Part shown: in pieces, positions 1 through 64,000 of the stretch
Layout: every line of letters begins with the position of its first letter
Position numbering within the stretch: the first letter of the stretch is position 1
Position numbers and translations under genes: made by a program
Virus record (IMG/VR): IMGVR_UViG_3300029305_005484
Length of the DNA stretch: 64,000 nucleotides
Reading direction: 5' to 3' (one strand)
DNA from: a virus
Taxonomy: Duplodnaviria; Caudoviricetes
The notes under the pieces: generated by a model
The model's input: the letters and a program-made list of their open reading frames with translations, nothing else
What the model was told of the DNA's origin: nothing
Databases searched by the model: none

Positions 1-2
1 AA

Positions 3-200
3 GATGTTCAAGCATTATCTAATATTTCTAGAATTGTTATGGTATTTACAAGTGCAGTCTTAACAGGTTATAGAAATAGAGCACATCACTATATGTTTGC
101 TCTTCGTAAACTTGTACCTAGAACTAAACAAGTTAAAGAAACTACACCTGAAGAACCAACTACACCAGTAGAGGGTGAGGGTGAAGTTAAAGGTCAATAA
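3..200 (+). CDS. 3' end of a CDS running in from the window edge (hypothetical)
   Basis: Open frame DVQALSNISRIV...EGEGEVKGQ* ending at TAA 198-200, followed by a hairpin terminator. Confidence 0.75.
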   Translation, partial: DVQALSNISRIVMVFTSAVLTGYRNRAHHYMFALRKLVPRTKQVKETTPEEPTTPVEGEGEVKGQ

Positions 201-220
201 TACCTATAATAACGTAAAAA

Positions 221-262
221 TAAAATATCCATAGTATCAAAATGATACTATGGATATTTATT
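221..262. terminator. Bidirectional intrinsic terminator
   Basis: AAATATCCATAGTATCA / TGATACTATGGATATTT stem between convergent genes. Confidence 0.85.
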
Positions 263-932
263 ATTCTGCTTTATCTTCTTGAATAAGATTAACAGTTTTT
301 GAGTCGTCAAGTTCAAATCTCTGTTCAAAATATTCTTCCATAATTCTGATAATAATATCGGAATCTAATCCGAGTTTTTCACATAACTCATTAAAGAGTT
401 TTGTTAAGTTATCAGAAAGAGCTTTTTGTCCACGTCTGATAGTACTTACTGATACTCCGAATTTCTCAGCAATTTCAGAAATGGAAATATTGCACAATAA
501 TGTGCAAGCTTCGATATCGAGTTTAATTGTTAATGCACGTTTAGAACGAGCTTCAATTTCATCGATAATCTTTTTGATAGATGCTGTCAAAACATGCTCA
601 ACAACTTCTTCAATAACGGATGGTTCTTCTTCCTCTACAGCATCAGTCTGATCTTCTTCAGATTCTTCTTCTGTAGCGTCAGTTTTATCTTCTTCAGGAA
701 GTGTTTCAATTTCACTAATTGATTCTTCATTTTCATTATTATCGTTTTCTTCTGTTCCCTCACATGGTTCAGATTCTTCAACGACATTATCTTTTTCATC
801 AGCCACTTCTTCCTCTGTAGCTGGAGTTTCAACAGTTTCTGGTTCTTTTACAACAGGTTCTTCTTTGACTTCTGTTGCACCAATACCAAAAATTGCTTTA
901 AAAAAATTGATAATCGCTTGTAAAATTTTCAT
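261..932 (-). CDS. Acidic protein with N-terminal amphipathic helix and C-terminal HTH
   Basis: MKILQAIINFFKAIFGIG N-terminus, Glu-rich linker, HTH-like SISEIAEKFGVSVSTIRRG; RBS AAAGGA. Confidence 0.65.
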   Translation of the reverse strand: MKILQAIINFFKAIFGIGATEVKEEPVVKEPETVETPATEEEVADEKDNVVEESEPCEGTEENDNNENEESISEIETLPEEDKTDATEEESEEDQTDAVEEEEPSVIEEVVEHVLTASIKKIIDEIEARSKRALTIKLDIEACTLLCNISISEIAEKFGVSVSTIRRGQKALSDNLTKLFNELCEKLGLDSDIIIRIMEEYFEQRFELDDSKTVNLIQEDKAE

Positions 933-1008
933 GTGTGTTATTTCCTTTCTCTAATACAAAACACCATGATTTAAACTTGACTTATCATGGTGTTCTGTAT
1001 TAAATAAA

Positions 1009-1740
1009 TTATTGTTCGAAATCGATAATATCTATTATGTGAGAAAGTAATCTGTAACAAGTGTGTGTTGGTACATGTGCAATTGAAGAGAATAATGAAT
1101 TTAGTGTATGCTTAAATGTAATTTGTCCATTTTGATTATCTCTTGCATCTTTTTCGGAAGTTCTTGTCCATGAAGGAGCAATTGTAGATATATCTGAAGT
1201 TATAGTATCTTTATAAAACTCATAAAGATCTTTAGAAATATCTAATAATCTTTTTACCGCTAAATCATACTCTTCAATTTCATTTTCAGTTCTTGGTATT
1301 AAATCTGCAAGTAATTCATGAGAAACTGCAAATTTAACATCCTTTTTAATGATATCAATTTTATCAGACCCTAAATATTTTGTATATTTTGAATACCAAA
1401 ATAGATATGGTGCTGAAGGAACCATTGTTTCAAATTCTTTCTGTAAATGATAATCTCTAATCATGCCAATAGATATTTTATCTTTTCTTAATTTCCTTTC
1501 TGATATCATTGTATGGATGATTATTTCTATAAATTCTTGAAAACCATGTATATCAACAATTAGTACTTCCATAATCTTATCAAAGACTTCTTCACCAAAA
1601 GCCTCTATAAGTTTATCAGTATTATCAAGAATCCAATTATTGAAAGACACTTGTTGATAAGTTCTCGTACTTGTACTAATATGTGGTACACGTATCGAAA
1701 GTTTAATCTCATCTAATTTTTGCTTAGTGACTTCATTCAT
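1009..1740 (-). CDS. Hypothetical protein
   Basis: 243-aa ORF, GAGGTG RBS. Confidence 0.8.
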   Translation of the reverse strand: MNEVTKQKLDEIKLSIRVPHISTSTRTYQQVSFNNWILDNTDKLIEAFGEEVFDKIMEVLIVDIHGFQEFIEIIIHTMISERKLRKDKISIGMIRDYHLQKEFETMVPSAPYLFWYSKYTKYLGSDKIDIIKKDVKFAVSHELLADLIPRTENEIEEYDLAVKRLLDISKDLYEFYKDTITSDISTIAPSWTRTSEKDARDNQNGQITFKHTLNSLFSSIAHVPTHTCYRLLSHIIDIIDFEQ

Positions 1741-1752
1741 TATACCACCTCA

Positions 1753-2985
1753 TTATTTACGTTTATCTTTAATAACACCACTATTTTTAATAGCAGCTAC
1801 TATTGTAGATAAATCTTTTAGAATGGTATCTTTTCCATCATCGGATATCATACAACGGTGCTTTATATACCAAAGAAGTGTAACAGTGAGTGATTTTGTT
1901 TGTGTTTCTACGTTTACAGAATCTAATGACAATGCAGTTTCAATTACTTTAGCAGATGTAATTAATGCAAATAAATACCTGTTAATATATGGACATCCAG
2001 GTTCATTTGATATTTTTCCATCAATAATATCAGCTGGTGTTATTTTACCATCTTCGAGTTCACTAGCCAATAACATTATCAACTCACGTTCGCGATCGAT
2101 AAAACTCTTTTCAACTTGTTCTTCTTCATTCATAGATTTGAAAATAGGTTCAACAAGATTCATCAAAGATATATTTGTTTCACCAGTTGAAATTGTTTCT
2201 TTGATTACTTTGATTTCATAGTCAATTATAAGTCCATAAAAATTAGTATTACCATATAATTGATCAGACATAAAATCATCAAGTTTATAACAAGATAAAA
2301 CTTTAATTGCAGCCCGCATAAAAGTATTTTCTGCAAAGGTTTTTGAAAGTGTTTCATGTTCATAGTATTTCTTTTTAAGAAGTGCTAAGAACTCAATCAA
2401 TTTACTTTGGCGTTTTGTATAGATGTTTGATGTCATCGTTGTGAGTTCTTTTGTGAGGTTGTAATTATTAACAATTAAGTCATATGCAATACATAAATCA
2501 TCTTTTATTGTATATGATGAAGATGTTTCTTTGAAATGATTTATATATGTTGATAAAATAATATCCCTAAGCAATACAGAATTGAAGTTGCAATCAGATT
2601 CAAACCTTGCTTTTCCAAGAGATTCTTTAAGTTCACTTATTTGTTTATCCCTTTCTTCTAATACCTTCTCTAATGGCATAATTTCTTCAGATATTTCTTT
2701 ATCAGAAATATCTTTTGTTTCGTCTTTAACTTCCTGAGTTTGTAATTGTAATTGAGATGCCTTATAGAGATCCCTATATTCATCTCTGCTTTTTGAAATC
2801 TTTTTTGCTTCAGCATTTAGTTGTTTGATTTTCTTAGTGAGTTTTTCAACTCTCTCATCAACAGTTTCAAGAAATGAATCACACTTTTTAAGGTGTTTTA
2901 TCTCTTTTGAACTTTTTGTACTTGACCAATAGTCAATACTTCTTTTATCTCCTAAAATGCTATTAATTTTCTTTGTAATATTCAT
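1753..2985 (-). CDS. Hypothetical coiled-coil protein (start revised to MNITKK)
   Basis: GAAAGGA RBS before ATG at 2985; the ORF-track extension crosses a hairpin at 3013-3042. Confidence 0.75.
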   Translation of the reverse strand: MNITKKINSILGDKRSIDYWSSTKSSKEIKHLKKCDSFLETVDERVEKLTKKIKQLNAEAKKISKSRDEYRDLYKASQLQLQTQEVKDETKDISDKEISEEIMPLEKVLEERDKQISELKESLGKARFESDCNFNSVLLRDIILSTYINHFKETSSSYTIKDDLCIAYDLIVNNYNLTKELTTMTSNIYTKRQSKLIEFLALLKKKYYEHETLSKTFAENTFMRAAIKVLSCYKLDDFMSDQLYGNTNFYGLIIDYEIKVIKETISTGETNISLMNLVEPIFKSMNEEEQVEKSFIDRERELIMLLASELEDGKITPADIIDGKISNEPGCPYINRYLFALITSAKVIETALSLDSVNVETQTKSLTVTLLWYIKHRCMISDDGKDTILKDLSTIVAAIKNSGVIKDKRK

Positions 2986-3052
2986 GGTATTTTTCCTTTC
3001 ATATAGAAAATTCATAAAGGGTTGAGTTATCAACCCTTTATGTATGTTTTGA

Positions 3053-4444
3053 TTATTCATCATCTGGATCATCTACTTGCATACCTAAACTTGATGCACC
3101 ATTATTACCTTCTTCAGGCGTTTCAAGTTTAAGTTCTTCTTCATTTAATCCTAATGACTCATATGAAGCAACTTCTTTACCAATCATATCATTGGTTTCA
3201 AGGATATTCTTGATAATCATCTGTTCAAGTCTAGCTGGATTAATAGGGAATGATTCATCTTTAAGAATAACATTTGGATCACATCCACGATTCTTAATCA
3301 TTTCGATTGCATCACTTTCTGACAAATCACTCATGTTAACAACGATATCAAAACGACCTGAACGAAGCAATGCTGGATCTAATTTTTCTGGATAGTTTGT
3401 TGTTGCAATAACGATTGAACCACCATCCATTGAATCCATTGCCTTAAGAAGTTGAAGTAATCTTCTTGATGTTTTGAGAGATTTTTCAACTTCACCAGCT
3501 TCCATTTCAGCTCTGTTTACAAGTTGTGAATCGATTTCATCGATAACATATACTGTATTTGGCATATTGAATTTGTTGTCACCATCAACCTTGTCAAATA
3601 CATCAAGGTTCACAGAAACGCAATCCATTTCAAAATGTTGTGGTAATGAGAATGCGAATGCAGTTTTTCCTGTACCAGGAACACCTGCAAGTAGCATACC
3701 TTTTCTGTATGGTACTGCATATTCTGCATAGAGTTTTTCTTTGTTCTTAAACTCACCGATTTCGTTAAGCAAAGATTCTTTTGCTGGGAATGTAAGAAGT
3801 TTCATAGGTCTTACTTTCAAATCTTTCTGTTCATCGCCATTTGATGACATAGCTGTATAACGAATCTTGTTGTTTTCTTGATTTGTTTTAGAAATAGAAG
3901 ATACAAGATCATCAATTTCTTTTCTTACTTTCTTGAACCATTTCGTTTTATTCTTTCCGATAAAGAATAAACTTGTTGAGAAGTGAGAGGTATTTGATAA
4001 AATACCATTAGCACTTCTGTCATCTTTTTGAAGAATAGGTTCTTTAATTACAATCATTCTTGTTCCGTCTTCATCCATTACTAATGAATAAACACCAGGA
4101 GCAATTGTTTTGTTAACAAGTTCTGGGAAACAAGATACTTTCTTTTTAACTCTCTCCACGGATGCTGTACAAAGAGCAAATGATGGATCAACATCCATAA
4201 GAGTACAACCGTATTTCTTTGAAAGGTATTTTGTTTCCAAAACTGAAACACATGATTTTGAAATATATGAATCATAGTGACCTGAGATTGCAAAATGATG
4301 ACAAATATTCTTATCAACATAATCTAACAATGTTGATTTGATAGGTGCAATCACACGAGCCAATGAATCTGATGCTGTGTTGAAAACTTTGTTTGTAATG
4401 TTGTTTGTTACAGAGAATTGTAACATGTCAGTAAAATTTCTCAT
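3053..4444 (-). CDS. AAA+ ATPase (BCS1-like architecture)
   Basis: Walker A GVPGTGKT, Walker B VIDEID, SRH TTNYPEKLDPALLRSGRFD. Confidence 0.9.
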   Translation of the reverse strand: MRNFTDMLQFSVTNNITNKVFNTASDSLARVIAPIKSTLLDYVDKNICHHFAISGHYDSYISKSCVSVLETKYLSKKYGCTLMDVDPSFALCTASVERVKKKVSCFPELVNKTIAPGVYSLVMDEDGTRMIVIKEPILQKDDRSANGILSNTSHFSTSLFFIGKNKTKWFKKVRKEIDDLVSSISKTNQENNKIRYTAMSSNGDEQKDLKVRPMKLLTFPAKESLLNEIGEFKNKEKLYAEYAVPYRKGMLLAGVPGTGKTAFAFSLPQHFEMDCVSVNLDVFDKVDGDNKFNMPNTVYVIDEIDSQLVNRAEMEAGEVEKSLKTSRRLLQLLKAMDSMDGGSIVIATTNYPEKLDPALLRSGRFDIVVNMSDLSESDAIEMIKNRGCDPNVILKDESFPINPARLEQMIIKNILETNDMIGKEVASYESLGLNEEELKLETPEEGNNGASSLGMQVDDPDDE

Positions 4445-4460
4445 TTAAGTTATCTCCCTT

Positions 4461-4970
4461 TTACATAATTTGATTTTTCTTAATGCGTTTTTGCATTCTT
4501 TTTAATTTCTTTTTCTCCCATTCATCGCAATCTTTAGGTTTAATAAAACCTTGCTTTGCTAAATAATTTATGGAAAGTTCCACATTTGCTATAGCCATAG
4601 CAATGTCTTTTTTATTGTGTCTTCCTCTAACCTTTTTACAAATAACCTTTTGAAAATCTGTTAGTGACACTATACAAGACTTAATATTTTCTTTTGTAGT
4701 ATGTGTCTTGTAATTCTTTTTAAAATCTGGTTTCAAATCCTTTTGATATTTACTAATCATTTCATCTGATATATCAAAAGTCTTCTTAATCAGATTTGTC
4801 ATTATTCTTACATCAGCAACCTCCTCACATAAATCATCATAATCATAATTTGATGAAATAATTAAAGAGATTTCAGAAATTAATTCTGAAATCTCCTCTA
4901 CTACTAATAAAACTGCTTGGGATTTGTTTAATTGCTTGGTAACATCTTTGTATATCTTTTTAGTGTTCAT
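4461..4970 (-). CDS. MazG-like NTP pyrophosphohydrolase with a degenerate second repeat
   Basis: VEEISEL...EEVADV acidic motif; second half similar in layout but without the acidic residues. Confidence 0.6.
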   Translation of the reverse strand: MNTKKIYKDVTKQLNKSQAVLLVVEEISELISEISLIISSNYDYDDLCEEVADVRIMTNLIKKTFDISDEMISKYQKDLKPDFKKNYKTHTTKENIKSCIVSLTDFQKVICKKVRGRHNKKDIAMAIANVELSINYLAKQGFIKPKDCDEWEKKKLKRMQKRIKKNQIM

Positions 4971-4978
4971 AAAACCTC

Positions 4979-5917
4979 CTACACTGCTAACACAGCATCA
5001 CTAGAAATTGGTGATGATTCTATTAAATCATCATCAGAATTAATTATACTATTGAGATGGTTATTCATTTCAAGAATTTCAAACCAACCATCCTCTGTTA
5101 TCCAAATAGTGTTACTATCTATATCAGCAACCCATGGAATATTAATATTTCCATCTTTGTCTTTAGAGTATATGTCTTCATTCTTGAATATGTATTTAGA
5201 CACCATGTCTATAAATTTATTTGTTATAGGTTTTACAGCCACTAATACATCACCAAGTTGTTCGAGATATTTATCTCTATCTTTTTTACTCATTTGCATA
5301 ATACTATCATTATATTCTTGAATAATCTTTTTTGTACGATATGATCCAATACCTTTAGGTATAATAGCAGTCATTTCTTCAAATTCATCAATAAATTCAA
5401 ATTTGAATTTTAATTCTTCAAGATCAATATTCGTAATATGAATACTATGCGAATGAGCTTTCAGTGTCTCAGGATCTATACTATCAGGTTCTTTATAAGC
5501 ATATCTATATGGAGAACATGGTAAATCATCATAATCACTACCATTATTATCTTTAATCGTAAGTGAGAATGCTGGACCTGAATCACTAATAGTTGTTGTC
5601 CATGAATCATTATCAATACTATTATAATGATGTCTAACAGACATGTAGGTATTGCTACTAGTAGAAAATGTGATTCTATCTCTACTTCCAGATATTGTAG
5701 GTTGAGCTACTTCTACATTTGATATTAATGTATTTAAAGTATCAAATGAAATATTTATTTCATCACTTCCATACCATGAAACTTGTGTTATAACGTTATC
5801 TTCCCATGGTAATACATCTTTATTAAATTTAGTATGTCTACGTCTACTCGACCCTTCTCTAAAATCCCTATCTTCAGTTAAGTCAATATCATCAGGTAGT
5901 TCTATTTTTGAAATCAT
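4979..5917 (-). CDS. Hypothetical protein
   Basis: 312-aa ORF in operon. Confidence 0.8.
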   Translation of the reverse strand: MISKIELPDDIDLTEDRDFREGSSRRRHTKFNKDVLPWEDNVITQVSWYGSDEINISFDTLNTLISNVEVAQPTISGSRDRITFSTSSNTYMSVRHHYNSIDNDSWTTTISDSGPAFSLTIKDNNGSDYDDLPCSPYRYAYKEPDSIDPETLKAHSHSIHITNIDLEELKFKFEFIDEFEEMTAIIPKGIGSYRTKKIIQEYNDSIMQMSKKDRDKYLEQLGDVLVAVKPITNKFIDMVSKYIFKNEDIYSKDKDGNINIPWVADIDSNTIWITEDGWFEILEMNNHLNSIINSDDDLIESSPISSDAVLAV

Positions 5918-5919
5918 AA

Positions 5920-6765
5920 TTAGATACCTGCGTATGCTTTAAACTCTTCTTTTGTAACTCCATCCTCATCAAACTTAAGTTCTGTAGGTTTGATATTGAG
6001 TTCTGTCATAGTTTTTAACATCTTATCAAATGTTAAATCACAATAATCATCAACCCAATCACCAATATAGAAGAGTCTTTCGTAACAATTTCCCCTCATT
6101 GAACTTTGGTCTTTATCTGCTTTCACAGCACCAAATAAAATAGGGTCTTTTTCTTTCCGTCTCTTTTCAATGTCTTTAGAGACATTTGTTTTTCCTGTTG
6201 CTGCAGCCACTGTCTTTTCAGCTGAATCATCTTCATCTGTATAGTCAGTGAATACAACATAACCCTTATCGAAAAGATCTCTAACGTTAACCCATTTATC
6301 GATAATTTCATCTGGAATTTCTCGTGGGAAGTTTTCAATTTCTGTAAGTTTTACATTGTGATTTGATACATGCTTGATGTATTTTGTAACATCATCAAGT
6401 AACACATATGTTGTAAGACCTTTCTCTGCAAAAAGAAGATCTTTCTTTAACAACTCTGCAGCAATAGTTGCTTTCTTTGCAGCTGCTTTTTGATTTGTAA
6501 TTTCAAATTTCTTGATAAGTGAAAGACACGTATCAAGCATTTGTTGTGTATATGCTGTATCAGTTTCTTTCTTTAAAGATTTAACATAATCAAAATATTG
6601 ACTTACGGTAAAATCTTTAAACTTATCCTCTTCTACAACTTCTTCTGTTGTAGCAACTTCTTTAGTTTCAGGTGTAACTTGTTTTTCTTTTGATGTACTA
6701 CTCTTTTTATTACTTGAACTTTTTCTAGTAGATGATGTAGTACTATCACTTTTTCTTGGTGCCAT
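5920..6765 (-). CDS. Hypothetical phage protein
   Basis: 281 aa, AAGGAGG RBS, KDPILFG...FYIGDWVDDYCDLT. Confidence 0.8.
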   Translation of the reverse strand: MAPRKSDSTTSSTRKSSSNKKSSTSKEKQVTPETKEVATTEEVVEEDKFKDFTVSQYFDYVKSLKKETDTAYTQQMLDTCLSLIKKFEITNQKAAAKKATIAAELLKKDLLFAEKGLTTYVLLDDVTKYIKHVSNHNVKLTEIENFPREIPDEIIDKWVNVRDLFDKGYVVFTDYTDEDDSAEKTVAAATGKTNVSKDIEKRRKEKDPILFGAVKADKDQSSMRGNCYERLFYIGDWVDDYCDLTFDKMLKTMTELNIKPTELKFDEDGVTKEEFKAYAGI

Positions 6766-6838
6766 TTAATATAAACCTCCTTATAATTTATAAATGTGAA
6801 AGAACCTAAATTATATTAATATAAGTTCTTTCACATAA

Positions 6839-6847
6839 ATAATATAT
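6839..6847 (-). promoter_or_regulatory. Early-type promoter motif ATATATTAT (representative copy)
   Basis: Recurs upstream of operon heads at 13501, 17045, 24639, 33621, 45311, 54698, 59392 (-) and 18808, 38813 (+); resembles the TATATTA early motif of phiKZ/AR9-like phages. Confidence 0.75.
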
Positions 6848-6857
6848 TTTTGAAATA

Positions 6858-7166
6858 CTATTCAATTTCATCAATGATTTCTTCAATCCATGTTTGAAGT
6901 TCATCTTTGAAATTATCAAGGTCCCCTTCGATTTGAGGGAATGCATCTACCCCATCTTCATCAGTAAGACTAATAATAGATATTTCACCATTATCATCAA
7001 ACTGCATAACTTTGAGATTGAAAACCTCATTGTTTTCTGAAGTGATATCGATGTCATATAAAGTACCTGCTCTTCCAGTACTTTCTGGTTTTGCTGCATA
7101 TGGAGTATAATCAATTGATTTTATCAAAGTTCTATTCTCCAGTACAATTTCTTCAATATCTAGCAT
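6858..7166 (-). CDS. Hypothetical acidic protein
   Basis: 102 aa, AAGGAGG RBS. Confidence 0.8.
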   Translation of the reverse strand: MLDIEEIVLENRTLIKSIDYTPYAAKPESTGRAGTLYDIDITSENNEVFNLKVMQFDDNGEISIISLTDEDGVDAFPQIEGDLDNFKDELQTWIEEIIDEIE

Positions 7167-7181
7167 TTCTGTTATCCTCCT

Positions 7182-7514
7182 TTACATACTAGCAACCAAA
7201 TCATTTAGTTGTTGAATAAGTGTATTAATACTCTTTTTTAATTCAGCTTGTTTAGATGTGTCTGGTTTTGAATATTGAATTTCGAGAAGCTCAACTCCAA
7301 ACTTCTCAAATTCTTCTTTCACATAACTATGTGAAATCATCTGAATTAAAAATGCATTAGCATTAATACCCATATCTTCTTTAGTTCTAAAGTGCATCCA
7401 AAAATCTGTTTTGTTATCAAGTGGTATCAATAATGGAACATCAATACCATTATTTAAATCAGATTTAACTTTTTCAGCATATTTTTTATCTTTTTCGTCA
7501 AATACTAATTTCAT
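7182..7514 (-). CDS. Hypothetical protein
   Basis: 110 aa, AAGGAG RBS. Confidence 0.8.
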   Translation of the reverse strand: MKLVFDEKDKKYAEKVKSDLNNGIDVPLLIPLDNKTDFWMHFRTKEDMGINANAFLIQMISHSYVKEEFEKFGVELLEIQYSKPDTSKQAELKKSINTLIQQLNDLVASM

Positions 7515-7525
7515 ATTATCTCCTT

Positions 7526-7864
7526 TTATAATTTATTTATATGAGTACAACAAGGACAAATAAATCCATCCCAATGAATATCTAGCATTCTAGTTGAGAC
7601 TAAAAGATTTGTATTACATTTTTCACATGTTTCTTTAGTAAATAAATCACGTGGAACCCCTGATCTAATTATATCAACATCCCCCTCTAGATTATCTAAA
7701 AATCCTTTTAATAATAGTGGTTCTTTATTATCAATAGGATAAACTGTAGATATATTACCAAATTTAGTTGGTATAATAACGGTTCTTTTATTTCTTGATG
7801 ATTTGAATCTTTCCATTATTAATGGATTTTCATATATTTTCTTAGGGACACTCTTCCGATTCAT
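7526..7864 (-). CDS. Zn-ribbon protein
   Basis: CEKC...CPCC at C-terminus. Confidence 0.65.
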   Translation of the reverse strand: MNRKSVPKKIYENPLIMERFKSSRNKRTVIIPTKFGNISTVYPIDNKEPLLLKGFLDNLEGDVDIIRSGVPRDLFTKETCEKCNTNLLVSTRMLDIHWDGFICPCCTHINKL

Positions 7865-9302
7865 CTAAAGTTTGTTGTGGTATATCATCAGGATTTACTT
7901 CATTAATTCCATTAATGAAAATACCATGGCAATTTCTACATTGATAATATTTATTCTTTGCATCTTTCGATATTAATAATATAGTACCACAAACTGGACA
8001 TTCGCACTCTTCCAAATCACCAATTGATATTTCGAAATTATCTAATTCTTCTTCTAAATCATCTGCATTAGCAATAAATGATAAAAAGTAACTATTGTTG
8101 ACAGATGGTTTATGTACATTTTCTTGATTAATAGTAGGTGTTTGTGGAACATCTTGTTTGCATGTAACAGTCATTGGTTCTTTTGAATTACTAGATGCAA
8201 CTGTAGTACTGTGGTTACATCCATATTTAAACGTATCTGGATTACATGGATGTCCAGAACTGTTAGGATCATCTTTATAATCTAAAGGTACAACTTGAAC
8301 TTGATTGTAACTCATTTGTGTAAGGTTATAATCTGGTTCATATGCTTTACAAATTGCATTAAGTTTTATGAAATCTTCTTCAGTTATTCTTGTCAACTCA
8401 TCAAAAACTGGAAGAATTTCTTTCAAATATATATTTTCAAGTCTTTCAACAGTTGCTGCATATTTACAAATATTTTTATTTTTACATGACTTACATTGTA
8501 CTGTAATTAAGATACCCTGGTTACTCATTTTTGGTTCCTCCTTATATTTCTTATTTTCTAATAAAGTGCTTAATATCTCTATTCTTTCATCAAATAGTTT
8601 ACGATATAATTCTACAGCATCATCCATATTATTTCTTGCATTTATACATTTCTTTCCAATATCTTTATCCCAAGGATATTTATTATTGAAGTCGTCTGCT
8701 GGAAATACAATATTAGATTTTAATACTGATAGTGCATATTTTTTCTCATCTTCAACTTTATCAGGATAAAATTCTTTAGCACGAGCAATTCTAACAAAAG
8801 GATCAGTATCTTTGTGTGTTTGTTCCATACATGTTATAAAGAATTTTCCTTTACATTTTAAGTTTAACATGTATTTCACAAAATCACTTTTATCAGATAT
8901 TAAAATATTTTCACCATCAAATTTTTTAAGTCTATCTTTTGCTTTACATTTATCATATTTATCACAACCAAGACATAAAACATATGGAGTATGTATATCA
9001 AATAATTTATATCCTTTATAATCACTATCATATGTTTCATATTCACCAGTTTTTTCTAATGTAAATGCTAAACTAAATTTATTTTGAAAATCAGAATTTT
9101 TTAATTTTATAAAATCAAAAAGATGTTCTGTTTGAGGATTCAAATCATCCACACTATAAAGAGTCATGATTTGCTTATAAAGTTTATAAAACATACCACA
9201 ATGCTCATGATTAGACCCACAATCTAGACAAGTGAGAGCAATTTTACCTGTATAAGTAACAATCCTTTTATTCTTCATTTTCAATCGTCTTTTTGAAAAC
9301 AT
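7842..9302 (-). CDS. Cys-rich multi-metal-binding protein
   Basis: Three CxxCx5C units plus C-terminal CPVC...CRNC ribbon. Confidence 0.7.
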   Translation of the reverse strand: MFSKRRLKMKNKRIVTYTGKIALTCLDCGSNHEHCGMFYKLYKQIMTLYSVDDLNPQTEHLFDFIKLKNSDFQNKFSLAFTLEKTGEYETYDSDYKGYKLFDIHTPYVLCLGCDKYDKCKAKDRLKKFDGENILISDKSDFVKYMLNLKCKGKFFITCMEQTHKDTDPFVRIARAKEFYPDKVEDEKKYALSVLKSNIVFPADDFNNKYPWDKDIGKKCINARNNMDDAVELYRKLFDERIEILSTLLENKKYKEEPKMSNQGILITVQCKSCKNKNICKYAATVERLENIYLKEILPVFDELTRITEEDFIKLNAICKAYEPDYNLTQMSYNQVQVVPLDYKDDPNSSGHPCNPDTFKYGCNHSTTVASSNSKEPMTVTCKQDVPQTPTINQENVHKPSVNNSYFLSFIANADDLEEELDNFEISIGDLEECECPVCGTILLISKDAKNKYYQCRNCHGIFINGINEVNPDDIPQQTLDESEECP

Positions 9303-9317
9303 ATTTGTATCTCCTTT

Positions 9318-9830
9318 TTATTCTTTAGCCATATATTTATTGCACGTTACATAAAAACAACAATGGCAAACAAGTTTATTTACTAGTAGTGATATGAACG
9401 CACAATACCTTTTAAATACCAAAGTTCTATTAAAGTTTTTAAACGTATATTTGTATTGACAACTATTTTGATATCTACAATTTTCACATTTATAACTTTC
9501 TGAATATATAGGTATTTTACAATCAGAGAATACTACTCTACCTCCAGTTATTTTAATAATATCTGCCATTGATTTTATGGAAATAACATGACCACTACCT
9601 TCTCCTGAAAGAAGTAGTGATAATTTAAAAATCTTTTCATTTGAATTATGCGGTACTTTGAGTGCATCAAGAGCATGAAAAGAACATATTTCTCTTTCAG
9701 CTATTAATTCTACTCTTTTAGAGTTATCAATTATAAACTTTCTTGATTTACAATTAGATTTCCTAGTACAATTTCCACAATTCACATTAATATTTCCATG
9801 CCAAACCATAGGCATAGGACAATCTCTCAT
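9318..9830 (-). CDS. Cys-rich protein (CxxCx5C repeat family)
   Basis: CGNCTRKSNC, CENCRYQNSC. Confidence 0.7.
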   Translation of the reverse strand: MRDCPMPMVWHGNINVNCGNCTRKSNCKSRKFIIDNSKRVELIAEREICSFHALDALKVPHNSNEKIFKLSLLLSGEGSGHVISIKSMADIIKITGGRVVFSDCKIPIYSESYKCENCRYQNSCQYKYTFKNFNRTLVFKRYCAFISLLVNKLVCHCCFYVTCNKYMAKE

Positions 9831-9844
9831 TTAAGATTCCTCCT

Positions 9845-10375
9845 TTAATGACCATTAGGTATTATTCTTTCTCTTCTTGAACTAAGAGCTTCTATTATGA
9901 TATTTTCGTGTGTAAAATGAGCACAATGAAGAGATATTCCAAAATTACACCTAATAGGATTTGTCATAATCATAGATATAATCTCATTCAAAGCAAACTG
10001 TCTCTTTCCATAATGATCTATAAAAGTATTTTTATATTTACAGACATCAGCAGATATACAATTTCTGCAACTATCACACCCTAAAAATCTCATAGTGTAT
10101 TTAGTACTTTTAGGTTCATTATCAATTTTAAGTACTTTCAAATCTACTCGTTTAGAATCGTAATTATCACATACAAGATCAATTCCTGTAATATTATCAC
10201 CATCTATAAAACTTATTATAGGTTTCTTTCCATCAATTTGAAGTTCGTTTAAAGAAACTTCAATAGGTAAAGTACATAATGCTTTACCTATTGAACATTC
10301 AAATCGATCAAGGCAATCATGACAATCTCTGCAATTAACAATCACAGAGTTATTATTCTTTTCCATTTTGATCAA
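9845..10375 (-). CDS. Cys-rich protein (CxxCx5C repeat family)
   Basis: CHDCLDRFEC, CRNCISADVC. Confidence 0.7.
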   Translation of the reverse strand: MIKMEKNNNSVIVNCRDCHDCLDRFECSIGKALCTLPIEVSLNELQIDGKKPIISFIDGDNITGIDLVCDNYDSKRVDLKVLKIDNEPKSTKYTMRFLGCDSCRNCISADVCKYKNTFIDHYGKRQFALNEIISMIMTNPIRCNFGISLHCAHFTHENIIIEALSSRRERIIPNGH

Positions 10376-10380
10376 TCTCC

Positions 10381-13300
10381 TTATTGCATATGACAGAAAT
10401 TAAATAAATCAGTTCTCTGACCTTTAATTACTGCAAAATAATCATTCAAAAGACCTGTGTCTCTTGATGTAATCATGTATTTAACAGGGTCGAATTTTCT
10501 GAACATCTCTTTTATGGCTGGATCCATCAATCCAATGATATTTAGAATATCACCATCAAAATCTGCGTTAAGCCCTGGTAAAATGCTTAATGGAACTGAC
10601 ATTGTATAGCATTCATGATCAGGTTTTACATTTCTGATGTTCATAAGAATTATTGAATAATAATTTCAAAGTAATTTATTTACTTCTGACTATATCTTCA
10701 TAATATATTCTGTTACCAAATATATTATGCCCTCCATTTCCACATATTTCTATATGTACTCTACTCACTTCTTCATATAGATATTTCTTCTATATTATGC
10801 TTTCGATAGTCGATGAGCGTTCTTCTTATAATTAATTATTTTTTGTATTTTTTTATTTCTTGTTTTAGTTCTTTTGACATTTTACGTGCTTTTTTAATTG
10901 CAGTATTTTTATATAAATCAACAAGACGTTTTTGTTCTAATTTATTTGCTATGTATCTTTTAACTTTATCAGATATATATAATTCAAGTAAAATACTCAT
11001 ATTAATACCTCCTTTAGTTGTTATAATTAATATAAGAAACTTCGTTGCGGATTGTTACATCTTTACTCTTTTTACTATACCTTTGGAATTATCCATTGCC
11101 ACTAAGTATATTACTATCTTAGTTTAGTAAGTAAAGATTATGTAAGTTTCCCGCAGTTAAAAGGGTTTTACAACACCAATTGTGTTTAGCGTTGGATTTC
11201 TGTTAATAATACATGATGGTTGTTCATTCTTAATGATTAATTGCATAATACTATAAATTCTTGGATCAAAGTTATATCCTTCTTCCCAAATAGTATTAGC
11301 CTGGGCTAACGAAATATTATGTATTGTTTTAAGGTAGTAGATGATTTTAAGTTTAAACATCACATAAAAACAACTATAACCTAAATCTATTTCGTTATCT
11401 TTTAATGTCGGGTCTGGAATAATTACGTTTATTTATATTTATATAGATTCGTTATTTCTATACTGGTTTAAAACCACTCTATATCACTATAGAGATTAGA
11501 CTATATCTTCATCCTCTTCACTATTACCATGAAGTAGGAGCTCCCCATTTCGAACTCACTTGAGTTCTACTCTACTCATTTATTCTCCTAAGTCTTTCTC
11601 TTAAGATATACTTTCGATAGTCGTTGAACCTTATGCCTCTATACTTAGTGTCTATGTGTGTAATTATCAATATTATATAATTTAGATATTTCACACCAAG
11701 ATTCTTTATTAAGAATTTTATAAATCATAGAATACGATAAACCAACCATTTTTGAAATTTCTTTCAAAGAATACATATTTGATGCTAGTAATTTACATAT
11801 AGTATGAATTTTCTCTTCTCTTTCAGAAAGTTCTTTTTCGGTTTTACCGTACATATAATTAGAAAAATCATAATTTGATGTTATATGTTTCCATGATTCT
11901 CCATGTAAAATATGTCGTATCATATCATATGTAACACCAGTTTCATTAGAAATTTCTTTTATACTCTTTTCATTTTCAACAAGTAACTCACATACATGAA
12001 TTACCATATCTTCAGAAAATATATGATTTGTTATATTTTCACCATAACGTGTTTGTTTAAGATTATTAACTCTAGCATGATAATCATTTTCTTTAGTTGT
12101 GACCCATTCTAAATTCCATACACATGGATTATGTTTATCTCCATCTTTATGATTAACTTCTGGTTTATTATCAGGATTTGGAATAAATGTTATTGCCACA
12201 AGTCTATGTAATAAAAATGTCATTGGTTTATCATCTATCCATAAATCAAGTTGTAAATAATCTCGTTTATTTATTTTTAGAAATGAACTTTTGTTTTTAA
12301 TTCCTCTATAATTTAAACTTAAAACTCTTCCATATGTAGATATTAAATATGGATAATATTTTTCATTTAATTTAAGTTGCTTAAATTTTTCACGTTTTTG
12401 ATGTCTATATTTCAATCTATAAATATTTTTTATCTTTTTATTTAATTCTTTTTTACTAAGTTTATTATACATATTCCTCCTTTCTAGTATAAAGGCATCT
12501 TGGCTGCTGATTGTCTCATTGAGAGTTTCCAGCAATTAGAGGAGTATTTTGTATCATATTTCTATGATAGCACGCAACGTAATTTACGTGCAGTAAAGTT
12601 GAGTGAGCCTCCAATAAGTTGATCTCTTATTAATCCATCTTTTGTATTAAGAAGTTCAAAATTAAACTCCCAAATAGCATTTGCTTTAGATTGAATTCTA
12701 TTTAAGATAACTGGAGTTTCAATTTCAACCGAATCTCTTAAGTTTCTTGCTAAGTTTACAGCAGTATTTATGTCTTTATCAATCCCAGTGAAATAAAAGT
12801 TTTCTGCTGTTATTGATTGCTGACGTAATAACGTTGTATAAACTGGTATATGTGAAGTAAATACTTTAAGTCTTTCTTCACTAACTAAATCAAATGTCTT
12901 TGCTTTAGCTGGTTTCTTTCTTTTATAGTATGCAATGATTTCATCAAATCGCATTCTAAATTCTTCGATTCCAATACCACAGAAAGGACTTTTCGGTTCA
13001 AAGTCTTTAAGTTCATCTTCAGATAAATCGACTCTTCTCCCATCTCGATCGACTTTCTTTTTCATGAAAATGATTTCTTGGAATTCATCTTTTCCAATTG
13101 CTGATTGTAAAATTCTGTAGTAATGTGGGGCAATAATCTTTTTATTCCCTAATGGAATCCAGCCTGTCATACGAGGATCTACATCTCTAAATTCAATTTT
13201 AGTTCCACATTTAGGACATGTTTCTCCTTCGAATATGGTTCCTTTAAATTCGCCACATTTACATCTGTAGCGTTCTTGAAATGATTGCTCATCTGAATAT

Positions 13301-13473
13301 GTTGTACCATATAACGGTGATTGGGGACCATATAAAGCTTTCTTCTTGTTTTCATCAATTTCTACTTCTGGTGGATCTACTATAAAAAACCCAGTTCCTG
13401 ATGCAACATCGGCGAAAGCATCGGCATCCCAATTTCGTCTGCTTACAACTGCTCGTCGTGTTCCCATATTCAT
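10381..13473 (-). CDS. rpoC: Phage RNA polymerase beta' N-terminal subunit, 3 exons (13473-12586, 11429-11188, 10666-10381; 471 aa spliced)
   Basis: Zn finger CKC...CPKC; joins restore GGSLNFTAR|NVIIPDP and NRNPTL|NYYSII; catalytic NADFDGD in exon 3; exons total 1416 nt, in frame. Confidence 0.93.
10667..11187 (-). ncRNA. Group I intron 2 of beta' gene (521 nt, ends in G)
   Basis: P1 CAACGCU / GGUGUUG with U-G at splice site; P7 elements CGACUAUCGAAA and AAGAUAUAGUC; terminal G at 10667. Confidence 0.88.
10836..11000 (-). CDS. 54-aa basic ORF inside intron 2
   Basis: AAGGAGG RBS then MSILLELYISDKVKRYIANKLEQKRLVDLYKNTAIKKARKMSKELKQEIKKYKK*. Confidence 0.6.
   Translation of the reverse strand: MSILLELYISDKVKRYIANKLEQKRLVDLYKNTAIKKARKMSKELKQEIKKYKK
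11430..12585 (-). ncRNA. Group I intron 1 of beta' gene (1156 nt, predicted terminal A)
   Basis: P1 GCACGU / GCGUGC with U-G; P10 AAUUACGUU pairs with 3' exon AACGUAAUU; core CAACGACUAUCGAAAG and AAGAUAUAGUC. Confidence 0.88.
11645..12472 (-). CDS. Intron-encoded HNH homing endonuclease with C-terminal HTH repeats
   Basis: ISTYGRV, HRLVAITFIPNPDNKPEVNHKDGDKHNPCVWNLEWVT; start revised to ATG 12472 after AAAGGAGG. Confidence 0.92.
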   Translation of the reverse strand: MYNKLSKKELNKKIKNIYRLKYRHQKREKFKQLKLNEKYYPYLISTYGRVLSLNYRGIKNKSSFLKINKRDYLQLDLWIDDKPMTFLLHRLVAITFIPNPDNKPEVNHKDGDKHNPCVWNLEWVTTKENDYHARVNNLKQTRYGENITNHIFSEDMVIHVCELLVENEKSIKEISNETGVTYDMIRHILHGESWKHITSNYDFSNYMYGKTEKELSEREEKIHTICKLLASNMYSLKEISKMVGLSYSMIYKILNKESWCEISKLYNIDNYTHRH

Positions 13474-13819
13474 TAATCTCCTTTCTTTTTATACCAAAAA
13501 ATAATATATCACTAATAGAATAATTTGGGATTATTAGTGATATATTTCAATTTACATTTATAATTAAGTTTTTAAATATATAAAAAATGAGATTCCTAAA
13601 TAAATAAGAATCTCATTTTATATATTAAAGTAATTGGTGCATACAGCACCACTAATAATTATACTAAGTATTTATCCATAATATAATTAAATTACTTCAA
13701 TAAATTCATATAAGAATAAAGGTTTTGACTTTAATAATGTATTTAAATACTTTATCTACTATAATAATATATCACTAAAATTATAATGAAAAATACGGTC
13801 TATATAAATTCTTAACGAA

Positions 13820-13831
13820 AACAATACACTA
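13820..13831 (+). promoter_or_regulatory. Late-type promoter AACA-N6-TA (representative copy)
   Basis: AACA-N6-TA also at 17162, 17212, 25156, 26562, 26963, 33659, 46641, 62698 (+) and 40810-40821, 46980-46991 (-); GACA/CACA variants near 40841, 45351, 47015, 61822; matches recalled AR9 late consensus. Confidence 0.8.
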
Positions 13832-13861
13832 AACATTAAATGAAAGGTGGGAAATACTATT

Positions 13862-14755
13862 ATGTGTCTAACCCCTAATAATATCGGTTTAATGTATATA
13901 TCCGAACAGGTATCTCCTGAAGATAATACAGTCACTAACTTAAAATACAATGATAAAACTGGTGTAAAATATGCTGAATTTGATACTGTTTTACAAACGT
14001 TTCGTTGTTTAAATAGAAATCATAGAAAGTATTGGGGACCTAATATCGCCGAAATGCTTAAAGCTGAGCGTATTGTAACTATGCTTAGAACTAATTCATG
14101 GTATGGCGAAATGGATCATCCATATCCAGTAAATAAAAAAGATGAATTATCATCTGAACGTATTCAAGCAATTGAAATGAGTCGTCGTTCTCATAAGATT
14201 TTAAGACCTGTAGTAAATGGAGACATTTTAAGAGGTACAATTCAAACTGCATCTGGTACAGAAGCTGGTAGAGGTTTCTGTGATGAGATTATCCAAGGTT
14301 TAATTCCATCATTCAGTTGTAGAGCAATTGCTGGTCTTGGTGAAATTAATGGTGATATTTATGTACTTGCAAGAAAACTCATTACATATGACTGGGTACT
14401 TTATCCTAGTCATCATGATGCAAACATGGATAGTGAACCTAAATTTATTTCTAAATCAGCGTCCCTTACAATGCTCGAATCAGCAGGTGTTGATGTTGGT
14501 TCTCAACTCAAAGATATTAGAGAACGTTATACAAAAGACGTATTTATTCCATTAGAAGAAATTCTTGCTTATACTGGAAGAAAAGACGTTAATACAAACA
14601 TGATTATGGAATCATTTGGATTGTCATTGAGTGATATTCAAGGATTTGATTCTGCAATTAATCATGTCATTATCAAAGATGGTGATAATAAAATTTTTGC
14701 TAAGATTTCACCAGAAACTCAAAGAGAAGTTAAGACATACTTAAGTTCATTCTAA
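13862..14755 (+). CDS. Prohead (head maturation) protease, T4 gp21/phiKZ gp175-like
   Basis: NRNHRKY, GEMDHP, PSFSCRA, ITYDWVLYPSH; start revised to ATG 13862 after GAAAGGTGG. Confidence 0.88.
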   Translation: MCLTPNNIGLMYISEQVSPEDNTVTNLKYNDKTGVKYAEFDTVLQTFRCLNRNHRKYWGPNIAEMLKAERIVTMLRTNSWYGEMDHPYPVNKKDELSSERIQAIEMSRRSHKILRPVVNGDILRGTIQTASGTEAGRGFCDEIIQGLIPSFSCRAIAGLGEINGDIYVLARKLITYDWVLYPSHHDANMDSEPKFISKSASLTMLESAGVDVGSQLKDIRERYTKDVFIPLEEILAYTGRKDVNTNMIMESFGLSLSDIQGFDSAINHVIIKDGDNKIFAKISPETQREVKTYLSSF

Positions 14756-14769
14756 AGGAGAGATTTGCC

Positions 14770-16047
14770 ATGGGAAGAAAATACATTCCAACTACAGCAG
14801 CAAATGGTGAAATTGTATATACAAAGAAAAATGATTTCAAAGCAGCTGCTAAAGAAATTATGAATAGAGGTAAAGATGTTCCTTCTATGGTACAATCTAT
14901 TACTTCAGATTTAAAAGATGCTGTTGAATATCGTAAAACTATTAGTAGACAAGCATTAGATCATAGAATGCCAGCAGAAAAAGGTGTTCAATACAAAGGT
15001 CGTATGGAAGATCTTAATAAAATTCAAAAAGAAATTAATATGCTGGTTAATAAATTAAAAAGATATGGCGTTAGGGTTAATAAACAAGCATTAGCTCATG
15101 ACAAAGTCGTATATGAAGGAGGACATTTAACAATGTTTACAACTGAAGATTTAAAACGTATGAAACTTGATATTTTTGAAGAGAACGTTGCTAACAAAAT
15201 TAGTGATGATCTTAGAGATTATATGTTGATTGTAATTGAATCTACCATGGATCAAGTAGTTCGTACACAAACATATTTAGAAAAAGTAGAAGAAGTTATT
15301 AATGGACAAAGAGAACACTTTGTTGCTTTTGTAACAGAATCTCATAATGAAGGTTTAATATCAGCACTTCAAAAAGAAGTATTACTTGAAATGGCTGAAG
15401 ATGACTTTATGTTTGAAGCTCCTACACCAGATAAACTTCCAGAATTAGTTCAATCATTCCTTGAAGCAGCTGAAGCTGGAGATGAAGACAAGAAAGCAGC
15501 AATCAAAGAACAAATCGATGTTGCTAAATCACTTAAAGAAATTGAAGGTGGAAGTACAGATAAAGCACCAGTAGATAACAAAGAAGGTGCTGTTACTGAA
15601 GGGGCAAAGGAAGAGTGCTCAATTGTTGAGAAACTTGAAGCTCTTAAAGTTAAATTAAGCGATGAAGAACGTGCTATAGCAGAAAAATTTGATGAACTCA
15701 TTGCTAATGGTGGTGAAGAACCTGTAAAAGAAGAACAAAAAGAAGAAGATACAAAAGAAGATGATCCTAAAACAGAGGAACCAAAAGAAGAACCAAAAGA
15801 AGAAGAACCGGTTAAAGAATCTACAGAAGAACCTGTAGTTGAAGAGCCGGTTACAGAAGAACCTACTACAGTAGTAGAGTCTGAAGTACAACCTCTTGAA
15901 AATTCTGTTGTGGTTGAATCTACTATTGAATCTTCTTTATCAAAAGAAGAAGGAGACTCTCTTCTTGCATATGTAAAAGAATCAGTAGCAGATGGTGTTT
16001 ATAGTGAAGAAGATGCTGCACGTATCGAAAAGATGTTAAAATTATAA
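14770..16047 (+). CDS. Probable inner-head/scaffold protein
   Basis: Follows protease; Glu-rich, many VxE-S/G motifs; three copies of a shared helical motif. Confidence 0.6.
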   Translation: MGRKYIPTTAANGEIVYTKKNDFKAAAKEIMNRGKDVPSMVQSITSDLKDAVEYRKTISRQALDHRMPAEKGVQYKGRMEDLNKIQKEINMLVNKLKRYGVRVNKQALAHDKVVYEGGHLTMFTTEDLKRMKLDIFEENVANKISDDLRDYMLIVIESTMDQVVRTQTYLEKVEEVINGQREHFVAFVTESHNEGLISALQKEVLLEMAEDDFMFEAPTPDKLPELVQSFLEAAEAGDEDKKAAIKEQIDVAKSLKEIEGGSTDKAPVDNKEGAVTEGAKEECSIVEKLEALKVKLSDEERAIAEKFDELIANGGEEPVKEEQKEEDTKEDDPKTEEPKEEPKEEEPVKESTEEPVVEEPVTEEPTTVVESEVQPLENSVVVESTIESSLSKEEGDSLLAYVKESVADGVYSEEDAARIEKMLKL

Positions 16048-16055
16048 AAAATATA

Positions 16056-16095
16056 AAAAATAAGATACTAAGGATTTCCTTAGTATCTTATTTTT
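16056..16095. terminator. Bidirectional terminator
   Basis: AAAAATAAGATACTAAGG / CCTTAGTATCTTATTTTT. Confidence 0.85.
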
Positions 16096-16101
16096 ATCTT
16101 A

Positions 16102-16275
16102 TTATTTTTCTTTAACATCAGTCATTTTATCTTCTGTTTTAGAAGATTTTGAACTGAATGCTTTTACTGCAGCTAATGCTCCACCAGCTAATACAGCTGC
16201 ACCGCCTGTAATAATACCTGCTGTTGTAAGATTCTTTTTCATTTCTCTTTGTGCACGTCTTTTACTTGCTTTCAT
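16102..16275 (-). CDS. Small membrane protein (start revised to MKASKRR)
   Basis: AAGGAGGTGA RBS; Gly/Ala-rich hydrophobic helix. Confidence 0.7.
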   Translation of the reverse strand: MKASKRRAQREMKKNLTTAGIITGGAAVLAGGALAAVKAFSSKSSKTEDKMTDVKEK

Positions 16276-16480
16276 CTTCTTCACCTCCTTTAGTTGAATC
16301 AAAGTCTTTATAATAAGGGACACCATCTTTGATACCTTTATCAGTCAAAACTTTACTGATTTGATATCCAATGTATCCAACTACTCCTAAGATGATGTAA
16401 ACCCATGAATTCTTTTTTACGTGTTTACAAATTTTTGACCCTGTACTTTTTGCATTCATGATAAAATCTTTCATATTCAT
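16262..16480 (-). CDS. Small single-TM protein
   Basis: WVYIILGVVGYIGY; AAGGAG RBS. Confidence 0.7.
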   Translation of the reverse strand: MNMKDFIMNAKSTGSKICKHVKKNSWVYIILGVVGYIGYQISKVLTDKGIKDGVPYYKDFDSTKGGEEDESK

Positions 16481-16545
16481 AATCTCCTTTTAATGTAAAT
16501 TTTAGATGAGTATGGATTATATAAATTCCCATACTCATCTAATAA

Positions 16546-16950
16546 TTATTCAGCATCTGTTGTTTCCTCAACAGTTTCTGCAGCTGGATTTTTGTCTTTG
16601 CATTCATTTTCACAATTACATTTTTTCTCTTGATTTCCAAGATCTAATGTAATCACATGAATAGGAACTGCTGTACCACAAACACACTTTGGTGCCTTTG
16701 CTTTTGGCTCTTCCTTTGTAATGAGACATCTAACTTTTTCAACAGCAGTATAAACACCATTTGCAACAAGATCTACTGCTCCATGTACTACATCAAGTGT
16801 TAATGAAGTTGTAACATTAACAGCTGTATCATATGCGATGTTGTTAACTGTTTTTCTAAGTCTTCTCTTTTGAGCTTTAGAAAGTTTTACTTTCTTAGCA
16901 ACTGTTTTAACAAATGCTGGCTTCTTTGTTCTCTTAACAGATTTTTTCAT
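16546..16950 (-). CDS. Hypothetical protein, basic N-terminus
   Basis: 134 aa, AAAGGAG RBS, early motif at 17045. Confidence 0.75.
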   Translation of the reverse strand: MKKSVKRTKKPAFVKTVAKKVKLSKAQKRRLRKTVNNIAYDTAVNVTTSLTLDVVHGAVDLVANGVYTAVEKVRCLITKEEPKAKAPKCVCGTAVPIHVITLDLGNQEKKCNCENECKDKNPAAETVEETTDAE

Positions 16951-17277
16951 ATCGGTTCTCCTTTCCTCTTAGATAAAATCTTCTAAGATATTTTTTAAAA
17001 ATTTGTATTATTAATATAAATTAATAATTCAATGATTCACAAAAATAATATATGTTTATTTTTCAAGCTATTTTTCATGAAAATAAATCACATGATTACT
17101 TTTAAATATATAGTAAGAATTAAATTTATTTTTAATTTTAAATCATAAAAATAATATTTGAAACAGTTTTGTAATAGAAGTGAATAAATTAATACACTAG
17201 TTTATTCCAAAAACATTAATTTAATTAGAGATAACTAATTATTTTAAATAATTAAAATATGAAAGGAAGTAAAAATC

Positions 17278-17961
17278 ATGAGTTTTCTTGATAAATTAAG
17301 AGAGCCACTTCCTTCTTCTGTAGAAGAACCGGTAGTGGAATCTGCTATTGAAAATCCGGTTATTGAAGAACCAGAGGTTACTGAACCAGTTACAGAATCA
17401 CCGGATGATATTACAATTGATGCTGGAGAAGATCCTGTTTTGGATGATCCAGAATTCAAAGATGATTTGGAAAAACCTGAAAGTTTTGAACTTACTCCAG
17501 AAGAAGAAGCAGAAGCTGATTCAATTATTAATATTGCAGCTACACCTGTAATTCTTAAAGAAGTTCTTACACAAGAAGCAGTTGATGCTTTTGTAGAATC
17601 AGCTGATTTTGATATTGCTGTTAGTGAAGGATTTGCACTTGAAGGTACAAAAGATAACTTTACATCAGTAACAGGCGAATTATTTACAGAAGCTAAGTTC
17701 TATTCAAAGAACCAAGTACGTTTCACAAAAGAAGCAAGAACAAATCAATTATTTGAAATTTGTGTTCAGGCTATTGCACGTGCTAAAAATGATCCAGTTT
17801 ATACAAAACTGGCTAAGGTTCAGGAACTTAGAAGAAAATTAAAAGCAGTACTTCGTCAAAGATATAAAGCTCCTGCTATGAAGAAAGCAAAAGAATATAT
17901 CGTAAGATTAAGACGTAGTAAATCTGCAACAATTGCGAATGCAGCAAAGAAAATTGGTTAA
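17278..17961 (+). CDS. Probable head protein (acidic propeptide, basic C-terminal domain)
   Basis: Two late motifs upstream; acidic N-terminus to FTE|AK, then Lys/Arg-rich. Confidence 0.6.
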   Translation: MSFLDKLREPLPSSVEEPVVESAIENPVIEEPEVTEPVTESPDDITIDAGEDPVLDDPEFKDDLEKPESFELTPEEEAEADSIINIAATPVILKEVLTQEAVDAFVESADFDIAVSEGFALEGTKDNFTSVTGELFTEAKFYSKNQVRFTKEARTNQLFEICVQAIARAKNDPVYTKLAKVQELRRKLKAVLRQRYKAPAMKKAKEYIVRLRRSKSATIANAAKKIG

Positions 17962-18048
17962 AATACCTCGTTGAAGATAGGATTGGGCTTTTTGTCATGT
18001 GCCTACCTACAGGTAGAAACCTCCGTTTCTTTTAATTTTAAACTGACC

Positions 18049-18090
18049 TAAAATATCCTAGGAGTTCTGAAATGCTCCTAGGATATTTTA
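18049..18090. terminator. Bidirectional terminator
   Basis: TAAAATATCCTAGGAG / CTCCTAGGATATTTTA. Confidence 0.85.
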
Positions 18091-18117
18091 CCCAAAAAAA
18101 GAAGAGTGATAAAATTA

Positions 18118-18618
18118 TCACTCTTCTTTTTTAGCAATTCCAATAATTGTATTGGTAGTACTATCAAGTACTCTAATTCCTACTGCAGGTAATCCTAACT
18201 TGATTGCACGATTGTATTCTTGTACAAGATAGATATATCCTGTATGATTATCAAGATAATCTGCATCATATTCTTTTGCATATTCATAAATATCAAATCC
18301 AGATTTTTTCTTTTCTTTAGAAGTGCTTAACTGTCCTACAGGGGTTGTTTTTTCATTCTTTTCAAGAATACTTTTTAATGTCCCAATAATATCAGATGCA
18401 AACGCTGAAGCAAATTTGACTTCTTCACAAACTTCCTTAAGAGGTTTATTTTCAACTACATATAAGTTATAAAACTTATTGTATTGACTATTTGTGTTGA
18501 TATCTTTAGGTTTAAATGGTGAGTTATTTAATAACTTAACTAACATATCATCAGAAACACCTAAAGACTCTTTCAATGTACCAGGAAATTCGTCTAATGC
18601 TCTTAATATCTTACTCAT
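18118..18618 (-). CDS. Hypothetical protein
   Basis: 166-aa ORF. Confidence 0.75.
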   Translation of the reverse strand: MSKILRALDEFPGTLKESLGVSDDMLVKLLNNSPFKPKDINTNSQYNKFYNLYVVENKPLKEVCEEVKFASAFASDIIGTLKSILEKNEKTTPVGQLSTSKEKKKSGFDIYEYAKEYDADYLDNHTGYIYLVQEYNRAIKLGLPAVGIRVLDSTTNTIIGIAKKEE

Positions 18619-18850
18619 ACTAATACCTTTTGGCTCTTGATATTATCTCCACCTATATAATATTTTTTGTTGACGATTATTTTTATTACGTCACACTATG
18701 AAGTTTTTATATGTGTAGATGTTTAATTTCTACTCATATTCATAAAAAATATTATATCATTATTTAATTTAAATTTACTAAGTAAAATTTAATTTATTCA
18801 TTCAGAAATATATTATTTCTTTGAATAAATTAAAAAGGAGATTTAATATT

Positions 18851-19156
18851 ATGGGTAAGAAAAACAAGAAAAAACATCAATATTCTGATGAAAATGAAAT
18901 TCTTAATTATATTAAGAAAAGTAAGTTAACAGAAATGGCAGACCAGATTGAGGAGTTTGTTGAATTTACAGATAAGTTTTTATTTATCGAAGGTGTCACA
19001 GATGAAGAATATAAAAAAATCATGAAGCATATAAGAAAAGCAGTAAAAAGACTTCGTAAAGGTGAAGAACTTGAAAAAGTATTTGATGTTGAAAAGATTG
19101 AAGAGTGTTATCAAGAAGATCCCTCATTCGCGGCAGAATATATGGAGATTGATTAG
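18851..19156 (+). CDS. Hypothetical protein (start revised to MGKKNKK)
   Basis: AAGGAG RBS, early motif at 18808. Confidence 0.75.
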   Translation: MGKKNKKKHQYSDENEILNYIKKSKLTEMADQIEEFVEFTDKFLFIEGVTDEEYKKIMKHIRKAVKRLRKGEELEKVFDVEKIEECYQEDPSFAAEYMEID

Positions 19157-19158
19157 AT

Positions 19159-19605
19159 ATGAAGTATTATCTTATATATCTTAAACCTAATACAGAACTT
19201 TATGGATTCACATCAGAAAAGGATTATTTTGAAACATTTATGCTTCAAAGGAACTCAGAAAAGTTTTTAGTAAAAAAAGAAAAAATAACTGGTGAAGAAG
19301 AAAAAAGATTTCTTTATTTAAATCATAATAAAATGATTAAACCATATCCTTATCAACATAATACAGGTGATAAAGAGTATACTATGTTAATGGCTACTGC
19401 TGATGAAGATAATAGACTAGATATGGAAGTTGAAAAAATGAATACTATGGTTGTTGATATAGAATGTATGAGAAATGCTATTCCATTTAAAGATAAATAT
19501 GAATTATCTATTGATAATCTTACTGATATTTATGATGAGAATGGTCATATATTAATAGATTCTTTATCATTATTTATTGATTTAAATAAAGAAACTTTTA
19601 TTTGA
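19159..19605 (+). CDS. Hypothetical protein, paralog of 39177-39767
   Basis: Shared LY[GA][FY]TxxK...FMxxRxxxKF motif. Confidence 0.75.
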   Translation: MKYYLIYLKPNTELYGFTSEKDYFETFMLQRNSEKFLVKKEKITGEEEKRFLYLNHNKMIKPYPYQHNTGDKEYTMLMATADEDNRLDMEVEKMNTMVVDIECMRNAIPFKDKYELSIDNLTDIYDENGHILIDSLSLFIDLNKETFI

Positions 19606-19658
19606 TTATATATATATATTGAAAATAAAGTTCTAAACCACACTCAATTAAGTAAATT

Positions 19659-21782
19659 ATGAAAGGACTAGAGAATATGAGCAGTACAGAAACATCTTAT
19701 CCTATTCCTGAAATTAATTCAGTGGATGATTTAAGAGAATTAACTCAAAAATGTTATACTTTAGAGTATTTCATGGCAACTGAAGAAATCTATGAAGATT
19801 TCTTTGAAAAGATGTATGCTATGATTAAAGGATGTATTGAAAAGAAGGATTGCAGAGAGTATCCTATTACATTCAAATTTTATAAAGATGATGAAAAGAC
19901 TTACACAATGCAATTAAGACATTTTATTGTAAATCTTATTTTACTAGAACCTTTCGTTCATGTAAATACTATTAAGTTTTTGAATGAACGTTATGTAATG
20001 GACTTTGATAAGTTCATGTTAGTTCCTGAGTACGATTTAGATTATTGGATTAATAATAGAATCATTATAGTACTCAGAAATTTCAATGTAAGAGGAATTA
20101 CGATTAATAAATCAATTTCAAAACTTTGTAATAGATTGAGAAATATTTCATTAGATTTCTCGTTAATTATGAATCTTAATTTCTCATATTTCACATTTAC
20201 AGAGATGTATCAGAACAACCCTAGAATTAGAGAAATTATGGAATGTAAATTCGATGATTCTATGCAGCCAAATGATATTGAAGATATGATTGATAAACTT
20301 CTTAAGGAAGAAGTTGATATTTATAAGAATACACCTAATAATCCAATAGGTACAATTCTTAAATCACAAGCAGGTATCAAGATTAAACAGTTTGGTGAAT
20401 TTACAGTTGCACAAGGATTAAAACCTAGCCTTGATGGTGTTATTATGCCTATAGCAATTGAAAATTCCACATTGCTTGGTGGTCTTGATAGACCTTCGTA
20501 TAAATATATTGATGCGGCTGCAGCAAGAAAATCTCTTATTCTAAATAAGACAGTTATGGGTGTTGCTGGTAACTTTGGTAAGTTAACTCTTCAATTAGCA
20601 AAGACGTTGACATTATCAAAAACTGTTACTGATTGTGATACAAAGCATCTTATTACTATACATATTAAAGATAAAAAGATGCTTAAGAAATTCAATAATC
20701 GTTATTATCGTATGGATGAAAATGATGAATTGAAATTATTAGATGCTGAAACAGATACACATCTAATTGGAAAAACTGTACAGTTCCGTTCACCAGTTAC
20801 ATGTGCACTTGGGGATCAAGTATGTGCTAAGTGCTTTGGTAGAACTGCAGGTCTTAACTATGACATTGCAGATGGTGTTGCTGGTTTTGAATCAGAAGAA
20901 ATCACAAAGGAACTTGAACAGAATGTATTATCTTCAAAACATCTTCTTACAACTAAGTCAGAAGTTCTCAAATTTAATGATGCTTTTGATAAGTATTTTA
21001 CATTAAGTTCTGGAGAAGTATATCCAATAGTTGAAGAGAATGATGCTGTTGAAGAGATTAATGACTATGCGATTTATATTAATCCAAGTACTATAGAGAA
21101 AGTAGATTCAATGGATGATGAATCAAGTTATAATACATTTATTACTGGTGGAGAATTCTTTGTAGTTAATTTAGAAACTGGTGAAAGAGAATCTATCAAA
21201 CTTGAAAATGAAGATAAAGAAATCTTTATCTGTGATGAAACTATCGAAATCATGAGAAAAGGAAGAGGATATATCAAGTTCAAAGATTTATCAGACGATA
21301 TAAAGATATTTGAAATGAATATCTTAAACAATGAGCTTACAAAACCTCTTTATGATATGATGGCTTTATTAAACAGAAATAGAAAAGAGGGTGAACCTCA
21401 AACTGTAGATGAAGTAACTCAAAGATTCATTGAACTTCATGTTATCTCAGGAATTAAAGCATCAAGTTTAGCAGGTGAATGTATTATTAATAGATTAGTA
21501 AGGTCTAATATTAATACATATGAAAGACCGGACTTCACACAAACTAATCTTGAACCATATACAATCATCACCATTAGAAAAGCACTTGAAGATAATAAAT
21601 CTCCAGGTCTTGGATTATCAGTTCAATATTTGAAACGTCAGTTATTAAGTGATGAAATTATCACTGAAAGATCTGGAACTTCATATATTGACCCATTGCT
21701 ACAAGCAAAGGTTCCTAACTTAAGTGAAATTTATGGAACTGGAAATATTGGTACAAGAAGAGTACCTAAAGAAGTAGAATAA
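19659..21782 (+). CDS. rpoC: Phage RNA polymerase beta' C-terminal subunit
   Basis: Bridge-helix-like AAAARKSLILNKTVMGVAGNF, DCDT, RSPVTC...VCAKCFG Zn site, trigger-loop-like EQNVLSSKH. Confidence 0.88.
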   Translation: MKGLENMSSTETSYPIPEINSVDDLRELTQKCYTLEYFMATEEIYEDFFEKMYAMIKGCIEKKDCREYPITFKFYKDDEKTYTMQLRHFIVNLILLEPFVHVNTIKFLNERYVMDFDKFMLVPEYDLDYWINNRIIIVLRNFNVRGITINKSISKLCNRLRNISLDFSLIMNLNFSYFTFTEMYQNNPRIREIMECKFDDSMQPNDIEDMIDKLLKEEVDIYKNTPNNPIGTILKSQAGIKIKQFGEFTVAQGLKPSLDGVIMPIAIENSTLLGGLDRPSYKYIDAAAARKSLILNKTVMGVAGNFGKLTLQLAKTLTLSKTVTDCDTKHLITIHIKDKKMLKKFNNRYYRMDENDELKLLDAETDTHLIGKTVQFRSPVTCALGDQVCAKCFGRTAGLNYDIADGVAGFESEEITKELEQNVLSSKHLLTTKSEVLKFNDAFDKYFTLSSGEVYPIVEENDAVEEINDYAIYINPSTIEKVDSMDDESSYNTFITGGEFFVVNLETGERESIKLENEDKEIFICDETIEIMRKGRGYIKFKDLSDDIKIFEMNILNNELTKPLYDMMALLNRNRKEGEPQTVDEVTQRFIELHVISGIKASSLAGECIINRLVRSNINTYERPDFTQTNLEPYTIITIRKALEDNKSPGLGLSVQYLKRQLLSDEIITERSGTSYIDPLLQAKVPNLSEIYGTGNIGTRRVPKEVE

Positions 21783-21842
21783 TTGAATTCGGATGGGTTT
21801 ATTACTCATCCGAATTTATTTTTCTTATTTTGGAGGTTAAAA

Positions 21843-23165
21843 ATGAAAACTAAATTTACTTATATAAAAGAAGCAATAATAAATACTATGAAAAAAAGAG
21901 ATGTACTATTTCAAGTATTATCATCTCATTGGGCAAGTATTGTAACTTCAACTATTATTGGTACATTTGATGTTGATACAATTTATTTTATATCTTGTAT
22001 CATTCCATTGATTCTATTACTGATAAATATATGCATATCATATAATGTAATAAAGAATGATGCTAAGAATAAAAATAATGGAAAGTTAAAGAATGGAACA
22101 TATATAACATTCGATGAAATTGGGTTTTCATCATCACGGATTCATTCAAAAGTAAAAGAAAACAATGATCAAAAATTATTCTATCTTATGGCTATTGATT
22201 TATTACCATATTTTACACATGAAGAAATTCATGCTATTCATAGGGATTTTATGAAAGTAATAGCAGGATTATTTTATGAAAGACCTGTAGATATTGCAAC
22301 TTTCAAAAAATTTAATTTATTCTTAGCTCAATTTTCTGATTTTAAAAATAAAAGAATTTCAGATTATAGAAAACGTGATTTAGAATTTGAAAAATGTTCT
22401 GGATTGACTGGTTGGATCAATAAATGTATTTATGAAGTTGGGTCAGCACCTTCTATAATGGCTGATATAATATTCTTTTCATTTTATGATGAAATTAAAT
22501 CAATATTTTCAGATGATAATAAATATATAACGGATAATACCAAATATAATTATTTCAAACATCTGTTTATGAAAACAAATGATGAAATTACAAGAAATGT
22601 TATAAAAGAAGCATATACAAGAGTTTGCTGGTCGTCATATGGAAAAATTGAAAAATATATAAAGAATGGATTGGATTTTATTGAAGAGTTGACTGTTCTT
22701 ATCCATCCAGATATACCATATATATACACTAATATTCATGGTAATGGTAAAAAAGAATTTTATACAGCATCAAAATTTTATAATCATTTAATAAATGATA
22801 ATGAGCAATGGTATACTATAGCTGATAAAGATTCACATGTTAAATCAATGGAAGCATCATTTGAATGTAGTAAAGAGATATTATTCCCTATAACAAAAGA
22901 ACCTAATAAAATTACTGATCCTGATGGAGAACTTTTAAAATATGATTTTAAAAGTGAAATTGGTTGTCGAATGACTGATAAGAAATTTTACTTTGATGAT
23001 TCATATTCTATTGATGTTACTGATGTTAATAAAATAGCTATGTTTATTCTTGATAATGAGTATGCTGAAGTATTACCTACTAAGATTTTATTTTATATTG
23101 CAGCATATACTTACGTATGTAAACAATTCAGAGATATGTTAATAGAATATTTTAGAGAGGTATAA
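21843..23165 (+). CDS. Hypothetical membrane-anchored protein (start revised)
   Basis: GGAGG RBS before ATG 21843; N-terminal hydrophobic segments; upstream hairpin at about 21786-21816. Confidence 0.7.
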   Translation: MKTKFTYIKEAIINTMKKRDVLFQVLSSHWASIVTSTIIGTFDVDTIYFISCIIPLILLLINICISYNVIKNDAKNKNNGKLKNGTYITFDEIGFSSSRIHSKVKENNDQKLFYLMAIDLLPYFTHEEIHAIHRDFMKVIAGLFYERPVDIATFKKFNLFLAQFSDFKNKRISDYRKRDLEFEKCSGLTGWINKCIYEVGSAPSIMADIIFFSFYDEIKSIFSDDNKYITDNTKYNYFKHLFMKTNDEITRNVIKEAYTRVCWSSYGKIEKYIKNGLDFIEELTVLIHPDIPYIYTNIHGNGKKEFYTASKFYNHLINDNEQWYTIADKDSHVKSMEASFECSKEILFPITKEPNKITDPDGELLKYDFKSEIGCRMTDKKFYFDDSYSIDVTDVNKIAMFILDNEYAEVLPTKILFYIAAYTYVCKQFRDMLIEYFREV

Positions 23166-23168
23166 AAA

Positions 23169-24308
23169 ATGAATATTAATGTCAATAAATACAAAAATGA
23201 ATTTAGTGAAATTAAAAGTATTATAAAGGATATAGAAGACTCTAATGAATTATTTACAGCTCTTAGAGAATATCCTTCAATTCATCATAAAAACTTTTGT
23301 GGTAATTTTATATCCTTTCTAATACCAATATTTAAACCTTATGAATATAAATATTCTTTAAAAGAGGTTATACAAATAACTGGAATTAAAAATTCAGTAC
23401 TATATCCTCTTGATATTCGTGATCATATGGTAGATGGTTGTAAATTTGATAAAGTACTTGTTAAAAAATCATTTTTAAATGCTTTGGGTTTATTAGATAA
23501 ACATACAGAAATAGTACAGAGTGATATTGGTGATTATTTAATGAAAACTTTACCATTTAACCAATGGACAACTAATTTTATACTATACACATTTTCTGAT
23601 ACATTAGAATATAATGATTCCAATACATCTACAGATTATGAATTATATAATTTTTATGGGAAAACAAATGAAGAAATTTATAAATATATTTTAAATTTCT
23701 TCGATAATACAAATTACAAAAAGATTGATCAATTGAATAGATTGTATGAATTAAATACATCAATTGATCTAGATAGAGTCAATACTTCTATAGAGATGAT
23801 ATTGAAAGATCTTGACTTTCTTATATTCTATATATGTAATAATACTACACTAATGATTACAGATCCTGTATATATTTTTGAAGATAGTTTTACAGGATTA
23901 TATGATTTATATAAATCATATATGAATACACATGAAAATCTAATTTTAAGTAATTCAGATGTCTTTAAAAAACCATTCTTTAATATGAATAATAGATGTG
24001 TTGTTAGAGAAAAAACTGAGAGAAGCTCTAAAGATTTATGGACAGATGATATTAAATTTAAAATATCACTATCAAATATAAATATTTACGATTTAAATAT
24101 TTATAAATCATATCTTCAAAATTTCACAGGACGTAAATATGTAGAAGCTATTGATTGTCGCATAGTTTTCTCAGTAGTTATTTTTACACACTTCTATTAT
24201 ATGGGGTTAAAATTATTAGAAAAACTCTACAATGATAAAGATATTATTGGTAAAATCAAATTTAATTCAATGGATATCAATAGTATATATGAAAGATTAA
24301 TAGATTAA
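23169..24308 (+). CDS. Hypothetical protein
   Basis: 379-aa ORF, GAGG RBS. Confidence 0.75.
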   Translation: MNINVNKYKNEFSEIKSIIKDIEDSNELFTALREYPSIHHKNFCGNFISFLIPIFKPYEYKYSLKEVIQITGIKNSVLYPLDIRDHMVDGCKFDKVLVKKSFLNALGLLDKHTEIVQSDIGDYLMKTLPFNQWTTNFILYTFSDTLEYNDSNTSTDYELYNFYGKTNEEIYKYILNFFDNTNYKKIDQLNRLYELNTSIDLDRVNTSIEMILKDLDFLIFYICNNTTLMITDPVYIFEDSFTGLYDLYKSYMNTHENLILSNSDVFKKPFFNMNNRCVVREKTERSSKDLWTDDIKFKISLSNINIYDLNIYKSYLQNFTGRKYVEAIDCRIVFSVVIFTHFYYMGLKLLEKLYNDKDIIGKIKFNSMDINSIYERLID

Positions 24309-24395
24309 AGAAAAGGTGTAAAAACCTTTTCTTTTTTTATATTTAAAATAATCAAAATAACAAAAAAATAAAGGAGATTATTAAATCCCTTTAAA

Positions 24396-24566
24396 TCAAA
24401 TACCATAGGTCTTTTTATATGATTGACCTAGATAATTGATTGTATTGGTGAGTTTATTAGAATTATATCCAAATAGTTCCATTGTACTGAAATCTATTTC
24501 GGAGTGTGAATGATACAAATCTTCACTTTTTCTGATAAACTCAGAGTTTTTGTTATTATCTATCAT
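24396..24566 (-). CDS. Small hypothetical protein (56 aa)
   Basis: MIDNNKNSEFIRK...KTYGI*, GAGGTG RBS, early motif at 24639; below ORF-track cutoff. Confidence 0.55.
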   Translation of the reverse strand: MIDNNKNSEFIRKSEDLYHSHSEIDFSTMELFGYNSNKLTNTINYLGQSYKKTYGI

Positions 24567-24695
24567 AACATTTCACCTCGCCTTCTTTTATATTTAGATA
24601 GGCAAATTCCATTTATTCTTAATCATATTATCTATATAATAATATATCAATAATTTTCCTATATTTTTACTATATTATTTACAAGTGAAGAGAGA

Positions 24696-24781
24696 GGGGA
24701 ACCAATTTTGTTAAGTTAACTTTCTCTAGTTATCGAGATTTTCCTTAGATTACAGAAAACTTACTTAACAAAACTGCAACC
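24696..24781 (+). repeat. 86-bp inverted-repeat element, copy 1
   Basis: GGGGAACCAATTTTGTTAAGT...ACTTAACAAAACTGCAACC; about 88-94% identical to three other copies, no indels. Confidence 0.95.
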
Positions 24782-25140
24782 AACAAGAATTATTAGATAA
24801 TTATTTACCTTATTATGCATATAATCCCCATAATGATCCTAATAGAAATAATAATAATGAACATGGGATATGTAAAATTGGTAAGGTTGTATTTTCATAT
24901 GGAACATCTCAAACATTAGGTTGGGAATTTGATAGTGTTTTAAATGGATATACACGTGAAATAATATTTGAATATCCTTTTACAATTGAACCTGCAGTTT
25001 TTTGCTCAGCATATTATCCATCAGGTTCTCCAGCTAAAACATCAATTTTATATAAAAATAATTCAAAGATTAAGTTATACTGCTCATCTGGTGTACAAGG
25101 ATTATGGGTATATTGGTTAGCTATGTCATTTGCAGAGTAA
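24769..25140 (+). other. Start-less tail-fibre-tip cassette 1 (123 codons, gp53/H-lectin-like pattern)
   Basis: QNCNQQELLDNYLP...GICKIGKVVFSYG...IIFEYPFTIEPAVFCS...VYWLAMSFAE*; no usable ATG or RBS. Confidence 0.75.
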
Positions 25141-25171
25141 TTTTAGAAAAAATCAAACAAAATATTAATAT

Positions 25172-25837
25172 ATGAAAATGAGGTGTATTAATATGAAATA
25201 TAATGAATTACTTTTTGAAGTTTTTGAGTATCAATGTGACAATACTGATTTAAAAGATGATAAGAAAATACCTAATTGGGTAAAAGCTTGTGGTATTGGT
25301 GCTCTGATTACAGCTTTTATGGGATTTGGTAAACTTATAATCAAAAATAAAAAGGCGTTTGAAAAAGAATTACAACGTCTTAAAAATAACGCTGAATTAG
25401 CGAAACAAGATGCAAAAATGACAGGTATTGACGAACTATCCGATTATTCTCAAGAGTATTTTGAAGTTTGTTTAAAATATAATGAAGGAATTTTAAAACT
25501 TAAAAAAGATGTAAATAAAGGCATTTTTAAACCTTCTGACTTGAAAGACAGAGTTAAAGATTTATATAAACAAATCGATGATATTGAACGAGCAAATTCT
25601 AAAATGATTTCAATATTTAAAAAATATAAAGATTATATTGGATTTTCTGATAATGATTTAGATATGCTTGAAAAAGGTATGGCTGATGAAAAAGAAGAAT
25701 GTAAAAAAGAACTTGATAAGTTAAATGAGAAGATTTCTAAGGTTAAAAATATCAAACTTTCAGTTCATGAGGCATGTCATTCTGGTGAAATTACAGCAGA
25801 AGAAAGAGATTTGTTATTATCTACTATAGAAGAATAA
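25172..25837 (+). CDS. Probable head/virion protein with shared C-terminal motif
   Basis: Late motif at 25156; ends KLSVHEACHSGEITAEERDLLL; true start may be the third Met (after GAGGTG). Confidence 0.6.
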   Translation: MKMRCINMKYNELLFEVFEYQCDNTDLKDDKKIPNWVKACGIGALITAFMGFGKLIIKNKKAFEKELQRLKNNAELAKQDAKMTGIDELSDYSQEYFEVCLKYNEGILKLKKDVNKGIFKPSDLKDRVKDLYKQIDDIERANSKMISIFKKYKDYIGFSDNDLDMLEKGMADEKEECKKELDKLNEKISKVKNIKLSVHEACHSGEITAEERDLLLSTIEE

Positions 25838-25854
25838 AAGTATAAGATACTAGG

Positions 25855-26499
25855 TTATCCTAGTATCTTATCTTTATTTTCAACATAAAATGATTGAATT
25901 GATTTTTCAAGGCTTTCTAAATTATCTGAATTATAAGGTGTATATAATTCTTCTTGGTCTTTTTCGTAGAATACAACTGTTCCGTTTTCTAATGTTTTTC
26001 TCATATTAATAACTCTTTGGTTTGTAGAACCTACCCAATGATATTCTTTTAATGCTAATTTTTCTACATATTTACCATCACACAAAACATCAATATTAGA
26101 AAGAATCCATCTTAAACACATTGAGTTTGTAGAGTCATTAAAAGCTTTAATTCTGTCAAGTAAGTTATCAAGTGTAAATCCAGTATATAACCAGATAGTT
26201 TTACTTCTTCCAAATTTCTTTCTGAATTTTAGTATCAAATCACAAAGTTCATGTGTATAATAACATAAACCATCTCCACCTGTTAATGTAAGTCCATTAA
26301 CATGATCTTGTGATACATATCCAAATAATTCATCCATAGATTCTTCAGTAAATTCTAATCCATCATCTTTATCATGAGTTATAGGATTATGACAACCATA
26401 ACAATTATGATAGCATCCCGATACCCAAAGAAGAGTTCTTATACCTTCACCATTTTCGATATTATTAGCCTCGATATTGTGAAATTTCAAACTAATCAT
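25855..26499 (-). CDS. nrdG: Anaerobic ribonucleotide reductase activating enzyme (radical SAM)
   Basis: NGEGIRTLLWVSGCYHNCYGCHN, GLTLTGGD, WLYTGF, DVLCDGKY, WVGSTNQRVI. Confidence 0.93.
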   Translation of the reverse strand: MISLKFHNIEANNIENGEGIRTLLWVSGCYHNCYGCHNPITHDKDDGLEFTEESMDELFGYVSQDHVNGLTLTGGDGLCYYTHELCDLILKFRKKFGRSKTIWLYTGFTLDNLLDRIKAFNDSTNSMCLRWILSNIDVLCDGKYVEKLALKEYHWVGSTNQRVINMRKTLENGTVVFYEKDQEELYTPYNSDNLESLEKSIQSFYVENKDKILG

Positions 26500-26604
26500 C
26501 TCCTTTATTTTTATTAAAAATACGTTAATGAAATTATTATAATCAATAAATTATATATAAAAACATTTATCTAATATGATTCTTAAGAAAGGAAGGTAAC
26601 TTAT

Positions 26605-26931
26605 ATGGGAACCATTATTGGACGTCATTACACTCCTCAAGATGAAAATGGTAATCGTGATATAATTCACGTTGAAACACAAATAGATGCTGTTCTTGAT
26701 CCTGTAACTGGAGTACCTTTAAGAAAGCAATTAGAAAAGATCAAAGAGCAATTAGTTCCTGTAGATGTAGAAGCTAATAAGCCTGGATTTATAACTCCAG
26801 AATTGGTTAAGAAGTTAAGCGATATGGCTAGTAGTACATTTGTTTTAGATAGTGTTAAACCAACATTTGCAAGCGGAGGTTATTGGTTAAACATTTATGA
26901 CCCTTCAATGTCAACTACTGATACAGAGTAA
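26605..26931 (+). CDS. Small tail-fibre-associated virion protein
   Basis: Late motif at 26562; HVETQIDAV and GFITPE motifs reminiscent of fibre N-termini. Confidence 0.5.
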   Translation: MGTIIGRHYTPQDENGNRDIIHVETQIDAVLDPVTGVPLRKQLEKIKEQLVPVDVEANKPGFITPELVKKLSDMASSTFVLDSVKPTFASGGYWLNIYDPSMSTTDTE

Positions 26932-27032
26932 TTTTTCTGATAATGACTTCATTTAATTTATAAACATTAAATTAAATTGAAGTTAGAAAATAACTTAAAT
27001 TAATTTATAAAAAGAAAGTGAGGAAATTTATA

Positions 27033-27782
27033 ATGGCATCAAAAAATGTTGTTATTAAACGTAAAATCGGGAACGATATTTATGAATTACTTCCAAAGAC
27101 AAGTGGAGCACAGGTAGAAGTATCTTATGCTGGTACTGTTCAGACACTTGCAGCTGCATTATCAACGATCTACACAGATGTTAACTCTTGGAATACTTTC
27201 AAGGCTGATGTTGATTTCGCTGGTACAGATAGCGCACTTGATACATTGAGAGAACTTATCGATATGATTAGCAAAGAAGATGTTGCTACATCTATCGCTG
27301 GTGAACTTAAAGCTATCAAAGAAAACATTGATCAGGTTGAAGCTGATTTGGCTGAATTACAGCAAACAGTTGCTGATAACAAGACATCTGCTGACAACAA
27401 CTACAATGCAAATAAGGCTCTTATCGAAGGTCTTCGTACAGACGTAGATGCTAACACAGCTCAGGTTGCTCTTAACAAAGCTGCACATGAGAAAAACGCT
27501 ACAGATATCACTGCTGTTGGTGGAAGAGTTGATACTCTTGAAACAGATAACACAGCAAATAAAGCTGCAATCGCTAAGAATGCTGAAGATATCATTGCTG
27601 TTGGTGGAAGAGTTACTACTCTTGAAACAGATAATACAGACAATAAAGCTGCAATCGCTGAAAACGCAGCTGCTATCTCAAGAATCAATGATATCGCTGG
27701 TGCTCAGGCTCGTGTAATCGTAGCTGAGGAAGTTCCTGAAGATTTGTCAGAACATGACTTATTCATGCAAATCGTTGAGTAA
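27033..27782 (+). CDS. Coiled-coil fibre/whisker protein
   Basis: YELLPKT, ALDTLREL, heptad repeats; late motif at 26963; start revised to ATG 27033. Confidence 0.7.
   Translation: MASKNVVIKRKIGNDIYELLPKTSGAQVEVSYAGTVQTLAAALSTIYTDVNSWNTFKADVDFAGTDSALDTLRELIDMISKEDVATSIAGELKAIKENIDQVEADLAELQQTVADNKTSADNNYNANKALIEGLRTDVDANTAQVALNKAAHEKNATDITAVGGRVDTLETDNTANKAAIAKNAEDIIAVGGRVTTLETDNTDNKAAIAENAAAISRINDIAGAQARVIVAEEVPEDLSEHDLFMQIVE
27495..27662 (+). repeat. Two tandem 84-bp (28-aa) coding repeats
   Basis: NATDITAVGGRVDTLETDNTANKAAIAK / NAEDIIAVGGRVTTLETDNTDNKAAIAE. Confidence 0.9.
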
Positions 27783-27881
27783 TCTTGAATGATAACTCAT
27801 AAATTGACTTTATAATTCACATAGGTGGGGATGCTAATTAATTTTAGCATCCTCATTTATTTTTTAGAAAGGGTGTAAAAT

Positions 27882-28367
27882 ATGAAAAACATTTTATCTT
27901 ATTTGAAAAAAGAATCAATTCTATTTTTACTTGGAGGAATTTTATATTTCTTCATAGAAATACTTTATAGAGGATATTCACATTGGACGATGTGTATTGT
28001 AGGGGGACTTTGTTTCGTACTTATGGGACTTATAAATGAATTATTTACATTTGATATGTATATAGAAATTCAGGCTATAATATCTTCTATAATAATAACC
28101 ATTCTTGAATTTATTTCTGGGTATTTAATCAATATAGTTCTAAAATGGAATGTATGGGACTATAGTAACATGCCATTTAATATAATGGGTCAAGTATGTT
28201 TATTATTTACATTCATGTGGTTCTTTTTATCATTTGTAGGAATTGTTGTAGATGATTATATTAGATATATTGCATTTGATGAGGAGAAACCAAAATACAA
28301 ATCTTATTTATTATTAAAAATTAAAACATATTGTGAACTTAAAAGATTAAATTCTAAGTTGAAATAA
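27882..28367 (+). CDS. Four-TM membrane protein (putative ABC-permease/CmpB-like family)
   Basis: YFFIEILYRGYSHWTM, ILEFISG, VWDYSNMPFNIMGQVCL. Confidence 0.8.
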   Translation: MKNILSYLKKESILFLLGGILYFFIEILYRGYSHWTMCIVGGLCFVLMGLINELFTFDMYIEIQAIISSIIITILEFISGYLINIVLKWNVWDYSNMPFNIMGQVCLLFTFMWFFLSFVGIVVDDYIRYIAFDEEKPKYKSYLLLKIKTYCELKRLNSKLK

Positions 28368-28456
28368 ACTTTATATTAAAATACTAGTATGATATCTTAT
28401 GTATCATATATCTAGTTCCAAAACTGTTAAGATAAAATCTTTTATCGCATTTGAGA

Positions 28457-28486
28457 AGAAGAAGTAGTCATATGACTACTTCTTCT
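28457..28486. terminator. Perfect 30-bp palindrome, bidirectional terminator
   Basis: AGAAGAAGTAGTCATATGACTACTTCTTCT. Confidence 0.8.
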
Positions 28487-28494
28487 ATCTACTT

Positions 28495-28959
28495 TTAAAT
28501 TTTAGAAATTAGACTTGTTAACATAGATTCTGTATTATCTGTAATTATATTATATTTAATACATGCTGCTATATAATAATATGAAGAGTTATTTATGGCA
28601 CTAGGTGAAATACAATTACAAATTAACATTGAATTTTTATTAAACAATTTTTGTTTTACTGAATATGAACATGATAAAACAGGTCTATTAGAATCATCAA
28701 AATAAACATCTGTTGTATTTGATGATAAATTTTTAAGAAATTGAATTAGTTGATTTGATATCTCATCTGATAAATCAACAAACTTTTCATTTGATTTATA
28801 TACTTTCTTTTTAAGTTTATTAAGTGGTATAATATCCGGATATTTCTTTTCATATTTTTTAAGATTAATTTTAGCTTTAGAATAATCTTTTGCTGCCTTT
28901 AAAGGTCCAATCACAGTACCTTTGAATACTTTTCCAAATGGAATAACTATTTTTTCCAT
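28495..28959 (-). CDS. Hypothetical protein
   Basis: 154 aa, GAGGTG RBS. Confidence 0.7.
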   Translation of the reverse strand: MEKIVIPFGKVFKGTVIGPLKAAKDYSKAKINLKKYEKKYPDIIPLNKLKKKVYKSNEKFVDLSDEISNQLIQFLKNLSSNTTDVYFDDSNRPVLSCSYSVKQKLFNKNSMLICNCISPSAINNSSYYYIAACIKYNIITDNTESMLTSLISKI

Positions 28960-29038
28960 ATTATTTTTTCACCTCATTTCATTAAAATAATGTCTTATAA
29001 TCATTTCAACAAAAATATTAAGTTACAAGATAAAGGAA

Positions 29039-30784
29039 ATGAAAATAATGAGTAATAAGAATAAGGAGATAATTCAACATAAAAAAGAACATGATGTTTC
29101 TATTAAGTTGAAAAATATTACTAATTTTCAACAACTTAAATTAAAGAAAATTAACTTAAAACTTGAAATTTTTACATTAGATTCTATAGTTGCTTTTCTT
29201 TATAAAGATAGTGTCCTTAAAACACAAAAGTTGTTAAAGAATATTTATAAATTATTTAAAAATATAAATCCAGAACCATACATGTTAAATCCAGATTTAC
29301 GAACACGGTTCTGGGTAATTTTAAAATCTTTAGAATTAATGGTAGATAGTAGATTAGAATCTTATAATGCCATTAAATCTGAACTTATGGATGACAAAGA
29401 TTCAGATGAATTAATCCATGAGTATATCAAAAACATCAATGTACTCTATATAGGGTATGAAGATAGTAAAAAACTCATTAGAAAATTAGATGATAGATTA
29501 CGTTTTGGTTATGTAATAACTATTAAAGAAGTACTACAAGAATTTCTAAATGCAATTGAAGATGAAGAATATTCATCATATAAAGATATAGCAGATGATT
29601 TAGAACAACTTGCTATTTCAATTGTAAATATTAGAAGAAATACGAATAGTTTAGATAGTGAAGAAAAATTTTCATTAGATCCTGATAAATTTGATGATAT
29701 GATATCAGTCGCTGTAACCAAGTTACAAGATAGAATGAAAATTTTTAAAACAGGTATTCAAGGTTTAAATACTTTATTAGCACCTGGTTATTTATCTAAA
29801 CGTCTATATATGTATCTAGCATTTCCTGGTGGTGGTAAATCACAAATACTTTTAAAGTCAGCTTTAGACATTAAGAAATACAATGGACATGTTAAAGCGA
29901 AAGATCCTCAGAAGAGACCTGCAGTTTTATATATTACTATGGAAAATAGTGTTGAAGAAACTATTGAACGTATATTCAATATGACTGTATCTTCTGATGA
30001 TATTAGAAATTATACACCTGCTCAAATTATTAAGAAATTAAAGTCAGGTGGTAATTTAACACTTACAGATGATAATAATATAAATATTATCATCACTTAT
30101 TACCCGAACAGATCTATTGATACAAATGATTTATATGGAATTATTCAAGAATTAGATGATGAGGGTGATGAAGTTATAGCTTTAATTCTTGATTATGTAA
30201 AGAGAATAGCTCCTGCAGAAAAAGCATCTAGTGAAAAAGAAGAACTTAAGAATATTACAAATGAACTTAAGAATTTAGCAACTCACTTTGATATACCGGT
30301 TATAACAGCACAACAATTGAATCGTGTTGCATCATCTGTTGTAGATGCTGCATTACAAGCTAAAAAAGAAGATGTTACTAAACTTATCGGAAGAGATGGT
30401 GTTGCTGGTGCTTGGGAGATCATCGAAAATTCAGACTGGGTCTGTGTTTTAAATCAAGAAGTAAAAACAGAAACTTTAGAATTATTCATGACATTTAAAT
30501 TATTAAAACGAAGATATCGTTCTAGTGATGAAAATGAAAGAATGAGAAAATTAGAGTATTTTAATCAACCTTATGAACCAGGTAATGAAATTAGATTAAT
30601 GGATGATGTTGAATTGGATAGACCTCTTATGATTTACAGTATGAGTAACCAAATGAGTTCATTAGAAGATATGAAACGTGGTAAAAAGAATGCTGTAGAA
30701 AGAGAAGAAAAAATGCATAAAAATATTTATCAAATGATGGAATTTGATCCATTTGATGATACACAATCAATTCAATATACATAA
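29039..30784 (+). CDS. dnaB: Replicative SF4 (DnaB-like) helicase
   Basis: Walker A AFPGGGKS, YITMEN, ILDYV, PVITAQQLNR. Confidence 0.9.
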   Translation: MKIMSNKNKEIIQHKKEHDVSIKLKNITNFQQLKLKKINLKLEIFTLDSIVAFLYKDSVLKTQKLLKNIYKLFKNINPEPYMLNPDLRTRFWVILKSLELMVDSRLESYNAIKSELMDDKDSDELIHEYIKNINVLYIGYEDSKKLIRKLDDRLRFGYVITIKEVLQEFLNAIEDEEYSSYKDIADDLEQLAISIVNIRRNTNSLDSEEKFSLDPDKFDDMISVAVTKLQDRMKIFKTGIQGLNTLLAPGYLSKRLYMYLAFPGGGKSQILLKSALDIKKYNGHVKAKDPQKRPAVLYITMENSVEETIERIFNMTVSSDDIRNYTPAQIIKKLKSGGNLTLTDDNNINIIITYYPNRSIDTNDLYGIIQELDDEGDEVIALILDYVKRIAPAEKASSEKEELKNITNELKNLATHFDIPVITAQQLNRVASSVVDAALQAKKEDVTKLIGRDGVAGAWEIIENSDWVCVLNQEVKTETLELFMTFKLLKRRYRSSDENERMRKLEYFNQPYEPGNEIRLMDDVELDRPLMIYSMSNQMSSLEDMKRGKKNAVEREEKMHKNIYQMMEFDPFDDTQSIQYT

Positions 30785-30788
30785 AAAA

Positions 30789-30826
30789 GAAAAGAGAAAT
30801 CTACTTTTTTTGTAGATTTCTCTTTT
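30789..30826. terminator. Bidirectional terminator
   Basis: AAAAGAGAAATCTAC / GTAGATTTCTCTTTT. Confidence 0.85.
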
Positions 30827-30832
30827 ATTATT

Positions 30833-31438
30833 TTATATTTTACTAATTAATGATTCATAAGAATCATATGCTTCTTCTAATAATTCTAAAGATACTCTTT
30901 TACTATGATATGAAAGATATGCAATCGCAAATGTTGTACATAAATCGTTTGTATAATGATTTATATACAAATTCTCTATATATTTATAAACAGATTTATG
31001 CATATTCCTTAGATTTGATTTTTCATTCAATCTTTTCTTAAATCCTATATCTTCTAAATTAGCAAGAGTATAGTTCATTGGATATTTAATAATATCATAT
31101 GCAAGTTGTCCGTGTTCAATATATAACCATTTATACATATTTTTACTATCCTGTGTAATAAGAAAAGATTTATCACCCTTTACAAATATCTTTTCATATA
31201 ATTCACTTAGAATTTTATCTTTACTAAGTTCAGGAATTTCTAGTTCTGCTAATTCCTTAGATAGATAGAATATACATGTGGTTTTATCAAACATAAGATG
31301 ATTTAGAATACGTTCTACTATACTATTATCTTCTGTTGGTAAAGATAATCTTGTTTTTTCATTAAATAAATAACCTGTAGAATCTGTGTTATAATCTATA
31401 TTAAAAGGAATACTATCTAGATATTCATCATTTTTCAT
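30833..31438 (-). CDS. Hypothetical protein
   Basis: 201 aa in early-motif operon. Confidence 0.75.
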   Translation of the reverse strand: MKNDEYLDSIPFNIDYNTDSTGYLFNEKTRLSLPTEDNSIVERILNHLMFDKTTCIFYLSKELAELEIPELSKDKILSELYEKIFVKGDKSFLITQDSKNMYKWLYIEHGQLAYDIIKYPMNYTLANLEDIGFKKRLNEKSNLRNMHKSVYKYIENLYINHYTNDLCTTFAIAYLSYHSKRVSLELLEEAYDSYESLISKI

Positions 31439-31441
31439 ACA

Positions 31442-32083
31442 TCAATCTCCTTCTATTTTAACAGAATTTAAATATTCTATTTCTTCTTCTACCAAATGGT
31501 GTCTATGTAAAGTTATATCTTTATATCTGTTATATTGAGAATCTATCATATCTTGATATGTAACTAGAGTTTTATTTCTATAAGTCGTTTCACCAGTAAA
31601 ATAAGATACTAAATATGGATATACTAAAGCTTTATATAATATATCCAATGTGATATTAAATGGTTCATATAACTCTTGATACCAGTGAAGAGAATATAAC
31701 TCATCAGATATTCTTAAATACACCACTTCTTGAGCAACTTCTGGGATATTAAGTTTAAATATTTCATATAAACTCCCTCTATATTCTATAGGTATATTTT
31801 GCATAATTAATGATGCTCTTATAAGAGCATCAGATGTTACATCATAAATACTATTTAGAGAAATGATATAATCTTCATAATTTATTTCAGCATCAATATA
31901 ACTATGTTTAATTTTATTTCGCTCTATATGTATTTCATTTCCAGATATTTGTGATGTATCGAATAAAACCTTTTCTTGTATATGCGTATCCATATAATCT
32001 ACAGATATCATTTCCATTTTTATTTTATCCTCCATAATATGATTTATGCCTAATATCACATTGTCTACTACGTATAAGGGCAT
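31442..32083 (-). CDS. Hypothetical protein (true start probably internal)
   Basis: ORF; GGAGG precedes MEMISV. Confidence 0.7.
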   Translation of the reverse strand: MPLYVVDNVILGINHIMEDKIKMEMISVDYMDTHIQEKVLFDTSQISGNEIHIERNKIKHSYIDAEINYEDYIISLNSIYDVTSDALIRASLIMQNIPIEYRGSLYEIFKLNIPEVAQEVVYLRISDELYSLHWYQELYEPFNITLDILYKALVYPYLVSYFTGETTYRNKTLVTYQDMIDSQYNRYKDITLHRHHLVEEEIEYLNSVKIEGD

Positions 32084-32639
32084 CTATATTAAACACTTCT
32101 CTTTTAATAAAATGATCTGATGTTTTCCTATTATCTATTAACATAGATTTACTTATATTATTAGATTCGTATGAATCATTTATTACTTGAATAGAAAAAT
32201 TATCAGGGAGTGCAACTCTTGTATTATTTATAACATCAATTATTACCTGATATTCATATTTGTTTACATCATAATCAAACATCTCAAATTTATCTTTATC
32301 TGAGCAGTCTTCAAATATACTTTCATCACCATCAGATATTCTATCTATGATATCAGCAATACTTCTTTGTAAACTATCTGGTACATACAAAAACATCATT
32401 TCTAAAAGTATAGTAGCTTGATAAAAACCACCATTGAATATATCTGACACTATTGTATTATATAATTTATTTATTATTACTTCATCAGGTTTTATAAATT
32501 TAGAGTTTTTCCCTTTAAATCTTCGTATTTCATTTATTTCCCCAGTTGTGCGATTGAATGAATTCTCTATCATTTCTTTCAAAAACCTTTCCATAATTTT
32601 TAATTTCTTTTTTACAATAAAATTCTGATACTGTATCAT
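32025..32639 (-). CDS. Hypothetical protein (true start probably internal)
   Basis: ORF overlapping neighbours. Confidence 0.65.
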   Translation of the reverse strand: MIQYQNFIVKKKLKIMERFLKEMIENSFNRTTGEINEIRRFKGKNSKFIKPDEVIINKLYNTIVSDIFNGGFYQATILLEMMFLYVPDSLQRSIADIIDRISDGDESIFEDCSDKDKFEMFDYDVNKYEYQVIIDVINNTRVALPDNFSIQVINDSYESNNISKSMLIDNRKTSDHFIKREVFNIDALIRSRQCDIRHKSYYGG

Positions 32640-33051
32640 AAATAATTAATACATCTTTCACAATTTGATTTATTGATATACCTCTTTCAGCACGTTCTAA
32701 AATACTAGAATATGATATGTCTTGATATATTGATTTGTTTGGATATATACCATATATTGAATTAGATATATTGCGTATTTGATATTTTATATAGTTATTT
32801 AAATATATAAAATATTCATTATGAATACAATCTGGGACAAGTAATTTTAATATATCAAACTGAATTTGTAGTATTTCATCTACATTAATTTTTCTACTTT
32901 CTATAGTTATAAATCCTCTATCAATATCTAATTTTTCCAATAAATCTTTCTCACAATCTATATATACATATTCAGAAAAATCTGGTGAAATATACTCTGT
33001 ACAATTATAATCTTCATCAATATAAGAACACTTCGCTATCGATACATCCAT
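32530..33051 (-). CDS. Hypothetical protein
   Basis: 173 aa, GAAGGAG RBS. Confidence 0.7.
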   Translation of the reverse strand: MDVSIAKCSYIDEDYNCTEYISPDFSEYVYIDCEKDLLEKLDIDRGFITIESRKINVDEILQIQFDILKLLVPDCIHNEYFIYLNNYIKYQIRNISNSIYGIYPNKSIYQDISYSSILERAERGISINQIVKDVLIIYDTVSEFYCKKEIKNYGKVFERNDREFIQSHNWGNK

Positions 33052-33589
33052 AAATATATCTCCTTCTGTCGTCTATTAATTTTTGAGATACTACATCATA
33101 GTAATTTCTTGATATAATTTTAAATGGTTTAAATGTAAATCCAATACCATCATCAATTCTTGTATTATGGAGTAAATCAATACTATCAATAGTTTCATCA
33201 TTTAATATTGAAATAATACTTTTATCACACATATACATATGTGATAGATATATATCATCTGCAGTACCTTTCCATGGATATCTTAATAAATTAATTAGTA
33301 ATTCAAAATCAATATATTCAATTTCAAAATCATCATAATCTAAAGCATTAAAATAATCCAGTATACTATGCATAAATGATTTTATAATTTCACCACTAAA
33401 TACTTCATAATATTCAGTTAATAAATACTCCAGAGTTTCATAATATTGAAAATTGATATCAGATTCAGAACCAATAGTTTTATTTTCTTTTCTTATAATA
33501 TCTATCCATTTTTCACTTATAGTTTCTTTATCAAAATCTTTTATCGATGTTGTAGGTAAATTTGGAAGTCCACCATAGTATTCCCTCAT
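33017..33589 (-). CDS. Hypothetical protein
   Basis: 190 aa, early motif at 33621. Confidence 0.75.
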   Translation of the reverse strand: MREYYGGLPNLPTTSIKDFDKETISEKWIDIIRKENKTIGSESDINFQYYETLEYLLTEYYEVFSGEIIKSFMHSILDYFNALDYDDFEIEYIDFELLINLLRYPWKGTADDIYLSHMYMCDKSIISILNDETIDSIDLLHNTRIDDGIGFTFKPFKIISRNYYDVVSQKLIDDRRRYIYGCIDSEVFLY

Positions 33590-33702
33590 TTAATCACCCC
33601 TTATAATAATACTCATAAATATAATATATTAATATTTTTACCTGATTAATATGAAAAAAACATTATTCTAATACTGAAAGATTATAGAAAGTAGGTGTTA
33701 AT

Positions 33703-36700
33703 ATGACTCCAATTTCAAATTGGGAACCTATTATTGGTTTACCAGATACACTGGAGAAATTATTGAAAGAAACTGAAATTAATAACTCTTTTAGAGAAAC
33801 TGATGTTAATGATACATTAAAAGATACAATGGAATCTTCATATTCTTTTTTATATAGAATGCAGCAAGATTCCGTTAATTATTCACGTCATCATTTTCAG
33901 ACTAGAGAGTTTTTGTTAACTACAACTTACAGTGATATTCAAACTGGTCTAAAAACATATGGTGATATGTTGATGGAGTTAGAAAAATCTGAGAATCCAG
34001 ATGAAAATGAAATTTCTAAACTAAAAAGAATATTAGCCGAATTTGGTGAAGTTAGATTTGGTGATCTGTATTTAGATAACAAAAGAAGAGTATCTGTTAA
34101 TATAGATCATGATATTATTCCACCAGAAACAAAAGAAATTTTCAGAAGATCTAGTTTTTATAGAACTGATTTATCTATGGGAACTCTACTCAATAATAGC
34201 AAAATCTTTAGAGAGATTCCTATAGCAATTATTGATAATGAGGTTAGAATGGATATCAGTATTTATCCATTGGAACAAGGTACAAAGATTATCTTCAATC
34301 ATATGAATGCTAAAGATTTATATAATACAAAAGAATCACAAATCTTTCATGATGTATGTATACTCTTTATTCCAAATACAAATATTGAAGTATCTGTGTA
34401 TGATAAAGATATGATTTTATCGGGTATTATTCCTCTATCTAATTTAAAAATGGATAAAAAAGGTTCTTACTTTATGACAGTTAAAGGACAGGGTGAAAAA
34501 CATTCATCACATTTAATTCCTGTAACTAAAGTAGATGAAACCAATATGTTTATATTCGATACAGATAAACGATTGAAAGAATTGGTTAATTCGTCAAAAG
34601 TTAATATCTTTGAAGTTTCAATCATTTTCTTTCAAGATTTATATAGGTATGATTTTAAAGGTATTTCAAATGACAATACAGTCAGTACAAGAATGCGTGG
34701 TTATTATATAAATAATAACTATATTGAAAAACCAGAATCTGAATTTTTCATACCTAAAATAAATAATGAAATGTTATCAATGCCTATTCCTGAAGATAAT
34801 ATATTAGTCATGAAGGCTGTATACGTAGATAGTAAAGTTGATAGATATGAACCTTCTTATGGATGTTCTGTTAATTTACACTATCCAAATATATATCAAG
34901 TAAATGATATAGAACAGGAAAAAGGTGATAAATACCAAATTTATTTCTTTTATAAAGAAATGCCTGAAGTTGAATATACATCTATAACAGACTTCTATTG
35001 GGATTATTTGATGTTTAGATATAACAACAAATATTCATTAGAGGAAGTTATAAATAAAGTATATTTTAGAGATACTGATTACAATATAAATCAGTTCTTA
35101 AAGTTATCAGAAGATGAATTATCATCTTTAGATACAGAGAAAATGAAATTGGAAGGTGATTACCTGAATATATTCTATTCATTATTTGAAAAGATGTTAG
35201 AATATTCTGATTACAGATATAATTATGGGACACCAGATTTTATCGATAATTATAAAGGTGATGAAATACCACTTCAATATAAAATTAGCAAGATGATGGA
35301 ATTTATTCGTGCTGATTGGAAAGTTCTTCCAGAATATGTTAAGAAAGAAAGAAGAAAAGAAACTTTATTCCATTTCTTCACAAATACAATTAACTTATCT
35401 GGTAGATTTAGACGAAGTACTAGATTAGAAGATAGAGAGCATAACTCTATTTTATTTGCATCTGAGTGTATATTAACTGATGAAAGTAATCCGAATGCTT
35501 TATTAGTATCAGATTCCAAATCATATGATAAAGAAAATGAAGTATTTATCGATGATGTAAAAATTTTATTACCAAATGTAAAAGTTGGTGATTATGTTGA
35601 ACTAACAAATCTTACAAACAGATATGTCTTTGCATTCAGAAATCATGGAGAAGATATACTTAAGATGAAAGTATATATTGATGGTTTACTTTGCTCTGAT
35701 GTTGTAATAGTAAATAGTTTAGGTACTGATTACTTATACTTACCTACAAATGCTGTATCAGAGAATAGTTATATCATGATGGAATTAGAATGGTCTATGG
35801 ATGATGCATTTATTCAGACATTAGAATTCACTGATAATACTGAATGGAAAACTGTCCATATCGTAGAAAATGAGCATATAGAATATACCATGAATGATGT
35901 TCTTATTAAACTCAATGGTTCTACATTAAATAAAGATGATTACATATTACAACTTATAAGACATGAAATTCCATATTCAATGTATGATGAAAATCATAAT
36001 ATTGAAAATAAGTATGGAATTGTAACTGATATCAATATTCAATTAACAAATGTTGATATTAGTGAATCAGTCTCTGTTGATGTTATTGTAAATAAAACAT
36101 CATTCTTTGCATATGGAGTTGCAAAGAGAAATGGATATCCACGTTTTGATTTAACTAAAATTAAATTAAAACATGATGTATCTAGAGCAAGGTTGTATTA
36201 CAATGGTAGATTAGCACCAAGTAATACATTTAGAAGTATTAATTCTGAAGGGAGAGAATATATTCAATCAAGAATATTCTGCGAAACAGGTGATGAATAC
36301 TTATTTGAATATTCTCCATACACAAAAGAAATTATTTGTGAAATGGATGAATTCGATCCTAATGAAATAATAGACTTCTCAAAATATATTGATAAACCTT
36401 TAGACCCTGAATACTATGAAGTATTTGTAAATGGTAGAAGATTAGGACTTCCAAATATCTTTAAAATTGGACCTTATCATACTGCGTTTAGAGGTGTTAA
36501 AAGTAAATACTTACTTTCAATATTTGAAAAAGAAAGAGATTTTGAATACTTTGGATATTCTAAAGTATTAAAAGATGGAGAAGAATTTTTCTATACCATT
36601 AATGATTTATTTGAAGAGTCTTTCATTTCTGAAGGAGAAATTAAATTAATCGTTGATGCATATATAGAAAAAATTAAACATGAAGATGTAATTATTGAAC

Positions 36701-37032
36701 CTAATAATTTAATTGAATCTCCAATCACATATGATATTGAAAGTGGATTAATTGAAGAAATGAAAATTTTCTTCTTTGAAGAGTTGTTACCTTTAGGGCT
36801 TGGAAATCCAGACGAGGTACAATTTAATAAAGCTTACTTCTCGGAAGTATTCCCGAATTTTACAAAAGAATTTTTAGTAGAAGGTGAAGATGATAATCCT
36901 GATGTTATTTATTTAAACCCAGATGTTACTGCAAGAATATATGATGCAGAAACTAATGAGTATGAAATTATAGATACTAAGGATGCTGATCCAGAAAAAT
37001 CTTTTGTAATGCTTATGGGTGAAGCGGAATAA
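33703..37032 (+). CDS. Large probable virion structural protein (1109 aa)
   Basis: Late motif at 33659; repeated beta motifs VYIDG, LYYNGR, VFVNGR. Confidence 0.65.
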   Translation: MTPISNWEPIIGLPDTLEKLLKETEINNSFRETDVNDTLKDTMESSYSFLYRMQQDSVNYSRHHFQTREFLLTTTYSDIQTGLKTYGDMLMELEKSENPDENEISKLKRILAEFGEVRFGDLYLDNKRRVSVNIDHDIIPPETKEIFRRSSFYRTDLSMGTLLNNSKIFREIPIAIIDNEVRMDISIYPLEQGTKIIFNHMNAKDLYNTKESQIFHDVCILFIPNTNIEVSVYDKDMILSGIIPLSNLKMDKKGSYFMTVKGQGEKHSSHLIPVTKVDETNMFIFDTDKRLKELVNSSKVNIFEVSIIFFQDLYRYDFKGISNDNTVSTRMRGYYINNNYIEKPESEFFIPKINNEMLSMPIPEDNILVMKAVYVDSKVDRYEPSYGCSVNLHYPNIYQVNDIEQEKGDKYQIYFFYKEMPEVEYTSITDFYWDYLMFRYNNKYSLEEVINKVYFRDTDYNINQFLKLSEDELSSLDTEKMKLEGDYLNIFYSLFEKMLEYSDYRYNYGTPDFIDNYKGDEIPLQYKISKMMEFIRADWKVLPEYVKKERRKETLFHFFTNTINLSGRFRRSTRLEDREHNSILFASECILTDESNPNALLVSDSKSYDKENEVFIDDVKILLPNVKVGDYVELTNLTNRYVFAFRNHGEDILKMKVYIDGLLCSDVVIVNSLGTDYLYLPTNAVSENSYIMMELEWSMDDAFIQTLEFTDNTEWKTVHIVENEHIEYTMNDVLIKLNGSTLNKDDYILQLIRHEIPYSMYDENHNIENKYGIVTDINIQLTNVDISESVSVDVIVNKTSFFAYGVAKRNGYPRFDLTKIKLKHDVSRARLYYNGRLAPSNTFRSINSEGREYIQSRIFCETGDEYLFEYSPYTKEIICEMDEFDPNEIIDFSKYIDKPLDPEYYEVFVNGRRLGLPNIFKIGPYHTAFRGVKSKYLLSIFEKERDFEYFGYSKVLKDGEEFFYTINDLFEESFISEGEIKLIVDAYIEKIKHEDVIIEPNNLIESPITYDIESGLIEEMKIFFFEELLPLGLGNPDEVQFNKAYFSEVFPNFTKEFLVEGEDDNPDVIYLNPDVTARIYDAETNEYEIIDTKDADPEKSFVMLMGEAE

Positions 37033-37054
37033 TTAAGAAAGGAAGAGAAGGAAA

Positions 37055-38284
37055 ATGTCAAATAAAAAGACTTATGATTCTGACGTTAGATATGGTGCTT
37101 CCTTCTTGAGTATCGATAGAAATAAACAGAGTCAACCAGGAGAAATCATGAGTGATAAAACTACTGGTGAAGTTTATATAAAAAGACCTCAAGATGGAAA
37201 GATTATAAGTTTTCGTCATAAATCTCATACATTATATGAAGCTATTCAGGAATTTAATATTCAATTCCAATCATCAATAGGATTTGCATATCCTGATGAT
37301 CCTGGCTCATATTTGTTAGGCTCTAAATTTACAATTGATGAATTTTTAGAGGCTGAAGATAAAAAAGATATTTTAATGGATAACCATGAACTTAAATATA
37401 CATTTGATATTTCAAATAAAACAAATGGTATTTATATCAAACCTATTACTAGATTTGGTGATAAAACTATCTGTGGTTATCTTGCTGGTCAGTTCTCAGA
37501 ACATGAGTATATTAATTTTACTACTGTTCCTAGAACATTTGAAGAGTGGTTAGATTTATCTAATCTTTATGAATCTTCATATTTATATACTGAATGGAAA
37601 CATTTGGAAAATTGGGAAGGTTGTAATGGATTAGCAGATATCAGTATTAAAGTTACTGGTGCTGATGAAGATGGACTTATTATCGAAAGAGAGATATCAT
37701 TTACAACATGTATTAATCTTAATGAATATACATACGTTCGTTTTCCAGATGAATACAAAAAAGATATTGTAGATATCTATAGTATCAATGTAACTATCAA
37801 TAAGTTATATGATCCTAAACTTCAGTATGAAAGATACTTAGCGAGTTCAACTTTAACAACATCTGGAATTGACTCTGTCGTAGATAGATTGATGGATGTT
37901 GATAATGTTGTTAACCTACAATCACTGGATATTTTCTACTTTATATCTGGTGCATCACAACTACCAACTAATGAAAATGTATCAATTACACAATGTGTAG
38001 ATGTTGATTATCTTGAAAAAGCTTTAGTTTATTTATCAACAAGTAGTGGTGCTAGAGCAATTCAGTCATCAGAAACTGAACCTGAAGCATTCCCTGTTGA
38101 TACATTATGGGCTGAAGAAATTAGAGATATTCAGGGTACAGATGTTACTGAAACTCAAGCAATTGATACCTTTTATGATTTGGAAAAAGGATTATATCAT
38201 GACACAAGTGATACAGTAGAATTTACAGATGAAACGAATAATGCTGAAAATGTATTTATCGAAACTGTATCTGGTAGTGTGTAG
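37055..38284 (+). CDS. Probable virion structural protein
   Basis: 409 aa in late operon. Confidence 0.6.
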   Translation: MSNKKTYDSDVRYGASFLSIDRNKQSQPGEIMSDKTTGEVYIKRPQDGKIISFRHKSHTLYEAIQEFNIQFQSSIGFAYPDDPGSYLLGSKFTIDEFLEAEDKKDILMDNHELKYTFDISNKTNGIYIKPITRFGDKTICGYLAGQFSEHEYINFTTVPRTFEEWLDLSNLYESSYLYTEWKHLENWEGCNGLADISIKVTGADEDGLIIEREISFTTCINLNEYTYVRFPDEYKKDIVDIYSINVTINKLYDPKLQYERYLASSTLTTSGIDSVVDRLMDVDNVVNLQSLDIFYFISGASQLPTNENVSITQCVDVDYLEKALVYLSTSSGARAIQSSETEPEAFPVDTLWAEEIRDIQGTDVTETQAIDTFYDLEKGLYHDTSDTVEFTDETNNAENVFIETVSGSV

Positions 38285-38298
38285 GAGGTGTATTATAA

Positions 38299-38511
38299 AT
38301 GGCAAAAATTTTAGAACCTACTAAAGAATACTTCATTGATAATTGTCCTATTTATCCAGTAGAAACTGCAAATAGTGACCCTAGTGTAAACTTAGGTGAT
38401 CACCCAGAATGTTATGCAATAGAAGTATTTGAAGATACGAGAATTGATGCTGATACTCCTAGTGAAAATAATCCTGTTCATATTAACCATACAGGAATTA
38501 TTAAAGAATAG
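38299..38511 (+). CDS. Small hypothetical protein
   Basis: AGGAGG RBS, late operon. Confidence 0.7.
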   Translation: MAKILEPTKEYFIDNCPIYPVETANSDPSVNLGDHPECYAIEVFEDTRIDADTPSENNPVHINHTGIIKE

Positions 38512-38522
38512 GAGGTATTAAT

Positions 38523-38771
38523 ATGAGTATTTTACAAAAAGCAAAAGACGTTGTTCTTCATGCTAAAAATAAAGTTACTGGTGTTGGTACTGAGGTTAAA
38601 GTTATTTATCCAACAACTCGTTGGGAAAATATCCTTGGTGCACCAAGATTATTAACATCAGACACAATAGAAAAATCATTCCCATCAGAATATGCTTTAT
38701 ATTCATATGGTGATTTAACTATATCTGATGAAGAGTATGAAGCATGTTTTGGAAATGTTTTTGAAGAATAA
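38523..38771 (+). CDS. Small fibre-associated protein
   Basis: AGGAGG RBS; VIYPTTRWENI resembles fibre N-terminal YPxT motif. Confidence 0.55.
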   Translation: MSILQKAKDVVLHAKNKVTGVGTEVKVIYPTTRWENILGAPRLLTSDTIEKSFPSEYALYSYGDLTISDEEYEACFGNVFEE

Positions 38772-38776
38772 ATTTT

Positions 38777-38803
38777 GTGGTATAGACTTTTGTCTATACC
38801 ACA
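38777..38803 (+). terminator. Intrinsic terminator
   Basis: GTGGTATAGAC / GTCTATACCAC followed by T-run. Confidence 0.85.
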
Positions 38804-38829
38804 TTTTTATTGATATATTATAATCATGA

Positions 38830-39180
38830 ATGAAACAAATGAAGGGAGATTTAAATATGAATAGACAAAATATTATTGAACTTATGTTTTCACAAGCTGG
38901 TCAACAAGCATTAAGAAGTGCATTACATTTACCAAAAAATATGCTAGGTTCTATTAGTTCTGTAGCAATTCAAAAATTTAATAAGGATACTGTATCAGGA
39001 GAAGAAATTCAATCAGATAAGTCTAAAATTTTATCTGAGGATAGTAGATATAAATTAACTTCTTTTTCTGAACATGTATTCAAACTAAATGAAGATAGAA
39101 CTTCACAATTGACATCACCTTTACATGATGATGTAGGAAATCATGTTTATGGATTAATAGAAAGCGGTATAGAACGATGA
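38830..39180 (+). CDS. Hypothetical protein (probable start MNRQN)
   Basis: Early motif at 38813; GGGAG RBS. Confidence 0.7.
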   Translation: MKQMKGDLNMNRQNIIELMFSQAGQQALRSALHLPKNMLGSISSVAIQKFNKDTVSGEEIQSDKSKILSEDSRYKLTSFSEHVFKLNEDRTSQLTSPLHDDVGNHVYGLIESGIER

Positions 39181-39767
39181 TGACAATTTATCTATTTTAT
39201 TTTAAAGATAATGATGACAATAGAGAGTTAGAACCTTATCTATATGCATATACTACAAGTAAATTATTAGCAAATAGATTTATGGATTTTAGAGATATGG
39301 ATAAATTCAAACTTGTTAAGAGAGAAATTAGTGATAAAAATTACAGTGATTTCTCAAGGCAATATCCAACTCAACAATTGACAACAACTAGATTTTTAAC
39401 AAAACCAGATAAAGATACAATAGGAAAATCGTATGTGGAAATTGTATGTACATGGGATGAAGAAAAGAATTCTATTATAAATAGTGATGATACAGTATTC
39501 ACTATGTTTAGAGATAAGATGTTTAATCCAAGATACTTGTCACTAGACTTAAAAATTGATTTATGTAAATTAGGATTCTTTACAATATACCAATATTTAT
39601 ATCAACAAATGTACATATATGAACCTCTATCAGATCCTGAATTTTCTGGTGTGTTTAATCCTGATATAATTGCAGGTGATACAATGAGACCACTTCCACA
39701 TAATCTCAAGACAGACCAGTTTGAGATGTTCATGTATTTGTATAATGGTACTATAAAAGAAAAATAA
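39177..39767 (+). CDS. Hypothetical protein, paralog of 19159-19605
   Basis: LYAYTTSKLLANRFMDFRDMDKF. Confidence 0.75.
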   Translation: MMTIYLFYFKDNDDNRELEPYLYAYTTSKLLANRFMDFRDMDKFKLVKREISDKNYSDFSRQYPTQQLTTTRFLTKPDKDTIGKSYVEIVCTWDEEKNSIINSDDTVFTMFRDKMFNPRYLSLDLKIDLCKLGFFTIYQYLYQQMYIYEPLSDPEFSGVFNPDIIAGDTMRPLPHNLKTDQFEMFMYLYNGTIKEK

Positions 39768-39816
39768 AGAATGATGTTAATTCATCATTCTTTATTTTTT
39801 ATATATTTAATAAAAG

Positions 39817-40203
39817 TTATTCAGTTCTTTCCCAGATATATACTGCTTTATATGGAGGCATATTATTATGTGGTTGATTTCCTCCTGTACCTGTTGAATA
39901 TTCGACATTATCAACTGCTTTATTTGAATTCGCTGTCCAAGAACCACCTGTTTCAGCTGATATCCAGTTCACACCCCAGTTCATTGTAAGAGCATGATTA
40001 TGAAGAGGCATTTCATTTACAGTTAATGTATGACTTGCTTCACCACCAATACTATTAACATCATAAGAGCCACCAGCACCAAGTAAAAATCTATCATCAA
40101 TTCTTATCCAAGTTATACCACCATATTCTTCAATAACCTTTTCCATAGTATCTAATGTTGTAGAGTGTATAACCATACCAACATGTGATCGGTTGCAGTT
40201 TTG
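39817..40203 (-). other. Tail-fibre/baseplate-tip cassette 2 (128 codons)
   Basis: QNCNRSHVGMVIHST...GGITWIRIDDRFLLGAG...GGEASHTLTVNEMPLHNH...TGGNQPHNNMPPYKAVYIWERTE*; domain pattern begins before the in-frame Met, no clear RBS. Confidence 0.8.
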
Positions 40204-40276
40204 TTAAGTAAGTTTTCTGTAATCAAAGGAAATTACCGATAACTAGAGAAATTTAACTTAACAAAATTGGTTCCCC
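40191..40276 (-). repeat. 86-bp inverted-repeat element, copy 2
   Basis: 5 differences from copy 1. Confidence 0.95.
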
Positions 40277-40292
40277 AATAATTTTAATTATA

Positions 40293-40565
40293 TTAAGAAT
40301 CTATCTTTCCTTGTATTAGAATAAATTCTGCAGGATCATTAGAATTCCATACACTATCAAAATGTAAAACATATACTTCTTTTGTTTCATTAGTATGTTC
40401 TCTAGTTATACCTCTACATATCCAATGTGCATTAGAATAGCATATTGCAGCTAATAATGCATAACCATCTCTAATAGTTTGATATACATAATTTGCTCCA
40501 ATACCATCTAAAGTTACTTTATCTATATAAAATCTTTCTTGATTAGTTTGTTGGTTGCAGTTTTG
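40293..40565 (-). other. Start-less cassette 3 (90 codons, beta-rich)
   Basis: QNCNQQTNQERFYIDKVTLDG...DGYALLAAIC...AEFILIQGKIDS*; no Met; stops 16 bp before copy 2. Confidence 0.7.
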
Positions 40566-40638
40566 TTAAGTAAGATTTCTGTAATCTTCGTAAATTACCG
40601 ATAACTAGAGAAAGTTAACTTAACAAAATTGGTTCCTC
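40553..40638 (-). repeat. 86-bp inverted-repeat element, copy 3
   Basis: 8 differences from copy 1. Confidence 0.95.
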
Positions 40639-40660
40639 TTTGTCCATTCACCAAGAAGAG

Positions 40661-40699
40661 AAATAAAGAGAAGTGATGCAGACACTTCTCTTTATTTTC
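40661..40699. terminator. Terminator hairpin directly upstream of cassette pair
   Basis: AAATAAAGAGAAGTG / CACTTCTCTTTATTT. Confidence 0.8.
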
Positions 40700-40882
40700 A
40701 CCATACATAAAAAATCTTTACTTTCAAAGGAGTCCAAATATGAAATCACAATCAAAACATGAATCCAAACTTGAAACGTTCTATTATATAAGATAATAGA
40801 TTAGTATTTTATTACAATGTTTATTACTAAAAATATTTACGACAATATTTTAATTGAAACATGAAAGGTTGGTTATGTATAA

Positions 40883-41680
40883 ATGGCAACTAAAATGCGA
40901 AATAGAAGAAAAATACATTGCCAGTTTTGTGATACATATTTTTTAGATCCAGATGGATATGCTAAACACTTAGAAACAAAACATAAGGATTTTTTACCTG
41001 AAGGATTTTCAGGATGGAGATATTATTACTATCAAAAGACTGGTAAATTAAATGGAAAATGTGTCATTTGTGGACATGAAACTGAGTGGAATGAAACTAC
41101 TCATAAATATAATAGATTTTGTAACAATCCAAAATGTAAATGTAAATACAGAGAAGAATTCAAAAAAAGAATGATTGGAAAGTATGGTAAGGTTACATTA
41201 TTAAATGACCCAGAACAACAAAAGAAAATGCTTGCTAACAGAAGAATATCTGGAGAGCATATATGGAGTACAAATCCTAAAATTAAAATTCCATATACTG
41301 GAAGTTATGAAAGAGAATTCTTAGAATTTCTTGATTTGGATTTAAATTTCGACCCAGAAGATATTATTGCTCCATCACCTCATACATACTATTATGAATA
41401 CGAAGGTGCAAAACATTTTTATATTCCAGATTTCTTTATTCCATCTTTAGGTTTAGAAATAGAGATTAAAGATGGTGGTTCTAATCCTAATACGCATCAT
41501 AAAATTCAAGATGTTGATAAGGTCAAAGAACGATTAAAAGATGCAGTTATGAAATCAAATAAAAGTACATTTAGTTACTTAAAGATTGAAGATAAAAATC
41601 ATTTCAAATTTTTTCAATTTCTTTCTGTAGCTAAACAAAAATTTCAAAATGGTGAAGATACTAAAATCTTTATGCCATAG
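40883..41680 (+). CDS. Zn-finger plus TnsA-like PD-(D/E)xK nuclease
   Basis: C2H2-like CQFC...HLETKH, CVIC...CNNPKC, GSYEREFL...YIPDF...EIEIK. Confidence 0.75.
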   Translation: MATKMRNRRKIHCQFCDTYFLDPDGYAKHLETKHKDFLPEGFSGWRYYYYQKTGKLNGKCVICGHETEWNETTHKYNRFCNNPKCKCKYREEFKKRMIGKYGKVTLLNDPEQQKKMLANRRISGEHIWSTNPKIKIPYTGSYEREFLEFLDLDLNFDPEDIIAPSPHTYYYEYEGAKHFYIPDFFIPSLGLEIEIKDGGSNPNTHHKIQDVDKVKERLKDAVMKSNKSTFSYLKIEDKNHFKFFQFLSVAKQKFQNGEDTKIFMP

Positions 41681-41692
41681 AAAGGAATAATA

Positions 41693-43009
41693 ATGGATCA
41701 AAGTATTTATACTGATTTAGTTAAAAAGATTAATTCATGTAATATAAATGATGAATCTAGAGCTAGATTACTTGGAAAATATTATGAATTATATGATACT
41801 CCAATTAGACATGCAATGTCTGTTGGATTATATGCTGATGGTCCTCAAGATGAATCAACACATCAAAAACTTAGAAATTTTTATGGAATTATTCCTAAGT
41901 TTAATGAAGCATATGAACTTGATACTAAGAAGACTATTCAGTACAAATGGTTTACAAATAGAGTTCTTAGATATGTTGATGGTGCTGTTGCTATAACACA
42001 TCCTCAATATTTCATATATGAATTTAAGAACTTCTTAAATTTTTTAACAATAAAGTCTGTATCTGATATTATAGAGACTTATAAAAGATCTTGCATTTTC
42101 TTAAAAGGATATGTTAATTATATCAAAAATACTCAAACAAATATCACTATTAATGAAGTAGCAAGATTTTTAATAAATGATGTTATTTATGAAGTTTTTG
42201 CTGCATGTACAGCATTATATAAGATTTGGAAAACAGAAGAAGAATTTGTGGTATATGATGATTTATTCCTTTTATTAGAAGGACTTGGAAAATGTATGTC
42301 ACAAAAAACAGATCCTTTTGATACATCTAAATCTTTTGCTAGAAATTTGTGTAATTTCTATAAAAACTATGGAATTCCTATGGATTTTATTTATGGAAAT
42401 AAAACTGGTATGGATCCATATTTCTGGCTTTATTTAAATTCAGGAAATGACATTTTAACTAAAGTTAGAGGATTTACATTTATACTTGCTACATATGTAA
42501 GTGGTGATATGGATGAAGCTGATACTATTATTCATTCATATACAGAAAGTGTATCACTAGAAAACTCCAATGTTACAGGTGAGGCACATAGAAATATTGC
42601 AGTATTTGGGAATAATTCTTTAGTAAATGAATTATCATCAAATGGTTTAAATTCATTTAAAATGGATTTAGAAAGATTTGATAAGGAGTTTATAAAAAAA
42701 TATATAGATAAACCAGAAACTGTAAAAATTAATTTCTTAATAGATGAGCAATTTAAAATGTATTTACAGGCTGAACTTGAATGTAAGATTGCTGTGGTAA
42801 ATCTTACAAAAGAAGATGAAATGATTATGTTTACAATTCTTCAATATGAAAATGATAACTTTGTATTATTTACAGTATCTGATGACCCTAATACATTATA
42901 TGGTTTGACACTTATTGAAGATTCTTCAACAAGAGAACGTAAACTCATTACAATTGATAGGGATGAGGATTTTTCATTTGAACTTAATGTAAATATCGAT
43001 AATGAATAA
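41693..43009 (+). CDS. Hypothetical late protein
   Basis: 438 aa, AAAGGA RBS. Confidence 0.75.
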   Translation: MDQSIYTDLVKKINSCNINDESRARLLGKYYELYDTPIRHAMSVGLYADGPQDESTHQKLRNFYGIIPKFNEAYELDTKKTIQYKWFTNRVLRYVDGAVAITHPQYFIYEFKNFLNFLTIKSVSDIIETYKRSCIFLKGYVNYIKNTQTNITINEVARFLINDVIYEVFAACTALYKIWKTEEEFVVYDDLFLLLEGLGKCMSQKTDPFDTSKSFARNLCNFYKNYGIPMDFIYGNKTGMDPYFWLYLNSGNDILTKVRGFTFILATYVSGDMDEADTIIHSYTESVSLENSNVTGEAHRNIAVFGNNSLVNELSSNGLNSFKMDLERFDKEFIKKYIDKPETVKINFLIDEQFKMYLQAELECKIAVVNLTKEDEMIMFTILQYENDNFVLFTVSDDPNTLYGLTLIEDSSTRERKLITIDRDEDFSFELNVNIDNE

Positions 43010-43024
43010 AAAAGAAAGAGAAGT

Positions 43025-43756
43025 TTAGACTTCTCTTTCTTTTTTAACTGTCACATGAATTATATCATCAACATATTTTATATCATCAGAATTATGTTTA
43101 AATTCGATAAATTCGTCAAATAATGTATTTAATTGATTACATATAACTTCGCAAACTTTAAATGTATTTGTGCTTAAGTCTTTATTAATTGATATTGCAA
43201 TATCAGCGCTAGACAAAGTTTTACGTCTTTTGTCATTAGATATGATTATATCGAATTCATGTATATCATTAAATATATTAATATATAAACTATTAAGGAT
43301 ATACTCTATAATATAATCTATATTTATAGTTCTATTATTTTTATTTTTTGATGGAAATAATAAAAATGTATTTATTCTATCAACAAGTAGCAATATTTGT
43401 TCTGACATTAAGATAGGATTTATTTTTATAAGAATAGAATCTTTCGTTCTATGTAAAGTTGACATTTCTAATCCTAACTCAAATAAAGAACCGTATACAT
43501 TTTCTATAATATTTGTACCATCACCTTCTTCACAATTACATACATGATAATCTAAATCTAATCCAGATCTATTACTACCATATTCTGATAAGAATCGATT
43601 ACACAGGTTTTTATTTTCCCATATTGTTACTGATATTATAAGTGGTGAACTTATATTAACAATATTTTTTGTAACTGCACTCGATATATGTATAGCATGT
43701 TTATACACATTTCCATCAAACTCTCTGATAATTAAATTTTCACTCATTTTATACAT
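43025..43756 (-). CDS. Hypothetical protein
   Basis: 243-aa ORF. Confidence 0.75.
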   Translation of the reverse strand: MYKMSENLIIREFDGNVYKHAIHISSAVTKNIVNISSPLIISVTIWENKNLCNRFLSEYGSNRSGLDLDYHVCNCEEGDGTNIIENVYGSLFELGLEMSTLHRTKDSILIKINPILMSEQILLLVDRINTFLLFPSKNKNNRTINIDYIIEYILNSLYINIFNDIHEFDIIISNDKRRKTLSSADIAISINKDLSTNTFKVCEVICNQLNTLFDEFIEFKHNSDDIKYVDDIIHVTVKKEREV

Positions 43757-44510
43757 ATCTCCTTAAATCAATTTTATAAGTTTGAGAATCTAATTTTTCT
43801 TTATCAATCTCAAAATCAAATAATCTATATCTATTACATATAGTTTCTACAGCTGTTGTAAGATTATTTTCACTTGTATATACATGTATAGATTTTATCA
43901 TTAGTCCAAATTCTGTATGATCTGCAATTACCTTAGAAGAATCTGATGTAATTATTAAATTGGTCTGAAGTATACCATTTGATAAGTTTTTAAATATTTT
44001 CTTATTTATTTTCTGAAATACGCACTTATCAAATGATTCAGTTTGATCTGGAAATGCTAATGACATTTCAGAAAGTGATAATACATCAATATTTATAAGA
44101 TCACTTACGTTTAAGTCTGTATTTATAGGTATTGCAATTGATGATACATTAATTTTATCAGTATCAATCTCTTTTAAACTCATAGTTGTTATATTTGCTG
44201 ATGATGTATATTCATCAATCTTTTTAGTTATGTAATCAGAAATAGATTTTTGTTTTTCACCATCTCTACTAAAACCAATGACAAATATAGTACCGAATGA
44301 ATTTGGTTTTATTGTATCAATAATGAGTTCTTTATAATAATCTTCATCATAATCACAAGTTCCCAATTCATCTTTCAAACATACTATGTATATTTTTGGG
44401 TTATGAGTAAATGTCATTCTTACAGCAGTTTTAACACTGTAGTATATACTTTCATTTAATCTTTTTTCATTTTCTAAATCATGTTTACATGTAATCATTT
44501 CAAAATTCAT
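43749..44510 (-). CDS. Hypothetical protein
   Basis: 253-aa ORF, AAGGAG RBS. Confidence 0.75.
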   Translation of the reverse strand: MNFEMITCKHDLENEKRLNESIYYSVKTAVRMTFTHNPKIYIVCLKDELGTCDYDEDYYKELIIDTIKPNSFGTIFVIGFSRDGEKQKSISDYITKKIDEYTSSANITTMSLKEIDTDKINVSSIAIPINTDLNVSDLINIDVLSLSEMSLAFPDQTESFDKCVFQKINKKIFKNLSNGILQTNLIITSDSSKVIADHTEFGLMIKSIHVYTSENNLTTAVETICNRYRLFDFEIDKEKLDSQTYKIDLRRYV

Positions 44511-44525
44511 ATTCTCATTCTCCTT

Positions 44526-45275
44526 TTATTCAACCACAATTTGTTTTCCAAGATATAATATACAATCTCTACCATCGATAATCCAATTAAATCCACTTAA
44601 GAATCCTAATAATTCATATCGTTTTCTTATTATATTTAACATATTTCTGACATTATCTGTAGAGATATATAATGCATTATGATTCCTTTCATAACTTTTA
44701 GCATCTATAATAGTTCTATTAGTTATCAATATACTAATTTCAGTAACTCCATCAGAACTACCTTTTACTAAAACTTTATCAATAGCATTCCATAATTTAA
44801 AATGATTATCGAATTCTTTTACTCTAATTATTGGAAAAGAATCTTTAAATAATCTATGAACATCTAATAATTTACTTTCTTTTATAATTATTGAACGAAA
44901 TTGATATTTCTTCATAAGTGTAACTTTTTCAACATCAAAATCAATATCAATACTTAATATATCTTTATATTCAGTAAATTCTTTTACAAAGTCATTATAT
45001 ATAGATACAATACCATCAAAATAATCATAATAATTTGGAATTATTATGATTTGATCTCCTATATGTATCGGTAGTGATTTATAAAATTCTTCAGTAATAT
45101 CTTCTTTTTTCAATGGATTATCCTTATCAATCATAAGAAAGAAATCTATTTTTACACTCCTTTTCTTTTCAGATGCTAAATAAATTAATGATTTAAATGT
45201 ATCAAAAATATATTTAGTTGGCTCCATTCTTGTTTCGGATGTCATTACATCAATATTAAGTTCTCGTTGTCCCAT
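44526..45275 (-). CDS. Hypothetical protein
   Basis: 249 aa, early motif at 45311, GAGGAG RBS. Confidence 0.75.
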   Translation of the reverse strand: MGQRELNIDVMTSETRMEPTKYIFDTFKSLIYLASEKKRSVKIDFFLMIDKDNPLKKEDITEEFYKSLPIHIGDQIIIIPNYYDYFDGIVSIYNDFVKEFTEYKDILSIDIDFDVEKVTLMKKYQFRSIIIKESKLLDVHRLFKDSFPIIRVKEFDNHFKLWNAIDKVLVKGSSDGVTEISILITNRTIIDAKSYERNHNALYISTDNVRNMLNIIRKRYELLGFLSGFNWIIDGRDCILYLGKQIVVE

Positions 45276-45390
45276 TATTTAGGTCTCCTCTCATATTTAT
45301 TCTCGTAAAAATAATATATTTTTTAAATATAGAATTAGTTATAATTTAAGGACATTTCTTTAAAAGACTTAAGAAAGGTTGGTAAATATT

Positions 45391-46641
45391 ATGAAAAAGA
45401 AACCTTTGAGTCATCCTGTAAAATATGTACAAATGATGCCATCAAGTGCACATATGTATGGTAATGCTGTAGCATTTATTCAAAAATGGTTAATAGATCA
45501 ATTTCCTAAAAAAGATAATGGAGATACTATTTTTAAGACTATAAATGTAAGTTCTAAAATTGCACATAGACAACTTAGAAGAACTAATAATGATATCAGT
45601 AAAAATAATAAACCTGCATTAATGATTCGACCAAGGGTTGATTTTAATGATGAAAGATTTTTACAGGGGACTCCTATTACAGATAGATTATTATATAATT
45701 CATATAATTATGGACCAGATGCTCTTCAACCATTCTTTTTTGATGATAGAAATCAGATTGCTATAAAGTATCAATTAAATAGAACTGTAATGTATGTCGA
45801 TGTAGTTTTAGTATTTTCATCATTGATGCAACAACTTAACTATGCTACATATTTAAAGAATAAAATACCTATGAATAGTCCGTTTGATTTGGATACTTGT
45901 TTTGAAAGTTTCTTATCAGTAGAAATGATGAATACAATTTCAGAATTATCTGGTGTTCCTATTGATACTAATGGTTCAGTGAAACCATTTTTAAATTATA
46001 TGAATCAACATAGTAATACTCCTGTAACATATAAGTTACAAGGAAGTACAAATAGTAATGAATTTTATAGATATCATCCGGTAAAAATCATTACAACCAT
46101 TCCTCAAATTGACATTGATGATGGTGAAAGAAATGGTCAAATAAATGATAATTATCAGATTAATTTCACAATAAGAATGGAATTTTATACAAATGGAATT
46201 TATTTCTTATTCTCTGATAAGATATTCAAAATTAAAAGACAACCGTTACCAGATGATTCTAGTATAATACCAGTATTTACAGATGTACTTTTAAGAGAAG
46301 ACTGGAATTTACAGACTGGTTGGATGCAATATAATAGAGCAACATGTCGTTTGACAAAAGAATATGATGATATTGAATTCTCTAAATTATTATCTCCTGC
46401 TATTATAACAGCAATAAAACATTATATAGAACGAGGTTATCTATTAAATGAAATTATTGATATTCGTATTAGAAGGCAAGGAGAATTAATCAGTTATGGA
46501 ATTGATTATGATGTAGATTTTGAAAATCTTACAATAAGATTTAAGAATAAAGATTTTGGATATTTTACTTATACAATAATGATTTGTATAAATCCAGAAG
46601 CAATTAATGAATTGATAAAACGAGAATTTAATTTGAAGTAA
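45391..46641 (+). CDS. Probable virion structural protein
   Basis: Late-type motif at 45351; start revised to MKKKPL. Confidence 0.6.
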   Translation: MKKKPLSHPVKYVQMMPSSAHMYGNAVAFIQKWLIDQFPKKDNGDTIFKTINVSSKIAHRQLRRTNNDISKNNKPALMIRPRVDFNDERFLQGTPITDRLLYNSYNYGPDALQPFFFDDRNQIAIKYQLNRTVMYVDVVLVFSSLMQQLNYATYLKNKIPMNSPFDLDTCFESFLSVEMMNTISELSGVPIDTNGSVKPFLNYMNQHSNTPVTYKLQGSTNSNEFYRYHPVKIITTIPQIDIDDGERNGQINDNYQINFTIRMEFYTNGIYFLFSDKIFKIKRQPLPDDSSIIPVFTDVLLREDWNLQTGWMQYNRATCRLTKEYDDIEFSKLLSPAIITAIKHYIERGYLLNEIIDIRIRRQGELISYGIDYDVDFENLTIRFKNKDFGYFTYTIMICINPEAINELIKREFNLK

Positions 46642-46754
46642 ACAAGTATGTAAGCGTATCTGAGTGAAATTAGATATAGCTGCGTTAAAATACCAAATTA
46701 TTTAAAGGCATGATATTAAATATCAAAGTTTCTTAATAATTGTGTTCAATTCTT

Positions 46755-46794
46755 AAAATAGAAGGAGTTATCTGCAGATAACTCCTTCTATTTT
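46755..46794. terminator. Perfect 40-bp palindrome, bidirectional terminator
   Basis: AAAATAGAAGGAGTTATCTG|CAGATAACTCCTTCTATTTT. Confidence 0.85.
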
Positions 46795-46800
46795 TGTCCC

Positions 46801-46980
46801 AATGATATGATTAATATATATCGTTATACGCTTATGAAATTAACACGATTAAGAGGTTCGATATAATGTCACAAATATCGAAAAAGTCTCAATGGAATTC
46901 ATTCAAAACAAAAAACATCCTATCACTCGCATGCCGAATATAAAAAACGACATTAGTATTTTAAGTTTAACCATATCATT
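46801..46980 (-). ncRNA. Candidate structured late small RNA (about 180 nt)
   Basis: AACA-N6-TA puts +1 at 46980, first base of a 14-bp closing stem with 46801-46814; terminator follows; no credible ORF. Confidence 0.45.
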
Positions 46981-47052
46981 AAATTTTTGTTATATTGATA
47001 TTTATTTTAAATCCCACAATAATGTAATTAATTTGTAAAGGAGATTTAAAAT

Positions 47053-48390
47053 ATGAAATCTGTTAACACTCAAATCGAAGAAGTAGACAGAATGCTGTCT
47101 ATGTATAGAGAAGTAGTTGTAGGCGAAAGAGAAAAATTCACAAAAAATCTAGAAAATATTGGAATGAGTATTGAATTTGCAGAATCTCTTCTTTTTAATG
47201 AAGAACCAGATATTATTAAAATATGGAATATTGATGATATTTCTAGGTTATTCAAATCATTCGAATGTAATTTTGATATTATAAAAGAAGAGTATTATCA
47301 TTCAAATGATAAAACTATTTCATTCCATGAATTTGCTATTGATATCCTTCTCAAAGTGAGAGAAAAGATGTCTAATATTATTGATGCTGAAGAAAATATC
47401 AAAGTTTTAGAAGATGAAAGACTTGATATTTCTCGTTCATTTACAGCAGCATTAAAATCACCAGAATATCGTGAAGCAAGAATCGCTCAAATTCAAAAAC
47501 TTAGAGATCATCTTGATGAAGAAGAAGATCCTAAAAAGAGAAAAGAATTGAGTGATAAACTTGACCAAATTGAAATTAGTCAGAATTTCACTTTCTTAAA
47601 TGAAAGATTACATTCTGTTGGTAAAAAAGAAGTTCAATCTATCATTTCTGGATTCTTTGAAATGACTAAAGGAACTTATACAATGAAACGATATTATACA
47701 AATTTAAAGAGAATGGAAATTTCTCCTGATATTCATAGAATGTTTTTCAGCCTCGAAGAAAAATTCTTACCAGAATCGTATCATGTATACAATGATTTAT
47801 TCTTATATCATGTTATCAGATGGATAAGCTATATGGATGTTGATGATGCTAAAGATTATCTTTATATGTCATCAATCATTGGCGCATTGAAAGACTTAGT
47901 AACTGGGGATGCTACTGATGAAGAGAAACAAACATTACTTGGAGTAATTAAAGATTTCTATTCATTTATTGACAATGAAGAAAAACATAAATATTTCGAA
48001 GAAAGAAATATATCTTACAAAAATCATCCAGAAAGAATTTTAGCTGAAAAACGTGCTGAACAACAAAGAAAACTTAAAATTGAGAATACTCTTAGAGCTG
48101 AACTTGGACAACTCTATGATAAAACATATGTTATTCCACCATCAGATTTCGAAAAAGAATTAGCAAAAATTCAAGAAGAAAAAGTTCATATGATTGAACA
48201 ACTTGAAAAACTCAATGTTGGTTTAAATGGAAGAAAGAGATATGAAGATATCTTCAATTTATATGAAAGAACTATGGCTGCAGAAGCTCTTAAAGAGGAA
48301 GATTCAGAAGAACTTAATGACTCTGATGAAGAAGAATTAACTGAAGAAGTTCCTGTTATACAAACTACAGATGAAAGTAATGGGGTGTAA
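47053..48390 (+). CDS. Hypothetical helical/coiled-coil protein
   Basis: 445 aa, AAGGAG RBS, CACA-N6-TA upstream. Confidence 0.8.
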   Translation: MKSVNTQIEEVDRMLSMYREVVVGEREKFTKNLENIGMSIEFAESLLFNEEPDIIKIWNIDDISRLFKSFECNFDIIKEEYYHSNDKTISFHEFAIDILLKVREKMSNIIDAEENIKVLEDERLDISRSFTAALKSPEYREARIAQIQKLRDHLDEEEDPKKRKELSDKLDQIEISQNFTFLNERLHSVGKKEVQSIISGFFEMTKGTYTMKRYYTNLKRMEISPDIHRMFFSLEEKFLPESYHVYNDLFLYHVIRWISYMDVDDAKDYLYMSSIIGALKDLVTGDATDEEKQTLLGVIKDFYSFIDNEEKHKYFEERNISYKNHPERILAEKRAEQQRKLKIENTLRAELGQLYDKTYVIPPSDFEKELAKIQEEKVHMIEQLEKLNVGLNGRKRYEDIFNLYERTMAAEALKEEDSEELNDSDEEELTEEVPVIQTTDESNGV

Positions 48391-48393
48391 TAT

Positions 48394-48492
48394 ATGTCAG
48401 AAACAAAACAATTAAATATTACAATGCAAATGTCAATTACTTCAGAAGAAACAACTGAAGAAATTGATAAAGAAATAGTTGAAGAGGAGTAA
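48394..48492 (+). CDS. Small acidic ORF (32 aa)
   Basis: MSETKQLNITMQM...VEEE*, GGGGTG RBS. Confidence 0.45.
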   Translation: MSETKQLNITMQMSITSEETTEEIDKEIVEEE

Positions 48493-48495
48493 TTT

Positions 48496-48645
48496 ATGGA
48501 TAATAAAGAATTACATGAAACTATTAAAATTGATGTGGATAATATTGAAAATAGAGTTAATGGAAAAGTTATGGAAGTTGATTTTGCAGATATTTTTCCA
48601 TCAGATTCAGGTATCTCATTTGAAGTTGTTAGTGAAGAAAAATAA
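48496..48645 (+). CDS. Small acidic ORF (49 aa)
   Basis: MDNKELHETIKIDV...VSEEK*, GAGGAG RBS, terminator follows. Confidence 0.6.
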   Translation: MDNKELHETIKIDVDNIENRVNGKVMEVDFADIFPSDSGISFEVVSEEK

Positions 48646-48681
48646 AAAAATAAGACTAGTAGAAATTCTACTAGTCTTATT

Positions 48682-49419
48682 TTATTTTGTATGTATATTA
48701 AAATCATATAAGATGTGTTCTGGTAAATTATCAAAATCAACATCTTTTCTAGTTCTAACAAATTTTGTTATTTCTACGTTATCATGTGTTCTAGTTGAAT
48801 ATACTTTATTTAAAAAGTTTCTATCAACTAATGTGATATAATCAAATCCAATATATGCTTCTGGTATTTCATGTATAAATTCAATATCAAACTCATCAAT
48901 TGTATTTTCATTAGGTTCTTGTCTTGTAATTCCTTCTTGAAACAGCCAGTTAGGTGTCTTGCGTTCATATGGATTTGTAACATGAACTAGTGAAACTAAA
49001 TTTTTAGCAATATTTACATATCGATACGCTTTTCCATTTTTACATGAAATTATAAAATTACCAGGAATTAATTTTATAAATTCTCTTTTATCTCCAGCTA
49101 ATACTGGATATATAGTTTTCTTTGGTAATCTATAGAATGCAGTTGCAACTGTAGGGAATTTTTCTTTATCATAAATATCTCCATTCCTATATATAATAGG
49201 TGTAATCTCTCCAGTTTTCATACAATTAGATTTCTTTACAAATATTAAATCCCCGTCTCGTGGGATAAGATTAACATCTGTACTATAAATATCAGAATCA
49301 CACTTGATTCCATATGATTCTTTTCCAACAGTCATTACAGTTCCTGTATAAGGAATAGAGTTCCATAAAAATAGAACTCTTGAATATATTGGAAAATTTT
49401 GTCTTATTGTAAATGACAT
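48682..49419 (-). CDS. Hypothetical protein
   Basis: 245 aa, AAGGAG RBS. Confidence 0.75.
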   Translation of the reverse strand: MSFTIRQNFPIYSRVLFLWNSIPYTGTVMTVGKESYGIKCDSDIYSTDVNLIPRDGDLIFVKKSNCMKTGEITPIIYRNGDIYDKEKFPTVATAFYRLPKKTIYPVLAGDKREFIKLIPGNFIISCKNGKAYRYVNIAKNLVSLVHVTNPYERKTPNWLFQEGITRQEPNENTIDEFDIEFIHEIPEAYIGFDYITLVDRNFLNKVYSTRTHDNVEITKFVRTRKDVDFDNLPEHILYDFNIHTK

Positions 49420-49430
49420 AATATCTCTCC

Positions 49431-50489
49431 TTATAATTTATACTCTTTCAGAATAATCTGATCTTTTGGATATCCACAATCTTTGTTCTTTATATTATAG
49501 AAGACTTTTATCGATTTATATATGTACTTGAAATTAGAAAAAATCTTTCTATAAAATTCAATATTAGTATCTTTCATTTTGTTTTTAGGATTAAACATTG
49601 CATCATTATCTGCAAATATATTAAGTTGTACATTAGAACCAAATAATCCTAAACCTATTAGAAATCTAACTATCGGTTCATAATATTTACCTGTGACTGC
49701 AATAGTTATAGTATTCTCTGTATTGTATCCTAAGTTATGATATACAGATACAGCATCTAATACACCCTCACATAAATTAATAGTGATTAGTCCTTCGGTA
49801 AATGGATTAATTTGTGAAGATAATGAATAAAATATTCTATTCTCCGATGATTTTCTGGTAATAGGATATTTAATCCATGAAATATTTGATTTTTCAGTTA
49901 TATCTCGAAATAGAATATGTGAGTTTCCATATGATAGAAATCCTACATAATTAAGTTCAAGCATTCTTGCTACAGTTGGACTACATGTCAATTCTTTTAT
50001 ATTATTCTCTGTTAAAAATTGATAAAACGATGTAACCATTTTCATGTTTTTACAATCTTCCTCTGTGAATCGTTTCCCTAAACGATTTTCAACATATTGA
50101 ACTTTTGGTCCATATATAGGATTTGGAAGTTTGAAATCGAAGTTTATAAATTTCTCACCCATAATCTGTTTTTTATCATACTTATCACAAGTACTATTTA
50201 ATGTATCAATTCCAGATAATGTGTTTATATCATAAATTTCAAGACGTTCACAAACATCCTTTGTTACAACTCCATTAGCTGGACACTTGAAACAGTTGTA
50301 AACTATTGGACTATTATCTTCTTTATTCACCTTAATATATAAATGACCATGTGATGGGTCAGAACTATCTCCACAAAAACAACATCTTGTCACATACTGA
50401 ATGTCACTAACTTTTCGATACCATATATTTGGTCTAGATGTGAGTTTTGAAATAAATTCTTCTTTTATTTGTCTATTGTCCATAATCAT
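49431..50489 (-). CDS. DNA primase (Zn-binding plus TOPRIM)
   Basis: RCCFCGDS...GHLY...YNCFKC; CEGVLDA; FADND. Confidence 0.85.
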   Translation of the reverse strand: MIMDNRQIKEEFISKLTSRPNIWYRKVSDIQYVTRCCFCGDSSDPSHGHLYIKVNKEDNSPIVYNCFKCPANGVVTKDVCERLEIYDINTLSGIDTLNSTCDKYDKKQIMGEKFINFDFKLPNPIYGPKVQYVENRLGKRFTEEDCKNMKMVTSFYQFLTENNIKELTCSPTVARMLELNYVGFLSYGNSHILFRDITEKSNISWIKYPITRKSSENRIFYSLSSQINPFTEGLITINLCEGVLDAVSVYHNLGYNTENTITIAVTGKYYEPIVRFLIGLGLFGSNVQLNIFADNDAMFNPKNKMKDTNIEFYRKIFSNFKYIYKSIKVFYNIKNKDCGYPKDQIILKEYKL

Positions 50490-50576
50490 TCTCTCTTTAT
50501 TGTAATATTAAAAAATTGTCTTTTCTATCTTACAAAAAGAATTAGAGTACAGAGATGTTTCTCTGTACTCTAAAAA

Positions 50577-51293
50577 TTAACCTTTTAAATATTTGTATGC
50601 TTCGTCAGGACCAACTACGCCTAAAATATTTCCAATCATGTCATACGCCACATATGAATTTTCGATATAATATGGATTTCTTTTTTCTGGAGGTAAATAA
50701 TCCATAACGCCTTCTCGAACATTTTCAAACATGATTGATTCATACGGATGGTAATATCTAAAAGTACCATCAGGTTTAGGTTTTCTCGCAACTATCCCGA
50801 CATTGTAAAATCCTTCCCATATTTTATTATGCCATATAGGATTTTTTAATGCTTTATCTGTTACATAACCATATTCTTTTAACACATTTAATGCGTTATA
50901 ATGTTTTTGACTAATCTCCATTGAATAATGAAGATTCCAATGGTCTATGTAAATAACACCAGCCAATTCAACATATATATCTCTCCAGTTAGAATCTCTT
51001 AGGAGACTAACTTGATATATATTGTAATCTTTTTTCTGGAATGCATCATAAAATGGTTTATCCATTAATTTAATAGCTAATTCTCCGACATTAAATGCAC
51101 TTGGATAATCATAAACCACTCTTATTTCATCATTTTTATTACCCATATACATATAGAATCCTGAAACATATGATTGATCGACTCTAAATGGATAATTGTA
51201 TTTTCTAGCAATCGATAACCATTCACTTAATGGCATCGATTTATATGCTATTTCATATAAGAAGTTTGAAATATTACTGTACATTACACACAC
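50577..51293 (-). CDS. Hypothetical protein
   Basis: 238-aa ORF. Confidence 0.75.
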   Translation of the reverse strand: MCVMYSNISNFLYEIAYKSMPLSEWLSIARKYNYPFRVDQSYVSGFYMYMGNKNDEIRVVYDYPSAFNVGELAIKLMDKPFYDAFQKKDYNIYQVSLLRDSNWRDIYVELAGVIYIDHWNLHYSMEISQKHYNALNVLKEYGYVTDKALKNPIWHNKIWEGFYNVGIVARKPKPDGTFRYYHPYESIMFENVREGVMDYLPPEKRNPYYIENSYVAYDMIGNILGVVGPDEAYKYLKG

Positions 51294-51299
51294 TTCCTA

Positions 51300-52463
51300 T
51301 CATGATATTTTTTCTGGGTTTCTCTTATAAATTACAGGTGTAATAGAACATCCGTTACCATTAATAACTTCTGTATCATTACTTCTTTTAAATGAAATAC
51401 GAGATAATGTAAATTCATCTGGTAATGTATGAGATTTATTTATATCGCATTCATTATATTTTTTTATAACATGTATTCGTCTTGTATGATTGATAAGTTC
51501 TTTATCATTCATAAAACTAGAACTTATAGCCCAGATATTATGCTCATCATATTTACCATCTTTAATAATGAGTGTATATGCTAATGCTAATGCATCAATA
51601 GTATCTTTAACCTGAAATCTATTTATATCATTTATATTTTCTTGAGGGTCATAATCTGGAGCAACCACAATAATAGATTGATTGATATTCCTATATTCAA
51701 TATATTTATACGTTATAGGATCAACGATTAATACAGTACCTAAACATTTACTATCAAAGAATTTCTTATTAATGTAAAATCGTGATGAACAAATATGTTC
51801 ATTAGATATAAAATGTCTAGTTACTTGATCATATAGTAGTATTAAATCAACATCAATCAATGGATAAAATGCTTTATCATCTACTAAAATTTCTTTTATT
51901 GCAGGTCTTAATATATCTATACGTTTAGGTATAGTATAAAACGTAGTTATTCCTTCATAAATGAAAATATTTGCAAGTAAATATAAAAGTAATATAATAG
52001 TAGAGATATTATCATCAGCAGCAAATAATTCTAACATGACTGTACTAAGAGTTATTATAGTATAACTGATAACACTATGTTTATTTTTTTGATATAGAAT
52101 TGATGATGCTACACGCCACATTTCTGCAAGTGAAATATCTTTACTATTCGAATCGGTTCTATGATTTACACAATGTTTTTTAGCAGATTCCATTCTTAGC
52201 AAACTATCAAACTCAGCAACTAACCATGTAATTGATGTTAATGGTAAATATAAATCAAATATATGTATAGTCTCTCTAAGTTCAACAGGTATAAAGAAAT
52301 GAGCAAATAAAATATAGATTATCGATAATAATCCTGATATAAAAATCATTCTTTTTCTTTTATTTTTCCATTTCATATTACCATTATAGTATAAACTATC
52401 AAGAATTGCTTCACCATAGTTGTTATTATAATAGATATCAGTATAGTTTAAGTATAGTTTCAT
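51300..52463 (-). CDS. Hypothetical multi-TM membrane protein
   Basis: About four hydrophobic segments in the N-terminal half. Confidence 0.7.
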   Translation of the reverse strand: MKLYLNYTDIYYNNNYGEAILDSLYYNGNMKWKNKRKRMIFISGLLSIIYILFAHFFIPVELRETIHIFDLYLPLTSITWLVAEFDSLLRMESAKKHCVNHRTDSNSKDISLAEMWRVASSILYQKNKHSVISYTIITLSTVMLELFAADDNISTIILLLYLLANIFIYEGITTFYTIPKRIDILRPAIKEILVDDKAFYPLIDVDLILLYDQVTRHFISNEHICSSRFYINKKFFDSKCLGTVLIVDPITYKYIEYRNINQSIIVVAPDYDPQENINDINRFQVKDTIDALALAYTLIIKDGKYDEHNIWAISSSFMNDKELINHTRRIHVIKKYNECDINKSHTLPDEFTLSRISFKRSNDTEVINGNGCSITPVIYKRNPEKIS

Positions 52464-52493
52464 AATAACATACCACCTTTCTATAGTTTACTT

Positions 52494-52910
52494 TTATGTT
52501 CTTTTAGCCTTCCTATCTACGTTTAACTCCATTTTTGAAGGCACATAGAAAAGTTCTATAGTTGTAGTTTCCGAAACGAATACTCTCTCTTCTTTTTCGA
52601 TAACCTTGGTTTCTACATAATAAATTCCACAGTTATCTCTTTCTGCTAAGAGTCTTTTATACTCTCTTTTATAATTGATTTCAGAAAAGCATTCACAAAT
52701 ATCTTTAAAGTATGATGTAGAAGGTATCATATTAACAGCAAATATTTTCTTTTTATCAAAAGTTTTTGTACCTCTATTAAATATTAAATTAACAGAGCAT
52801 TTCTCTTTTCTATCATTTGCTACAACTAATAGATACCCTTTCTTTTCAAGTATATTTTCTTTCTTTTTAAATATTGGAAATTTATCTTGTAAGTAAGATG
52901 TAAATTTCAT
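52494..52910 (-). CDS. Hypothetical protein
   Basis: 138 aa, AAAGGGG RBS. Confidence 0.7.
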   Translation of the reverse strand: MKFTSYLQDKFPIFKKKENILEKKGYLLVVANDRKEKCSVNLIFNRGTKTFDKKKIFAVNMIPSTSYFKDICECFSEINYKREYKRLLAERDNCGIYYVETKVIEKEERVFVSETTTIELFYVPSKMELNVDRKAKRT

Positions 52911-52978
52911 GTTTTAAATCCCCTTTCTTTTAATACCTCATGAAACACATTGTTACTGCATTTCATGAGGAATAATAG

Positions 52979-54661
52979 TTAAATAGTTCTTAAGAAAAAT
53001 CCAAGTTCGTCTGTAATTGAATTCTTTTCTACGTTAATTTCGGTTCCATAAATATCTGGATTTTCATAACAGCAATATGTAAATACAGTATTATTAATAG
53101 TGGATAAAATACTCATAATTGAGTCTTTATCAATCTCTTCCAAATATTTATACTTATTATGAAGTAAGTCATCGATAATGTAACTTTCTTCACAATCTTC
53201 TTTGAACTTCGCATTTCTGATTAAACGCGTATTAATTTTCTCTTTAATGTTTCCAGTTAAAATATACGGAAGTGCAACTCTATCAGTAAACACATTCGTA
53301 TTGTCAAAACCAGATTCACGTAAAATTCTTTTCTTAAGAATTAATGCAAGTCTAATAAAGTTGTCTCTAGAAATACCTAATGTATTTCTAAATGAACCTA
53401 AATTTCCTGCAAATAAAGATGTTATTAACATTTGATGAAGTGGTTGAATATTAAAGTGTTTCTTATAATAATCAAGTTCATCATCTGTAATTTCAAATCC
53501 ATATTCATTAATTAGTCTTTCAACTTCATCTGTTACAGATTCTTTTGCGATAATAATACTTCCCTCATCAAGTTTTTCAAGTTGCATTTCCATTTTATCA
53601 ACACCTGATAAACCGTCTGCATTTCTTGCATATGTGAGTTCTGTGAACCCTTTACTATGTTGCTCTTTAATGAAATACATGAGTTGATATTTTATTATTG
53701 TCTTGATAAACCCAGTGATATTCTCTTTGTATTTCTTTGCATTTTCATCCCAGTTCTCATTAAACTTGAATTTTACTAAATTTTCACTAATTAGTACAAC
53801 TCTAGTGAAACGATGAATTACTGAAAATTCATCAATACCAAGAATCTCTCTTTGAGCATACATCTTATCATTATTACTTTTATTCTCCATTACCTTCGCT
53901 TTTACATAGACAAACAACTTGTTATACATATTGCATGTATCACTAAATATGTCGAATAAACCTTTAAATGCATTGAATAGATGAGGAGTTGTTTTATTTA
54001 CAATAATTTTATTTTTTGCCAAATAATGGAAAATTACTGGACTCATCATCTTAATACCAAAACTAATCTTTAACAAAGTTTTGATATGTTCATTTGTAAA
54101 CTCTAAAGATTCTAAATGTTTCTTTTCTTTTGTGATGTATTTCTTAGAGCCTTCATCAGACTCAATATCATCAAGATAATTATCATCAACTAACTGATGG
54201 ATTTTTCTGATTATTGACGGTGTAAACATAACTTCATAGATATGGTCTATGAATTGTCCTAGTTGTGCTTCACCTGTAAAATAAATTTCTCCATCTTCAT
54301 TATCGGTAACAAACTTAAGATGAAGATAAGCTGTCAATAGTTCATGTTCTTTATCATATGCATGAATAAAGAAATTAACATATCTACAGATAACTGGTAG
54401 TTGATTCGAATATGAATCTTTTCTAATCGTAAATTCATGATATCCTGCCAAACTCTTAATACCAAAAATCTTATGAAATTCAATATAACATTTTTGTGGC
54501 TCATATGTTAAATATCGCTCTTCATCAGTTTCTACCCATTCATTAATAGGCGCCTTAAGAGTGGACCTGTCAATCACTGGTTTTGAAACAACTTGTTCAC
54601 CATCTTCAGTTGTTTCTAAAACTTCGGATTCTTCCATTTCAATTTTCTTTCTTCGTCCCAT
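52979..54661 (-). CDS. Probable sigma-like promoter-specificity subunit of non-virion RNAP (AR9 gp226-like)
   Basis: 560-aa helical protein, early motif at 54698, two genes from the chaperonin as recalled for AR9 gp228/gp226; mainly a synteny inference. Confidence 0.55.
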   Translation of the reverse strand: MGRRKKIEMEESEVLETTEDGEQVVSKPVIDRSTLKAPINEWVETDEERYLTYEPQKCYIEFHKIFGIKSLAGYHEFTIRKDSYSNQLPVICRYVNFFIHAYDKEHELLTAYLHLKFVTDNEDGEIYFTGEAQLGQFIDHIYEVMFTPSIIRKIHQLVDDNYLDDIESDEGSKKYITKEKKHLESLEFTNEHIKTLLKISFGIKMMSPVIFHYLAKNKIIVNKTTPHLFNAFKGLFDIFSDTCNMYNKLFVYVKAKVMENKSNNDKMYAQREILGIDEFSVIHRFTRVVLISENLVKFKFNENWDENAKKYKENITGFIKTIIKYQLMYFIKEQHSKGFTELTYARNADGLSGVDKMEMQLEKLDEGSIIIAKESVTDEVERLINEYGFEITDDELDYYKKHFNIQPLHQMLITSLFAGNLGSFRNTLGISRDNFIRLALILKKRILRESGFDNTNVFTDRVALPYILTGNIKEKINTRLIRNAKFKEDCEESYIIDDLLHNKYKYLEEIDKDSIMSILSTINNTVFTYCCYENPDIYGTEINVEKNSITDELGFFLRTI

Positions 54662-54733
54662 TTCAAATCTCCTTTATATATTTTTACCTCCAAACAAATA
54701 ATATATTCATATGATAAAAAACCAATAAAATAT

Positions 54734-55561
54734 TTATCTTTTAGTGGTACTTCTTTTAGCTACAACCTTTTTCTTTTTAGATATTCCAGTTGTTTTTGGT
54801 TTTACTGGATTATGATAATCTGATAATGTAGAACGTGTAGGAGATTTTATATTTGTTTTTGTTGGCATTCGTTTTTGTACATCACCTATAATCCTTTTAA
54901 CACTTTTTTCTACTAATGACCTATCAACTCTTCCTTCTTCTCTCGCTTTCTTTTCAACATCATAAGATGTTGATTTCATAGAATCCTCAGTAGTTAATAC
55001 TGAATCTACTAAATCTCTGAATTGTAATTTTCTTGTGTATCTAAGAGCTGATTTAGATAGATAAGTTAATCGGTTATCATATAAAAACTTTGTAGCAAAA
55101 TATATAGATTTGTCGTACATAAGTTCCATGTTTTTGTTAGCTTGCTCTGGGAGGGTATCTGCATATTCAGGATTTAACTTCTCTTGAAGAGCATCTATCA
55201 TGTAACCATGTAATTTGTATAATGCTGCATATTTATACACAAAACTAGGGCTATTTGAAAAGAATTGAATTACATAAAAATCTAATGTGTGTTCTTTAAC
55301 CATAGTATCAGTTTTTGGCATGAATTGTATTACAACATCATATGTTTTTCCTGGTTGTGATTCAGATGGAACTTTAACGTGAATATAATAAGATTCATCC
55401 AAAATGGAATATCCTACTACTTTAATAAGAGATTTAAACTTTTCATATTTTGGATTAAGTTTTTCTCCTACATCAGTAATAGATACTCCAAATGGATGAA
55501 CTAAAAAATCACTTAAAGTTTGATATACTGGATCTCCAACATGTAATAGGTTCTTATCCAT
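54734..55561 (-). CDS. Hypothetical protein
   Basis: 275 aa, YDVVIQF...FFSNSPSFVYKYA; basic tail. Confidence 0.75.
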   Translation of the reverse strand: MDKNLLHVGDPVYQTLSDFLVHPFGVSITDVGEKLNPKYEKFKSLIKVVGYSILDESYYIHVKVPSESQPGKTYDVVIQFMPKTDTMVKEHTLDFYVIQFFSNSPSFVYKYAALYKLHGYMIDALQEKLNPEYADTLPEQANKNMELMYDKSIYFATKFLYDNRLTYLSKSALRYTRKLQFRDLVDSVLTTEDSMKSTSYDVEKKAREEGRVDRSLVEKSVKRIIGDVQKRMPTKTNIKSPTRSTLSDYHNPVKPKTTGISKKKKVVAKRSTTKR

Positions 55562-55585
55562 TTCTCAAACCTCACTTTATTTCAA

Positions 55586-57691
55586 TTAATAATTTCCTCT
55601 TGTAATCACTAATTGATTTCCTGTTGTTAATAAACTTACTAAGTCTGATGATGCAATTAAGATTTCTCTATCTGTAGCAGCACTATTAATTACTCTTCTA
55701 TTGAAAGCGATTGTAGGTACTGTACTTTCACTCATATCCAAATCAAGAGTTGTACCTGAATACAACTCAATCTCATTGATAAGTGTGAATAAATCAGTTT
55801 CTGGATTATCACGATATGTGACTTTCAGATAACTCATGAAATCATTAATATATGAAATGTCTTCTTGGAAAATTACTCGAACTCCAATGTTTTCGGAAAT
55901 ACATCCAAGAATATCACCCATTACATCTTCACTAGAAGTGTATAAATTTTCTTTAGCAATGATATTTGACAAGTCGATTTTCTTATTACTAAATCCGTTT
56001 TCAAGAACACAAAATCTCACATGTCTAAATGCTTTAAACATAACTTCCAGTAAGAATTTATCTGCATCTGATCTTTCAGGACAATCTATCTCATCCCTAA
56101 TAGCGTTTAATAAAGTGGTATGTCCACCATTGATAACACCATTTCTGTATGCAGACAAAGCTGCTTTTACAGCATCATCCATAGCATCAACTAAGAATTG
56201 CTGTTTGAAATCTGTTGATGCACCAACTTCGATTTGTCCCATTTTAAGTTTCAAACTTAGATATCTCTTTTGAGCATCATCTACTTCAAAGTTAAATGTA
56301 CCAAGTTTGCTGTACTTTTCGATAACAGCATCAAGTTCAACTTTAGCATCGTTTACATATTTCTCATACAATGATTCATCATAATCAAAATCTCTAAAGA
56401 TAGATTCTTTATCATAATGAAGCATAACTTCACCGGTATATCCGATTCTGAATGAGAATTCTTCATCAAGAGGAACAACTCCAATTTCACCAGCATCTGC
56501 ATTTTTTAATACATATGGAACTTGTGCATGGGAGTTAGAATTTTTAGCCATAATCATATTACCTTCAATTTTTCGGTTATCAAGATTGATATACTGAAGA
56601 AGGTTTGATACATCTGATTTAGTATCAACAAGGTCTTTCGTTCTCTTAATGATTTCATATTCAATAGACTGAGTTATAAGTTGTGTATTACAAAGCATTG
56701 CCAAGTCACTAACACGTTTCTTATCTGAATTACGAGAATTTCTATATCCCATAATTACAAGATTGATATCTTTTGTCTGTCTATATTCAGAATTTAAATC
56801 ATTAAGAATGTCACCTTGAAGTGTTACCTCATCATAATTAGGTGCAATACAAATAAGTTTTCTTCCTCTCATCTTGCATAAAACTGAAAGAGGTGCCAAA
56901 ATATATTTGTATGAATTAAGGCTAACTTTATGATCAAATATAACAACATCACATTTTTGTGCATGTAATGATTGGTTGTCATTATTTACATAGATTCTGT
57001 CCATAAGTTTTGCATGGAACATGAATCCGTCAACAACTCTTCCTTTTGTCACACCATCTGCAGCTTTAACTACACTAATTGCTGGATATCCAATTTGTCT
57101 GTATAAATCAACAATTATGTCTGTAAGTTCTTTATCTGCATTTGATGATACATATACTACTTGTCTTATATATTCACACATTTCTTCAAGAGGTAAACTC
57201 TTAATATCTGTGGCATATAAACTAAGACGTTTATTAACATCTTCAACAAGTTCTTTTGTTCGATTAAGAACGTTTCTAGGTAAGAAAAATAACTTATTAA
57301 TCTTATCTGAATTTTTCTTAAATTCTTGATACATTGCATTTGCAGAAACTACAGCACTAGTAGTTCCATCACCTACTGCAAAATTAAGTCTTCCACAGAT
57401 ATCTGCAATCATTCCGGAAATGACTTGGTCAACGTATCCATATTGTGAATTGTAACGAATATTTTTCATGATAGTAAAACCATCTTTCGTTACATGGTAA
57501 CCAGGTGGTTGTGAAATAATAGCATGTGCACCAACTGGTCCTAAAGATTTTTGTAATGTACTAGCTATCTGGTCAAACACAGATGAAATTCTAGAATCCA
57601 TTACATCCTTTGATATGACATTAATCTCTGGGTCAAATGCTACAATAGACTGAGCAAATGTCATATCTTTTTTCTTTTTACCTTTTGACAT
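55586..57691 (-). CDS. groEL: Phage GroEL-like chaperonin
   Basis: SLGPVG, VTKDGFTI, VGDGTTS, DAMDDAVKA, GVINGG. Confidence 0.92.
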   Translation of the reverse strand: MSKGKKKKDMTFAQSIVAFDPEINVISKDVMDSRISSVFDQIASTLQKSLGPVGAHAIISQPPGYHVTKDGFTIMKNIRYNSQYGYVDQVISGMIADICGRLNFAVGDGTTSAVVSANAMYQEFKKNSDKINKLFFLPRNVLNRTKELVEDVNKRLSLYATDIKSLPLEEMCEYIRQVVYVSSNADKELTDIIVDLYRQIGYPAISVVKAADGVTKGRVVDGFMFHAKLMDRIYVNNDNQSLHAQKCDVVIFDHKVSLNSYKYILAPLSVLCKMRGRKLICIAPNYDEVTLQGDILNDLNSEYRQTKDINLVIMGYRNSRNSDKKRVSDLAMLCNTQLITQSIEYEIIKRTKDLVDTKSDVSNLLQYINLDNRKIEGNMIMAKNSNSHAQVPYVLKNADAGEIGVVPLDEEFSFRIGYTGEVMLHYDKESIFRDFDYDESLYEKYVNDAKVELDAVIEKYSKLGTFNFEVDDAQKRYLSLKLKMGQIEVGASTDFKQQFLVDAMDDAVKAALSAYRNGVINGGHTTLLNAIRDEIDCPERSDADKFLLEVMFKAFRHVRFCVLENGFSNKKIDLSNIIAKENLYTSSEDVMGDILGCISENIGVRVIFQEDISYINDFMSYLKVTYRDNPETDLFTLINEIELYSGTTLDLDMSESTVPTIAFNRRVINSAATDREILIASSDLVSLLTTGNQLVITRGNY

Positions 57692-57749
57692 ATTCTGTTC
57701 TCCTTATATCAAATTTTTATTTAAAGTGGTGTTTTTAAAGATATTAGAA

Positions 57750-58469
57750 TCAAGCGATTCTAAATGTTGCCCACTTAAATGTATGCTTAGTTGATAAATA
57801 TTTCATATCTATCAAAAAAGTATCTTTTTTATCATCAGTGAAATTATATCTATAATTCACTGGTAATAATACTGATGAAAAATCCAGTTTTCCTAATTCT
57901 TCTAATATTAGTACATTCATCACGTCTGAAAAGAAATAAGTTGTATCAGAAGGAATTGTTTTTAAAACATCTCTGATATCACCTGTTACTAATTTTACAG
58001 AATTTCCAAATTTTTTCTCAATATCATTTTTAACAAATTCATTTTCTTCAGGATAATAAATTACTACTTCTTTTACTAATGACATAGCAAGTAGATTATT
58101 TATAATAGGAACTACTAATGTATCAACATCTGAATTGAAAAATATTTCTTCAGAATTTACTAAGTTATTGAGTAAATTATCTAAAGTTTCAATTTCAATA
58201 GTTTCTTTATCCTTTAATAAATCAACCAATGGATTCCTATATTTTCTTTCTAAATAAAAATCAAAAAGTGATTGTGGTGATAAATATTTTATAACGTCAG
58301 TATTAAATAAATCATACACACTTTCATTATTTCTAAAAAAAGAAAGAAATGTAAACCATTGTAATTGAATAGTATCTGTATATTCAACAAATACACATGT
58401 TGAATTTTGAAATAATCTGCTAGATGATCTAAATCTGACATTATTATCAAATTTCATAGGTTCTTTCAT
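57750..58469 (-). CDS. Hypothetical protein
   Basis: 239 aa, GAGGTG RBS. Confidence 0.75.
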   Translation of the reverse strand: MKEPMKFDNNVRFRSSSRLFQNSTCVFVEYTDTIQLQWFTFLSFFRNNESVYDLFNTDVIKYLSPQSLFDFYLERKYRNPLVDLLKDKETIEIETLDNLLNNLVNSEEIFFNSDVDTLVVPIINNLLAMSLVKEVVIYYPEENEFVKNDIEKKFGNSVKLVTGDIRDVLKTIPSDTTYFFSDVMNVLILEELGKLDFSSVLLPVNYRYNFTDDKKDTFLIDMKYLSTKHTFKWATFRIA

Positions 58470-58486
58470 TTAATTCACCTCAAAAA

Positions 58487-58527
58487 TAAAAGATGGGAAT
58501 AAGATTTAAATCTTATTCCCATTCATT
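58487..58527 (-). terminator. Intrinsic terminator
   Basis: ATGGGAATAAGATT / AATCTTATTCCCAT. Confidence 0.8.
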
Positions 58528-59352
58528 TTATGAAAATGGTAGTTCGTCATTTTGTCCTGGAGCTGGGAAATCAAAGAATCCACCTGTTGCTCCACTACCA
58601 CTACTGTAAGAATTTTGTGGTGCAGCGAAATTCATTCCTTGTGTTTGACCACCATATTGGTTGCCATTTGAGTTACTTTGGTATGAGTTTCCACTGTTAT
58701 TCTGAAATGATTTTCCTCTTTCAGAATGGAATTTTCTTACATGTTCTGAGTAAGGTAATAATAATTGATTGCTTGTAAGCATATTCAGGAATGAATTGAA
58801 GTCTGCATTCGCATGAATAGTTTTGTTAGATAATCCTGTATTAGGATTATAATCCAACATTACTACACGTTTATCAAACTTATGTTTGAATGTGCTTGCT
58901 GGAGAAGCAATATTATTACTATCTACCATACCATAATAAACGAAATAAAGATCTGGTGTTTCTCCACCATCTGATGCTGGTGTCATTTCGAAACCTACAA
59001 CATTTCGTTTAGGTTCACGACCTGTTTCGACTGTAACACTCAAAAGTTCTGGACAAGGTTCTCCATTAAGAACTACTCTGTCATAAACTGGTTTGATCAC
59101 TGTTCTGAATTGTTCTACTAAAGCTTCACAAGCTTCGATTGTTAATGCTGTTTTTCCTTGACGATTTTGGTCATATTGCATTACTCCATTTCCGTCCACT
59201 CCAATTGCTGGACTAATTGTAATGCTGTAACTTTGGTTCCATAATGATAGTGCCATAGATGAAACATCTGAATTGAATGTTTTAAATCTAGTATTTACAC
59301 TAACACCATTGTTTTGTTGTGTGTTCATTCTATTTGAGTTATTTCCCCACAT
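58528..59352 (-). CDS. Putative single-stranded DNA-binding protein
   Basis: Beta-rich core, N/Q/G/S-rich linker, acidic tail NDELPFS; early motif at 59392. Confidence 0.55.
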   Translation of the reverse strand: MWGNNSNRMNTQQNNGVSVNTRFKTFNSDVSSMALSLWNQSYSITISPAIGVDGNGVMQYDQNRQGKTALTIEACEALVEQFRTVIKPVYDRVVLNGEPCPELLSVTVETGREPKRNVVGFEMTPASDGGETPDLYFVYYGMVDSNNIASPASTFKHKFDKRVVMLDYNPNTGLSNKTIHANADFNSFLNMLTSNQLLLPYSEHVRKFHSERGKSFQNNSGNSYQSNSNGNQYGGQTQGMNFAAPQNSYSSGSGATGGFFDFPAPGQNDELPFS

Positions 59353-59412
59353 ATGGTTTTACCAATCCTTTCTAAGTATATATTCATATTTATAATATAT
59401 CAAATAAATTAA

Positions 59413-60168
59413 TTATTCGATAATTTCACGGGGTAACAGAGGATTTTCCTCTCGGTACTTCTTTAAAATTCGATTTCTTATTTCTCCTTCGATTTTGATT
59501 CTCATAGGAATGCGAATCATATTACAATATTTTTCGGTAAAATTACCAGTTAAAATAAAATCTTCATAATATTCTGCGACCAATGTCAATTCAGTTAACG
59601 GTTCATCGCCTTCACATAATCGTAAGAAATCATCAACATCTAACTTTACATCATGGACTATATAATTCATAATGTCTGATAAGTTAGCTAAAATAGTAGC
59701 ATCGTCTTCATCAATTTCTTTTTTAAAAGCTTGAGTTGTTATGTCTTTTCTTCGAGTTGCATTTTCGATAAAGAACTCTTTATTTTCGTTAATGTAATTA
59801 TAGAATAGATTGAAGAAGTTATTCTTCATATTAATAATAAAGAAACGATATGTGAAATGAATCAAATCTTGTTGTTCTTCTCTACTCATTTCTTTTAAAT
59901 TATTAATACCTATTCCCAATCGATTCATAAGTGTCTCTTCCATGAAATCAATAAAATTATCATGATAGGACAGTAACGTATCGTTCTCATCATCATCTTC
60001 AACTAATTCTTTAGAATAATTATATTGATTTATGAATGATGAGATGTAATCCATTCTAAAGTTATCTGGATTACCAAATTGCATTAATATGTTTTGCTCT
60101 AATAAACCCACAGGAACTTGTGATAAGAAAGTACTATCTTCATTATTAAAAACATTTGTAATACTCAA
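59413..60168 (-). CDS. Hypothetical acidic protein
   Basis: 251 aa, TTG start with GAGG RBS. Confidence 0.75.
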   Translation of the reverse strand: MSITNVFNNEDSTFLSQVPVGLLEQNILMQFGNPDNFRMDYISSFINQYNYSKELVEDDDENDTLLSYHDNFIDFMEETLMNRLGIGINNLKEMSREEQQDLIHFTYRFFIINMKNNFFNLFYNYINENKEFFIENATRRKDITTQAFKKEIDEDDATILANLSDIMNYIVHDVKLDVDDFLRLCEGDEPLTELTLVAEYYEDFILTGNFTEKYCNMIRIPMRIKIEGEIRNRILKKYREENPLLPREIIE

Positions 60169-60241
60169 AATTTTTCAACCTCTCTTTTTTATTTATTTTG
60201 GTTTTTGAAATATTTCCGAGTATTTTTGACCTTCATTCTTA

Positions 60242-60586
60242 TTAGGTATTTTTATTATCTTTCCTTAATGCATCGTTCATAGCAATTTCGTTATGAGGAT
60301 TAATTTTAGGATCGATATGATTTAATTCGTGGAAATTTTTTACAAAATTCTCTGAATCTTCAATTGTGATTAAATTCCTATTTCCAGATATTAAGTGTGT
60401 TAACACTCTTGCAGAATGCGCAAAAATTTCAACATGTCCACATTGGTTACATGCTACAACTTTAATAGCTTCTTCAAGTTTTGTATCTGTAGAACTTTTT
60501 GGAATAAATCCAGATGATATATTTTTATCTTTTGATCCACAGAATTTGCATTTCCATCTATGTAATCTTTCAGCTGATACTAACAT
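60242..60586 (-). CDS. Zn-ribbon protein
   Basis: CKFCG...CNQCGH. Confidence 0.7.
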   Translation of the reverse strand: MLVSAERLHRWKCKFCGSKDKNISSGFIPKSSTDTKLEEAIKVVACNQCGHVEIFAHSARVLTHLISGNRNLITIEDSENFVKNFHELNHIDPKINPHNEIAMNDALRKDNKNT

Positions 60587-60681
60587 ATAGTATACCTCAC
60601 TTTCTAATCATCAATTTTCCTATGATTTAATGAAGTGTAGTTTTTTAAATTATAAATAATATGAGCAGAGTAGATAAAAAT

Positions 60682-61326
60682 CTACTCTGCTAAATTTGTT
60701 CGTTTTAAAACTTCTAAACGATATTTTTGATTTACATTAGGATATTTATCTCTATCAACAAGTTCAAAAAACATTGATTGTGGTCTTGCAAATGTTTCAA
60801 ATGGATAATATAATGCTTGATATATTATAAGCATCTCTCCAGTTTCTGTGTGTTTAGCAATATCTGTAACTCTATATAGATATTTATTTTGTAAAACTTC
60901 ATCATCCTTTATCAGTTCTTGTTTAAAATGCTTTATAATATCACCAATTTGAATTCTCGGTTGATCGTATTTCATAGTATCTATATTTTTATCACTAATA
61001 ATAATACCATTTCCATTAATATTATTAAGACCATATGACATATGACCTATATTATCGTATTGATTTTTATATAGGTTAAAAAATAAATCACTATAATCCA
61101 AATCTGGAAAGTTATATTTTATTATAGATACTGATTCTTTAATAGTATCTTCATTAACATCTTTCTTTTTTGTAGTTTTTTCCAAAACCTTTTTCCAATC
61201 AATACTATTTAATATAACTTTAGGACATGCGGTATAATCACATTCTAAATCTTTTAATATACTTTCCCAATCAATTTCTTGATGTTGTGATTGTACAATT
61301 TGTTCCATAATCATTCTCCTTATCAA
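60682..61326 (-). CDS. DUF1653-domain protein
   Basis: KHFK...YRVTDIAKHTETGEMLIIYQALY...ARPQSMF...KYPNVNQKYR. Confidence 0.85.
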   Translation of the reverse strand: MIRRMIMEQIVQSQHQEIDWESILKDLECDYTACPKVILNSIDWKKVLEKTTKKKDVNEDTIKESVSIIKYNFPDLDYSDLFFNLYKNQYDNIGHMSYGLNNINGNGIIISDKNIDTMKYDQPRIQIGDIIKHFKQELIKDDEVLQNKYLYRVTDIAKHTETGEMLIIYQALYYPFETFARPQSMFFELVDRDKYPNVNQKYRLEVLKRTNLAE

Positions 61327-61361
61327 TAAATTTTATTAATAAGTTAAATTATATATAAAAA

Positions 61362-61736
61362 CTAACTATTTGAAATATATGTACAGTCATATGTAAATAA
61401 TACATACTTCTCCCCTATGTCAAGACCCAAAGATATAATATTATATGTTCTATCATAAGATACATGTGTAGGGTATACATCTCCTGTAGTTGTATCACAA
61501 ACAAGAAGTGTTCCAAATTGACTAGATAAATGAGTGTTAATTGGATGCCATGGTAATGCTAGAATAGATGTTCCTTTAGCTCTAGCTGATAACCAACCTC
61601 TAACTTTTACAGTACAAACTCTTCCATATTTATAGCAAACACTTTCCCCTATAGTACAATTCCATGCTGTACAATTTCCACTAACAACTTCTAAGTTTGG
61701 AATTTTTCCTTCTAATTCTTCTTGATTGCAGTTTTG
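61362..61736 (-). other. Start-less tail-fibre-tip cassette 4 (124 codons)
   Basis: QNCNQEELEGKIP...CYKYGRVCTVKVRG...ILALPWHP...FTYDCTYISNS*; no Met; Y-K-x-G-x-V...LP-x-x-P pattern of fibre head domains. Confidence 0.75.
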
Positions 61737-61809
61737 TTAAGTAAGATTTCTGTAATCAAAGGAAATTATCGATAGATAGAGAAAGTTAACTTAACAAAAT
61801 TGGTTCACC
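61724..61809 (-). repeat. 86-bp inverted-repeat element, copy 4
   Basis: GGTGAACCAATTTTGTTAAGT...ACTTAACAAAACTGCAATC on minus strand. Confidence 0.95.
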
Positions 61810-61856
61810 TACCACTAATATGACATTATTTTAATAAAAAAAGAATAGAGGTATTT

Positions 61857-62534
61857 ATGATGTCTAATTACAATACACTTCAAAAATCTATATCAAATTA
61901 TTTATTTGAACAGGTTGAACTATATGTACAAGAATCTGGAAATTTATCAGATATGAATAAATTATTTAAAGATGCTAAGAATACATTTAATGAATATTCT
62001 GATAAAATCAATAATGCTCTTAAAAATAAAGATTATAAAACTGCAAGTGCTGAATGTGAAAATGTTAAAAAACTTCTTAAAGATATTGAATCACATATTA
62101 ATGCATTAGATGATTCGATTTTATCTGCAGTAGGAAATGGTTTTTATCAGTCATTACTTGTTTTATTGAAAGCTATTCTTTTAGGTTTACCTACATTTGG
62201 AGTTGGCGCAATTTCTACTATTTTAGAAGAATCTTTAAATGGTATTATAGGGCTTGCTAAACAATGGAAGGAAGAAAAAACTTTTAAACCTGAAATGATT
62301 AATGGACGAAGAAATAAAATAAAAGGTGTATTTTATCAAATGTATGGATCTATAGATAAATATAAGAGAATAATTTCTAGTAGAGTTGAAGATGAAAATA
62401 GGAAGAATAAATTACAACCTATAGTTAAAGAAACTATAAAAAATAATGATTTAAAACTTGCAGTCAATGAATCATGTGCTAATGGAAACATTACAATTGA
62501 AGAGAGAAATTTTATTATTTCAGTATTAAATTAA
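61857..62534 (+). CDS. Probable head/virion protein with shared C-terminal motif
   Basis: Late-type motif near 61822; VQES; ends KLAVNESCANGNITIEERNFII. Confidence 0.6.
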   Translation: MMSNYNTLQKSISNYLFEQVELYVQESGNLSDMNKLFKDAKNTFNEYSDKINNALKNKDYKTASAECENVKKLLKDIESHINALDDSILSAVGNGFYQSLLVLLKAILLGLPTFGVGAISTILEESLNGIIGLAKQWKEEKTFKPEMINGRRNKIKGVFYQMYGSIDKYKRIISSRVEDENRKNKLQPIVKETIKNNDLKLAVNESCANGNITIEERNFIISVLN

Positions 62535-62733
62535 ATAAAGAAGAACGTATATTTTACGTTCTTCTTTTATTTTTACATATTTTAATTTTTTACAAATATT
62601 CGAGGCATCATGAACATTTTCCAATAATTAAAATACTAAATGAATAATACGCTACTTATTCATTTTATATTTTTGTTACCTGTAAAATTACCCAGAAAAC
62701 AATTTTGTAACTAGATAGAAAGAGGTGAAGAAT

Positions 62734-64000
62734 ATGATTTACCCTATCGATGTTCCTGAATTATCATTATTTTCAAGAAAGGTTTATCTTCCAAAAGGTG
62801 ATAAAACGGGACATGGTAACTTAGTATTTTTATTTACTAGGTCAGTATCAGATACTATATCTGAAATCAATAGTGGTATAAATTACTATCCTATCAGTAA
62901 TTATACTCATTATTATTATAACGCAACATATTCAGGTAGATTAAAGAATAAGAAATTCTTTATCAGAGATATGAAAGAAAAACGTTCTATATATGATAAA
63001 GTTAAAAAAGAAACTTCATTAACCACTGCACCTGGAATAACGTTAAATGGTTTTGATAGAAACTGTTATTTTGAACTTTCTAGATACCTTCAAATCTATC
63101 ATGAATTATTAGATAAATATGACCCAATGTCAAGAATGATTAATTTTTGGGCATATTTTAAAAGTATCGTAGATGATCCACAGACATCGGAATATCAAAA
63201 TAAATATATCATAATAAATGCAGAAAGATATTCAAATGCATTTGTGGGTAATTTAAGAGATAAATTAAATAACCCATTATTTATGATTTATTACACATTA
63301 TACAAAAATATTGATATTTGTAAATCATTTGATCATGATATCTTTATTTTTTATAAGAATCGCTCAATCAAAATAAATCCAGCGCATGCAGAAAAATCCA
63401 AGACTGCTAATGAATTCAAAGTATTATTAACACGTCTTATTCCTTCTAAAGCTTCAACAATTGAATCTTCTATGAATGATGAGTTGTTGAAAAAAGAAGA
63501 AACTGCTGAAAATGTAAAATCTACTCTTAATAAAGAATTTAATTTTACAGGTGATAATCAGGATGAAAAAACTTTGAATGAAAAGGATATCAAATCTATT
63601 ATTGAACCTGAGAAAAAAGAAAAAGAAACTCCTAAAGTAGTAGATGCTGTTTCGGAAAAGATAGATAAAGTTGTTTCTACTGATAATGAATCTGAAGCTG
63701 AAAAAGTAGTTAAAGATGAAATTGAAAATGATAAAAAACTTTTAGATGAAATCTATAAAAACTTAGTTGGAGATTCAAAACCAGTATCATCTGCTAGTAG
63801 TGCTAGAGATAAGAAAATTAGAGAAGAACAAGGAAAAATTGCAGTAGGTAATATGACAATTGATAAACTAAAATCTATCAAAAGTACTCATATGCCTATT
63901 CCAAAAACTGATGTCTCTAAAGCATTAAAATCTACTAATGATAATATTAGAAATGTTGGATTTGCAAACTTTGACAAGACTTATACTAATGAAGTATTCA
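62734..64000 (+). CDS. 5' part of a large late gene (runs off window)
   Basis: Late motif at 62698, GAGGTG RBS, MIYPIDVPELSLFSRKVYLPKG..., frame appears open to the end. Confidence 0.8.
   Translation, partial: MIYPIDVPELSLFSRKVYLPKGDKTGHGNLVFLFTRSVSDTISEINSGINYYPISNYTHYYYNATYSGRLKNKKFFIRDMKEKRSIYDKVKKETSLTTAPGITLNGFDRNCYFELSRYLQIYHELLDKYDPMSRMINFWAYFKSIVDDPQTSEYQNKYIIINAERYSNAFVGNLRDKLNNPLFMIYYTLYKNIDICKSFDHDIFIFYKNRSIKINPAHAEKSKTANEFKVLLTRLIPSKASTIESSMNDELLKKEETAENVKSTLNKEFNFTGDNQDEKTLNEKDIKSIIEPEKKEKETPKVVDAVSEKIDKVVSTDNESEAEKVVKDEIENDKKLLDEIYKNLVGDSKPVSSASSARDKKIREEQGKIAVGNMTIDKLKSIKSTHMPIPKTDVSKALKSTNDNIRNVGFANFDKTYTNEVF

Follow-up and report, generated by a model that had tools for sequence, protein, structure and literature searches.

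Dispersed start-less tip cassettes and an apparently relocating fibre-gene module in a gut jumbo phage: a probable DNA-level switch of fibre tips

Phages obtain new receptor specificity through the mutagenic retrohoming of DGRs, through small invertons that offer two to six alternatives, or by carrying several fibres at once. In the R64 shufflon and the phage invertons, site-specific recombination changes the recipient or the host range. A single expression site serves silent genes lacking a promoter, and sometimes also the 5′ coding end, in the Mycoplasma vsa system (HvsR), and integrons include dispersed arrays without an adjacent integrase (CALIN-like). In the Mycoplasma vpma/vsp systems (Xer1/Mbr), an Xer-like tyrosine recombinase acts at short sites at or near the 5′ ends of genes (PMC2268961). 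The phage system described here resembles the R64 shufflon (Rci) and the Mu Gin, P1 Cin and p15B Min systems in that a constant adhesin/fibre N-terminus is joined in frame to alternative C-terminal tips; in those systems, a single invertible cluster with 2-7 alternatives follows immediately 3′ of the constant part, whereas the tips here are dispersed over the genome. No published description of such a system was found in the literature searched.

The 86-bp element and the cassettes behind it

The stretch of DNA analysed (64 kb, hereafter the window) belongs to a phage genome of 275,512 bp with terminal repeats. The source is a jumbo phage of the animal gut, and its lifestyle is probably lytic. 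The original prediction described four 86-bp copies without indels in the window, each continued by an open frame, three of them without a usable start or RBS, and regarded these frames as alternative tips for a fibre whose constant N-terminus lies elsewhere. Determination of the exact positions and strands and a gap-free alignment (mean column identity 95%) confirmed the four copies, which are given here in window coordinates with their cassettes.

24696..24781, + strand: element copy 1 (genome 66639-66554)
24769..25140, + strand: silent tip cassette 1, 123 codons from QNCNQQELL to the stop
40191..40276, - strand: element copy 2 (genome 51059-51144), 16 bp past the stop of cassette 3
39817..40203, - strand: silent tip cassette 2, 128 codons, a Gp10_C / tail-collar-like fibre tip
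40553..40638, - strand: element copy 3 (genome 50697-50782), opening a two-cassette tandem array
40293..40565, - strand: silent tip cassette 3, 90 codons, with no in-frame ATG, GTG or TTG
61724..61809, - strand: element copy 4 (genome 29526-29611), an isolated pad
61362..61736, - strand: silent tip cassette 4, 124 codons, with its first in-frame start (TTG) at codon 103

As predicted, each copy ends in TAA-CAA-AAC-TGC-AAY and leads in the same frame into 123, 128, 90 and 124 codons, respectively, and BLASTP revealed no similarity among the four peptides. Usable starts are indeed missing: cassettes 3 and 4 contain no Met, cassette 1 has its first ATG only at codon 119 and lacks an RBS, and the ATG at codon 10 of cassette 2 is not preceded by an SD. 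The domain of cassette 2 starts at the element boundary, ahead of this first Met, in agreement with the claim that one domain begins 5′ of its Met. Terminator-like hairpins lie 3′ of cassette 2 and 5′ of element copy 3. Of cassettes 1, 2 and 4, which had been assigned to fibre-tip patterns, only cassette 2 was supported by profile matches, to Pfam Gp10_C (E 7e-9) and to tail-fibre PHROGs, where the alignment falls at the C-terminal end of the profile. Cassettes 1, 3 and 4 had no match in Pfam or PHROG, nor had the tip resident in the fibre gene described below. For cassette 1, the assignment comes down to a weak embedding lead to Gp53-like_C; this cassette shows 32% identity to the one behind the pad at genome 187563, and a search for longer relatives found none. 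For cassette 4, the domain is C-terminal in the relatives P0124 and P0125, behind a neck motif resembling QNQI..LN.N, which marks the constant/tip junction of the fibre family studied here. None of the four window cassettes was seen joined to the constant part in any strain examined.

A genome-wide search for the element, followed by translation downstream of every copy, revealed 35 copies, four of them within the window, and all 35 lead into an open frame in the same register, starting with QNCN and 90-204 codons in length. Of all TAA triplets in this genome, 1.1% lead into a frame of at least 90 codons, which gives the chance expectation per TAA. The cassettes have a common NCN(QQE) linker, and one of the 35 has a usable early start, taken here as a start codon in frame among the first 40 codons with an SD-like tetramer ahead of it. 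They occupy 22 intergenic loci between 29 and 220 kb of the genome (~190 kb) on both strands, and 22 of the pads are inverted and 13 direct with respect to the fibre gene. The dispersal in both orientations foreseen in the original prediction was thus found, while the library proved larger, with 35 cassettes over ~190 kb instead of four over 37 kb. Gene callers miss or truncate all 35 cassettes, which serves as a warning for annotation.

The element is a palindrome with 11-bp inverted arms, TTTTGTTAAGT and ACTTAACAAAA, flanked on the outside by the 6-nt sequences AACCAA and CTGCAA; arms and flanks are invariant in all copies, and every element ends with the same 11 nt, AAACTGCAACC. Stops are present in all three frames. 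The centre of the element is variable and its changes are without compensation; in the stems, covariation showed no excess over shuffled controls, and a compensatory change was found in none of them. Invariant arms and flanks around a variable, uncompensated centre are more in keeping with protein-binding sites than with an RNA fold under selection. In a viral contig collection, searches by exact pattern and by protein turned up neither the element nor a close fibre relative in any other record.

The acceptor gene and the positions of its constant part

The constant N-terminus, which had been placed elsewhere in the genome with AAAACTGCAAY at its junction, was found outside the window in a 475-aa fibre gene (genome 186101-187528) with a strong RBS. 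Its constant/variable junction reads ...QNQIDEL-NCN-LNEF and is encoded by the same 11-nt core that ends every element. Among the long ORFs, this one alone has the core in a fibre-like context; two others, at genome 104284 and 158371, contain N-C-N codons but encode unrelated proteins. The constant part belongs to a module of ~1.3 kb (F), consisting of a promoter region with a promoter-like motif, the RBS and the first ~378 fibre codons. Upstream of the fibre RBS lies the motif AAAAACATTCTTTTAATGTGA, which is found again immediately ahead of the RBS in at least 10 further genes. The left border of F at genome 185922 corresponds to element positions 1-21/24, reading GG-AACCAA-TTTTGTTAAGT as in the outer left element end, and is the only partial element of the genome. 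The right border, AAA-CTGCAA-CC, is the outer right element end and encodes N-C-N, with only a degenerate copy of the 11-bp arm (6/11 matches), a point against the explanation given below. As F is bounded by the left and right element ends, it sits inside one element.

Comparison with related strains revealed F at other positions. In L032/P0003, the constant part (96% identical) is fused after NCN to a tip that is silent in this genome behind the neighbouring pad 185502. The upstream flank of that pad abuts F directly and a full palindrome lies 3′ of the tip, so that, compared with this genome, F and the interior of the palindrome have changed places. Past its tip, L032 runs into the 124-kb region on the opposite strand, owing either to a 60-kb inversion or to an assembly chimera at a repeat. 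In L045, an 88-kb contig, F (96.8% identical) lies 43 kb away and on the other strand compared with this genome, with the upstream flank of pad 143305(-) on one side and the core and tip of pad 142835(-) on the other. Its flanks are collinear with this genome on both sides (145011 to 143280 and 142760 to 142322), and the resulting 499-aa fibre is in frame with a tip silent in this genome. Both strains bear such tips exactly after NCN, which substantiates the view of the silent tips as alternatives on this fibre. The same constant part bears a tip absent from this genome in L033/P0002. In the runs X9 and X13, compared as assembled contigs with short-sided joints (21-29 nt) near elements set aside as repeat artefacts, the constant part leads into sequence other than the resident tip, which is found on a separate contig, not continuous with the constant part. 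In the F-contig of X13, element positions 11-78 precede F and abut position 5 of its left border; this arrangement is not predicted by a simple swap and counts against it.

A sister lineage (~65% aa identity) contains a module with the same left and right borders and with different flanks and tips. Distant fibre homologues with 46-57% identity (P0009 and P0011) lie on contigs without the 86-bp element, and in L042 a distant homologue of the N-terminal part of the fibre is located two genes upstream of an RT gene. The crossovers are limited to ~19 nt on the left and ~11-13 nt on the right, and at least four different pad occupancies are present in a small group of strains whose F modules are 96-97% identical. 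Exactly the arrangement of this genome was found in 13 contigs from several samples, which, together with the single-contig assembly, implies that any switching is not so frequent as to scramble the population. As F occupies other elements in L032/P0003 and L045, where it is joined in frame to tips that this genome keeps silent, switching takes place at the DNA level, with relocation of the constant module. Judging from the sequences compared, the promoter-plus-constant module appears to be what changes place, rather than tips coming to a fixed expression locus. The presence of F in different pads among related strains suggests a new mechanism, acting on the DNA itself, by which the receptor-binding tip is changed.

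A likely switch by relocation of F, and its rivals

Taken as a whole, the explanation that the 86-bp pads and a mobile F switch fibre tips at the DNA level is likely to be correct. The elements would be recombination sites ("landing pads") ahead of 35 promoter-less and start-less receptor-binding tip cassettes. The pad holding F would give an in-frame gene composed of the constant part, DEL-NCN and the tip of that pad, and the other tips would stay silent behind a palindrome with stops in all three frames. In a switch, F would be moved to another pad, leaving the remaining genome collinear; this could come about through two crossovers, one in each short border sequence, that exchange F for the palindrome interior, or through excision of F and its subsequent integration at the arm/spacer boundary. 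The acceptor gene and the strain fusions support the host-range-type system of alternative tips on a constant N-terminus that was originally proposed. The tips presumably bind different receptors, and switching may be frequent enough for a bet-hedging switch of host range. Only tentatively, and as a possibility that we rate below an even chance, F may be a non-autonomous mobile 5′ gene cassette that is excised by the Xer-like recombinase of the phage, possibly as a circle, and re-inserted in frame at any of the 35 pads, so that ~36 unrelated tips are shown singly at appreciable frequency and cassettes are shuffled and dispersed as a by-product, like an integron turned inside out.

Regarding the enzyme, the lack of a recognisable recombinase or RT in the window was noted from the start; a candidate, one Xer-like tyrosine recombinase that looks catalytically intact, is encoded outside it (genome 202143-203168), 15 kb from F and adjoining no pad. 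It scores above the cut-off of NCBIfam NF040815, whose name covers "XerA / integron integrase", and its best PDB match is XerA. Searches of the whole genome gave no serine recombinase (PF00239, for which control genomes were positive), no RT (RVT_1), no Y1 transposase (PF01797) and, for TnpB (PF07282), a sub-threshold match only, inside a 1141-aa frame. The recombinase is linked to the pads because alternative enzymes are absent (guilt by absence), and it may catalyse the move of F by binding the 11-bp inverted arms beside the 6-nt spacers.

Alternatively, the expression locus at 186-187 kb could be fixed, with tips arriving by gene conversion (pilE/pilS-, vlsE-like) or by single-crossover inversions at the core (Mu/P1/shufflon-like). 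The difference between this genome and L032 concerns neighbouring pads and can be drawn as a tip exchange, the 22 inverted pads make single inversions geometrically possible, and L032 enters the 124-kb region on the other strand, as would be expected of a pad-pad inversion. However, the constant module of L045, 43 kb off on the other strand between collinear flanks, is explained neither by conversion nor by a single inversion. Moreover, single crossovers at the 13 direct pads would give lethal deletions, and a fixed locus has no need of the precise crossover that is also seen at the left border of F. A fixed locus is therefore improbable.

We also give little chance to the absence of any dedicated switch, in which case the elements would be an intergenic repeat (terminator, insulator or REP-like) and the arrangements rare recombination accidents between co-infecting relatives. 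Such a reading is consistent with the documentation of differences between strains only, with the 13 identical arrangements and with the lack of covariation in the element. On the other hand, it leaves unexplained why all 35 cassettes are start-less, in the same frame and equipped with a common linker, and why an element that has stops in every frame is joined to them at a constant register. Crossovers limited to microhomologies of 11-19 nt at both borders of F, the variety of pad occupancies among so few close strains and the conservation of the module borders in the sister lineage also argue against accidents.

Joining at the RNA or ribosome level, with the element as a trans-splicing acceptor for the fibre mRNA or as a ribosome bypass/shunt element, is very improbable: the element hairpin is stabler than shuffled sequence in three of the four window copies (z -2.3 to -5.2), and most copies carry, 5′ of the hairpin, an SD-like stretch rich in purines/G together with TTG at positions 13-15 (a TTG-TTA-AGT-TAA mini-ORF with an SD-like G-run at the element 5′ end), but the DNA-level fusions are sufficient alone, an Rfam scan of the window at the gathering score gave zero matches, and neither a group I/II intron-like core nor compensatory stem changes were found. 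The individual candidates (the 3′ end of a group I/II intron, a T4 gene-60-type bypass, an SD-hairpin shunt and tmRNA-like ideas) were rejected in view of the same fusions; reading of the sequence revealed neither a D5-like hairpin nor a near-cognate start past the TAA, and the cassette frame offers no take-off and landing codons that match.

If true, switching by relocation of F would constitute a fourth route to new receptor specificity, namely a choice among ~36 unrelated pre-formed tips stored across the genome, with the logic reversed, in that the constant part travels to the tip and the genome between sites is neither inverted nor deleted. It would help to account for the ability of a large gut phage to deal with host surfaces that are varied and changing, and would provide a natural example of in-frame recombinase-mediated module exchange at very short sites. 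For studies of fibre modularity, the cassettes offer a ready collection of exchangeable tips that all follow the defined junction DEL-NCN.

Comparison with known systems

As in the Mycoplasma vsa/vpma systems, one expression module (F) becomes linked to silent genes without a promoter or 5′ end, the 35 cassettes. Those systems occupy one locus of 10-20 kb beside the recombinase gene and work by inversions, whereas the pads are spread over 22 loci, 190 kb and both strands, the module moves with collinear flanks (L045) and the recombinase gene is not adjacent. In addition, each site here is an 86-bp palindrome whose two outer spacers differ from each other. The Mu, P1 and p15B systems depend on serine invertases, in contrast to this genome, in which a serine recombinase is absent, and, unlike in the shufflon and invertons, single crossovers here would require large inversions or deletions. 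The shufflon enzyme Rci, a tyrosine recombinase, works on sites that have one conserved arm with a short spacer beside it. The pads have invariant 11-bp arms beside AACCAA/CTGCAA, on which the one Xer-like enzyme of this phage may act. The Rci shufflon consists of clustered segments subject to inversion only, unlike the relocated constant module of L045 with its collinear flanks.

The large library of silent start-less partial genes together with one expressed copy is reminiscent of Neisseria pilE/pilS and Borrelia vlsE. In those systems, the silent copies enter a fixed locus by homologous recombination over conserved coding flanks, whereas the shared sequence here amounts to ~19 and ~11 nt and the expression module itself occurs at more than one locus. 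Phage DGRs (BPP-1 Mtd) likewise diversify the C-terminal receptor-binding part of a fibre, but through mutagenic retrohoming instead of a choice among ~36 unrelated pre-formed domains, and no RT is present here. The hairpin-ended elements of the IS200/IS605 type differ in their Y1 HUH transposase (TnpA) and TnpB, for which the genome gave no match above threshold, and the window, free of Rfam matches and of excess covariation, shows no sign of a self-splicing intron or known structured RNA.

With integrons, the system shares promoter-less cassettes that each have an imperfectly palindromic site, comparable in size, and are arranged in tandem or in dispersed arrays that lack an adjacent integrase. 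In both, the enzyme is a tyrosine recombinase, and a palindromic site is the partner of a simple core located in the expressed gene. The score of the recombinase found here falls far short of the cut-offs of the integron-integrase (IntI) models (TIGR02249, 91.9 bits against a cut-off of 265; NF011946, 52 against 435). The order RYYYAAC ... GTTRRRY of attC is reversed relative to the stem in the pads, which read GTTAAGT ... ACTTAAC on either strand. Furthermore, attC lies 3′ of a cassette with its own start, whereas the palindrome here lies 5′ of start-less cassettes and fuses reading frames, and the mobile unit of integrons is the cassette, in contrast to the promoter-plus-5′ gene module that appears to move in this phage.

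The 86-bp element and its cassettes

The phage record comprises 275,512 bp with direct terminal repeats and a G+C content of about 27%. The window corresponds to genome 27335-91334, read on the minus strand, and a genome position equals 91335 minus the window position. The four 86-bp copies predicted in the window lie exactly where they had been placed and form a gap-free alignment with 95% mean column identity. Their shared register was confirmed as well: all four end in TAA-CAA-AAC-TGC-AAY, and the frame stays open for 123, 128, 90, and 124 codons. The whole-genome search and downstream translation proposed as a check in the original prediction yielded 35 copies, all 86 bp long and 86-100% identical to the query copy. 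In 35/35, an open frame of 90-204 codons continues the register of the element and begins with Q-N-C-N, mostly Q-N-C-N-Q-Q-E; as a background rate, at least 90 open codons follow 1.1% of the TAA triplets of this genome. One cassette of the 35 has an in-frame ATG, GTG, or TTG among its first 40 codons with an SD-like tetramer before it. The cassettes, each directly 3′ of its element (named here a pad, with its genome position), are intergenic and lie at 22 loci, either alone or in tandem with one or two others, and use both strands (13 pads on the plus and 22 on the minus strand in genome orientation). Together with the resident tip, which is fused to the expressed fibre, the 35 tips fall into about 29 sequence families.

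The element contains perfect inverted repeats at positions 11-21 (TTTTGTTAAGT) and 68-78 (ACTTAACAAAA), and these arms are near-invariant: a single copy has a single substitution. Near-invariance extends to AACCAA (5-10) and CTGCAA (79-84) next to the arms and to an inner TTTCT/AGAAA pair; the centre (about 34-52) differs in a few alleles. Stops are present in all three frames, and fold prediction gives a hairpin. In a covariation test no variation was seen in the stems and no compensatory change in the variable centre; therefore, the invariance of the element is as compatible with protein-binding DNA as with any fold. At the 5′ end of most copies (in copy 1, window 24686-24719), a purine/G-rich, SD-like stretch immediately precedes element position 5, and a TTG-TTA-AGT-TAA mini-ORF occupies element positions 13-24; these features could serve as a translated decoy or as a recombinase arm. 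A second family of dispersed repeats, about 135-220 bp long with at least 8 copies (75-86% identity), bears no relation to the 86-bp element; it drew many loose ends and extra depth in contig mapping:

Window 10688-10822 and 11477-11632 (genome 80513-80647 and 79703-79858): copies of the second repeat family
Genome 16349, 150517, 175322, 176551, 237477, and 268865: further copies of this family

The expressed fibre and its module

When the genome was searched for pieces of the element, the sole partial element outside the 35 copies (positions 1-24) was found at genome 185922, upstream of a fibre gene. The constant fibre N-terminus that had been expected elsewhere was thus located outside the window, with the element core at its junction to the tip.

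Genome 186101-187528: acceptor fibre gene, 475 aa, strong RBS, starting about 155 nt downstream of the partial element
Window 26559-26579 (+), 17209-17229 (+), 28977-28997 (-), and 50503-50523 (-), and genome 186008 upstream of the fibre gene: recurrent motif, approximately AAAAACATTyTTTTAATrTGA

The N-terminal part of the acceptor is common to many phage tail-fibre proteins. Its junction, ...QNQIDEL-NCN-LNEF..., is encoded by ...GAGCTA-AACTGCAAC-CTG..., in which the 11 nt AAACTGCAACC match element positions 76-86 exactly and are read in the same frame. The resident tip extends about 97 residues from the junction to the stop, the size of a tip domain, and is 34% identical to the silent cassette at genome 123081; 35 nt past the acceptor stop lies a full element with another cassette. 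The promoter region and the constant part of the fibre form a module of about 1.3 kb (F), whose left border is the left end of the element and whose right border is the right end of the element. Since the two ends of the element flank F, the module, as judged from these borders, occupies a pad and replaces the palindrome interior. The motif AAAAACATTCTTTTAATGTGA lies upstream of the fibre RBS, and at least 10 other genes have variants of it close before their RBS, at a spacing of 10-30 nt (70 nt in F). The motif is probably a phage promoter class; given its recurrence before those genes, F probably brings its own promoter.

Module F in related strains

A protein search with the fibre retrieved near-identical constant parts with other tips from contigs of other samples. 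The protein P0003 (contig L032) shares 96% identity with the fibre across the initial 80%; past DEL-NCN comes the tip that is silent in this genome behind pad 185502. In L032, the upstream flank of this pad joins the left border of F directly and a complete palindrome follows the tip; compared with this genome, F and the palindrome interior have traded places, with crossovers inside GGAACCAATTTTGTTAAGT and inside AAACTGCAACC. Past the expressed tip, L032:1676-7187 runs via an element into genome 124625->119148 on the other strand, which could reflect either a chimeric assembly at the repeat or an inversion of roughly 60 kb between two pads of opposite orientation. A second protein, P0002 (contig L033), combines a near-identical constant part with a tip absent from this genome.

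Metagenome contigs scanned for the pattern of the constant-core junction yielded the 88-kb contig L045. Its F, 96.8% identical, is 43 kb away from its position in this genome and on the opposite strand: the upstream flank of pad 143305(-) precedes it, the core and tip of pad 142835(-) follow it, and both flanks are collinear with this genome. The L045 fibre has 499 aa, and its tip is 84% identical to silent cassette 142835. Assembled contigs of four public sequencing runs were also laid on the 20 kb around F. In runs X9 and X13, the constant part continues into sequence other than the resident tip, and the resident tip is on a separate contig without continuation into the constant part. Both runs lack the cassette that follows the resident tip (genome 187563), and different cassettes occupy other pads, including at 193.3 kb. 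At L045 (reverse complement) 3567-3713, one cassette corresponds to two here (genome 155055-155633), with only 42% identity. As the same loci hold different cassettes across strains, the library itself turns over. The exact arrangement of this genome was seen in 13 contigs from several samples and is therefore stable enough to dominate populations. A sister lineage (about 65% aa identity) has matching module borders, ...TTAGTTAAGTAAAATAAACA on the left and CTAAATAGTAA (L-N-S-N/K) on the right, with upstream flanks and tips that differ from those of this genome; no pads are visible in its short contigs. In L042:9266-10414, a distant fibre homologue (P0009, 57% identity) has a reverse transcriptase gene (RVT_1) two genes downstream of it, which suggests that relatives diversify a neighbouring tail gene by DGR rather than by cassettes.

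These comparisons place the joining of the fibre tip at the DNA level and show a precise, in-frame exchange at two very short outer parts of the invariant palindromic site; at the level of assembled sequence, there is one F per genome, and it relocates with collinear flanks. A plain intergenic repeat with rare recombination does not explain the 35/35 frame-locked, start-less cassettes or crossovers limited to 11-19 nt. Both L045 and the 13 pads in direct orientation contradict a fixed expression locus that is served by single inversions or by gene conversion. Joining of the tip at the RNA or ribosome level is unnecessary and unsupported, with no Rfam match in the window and no covariation in the element.

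Direct evidence of tip use is that two cassettes silent here are expressed tips in other strains. The fibre-tip matches claimed for cassettes 1, 2, and 4 of the window fared unequally: cassette 2 matched Gp10_C and tail-fibre PHROGs at the C-terminal ends of the profiles, and cassette 4 is upheld through relatives, in which its domain is C-terminal and, in P0125, stands behind a neck motif (QDQITTVNNNL) like the junction of this fibre. For cassette 1, the match is reduced to a weak embedding lead, and this cassette is 32% identical to another cassette; cassette 3 gave no match in profile searches. Because of the shared site, frame, and linker, we infer that all four window cassettes are used as tips.

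Proposed mechanism of switching and known systems

We infer that the exchange is site-specific recombination. The only tyrosine recombinase in the genome (341 aa, genome 202143-203168) has a SAM-like N-domain and a catalytic domain, scores above the cut-off of the NCBIfam XerA model, and has XerA as its best solved relative; no serine recombinase, reverse transcriptase, Y1 transposase, or TnpB was found in the whole genome. An 11-bp arm beside a 6-nt spacer is a Xer/dif-like geometry. Each pad would then comprise two half-conserved sites in inverted orientation with differing spacers, AACCAA and CTGCAA, and the ends of F would carry one site of each type. Two sequential exchanges (left × left, right × right) would swap F with the palindrome interior at any pad distance or orientation, and genome order would be restored after both, a scheme that matches this genome, L032, and L045. 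Run X13 contains a joint of L034:11073-11141 to L034:9427 (genome 187572-187640 / 185926), seen as coordinates alone, in a contig where element positions 11-78 stand before F and abut position 5 of its left border; the hairpin is retained and a perfect arm-AACCAA-arm site results. A circular F that integrates where arm and spacer meet in the right site of a pad, with the palindrome kept, would fit this joint better than the swap; if formed, such a circle would join the right end of F to AACCAATTTTG.

The system is best described as programmed recombination that swaps fibre tips. It lacks at least one defining feature of each of the invertons, shufflons, integrons, gene-conversion systems, DGRs, and IS200/605 elements, and a search of the full-text literature found no description of such a system. 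In the Mycoplasma vsa/vpma switches, silent genes are connected by a Xer-like recombinase to the one expression site (PMC2268961). These switches are the nearest in logic, and shufflons and the Mu/P1 invertons are the nearest in purpose. In contrast to those systems, the phage carries 35 plus 1 tips dispersed genome-wide on both strands, a two-ended palindromic site stands 5′ of start-less cassettes, and the constant module relocates while the genome is not rearranged.

Follow-up and report, generated by a model that had tools for sequence, protein, structure and literature searches.

The stretch of DNA analysed here (the window, 64,000 nt) belongs to a 275,512-bp record of a gut phage with direct terminal repeats and ∼28% G+C, and contains four copies of an 86-bp element (Table 1). 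In the first of these, TTTTGTTAAGT (24706-24716) and ACTTAACAAAA (24763-24773) form a perfect inverted pair of 11-bp arms with a spacing of 46 bp, and TTTCT (24721-24725) and AGAAA (24754-24758) lie 4 nt inward of them; the window has four occurrences of the arm-gap-arm pattern, and 100 dinucleotide-preserving shuffles have none. By Hamming scan we found 35 copies in the whole genome, each exactly 86 bp long without a single indel, with 0-14 mismatches (84-100% identity), 13 on one strand and 22 on the other. They span ∼190 kb (genome 29.5-220 kb) in both orientations, frequently as direct tandem pairs 362-721 bp apart, and 86-mers identical to the first copy are present at genome 112177 and 155055. 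Element positions 4-14, 16-24 and 65-84 are invariant across the 35 copies, position 15 is the same in 34 of them, and the invariance stops exactly at positions 4 and 84, the outer edges of the segments that we term the L and R cores. Variation is concentrated at positions 34-55, plus 25 and 64, and the 22-nt centre of the filler exists as few alleles, which are common to unrelated cassettes. The initial annotation had described the arms with their inner TTTCT/AGAAA pair, an invariant length, differences that fall mostly in the centre and several stops in the cassette frame, and all of this agrees with the 35 copies, in which the stops are TAA at 17-19, TAG at 32-34 (21 of the 35) and TAA at 71-73. 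The conserved tail CTGCAAY-C, said to vary only between C and T, does so at position 85 (30 C, 5 T), but position 86 is C in 33 of the 35 copies, and a weaker GTTATC/GATTAC pair that had also been proposed is not kept among them.

The left outer flank of the element (positions -6 to 4; 24690-24699 in the first copy) is strongly G/purine-rich in all 35 copies; it resembles a ribosome-binding site, yet there is no open reading frame (ORF) for it to serve. Exact and degenerate searches of IMG/VR for the element, with near relatives left out, gave no matches. One isolated perfect arm TTTTGTTAAGT, at window 399-409 (genome 90926-90936) within a minus-strand ORF (261-932), was set aside as probably due to chance, its flank matching neither core and no partner arm being present; the expectation for an isolated 11-bp arm in an AT-rich genome of 275,512 bp is roughly 0.1-0.3.

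Directly 3′ of each of the 35 copies, always in one fixed frame, lies a start-less ORF of 90-276 codons, which opens just after the TAA of the right arm, begins Q-N-C-N and lacks a conserved start codon; upstream of the 35 copies there is no ORF longer than 51 codons in any frame. We call these ORFs silent tip cassettes. Apart from the second cassette of the window, most have no Pfam match, and they rarely resemble one another. Terminator-like hairpins numbered three, as against 0.3 expected. Elsewhere in the window are genes for a Cpn60/TCP-1-like chaperonin (55586-57691, minus strand) and a divergent DnaB-like helicase (29039-30784, plus strand), and eight other large ORFs of the window gave no Pfam match. 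The ORF at 27018-27782 contains two tandem 84-bp coding repeats of 81% identity (27474-27641), and another dispersed repeat family (160-270 bp, 75-87% identity) has a copy at window 11477-11632 and genome copies at 16349-16519, 150517-150682, 175322-175583, 237477-237695 and 268865-269037.

Table 1. Features of the 86-bp elements and their cassettes, in window coordinates.
Feature	Position	Strand	Basis or remark
Element copy 1 (86-bp double site)	24696-24781	+	Pattern and Hamming scan
L core, invariant G + AACCAA (element positions 4-10), outside left arm	24699-24705	+	35/35; putative L-site crossover region
Left conserved arm TTTTGTTAAGT (element positions 11-21)	24706-24716	+	34/35 identical; putative recombinase-binding half-site
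46-bp filler ("stuffer")	24717-24762	+	Replaced at expression locus by promoter region and constant module
Symmetric boxes of filler, TTTCTCTA and TACAGAAA	24721-24728 and 24751-24758	+	Surround variable 22-nt centre (24729-24750)
Right conserved arm ACTTAACAAAA (element positions 68-78)	24763-24773	+	Invariant, 35/35
AAACTGCAACC (11 nt, element positions 76-86, contains R core; N-C-N)	24771-24781	+	Common to tail-fibre gene
R core CTGCAA (element positions 79-84)	24774-24779	+	Invariant, 35/35; position 85 is first variable base; putative R-site crossover region
Silent tip cassette 1, 123 codons, open from right-arm TAA, no usable start codon	24769-25140	+	
Second terminator-like hairpin, downstream of two-cassette mini-array	39760-39799		
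Silent tip cassette 2, 128 codons, Gp10_C-type tail-fibre/baseplate tip domain	39817-40203	-	PF21939, 37.1 bits (cut-off 27)
Element copy 2	40191-40276	-	Pattern and Hamming scan
Silent tip cassette 3, 90 codons	40293-40565	-	
Element copy 3, tandem with copy 2 (362 bp start to start)	40553-40638	-	Pattern and Hamming scan
Terminator-like hairpin, upstream of two-cassette mini-array	40661-40697	-	
Silent tip cassette 4, 124 codons, no Met	61362-61736	-	
Element copy 4	61724-61809	-	Pattern and Hamming scan

A six-frame search for N-C-N within long ORFs located the single ordinary tail-fibre gene of the genome, which lies outside the window at genome 186101-187528 (L007:43-1470, product P0001) and has a normal ribosome-binding site and an ATG. 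Its DNA at residue 376 reads GAGCTAAACTGCAACCTG, of which exactly AAACTGCAACC is common with element positions 76-86, and a 100-residue tip follows; on the constant side of this R site, the conserved arm is matched at just 6 of 11 positions. The sole partial copy of the element in the genome (185926) comprises positions 1-26 with one mismatch and lies ∼160 bp upstream of the tail-fibre start. We considered that it might be an expression copy, that is, an element with a half-site, and rejected this because it is the left boundary of the tail-fibre module: the upstream region and constant part of the gene (genome 185926-187236) carry both sites at their ends. Judged by its sequence, the tail-fibre locus looks like an element in which the filler (∼27-75) has been swapped for 1.3 kb of upstream region and constant coding part. 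A second direct copy of the arm, TTTTGTTAAGTAAAAT, is present at genome 185960-185970, 28 bp past the left half-site; it is kept in the two rearranged loci described below (L033 and L040) and may be an accessory recombinase-binding or regulatory site.

Related assemblies join the same constant part to other tips, in frame and at the level of DNA. The constant part of P0003 is 96% identical to that of P0001, and after E-L-N-C-N it runs into the tip of silent cassette c185502 at 99% identity; the order at this locus (L033) is the upstream flank of c185502, element positions 1-21, the tail-fibre upstream region and constant part, the 11-nt site and the c185502 tip. Because flank and tip are both from c185502, the module sits exactly in place of that element's filler. 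In L040, part of an 88-kb contig, the module is bordered by the L half of c143220 on one side and by the R core and tip of c142750 on the other, oriented as these two elements are, with both flanks collinear with the 275,512-bp genome. P0002 carries still another tip on the constant part, and the contigs bearing P0001 itself are collinear with the genome. Two breakpoints were mapped in L033 and L040 alike, with 11 nt common at the R junction and 26 nt at the L junction; since the flank to the left of element positions 1-26 differs among genomes, the L crossover falls between about position 4 and position 26. Logan contigs break at the elements, and joints there are short-sided. Junctions of 11 and 26 nt are too short and cannot be assembly artefacts, whereas the join in L033 that crosses a whole 86-bp repeat could be one. 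Reciprocal products, with a filler attached to the displaced tip, were not observed, as the contigs stop short of them. The sequencing runs with element sequence, all of them represented by Logan contigs, are of animal gut or faeces DNA and include no RNA run, and one contig in a mouse gut run (X10) covers exactly the module, from L boundary to R site. In an X10 contig, 67 other letters stand in place of the cassette that follows the tail-fibre gene (element c187563 and its tip; L054:13629-14114, genome 187528-188013), and thus cassette content varies among strains.

The same architecture is found in a second lineage. The elements of phages L059 and L060, in which the recombinase has 70-77% identity, are homologous and give a gapless alignment, the arms being TTTAGCAAAAT and ACTTTGATAAA in L059 and TTTAGTTAAGT and AGTTAGCTAAA in L060. 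The left cores are GATTGAA and GATGAAA and the right cores TAGTAAC and TAGTAGC (TAGTARC), reading Asn-Ser-Asn, in agreement with the "T-L-N-S-N" junction of the tail fibres P0004-P0008. In L064, which is of the L060 type, the order is element, tip, left half-site, conserved upstream region, constant part, TTAAATAGTAAC and tip, and this tail-fibre tip is homologous to a silent cassette of L060; the left stretch of element homology extends to position 23, and the right one starts at position 75. That the boundaries agree between lineages despite sequence divergence is the strongest evidence for regarding both edges as functional crossover regions. Among more distant relatives, no element was found within 10 kb of the recombinase gene (L061-L063), and the arms are absent from the tail-fibre loci L055, L057 and L058. 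Two genes downstream of the tail-fibre relative in L058 (57% identity) there is a reverse transcriptase gene (RVT_1, L058:9266-10414), which may represent a diversity-generating retroelement in place of the cassette system. The related phage L061 has an anaerobic ribonucleotide reductase gene, NrdD, with an intein that contains a LAGLIDADG endonuclease (L061:3945-7247).

Five Pfam families were searched in the genome, and the only recombinase is a single tyrosine recombinase (PF00589, 128 bits); no match was obtained for PF00239 serine recombinases, PF01797 Y1 HUH transposases, PF01548 IS110-type transposases or PF00078 reverse transcriptases, so that of the enzymes to be looked for according to the initial annotation the tyrosine recombinase was found and the serine recombinase, Y1 HUH nuclease and reverse transcriptase were not. 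The gene is intact and lies at genome 202.1-203.2 kb (L053:991-2016), at a distance of 15 kb from the tail-fibre gene; related phages have it in a syntenic position. Its 341-residue product is Xer-like (NF040815, 239 bits, above the cut-off), contains all of the catalytic residues R-K-H-R-H-Y when aligned to XerD (1a0p), and is 50-58% identical to chromosomal Xer-like proteins of Clostridia; against the integron-integrase models it scores 91.9 bits (TIGR02249, cut-off 265) and 52 bits (NF011946, cut-off 435). We infer that this protein is the enzyme acting on the sites. As it is conserved in relatives with no element within 10 kb, it may have another role.

We propose that the element is probably a composite DNA recombination site, made up of two asymmetric tyrosine-recombinase sites back to back, and that exchange at L and R relocates the expression module. 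Each half is best read from its outer end inward: first an outer arm of variable sequence, then a 6-nt core that does not vary (AACCAA in L, CTGCAA in R) and finally a conserved 11-bp arm, with both halves facing outward, and the crossovers would fall outside the arms, at positions 4-26 for L and 76-86 for R. Among the three readings that had been offered for the element at the outset, a two-armed protein-binding recombination site is the best supported, with breakpoints just outside the arms, conserved arms and cores, no compensatory change within the genome and an intact Xer-like recombinase. Exchange of R with R would join the constant part in frame (Asn-Cys-Asn) to the tip behind any element, and with an inverted element it would also invert the DNA between, which L with L exchange would then invert back; the L exchange would shift the left boundary of the expression module. 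The net outcome of both would be that the 1.3-kb promoter-plus-constant module trades places with a filler while collinearity is preserved in the remainder of the genome. Exactly two such inversions turn the genome into the L040 arrangement, and L033 requires three. Tyrosine recombination requires core homology between partner sites; because the L and R cores differ, L should recombine with L only and R with R only, and the two should therefore be heterospecific. The stable tandem direct copies and the orientation in L040 agree with recombination between inverted sites only, and the persistence of the direct copies suggests, by analogy with Rci, that deletion is disfavoured. We infer a core length of 6 nt, recombination by inversion only and a coupling of the two exchanges. 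The switching of the tail-fibre tip probably changes what the phage binds. As a broader and more tentative proposal, to which we would give somewhat less than even weight, one could envision a natural form of recombinase-mediated cassette exchange, in which a 1.3-kb module between heterospecific Xer-type sites hops among at least 35 docks, each hop activating another receptor-binding tip, and in which the 86-bp dyad dock, possibly as an extruded cruciform, couples the exchanges.

Alternatively, the same DNA switch might use the element as a folded substrate, either a single strand or an extruded cruciform hairpin recognised by the recombinase, which would exchange with an unfolded tail-fibre site. 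Precedents for folded substrates are integron attC and the folded attP of CTX phage, used by XerCD, and the tail-fibre R partner without a good arm would correspond to attI, which is without the attC fold. The invariant length of the element is consistent with such a role. Three lineages retain a dyad symmetry that spans the element from end to end, and between them two-sided, symmetry-keeping changes are seen at five pairs (14-75, 16-73, 17-72, 34-55 and 35-54), and the L059 and L060 elements, whose centres are perfect palindromes of 13-14 bp, fold well as single-stranded DNA (-14.4 and -17.6 kcal/mol; z -4.1 and -5.4, respectively). The first copy in the window, however, folds weakly (-9.9 kcal/mol, z about -2), with only the arms pairing in the centroid, and among the 32 copies, out of 35, that entered the alignment, 18 of 27 symmetric pairs never vary, the variable pairs break pairing, and 88.9% of cells are paired as compared to 88.8% in shuffles. 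Moreover, two half-sites bound by one co-evolving protein would give the same double changes between lineages, and quasi-palindrome template switching could also be their source. The fold leaves the cores unpaired, the order of the boxes (GTTAAGT...ACTTAAC) is the reverse of that in attC, and the recombinase scores 92 bits against an integron-integrase cut-off of 265. A covariance analysis had been suggested as the means of telling the two apart, and with no compensatory change within the genome (32 copies) and strictly conserved arms and cores its outcome there leans towards protein binding; of the earlier suggestion of folded single-stranded DNA of the attC or REP kind, what stands is that double changes keep the dyad symmetry between lineages, whereas an IntI and the attC box order, variable length and 3′ position are lacking. 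The balance of evidence favours a protein-bound double site over a folded or cruciform role, which we regard as unlikely; on the double-site reading, the ability to form a hairpin would follow mainly from the presence of a single protein-binding arm in two inverted copies.

Certain observations do not sit easily with the double-site reading. Outer and inner arms do not form palindromic pairs, and the model gives no account of the G-rich left flank, the conserved TTTCTCTA boxes or the fixed spacing; the fixed 46-bp spacing, together with the dyad symmetry between lineages, hints at a structural role beyond what recombination would need. The fixed geometry of the element makes the choice between a double-stranded site and folded DNA directly testable. 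A "collapsed core" variant, in which the arms would surround TAAC|ACTT once the filler is extruded, was rejected because the R breakpoint falls within positions 76-86.

Exchange without a dedicated enzyme, by homologous recombination or replication template switching among the dispersed 86-bp repeats, could draw on the fact that large phages recombine actively, on the 84-100% identity of the repeats and on filler alleles that are common to unrelated cassettes. It is nonetheless decidedly improbable: the productive junction has just 11 nt in common with the elements and its position is equal in two lineages of differing sequence, arms and cores are near-invariant while neighbouring tips seldom resemble each other, and direct tandem copies persist at distances of 362-721 bp, where unrestrained homologous recombination would remove them. 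Still less probable is an element acting on RNA or translation, with the cassettes expressed in place through a hairpin-bridged ribosome-binding site, bypass from a mini-ORF (TTG-TTA-AGT-TAA), trans-splicing or RNase III-type processing. The G-rich, Shine-Dalgarno-like run ending at position 4, the TTG at 13-15, the recurrence of AACCAA in frame 78 nt apart and the open cassette ORFs would be in keeping with it, but in none of the three frames is there a matching pair of take-off and landing codons that leads into the ORF frame, and most copies have no upstream start codon in that frame, on which grounds translational bypass and a split ribosome-binding site were rejected. Likewise, tmRNA-like resumption was rejected because ARAGORN detected neither a tRNA nor a tmRNA gene, whether in the window or in the whole genome, and an intron, ribozyme or known structured RNA because no Rfam family exceeded its threshold, the best match being a generic miRNA hairpin (25.7 bits against 63). 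The initial suggestion of an RNA hairpin directing trans-splicing or reverse transcriptase template switching fails in particular, since the in-frame fusions are DNA in several assemblies, where they account fully for expression, and the genome gave no match for a reverse transcriptase. An ordinary MITE or selfish palindromic repeat, to which inverted terminal arms, many copies and an AACCAA on both sides resembling a target duplication might point, has a negligible probability, given that the supposed duplication is asymmetric (CTGC intervenes) and invariant, that no transposase of the searched families is present, and that 35 of 35 copies lie in one register before a start-less ORF and none in the random context that was named beforehand as the mark of a MITE.

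Each half of the composite site matches in its layout the sites of a known system, the shufflon. The sfx sites of Rci are asymmetric, with a conserved arm, a short conserved core and a variable arm (PMC11852207). As in the R64 shufflon, a tyrosine recombinase (here PF00589, 128 bits) is encoded by the same genome, the sites are asymmetric (positions 4-21 and 68-84 are invariant except 15, which is the same in 34 of 35, and the outer flanks vary), and one adhesin-like gene exchanges its start-less C-terminal segments in frame, as seen in P0003/L033, L040, P0002 and in L064 as compared to L060. R64, however, has a compact block of four segments beside rci and a single type of site, whereas the phage has 35 cassettes over ∼190 kb in both orientations (copies at 29.5-220 kb rather than one contiguous invertible cluster beside the recombinase gene), paired sites with two cores, a moving promoter-plus-constant module and an Xer-like enzyme. 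The system works like a shufflon to which paired heterospecific sites and a mobile expression module have been added. The Rin shufflon of Bifidobacterium prophages, for which inversions are known from comparative and read evidence, uses an XerD-like armless tyrosine recombinase (Mavrich et al. 2018, PMC6109161). It is likewise phage-encoded, with an 11-bp repeat upstream of each variable receptor-binding C-terminus (95-100 residues in Rin), but it comprises five variable segments at one locus flanked by rin and the constant gene, and has a single 11-bp site, TTCCCTAACCC, without paired sites, filler or a dyad-symmetric element (PMC6109161).

The sites themselves recall dif, with its dimensions of 11 + 6 + 11 and XerD arms TTATGTTAAAT in E. 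coli and TTATGTTAAGT in Rhodoferax (PMC2731167). The left arm TTTTGTTAAGT is identical to the former at 9 of 11 positions and to the latter at 10 of 11, and in dif, too, the core borders the arm on this side. However, dif has two related arms around one core, which in dif-type Xer sites spans 6-8 bp, and functions in dimer resolution, whereas the phage element, with gene-fusion switching as its proposed function, has one conserved arm per core in two half-conserved sites that face outward from a filler; in each half a single dif-like arm (9/11) adjoins a 6-nt core that never varies, and the second arm is neither conserved nor a palindromic partner. For a comparable movement of segments, the cited accounts of Acinetobacter pdif modules describe segments bounded by Xer sites that move between replicons (PMC12907356, PMC9947245).

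Integron attC x attI recombination is similar in that its cassettes lack promoters and each carries an imperfect palindrome, conserved at the ends and variable in the middle; it likewise relies on a tyrosine recombinase, and one of the partner sites is simple. The length of attC varies from 57 to 141 bp, and attC follows its ORF and has the box order RYYYAAC...GTTRRRY, whereas the phage element is always 86 bp, lies 5′ of a start-less ORF and reads GTTAAGT...ACTTAAC. No IntI is encoded (TIGR02249 91.9 against 265; NF011946 52 against 435), the box order, variable length and site 3′ of the ORF that characterise attC are absent, and as to a folded strand there is no covariation within the genome but symmetry-keeping double changes between three lineages. 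In engineered recombinase-mediated cassette exchange, heterospecific lox or FRT pairs flank a segment, and a double exchange swaps segments with nothing else changed; this is a laboratory design, and the likeness lies in two sites with different cores flanking a segment. To our knowledge, no natural phage cassette exchange with 35 docking sites has been described to date. If the proposed exchange is correct, the phage would hold a library of ∼35 receptor-binding tips from which one is chosen by site-specific DNA exchange across most of the genome, offering a model, open to test, of the way in which giant gut phages deal with variation of host surfaces, and the site pair and its recombinase would constitute a compact natural orthogonal set for multiplex cassette exchange. 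The number of alternatives would exceed that of the Gin, Cin, Min or Rin systems by an order of magnitude, and the layout would be unlike theirs, with paired sites that have different cores and a mobile expression module in contrast to a fixed expression site.
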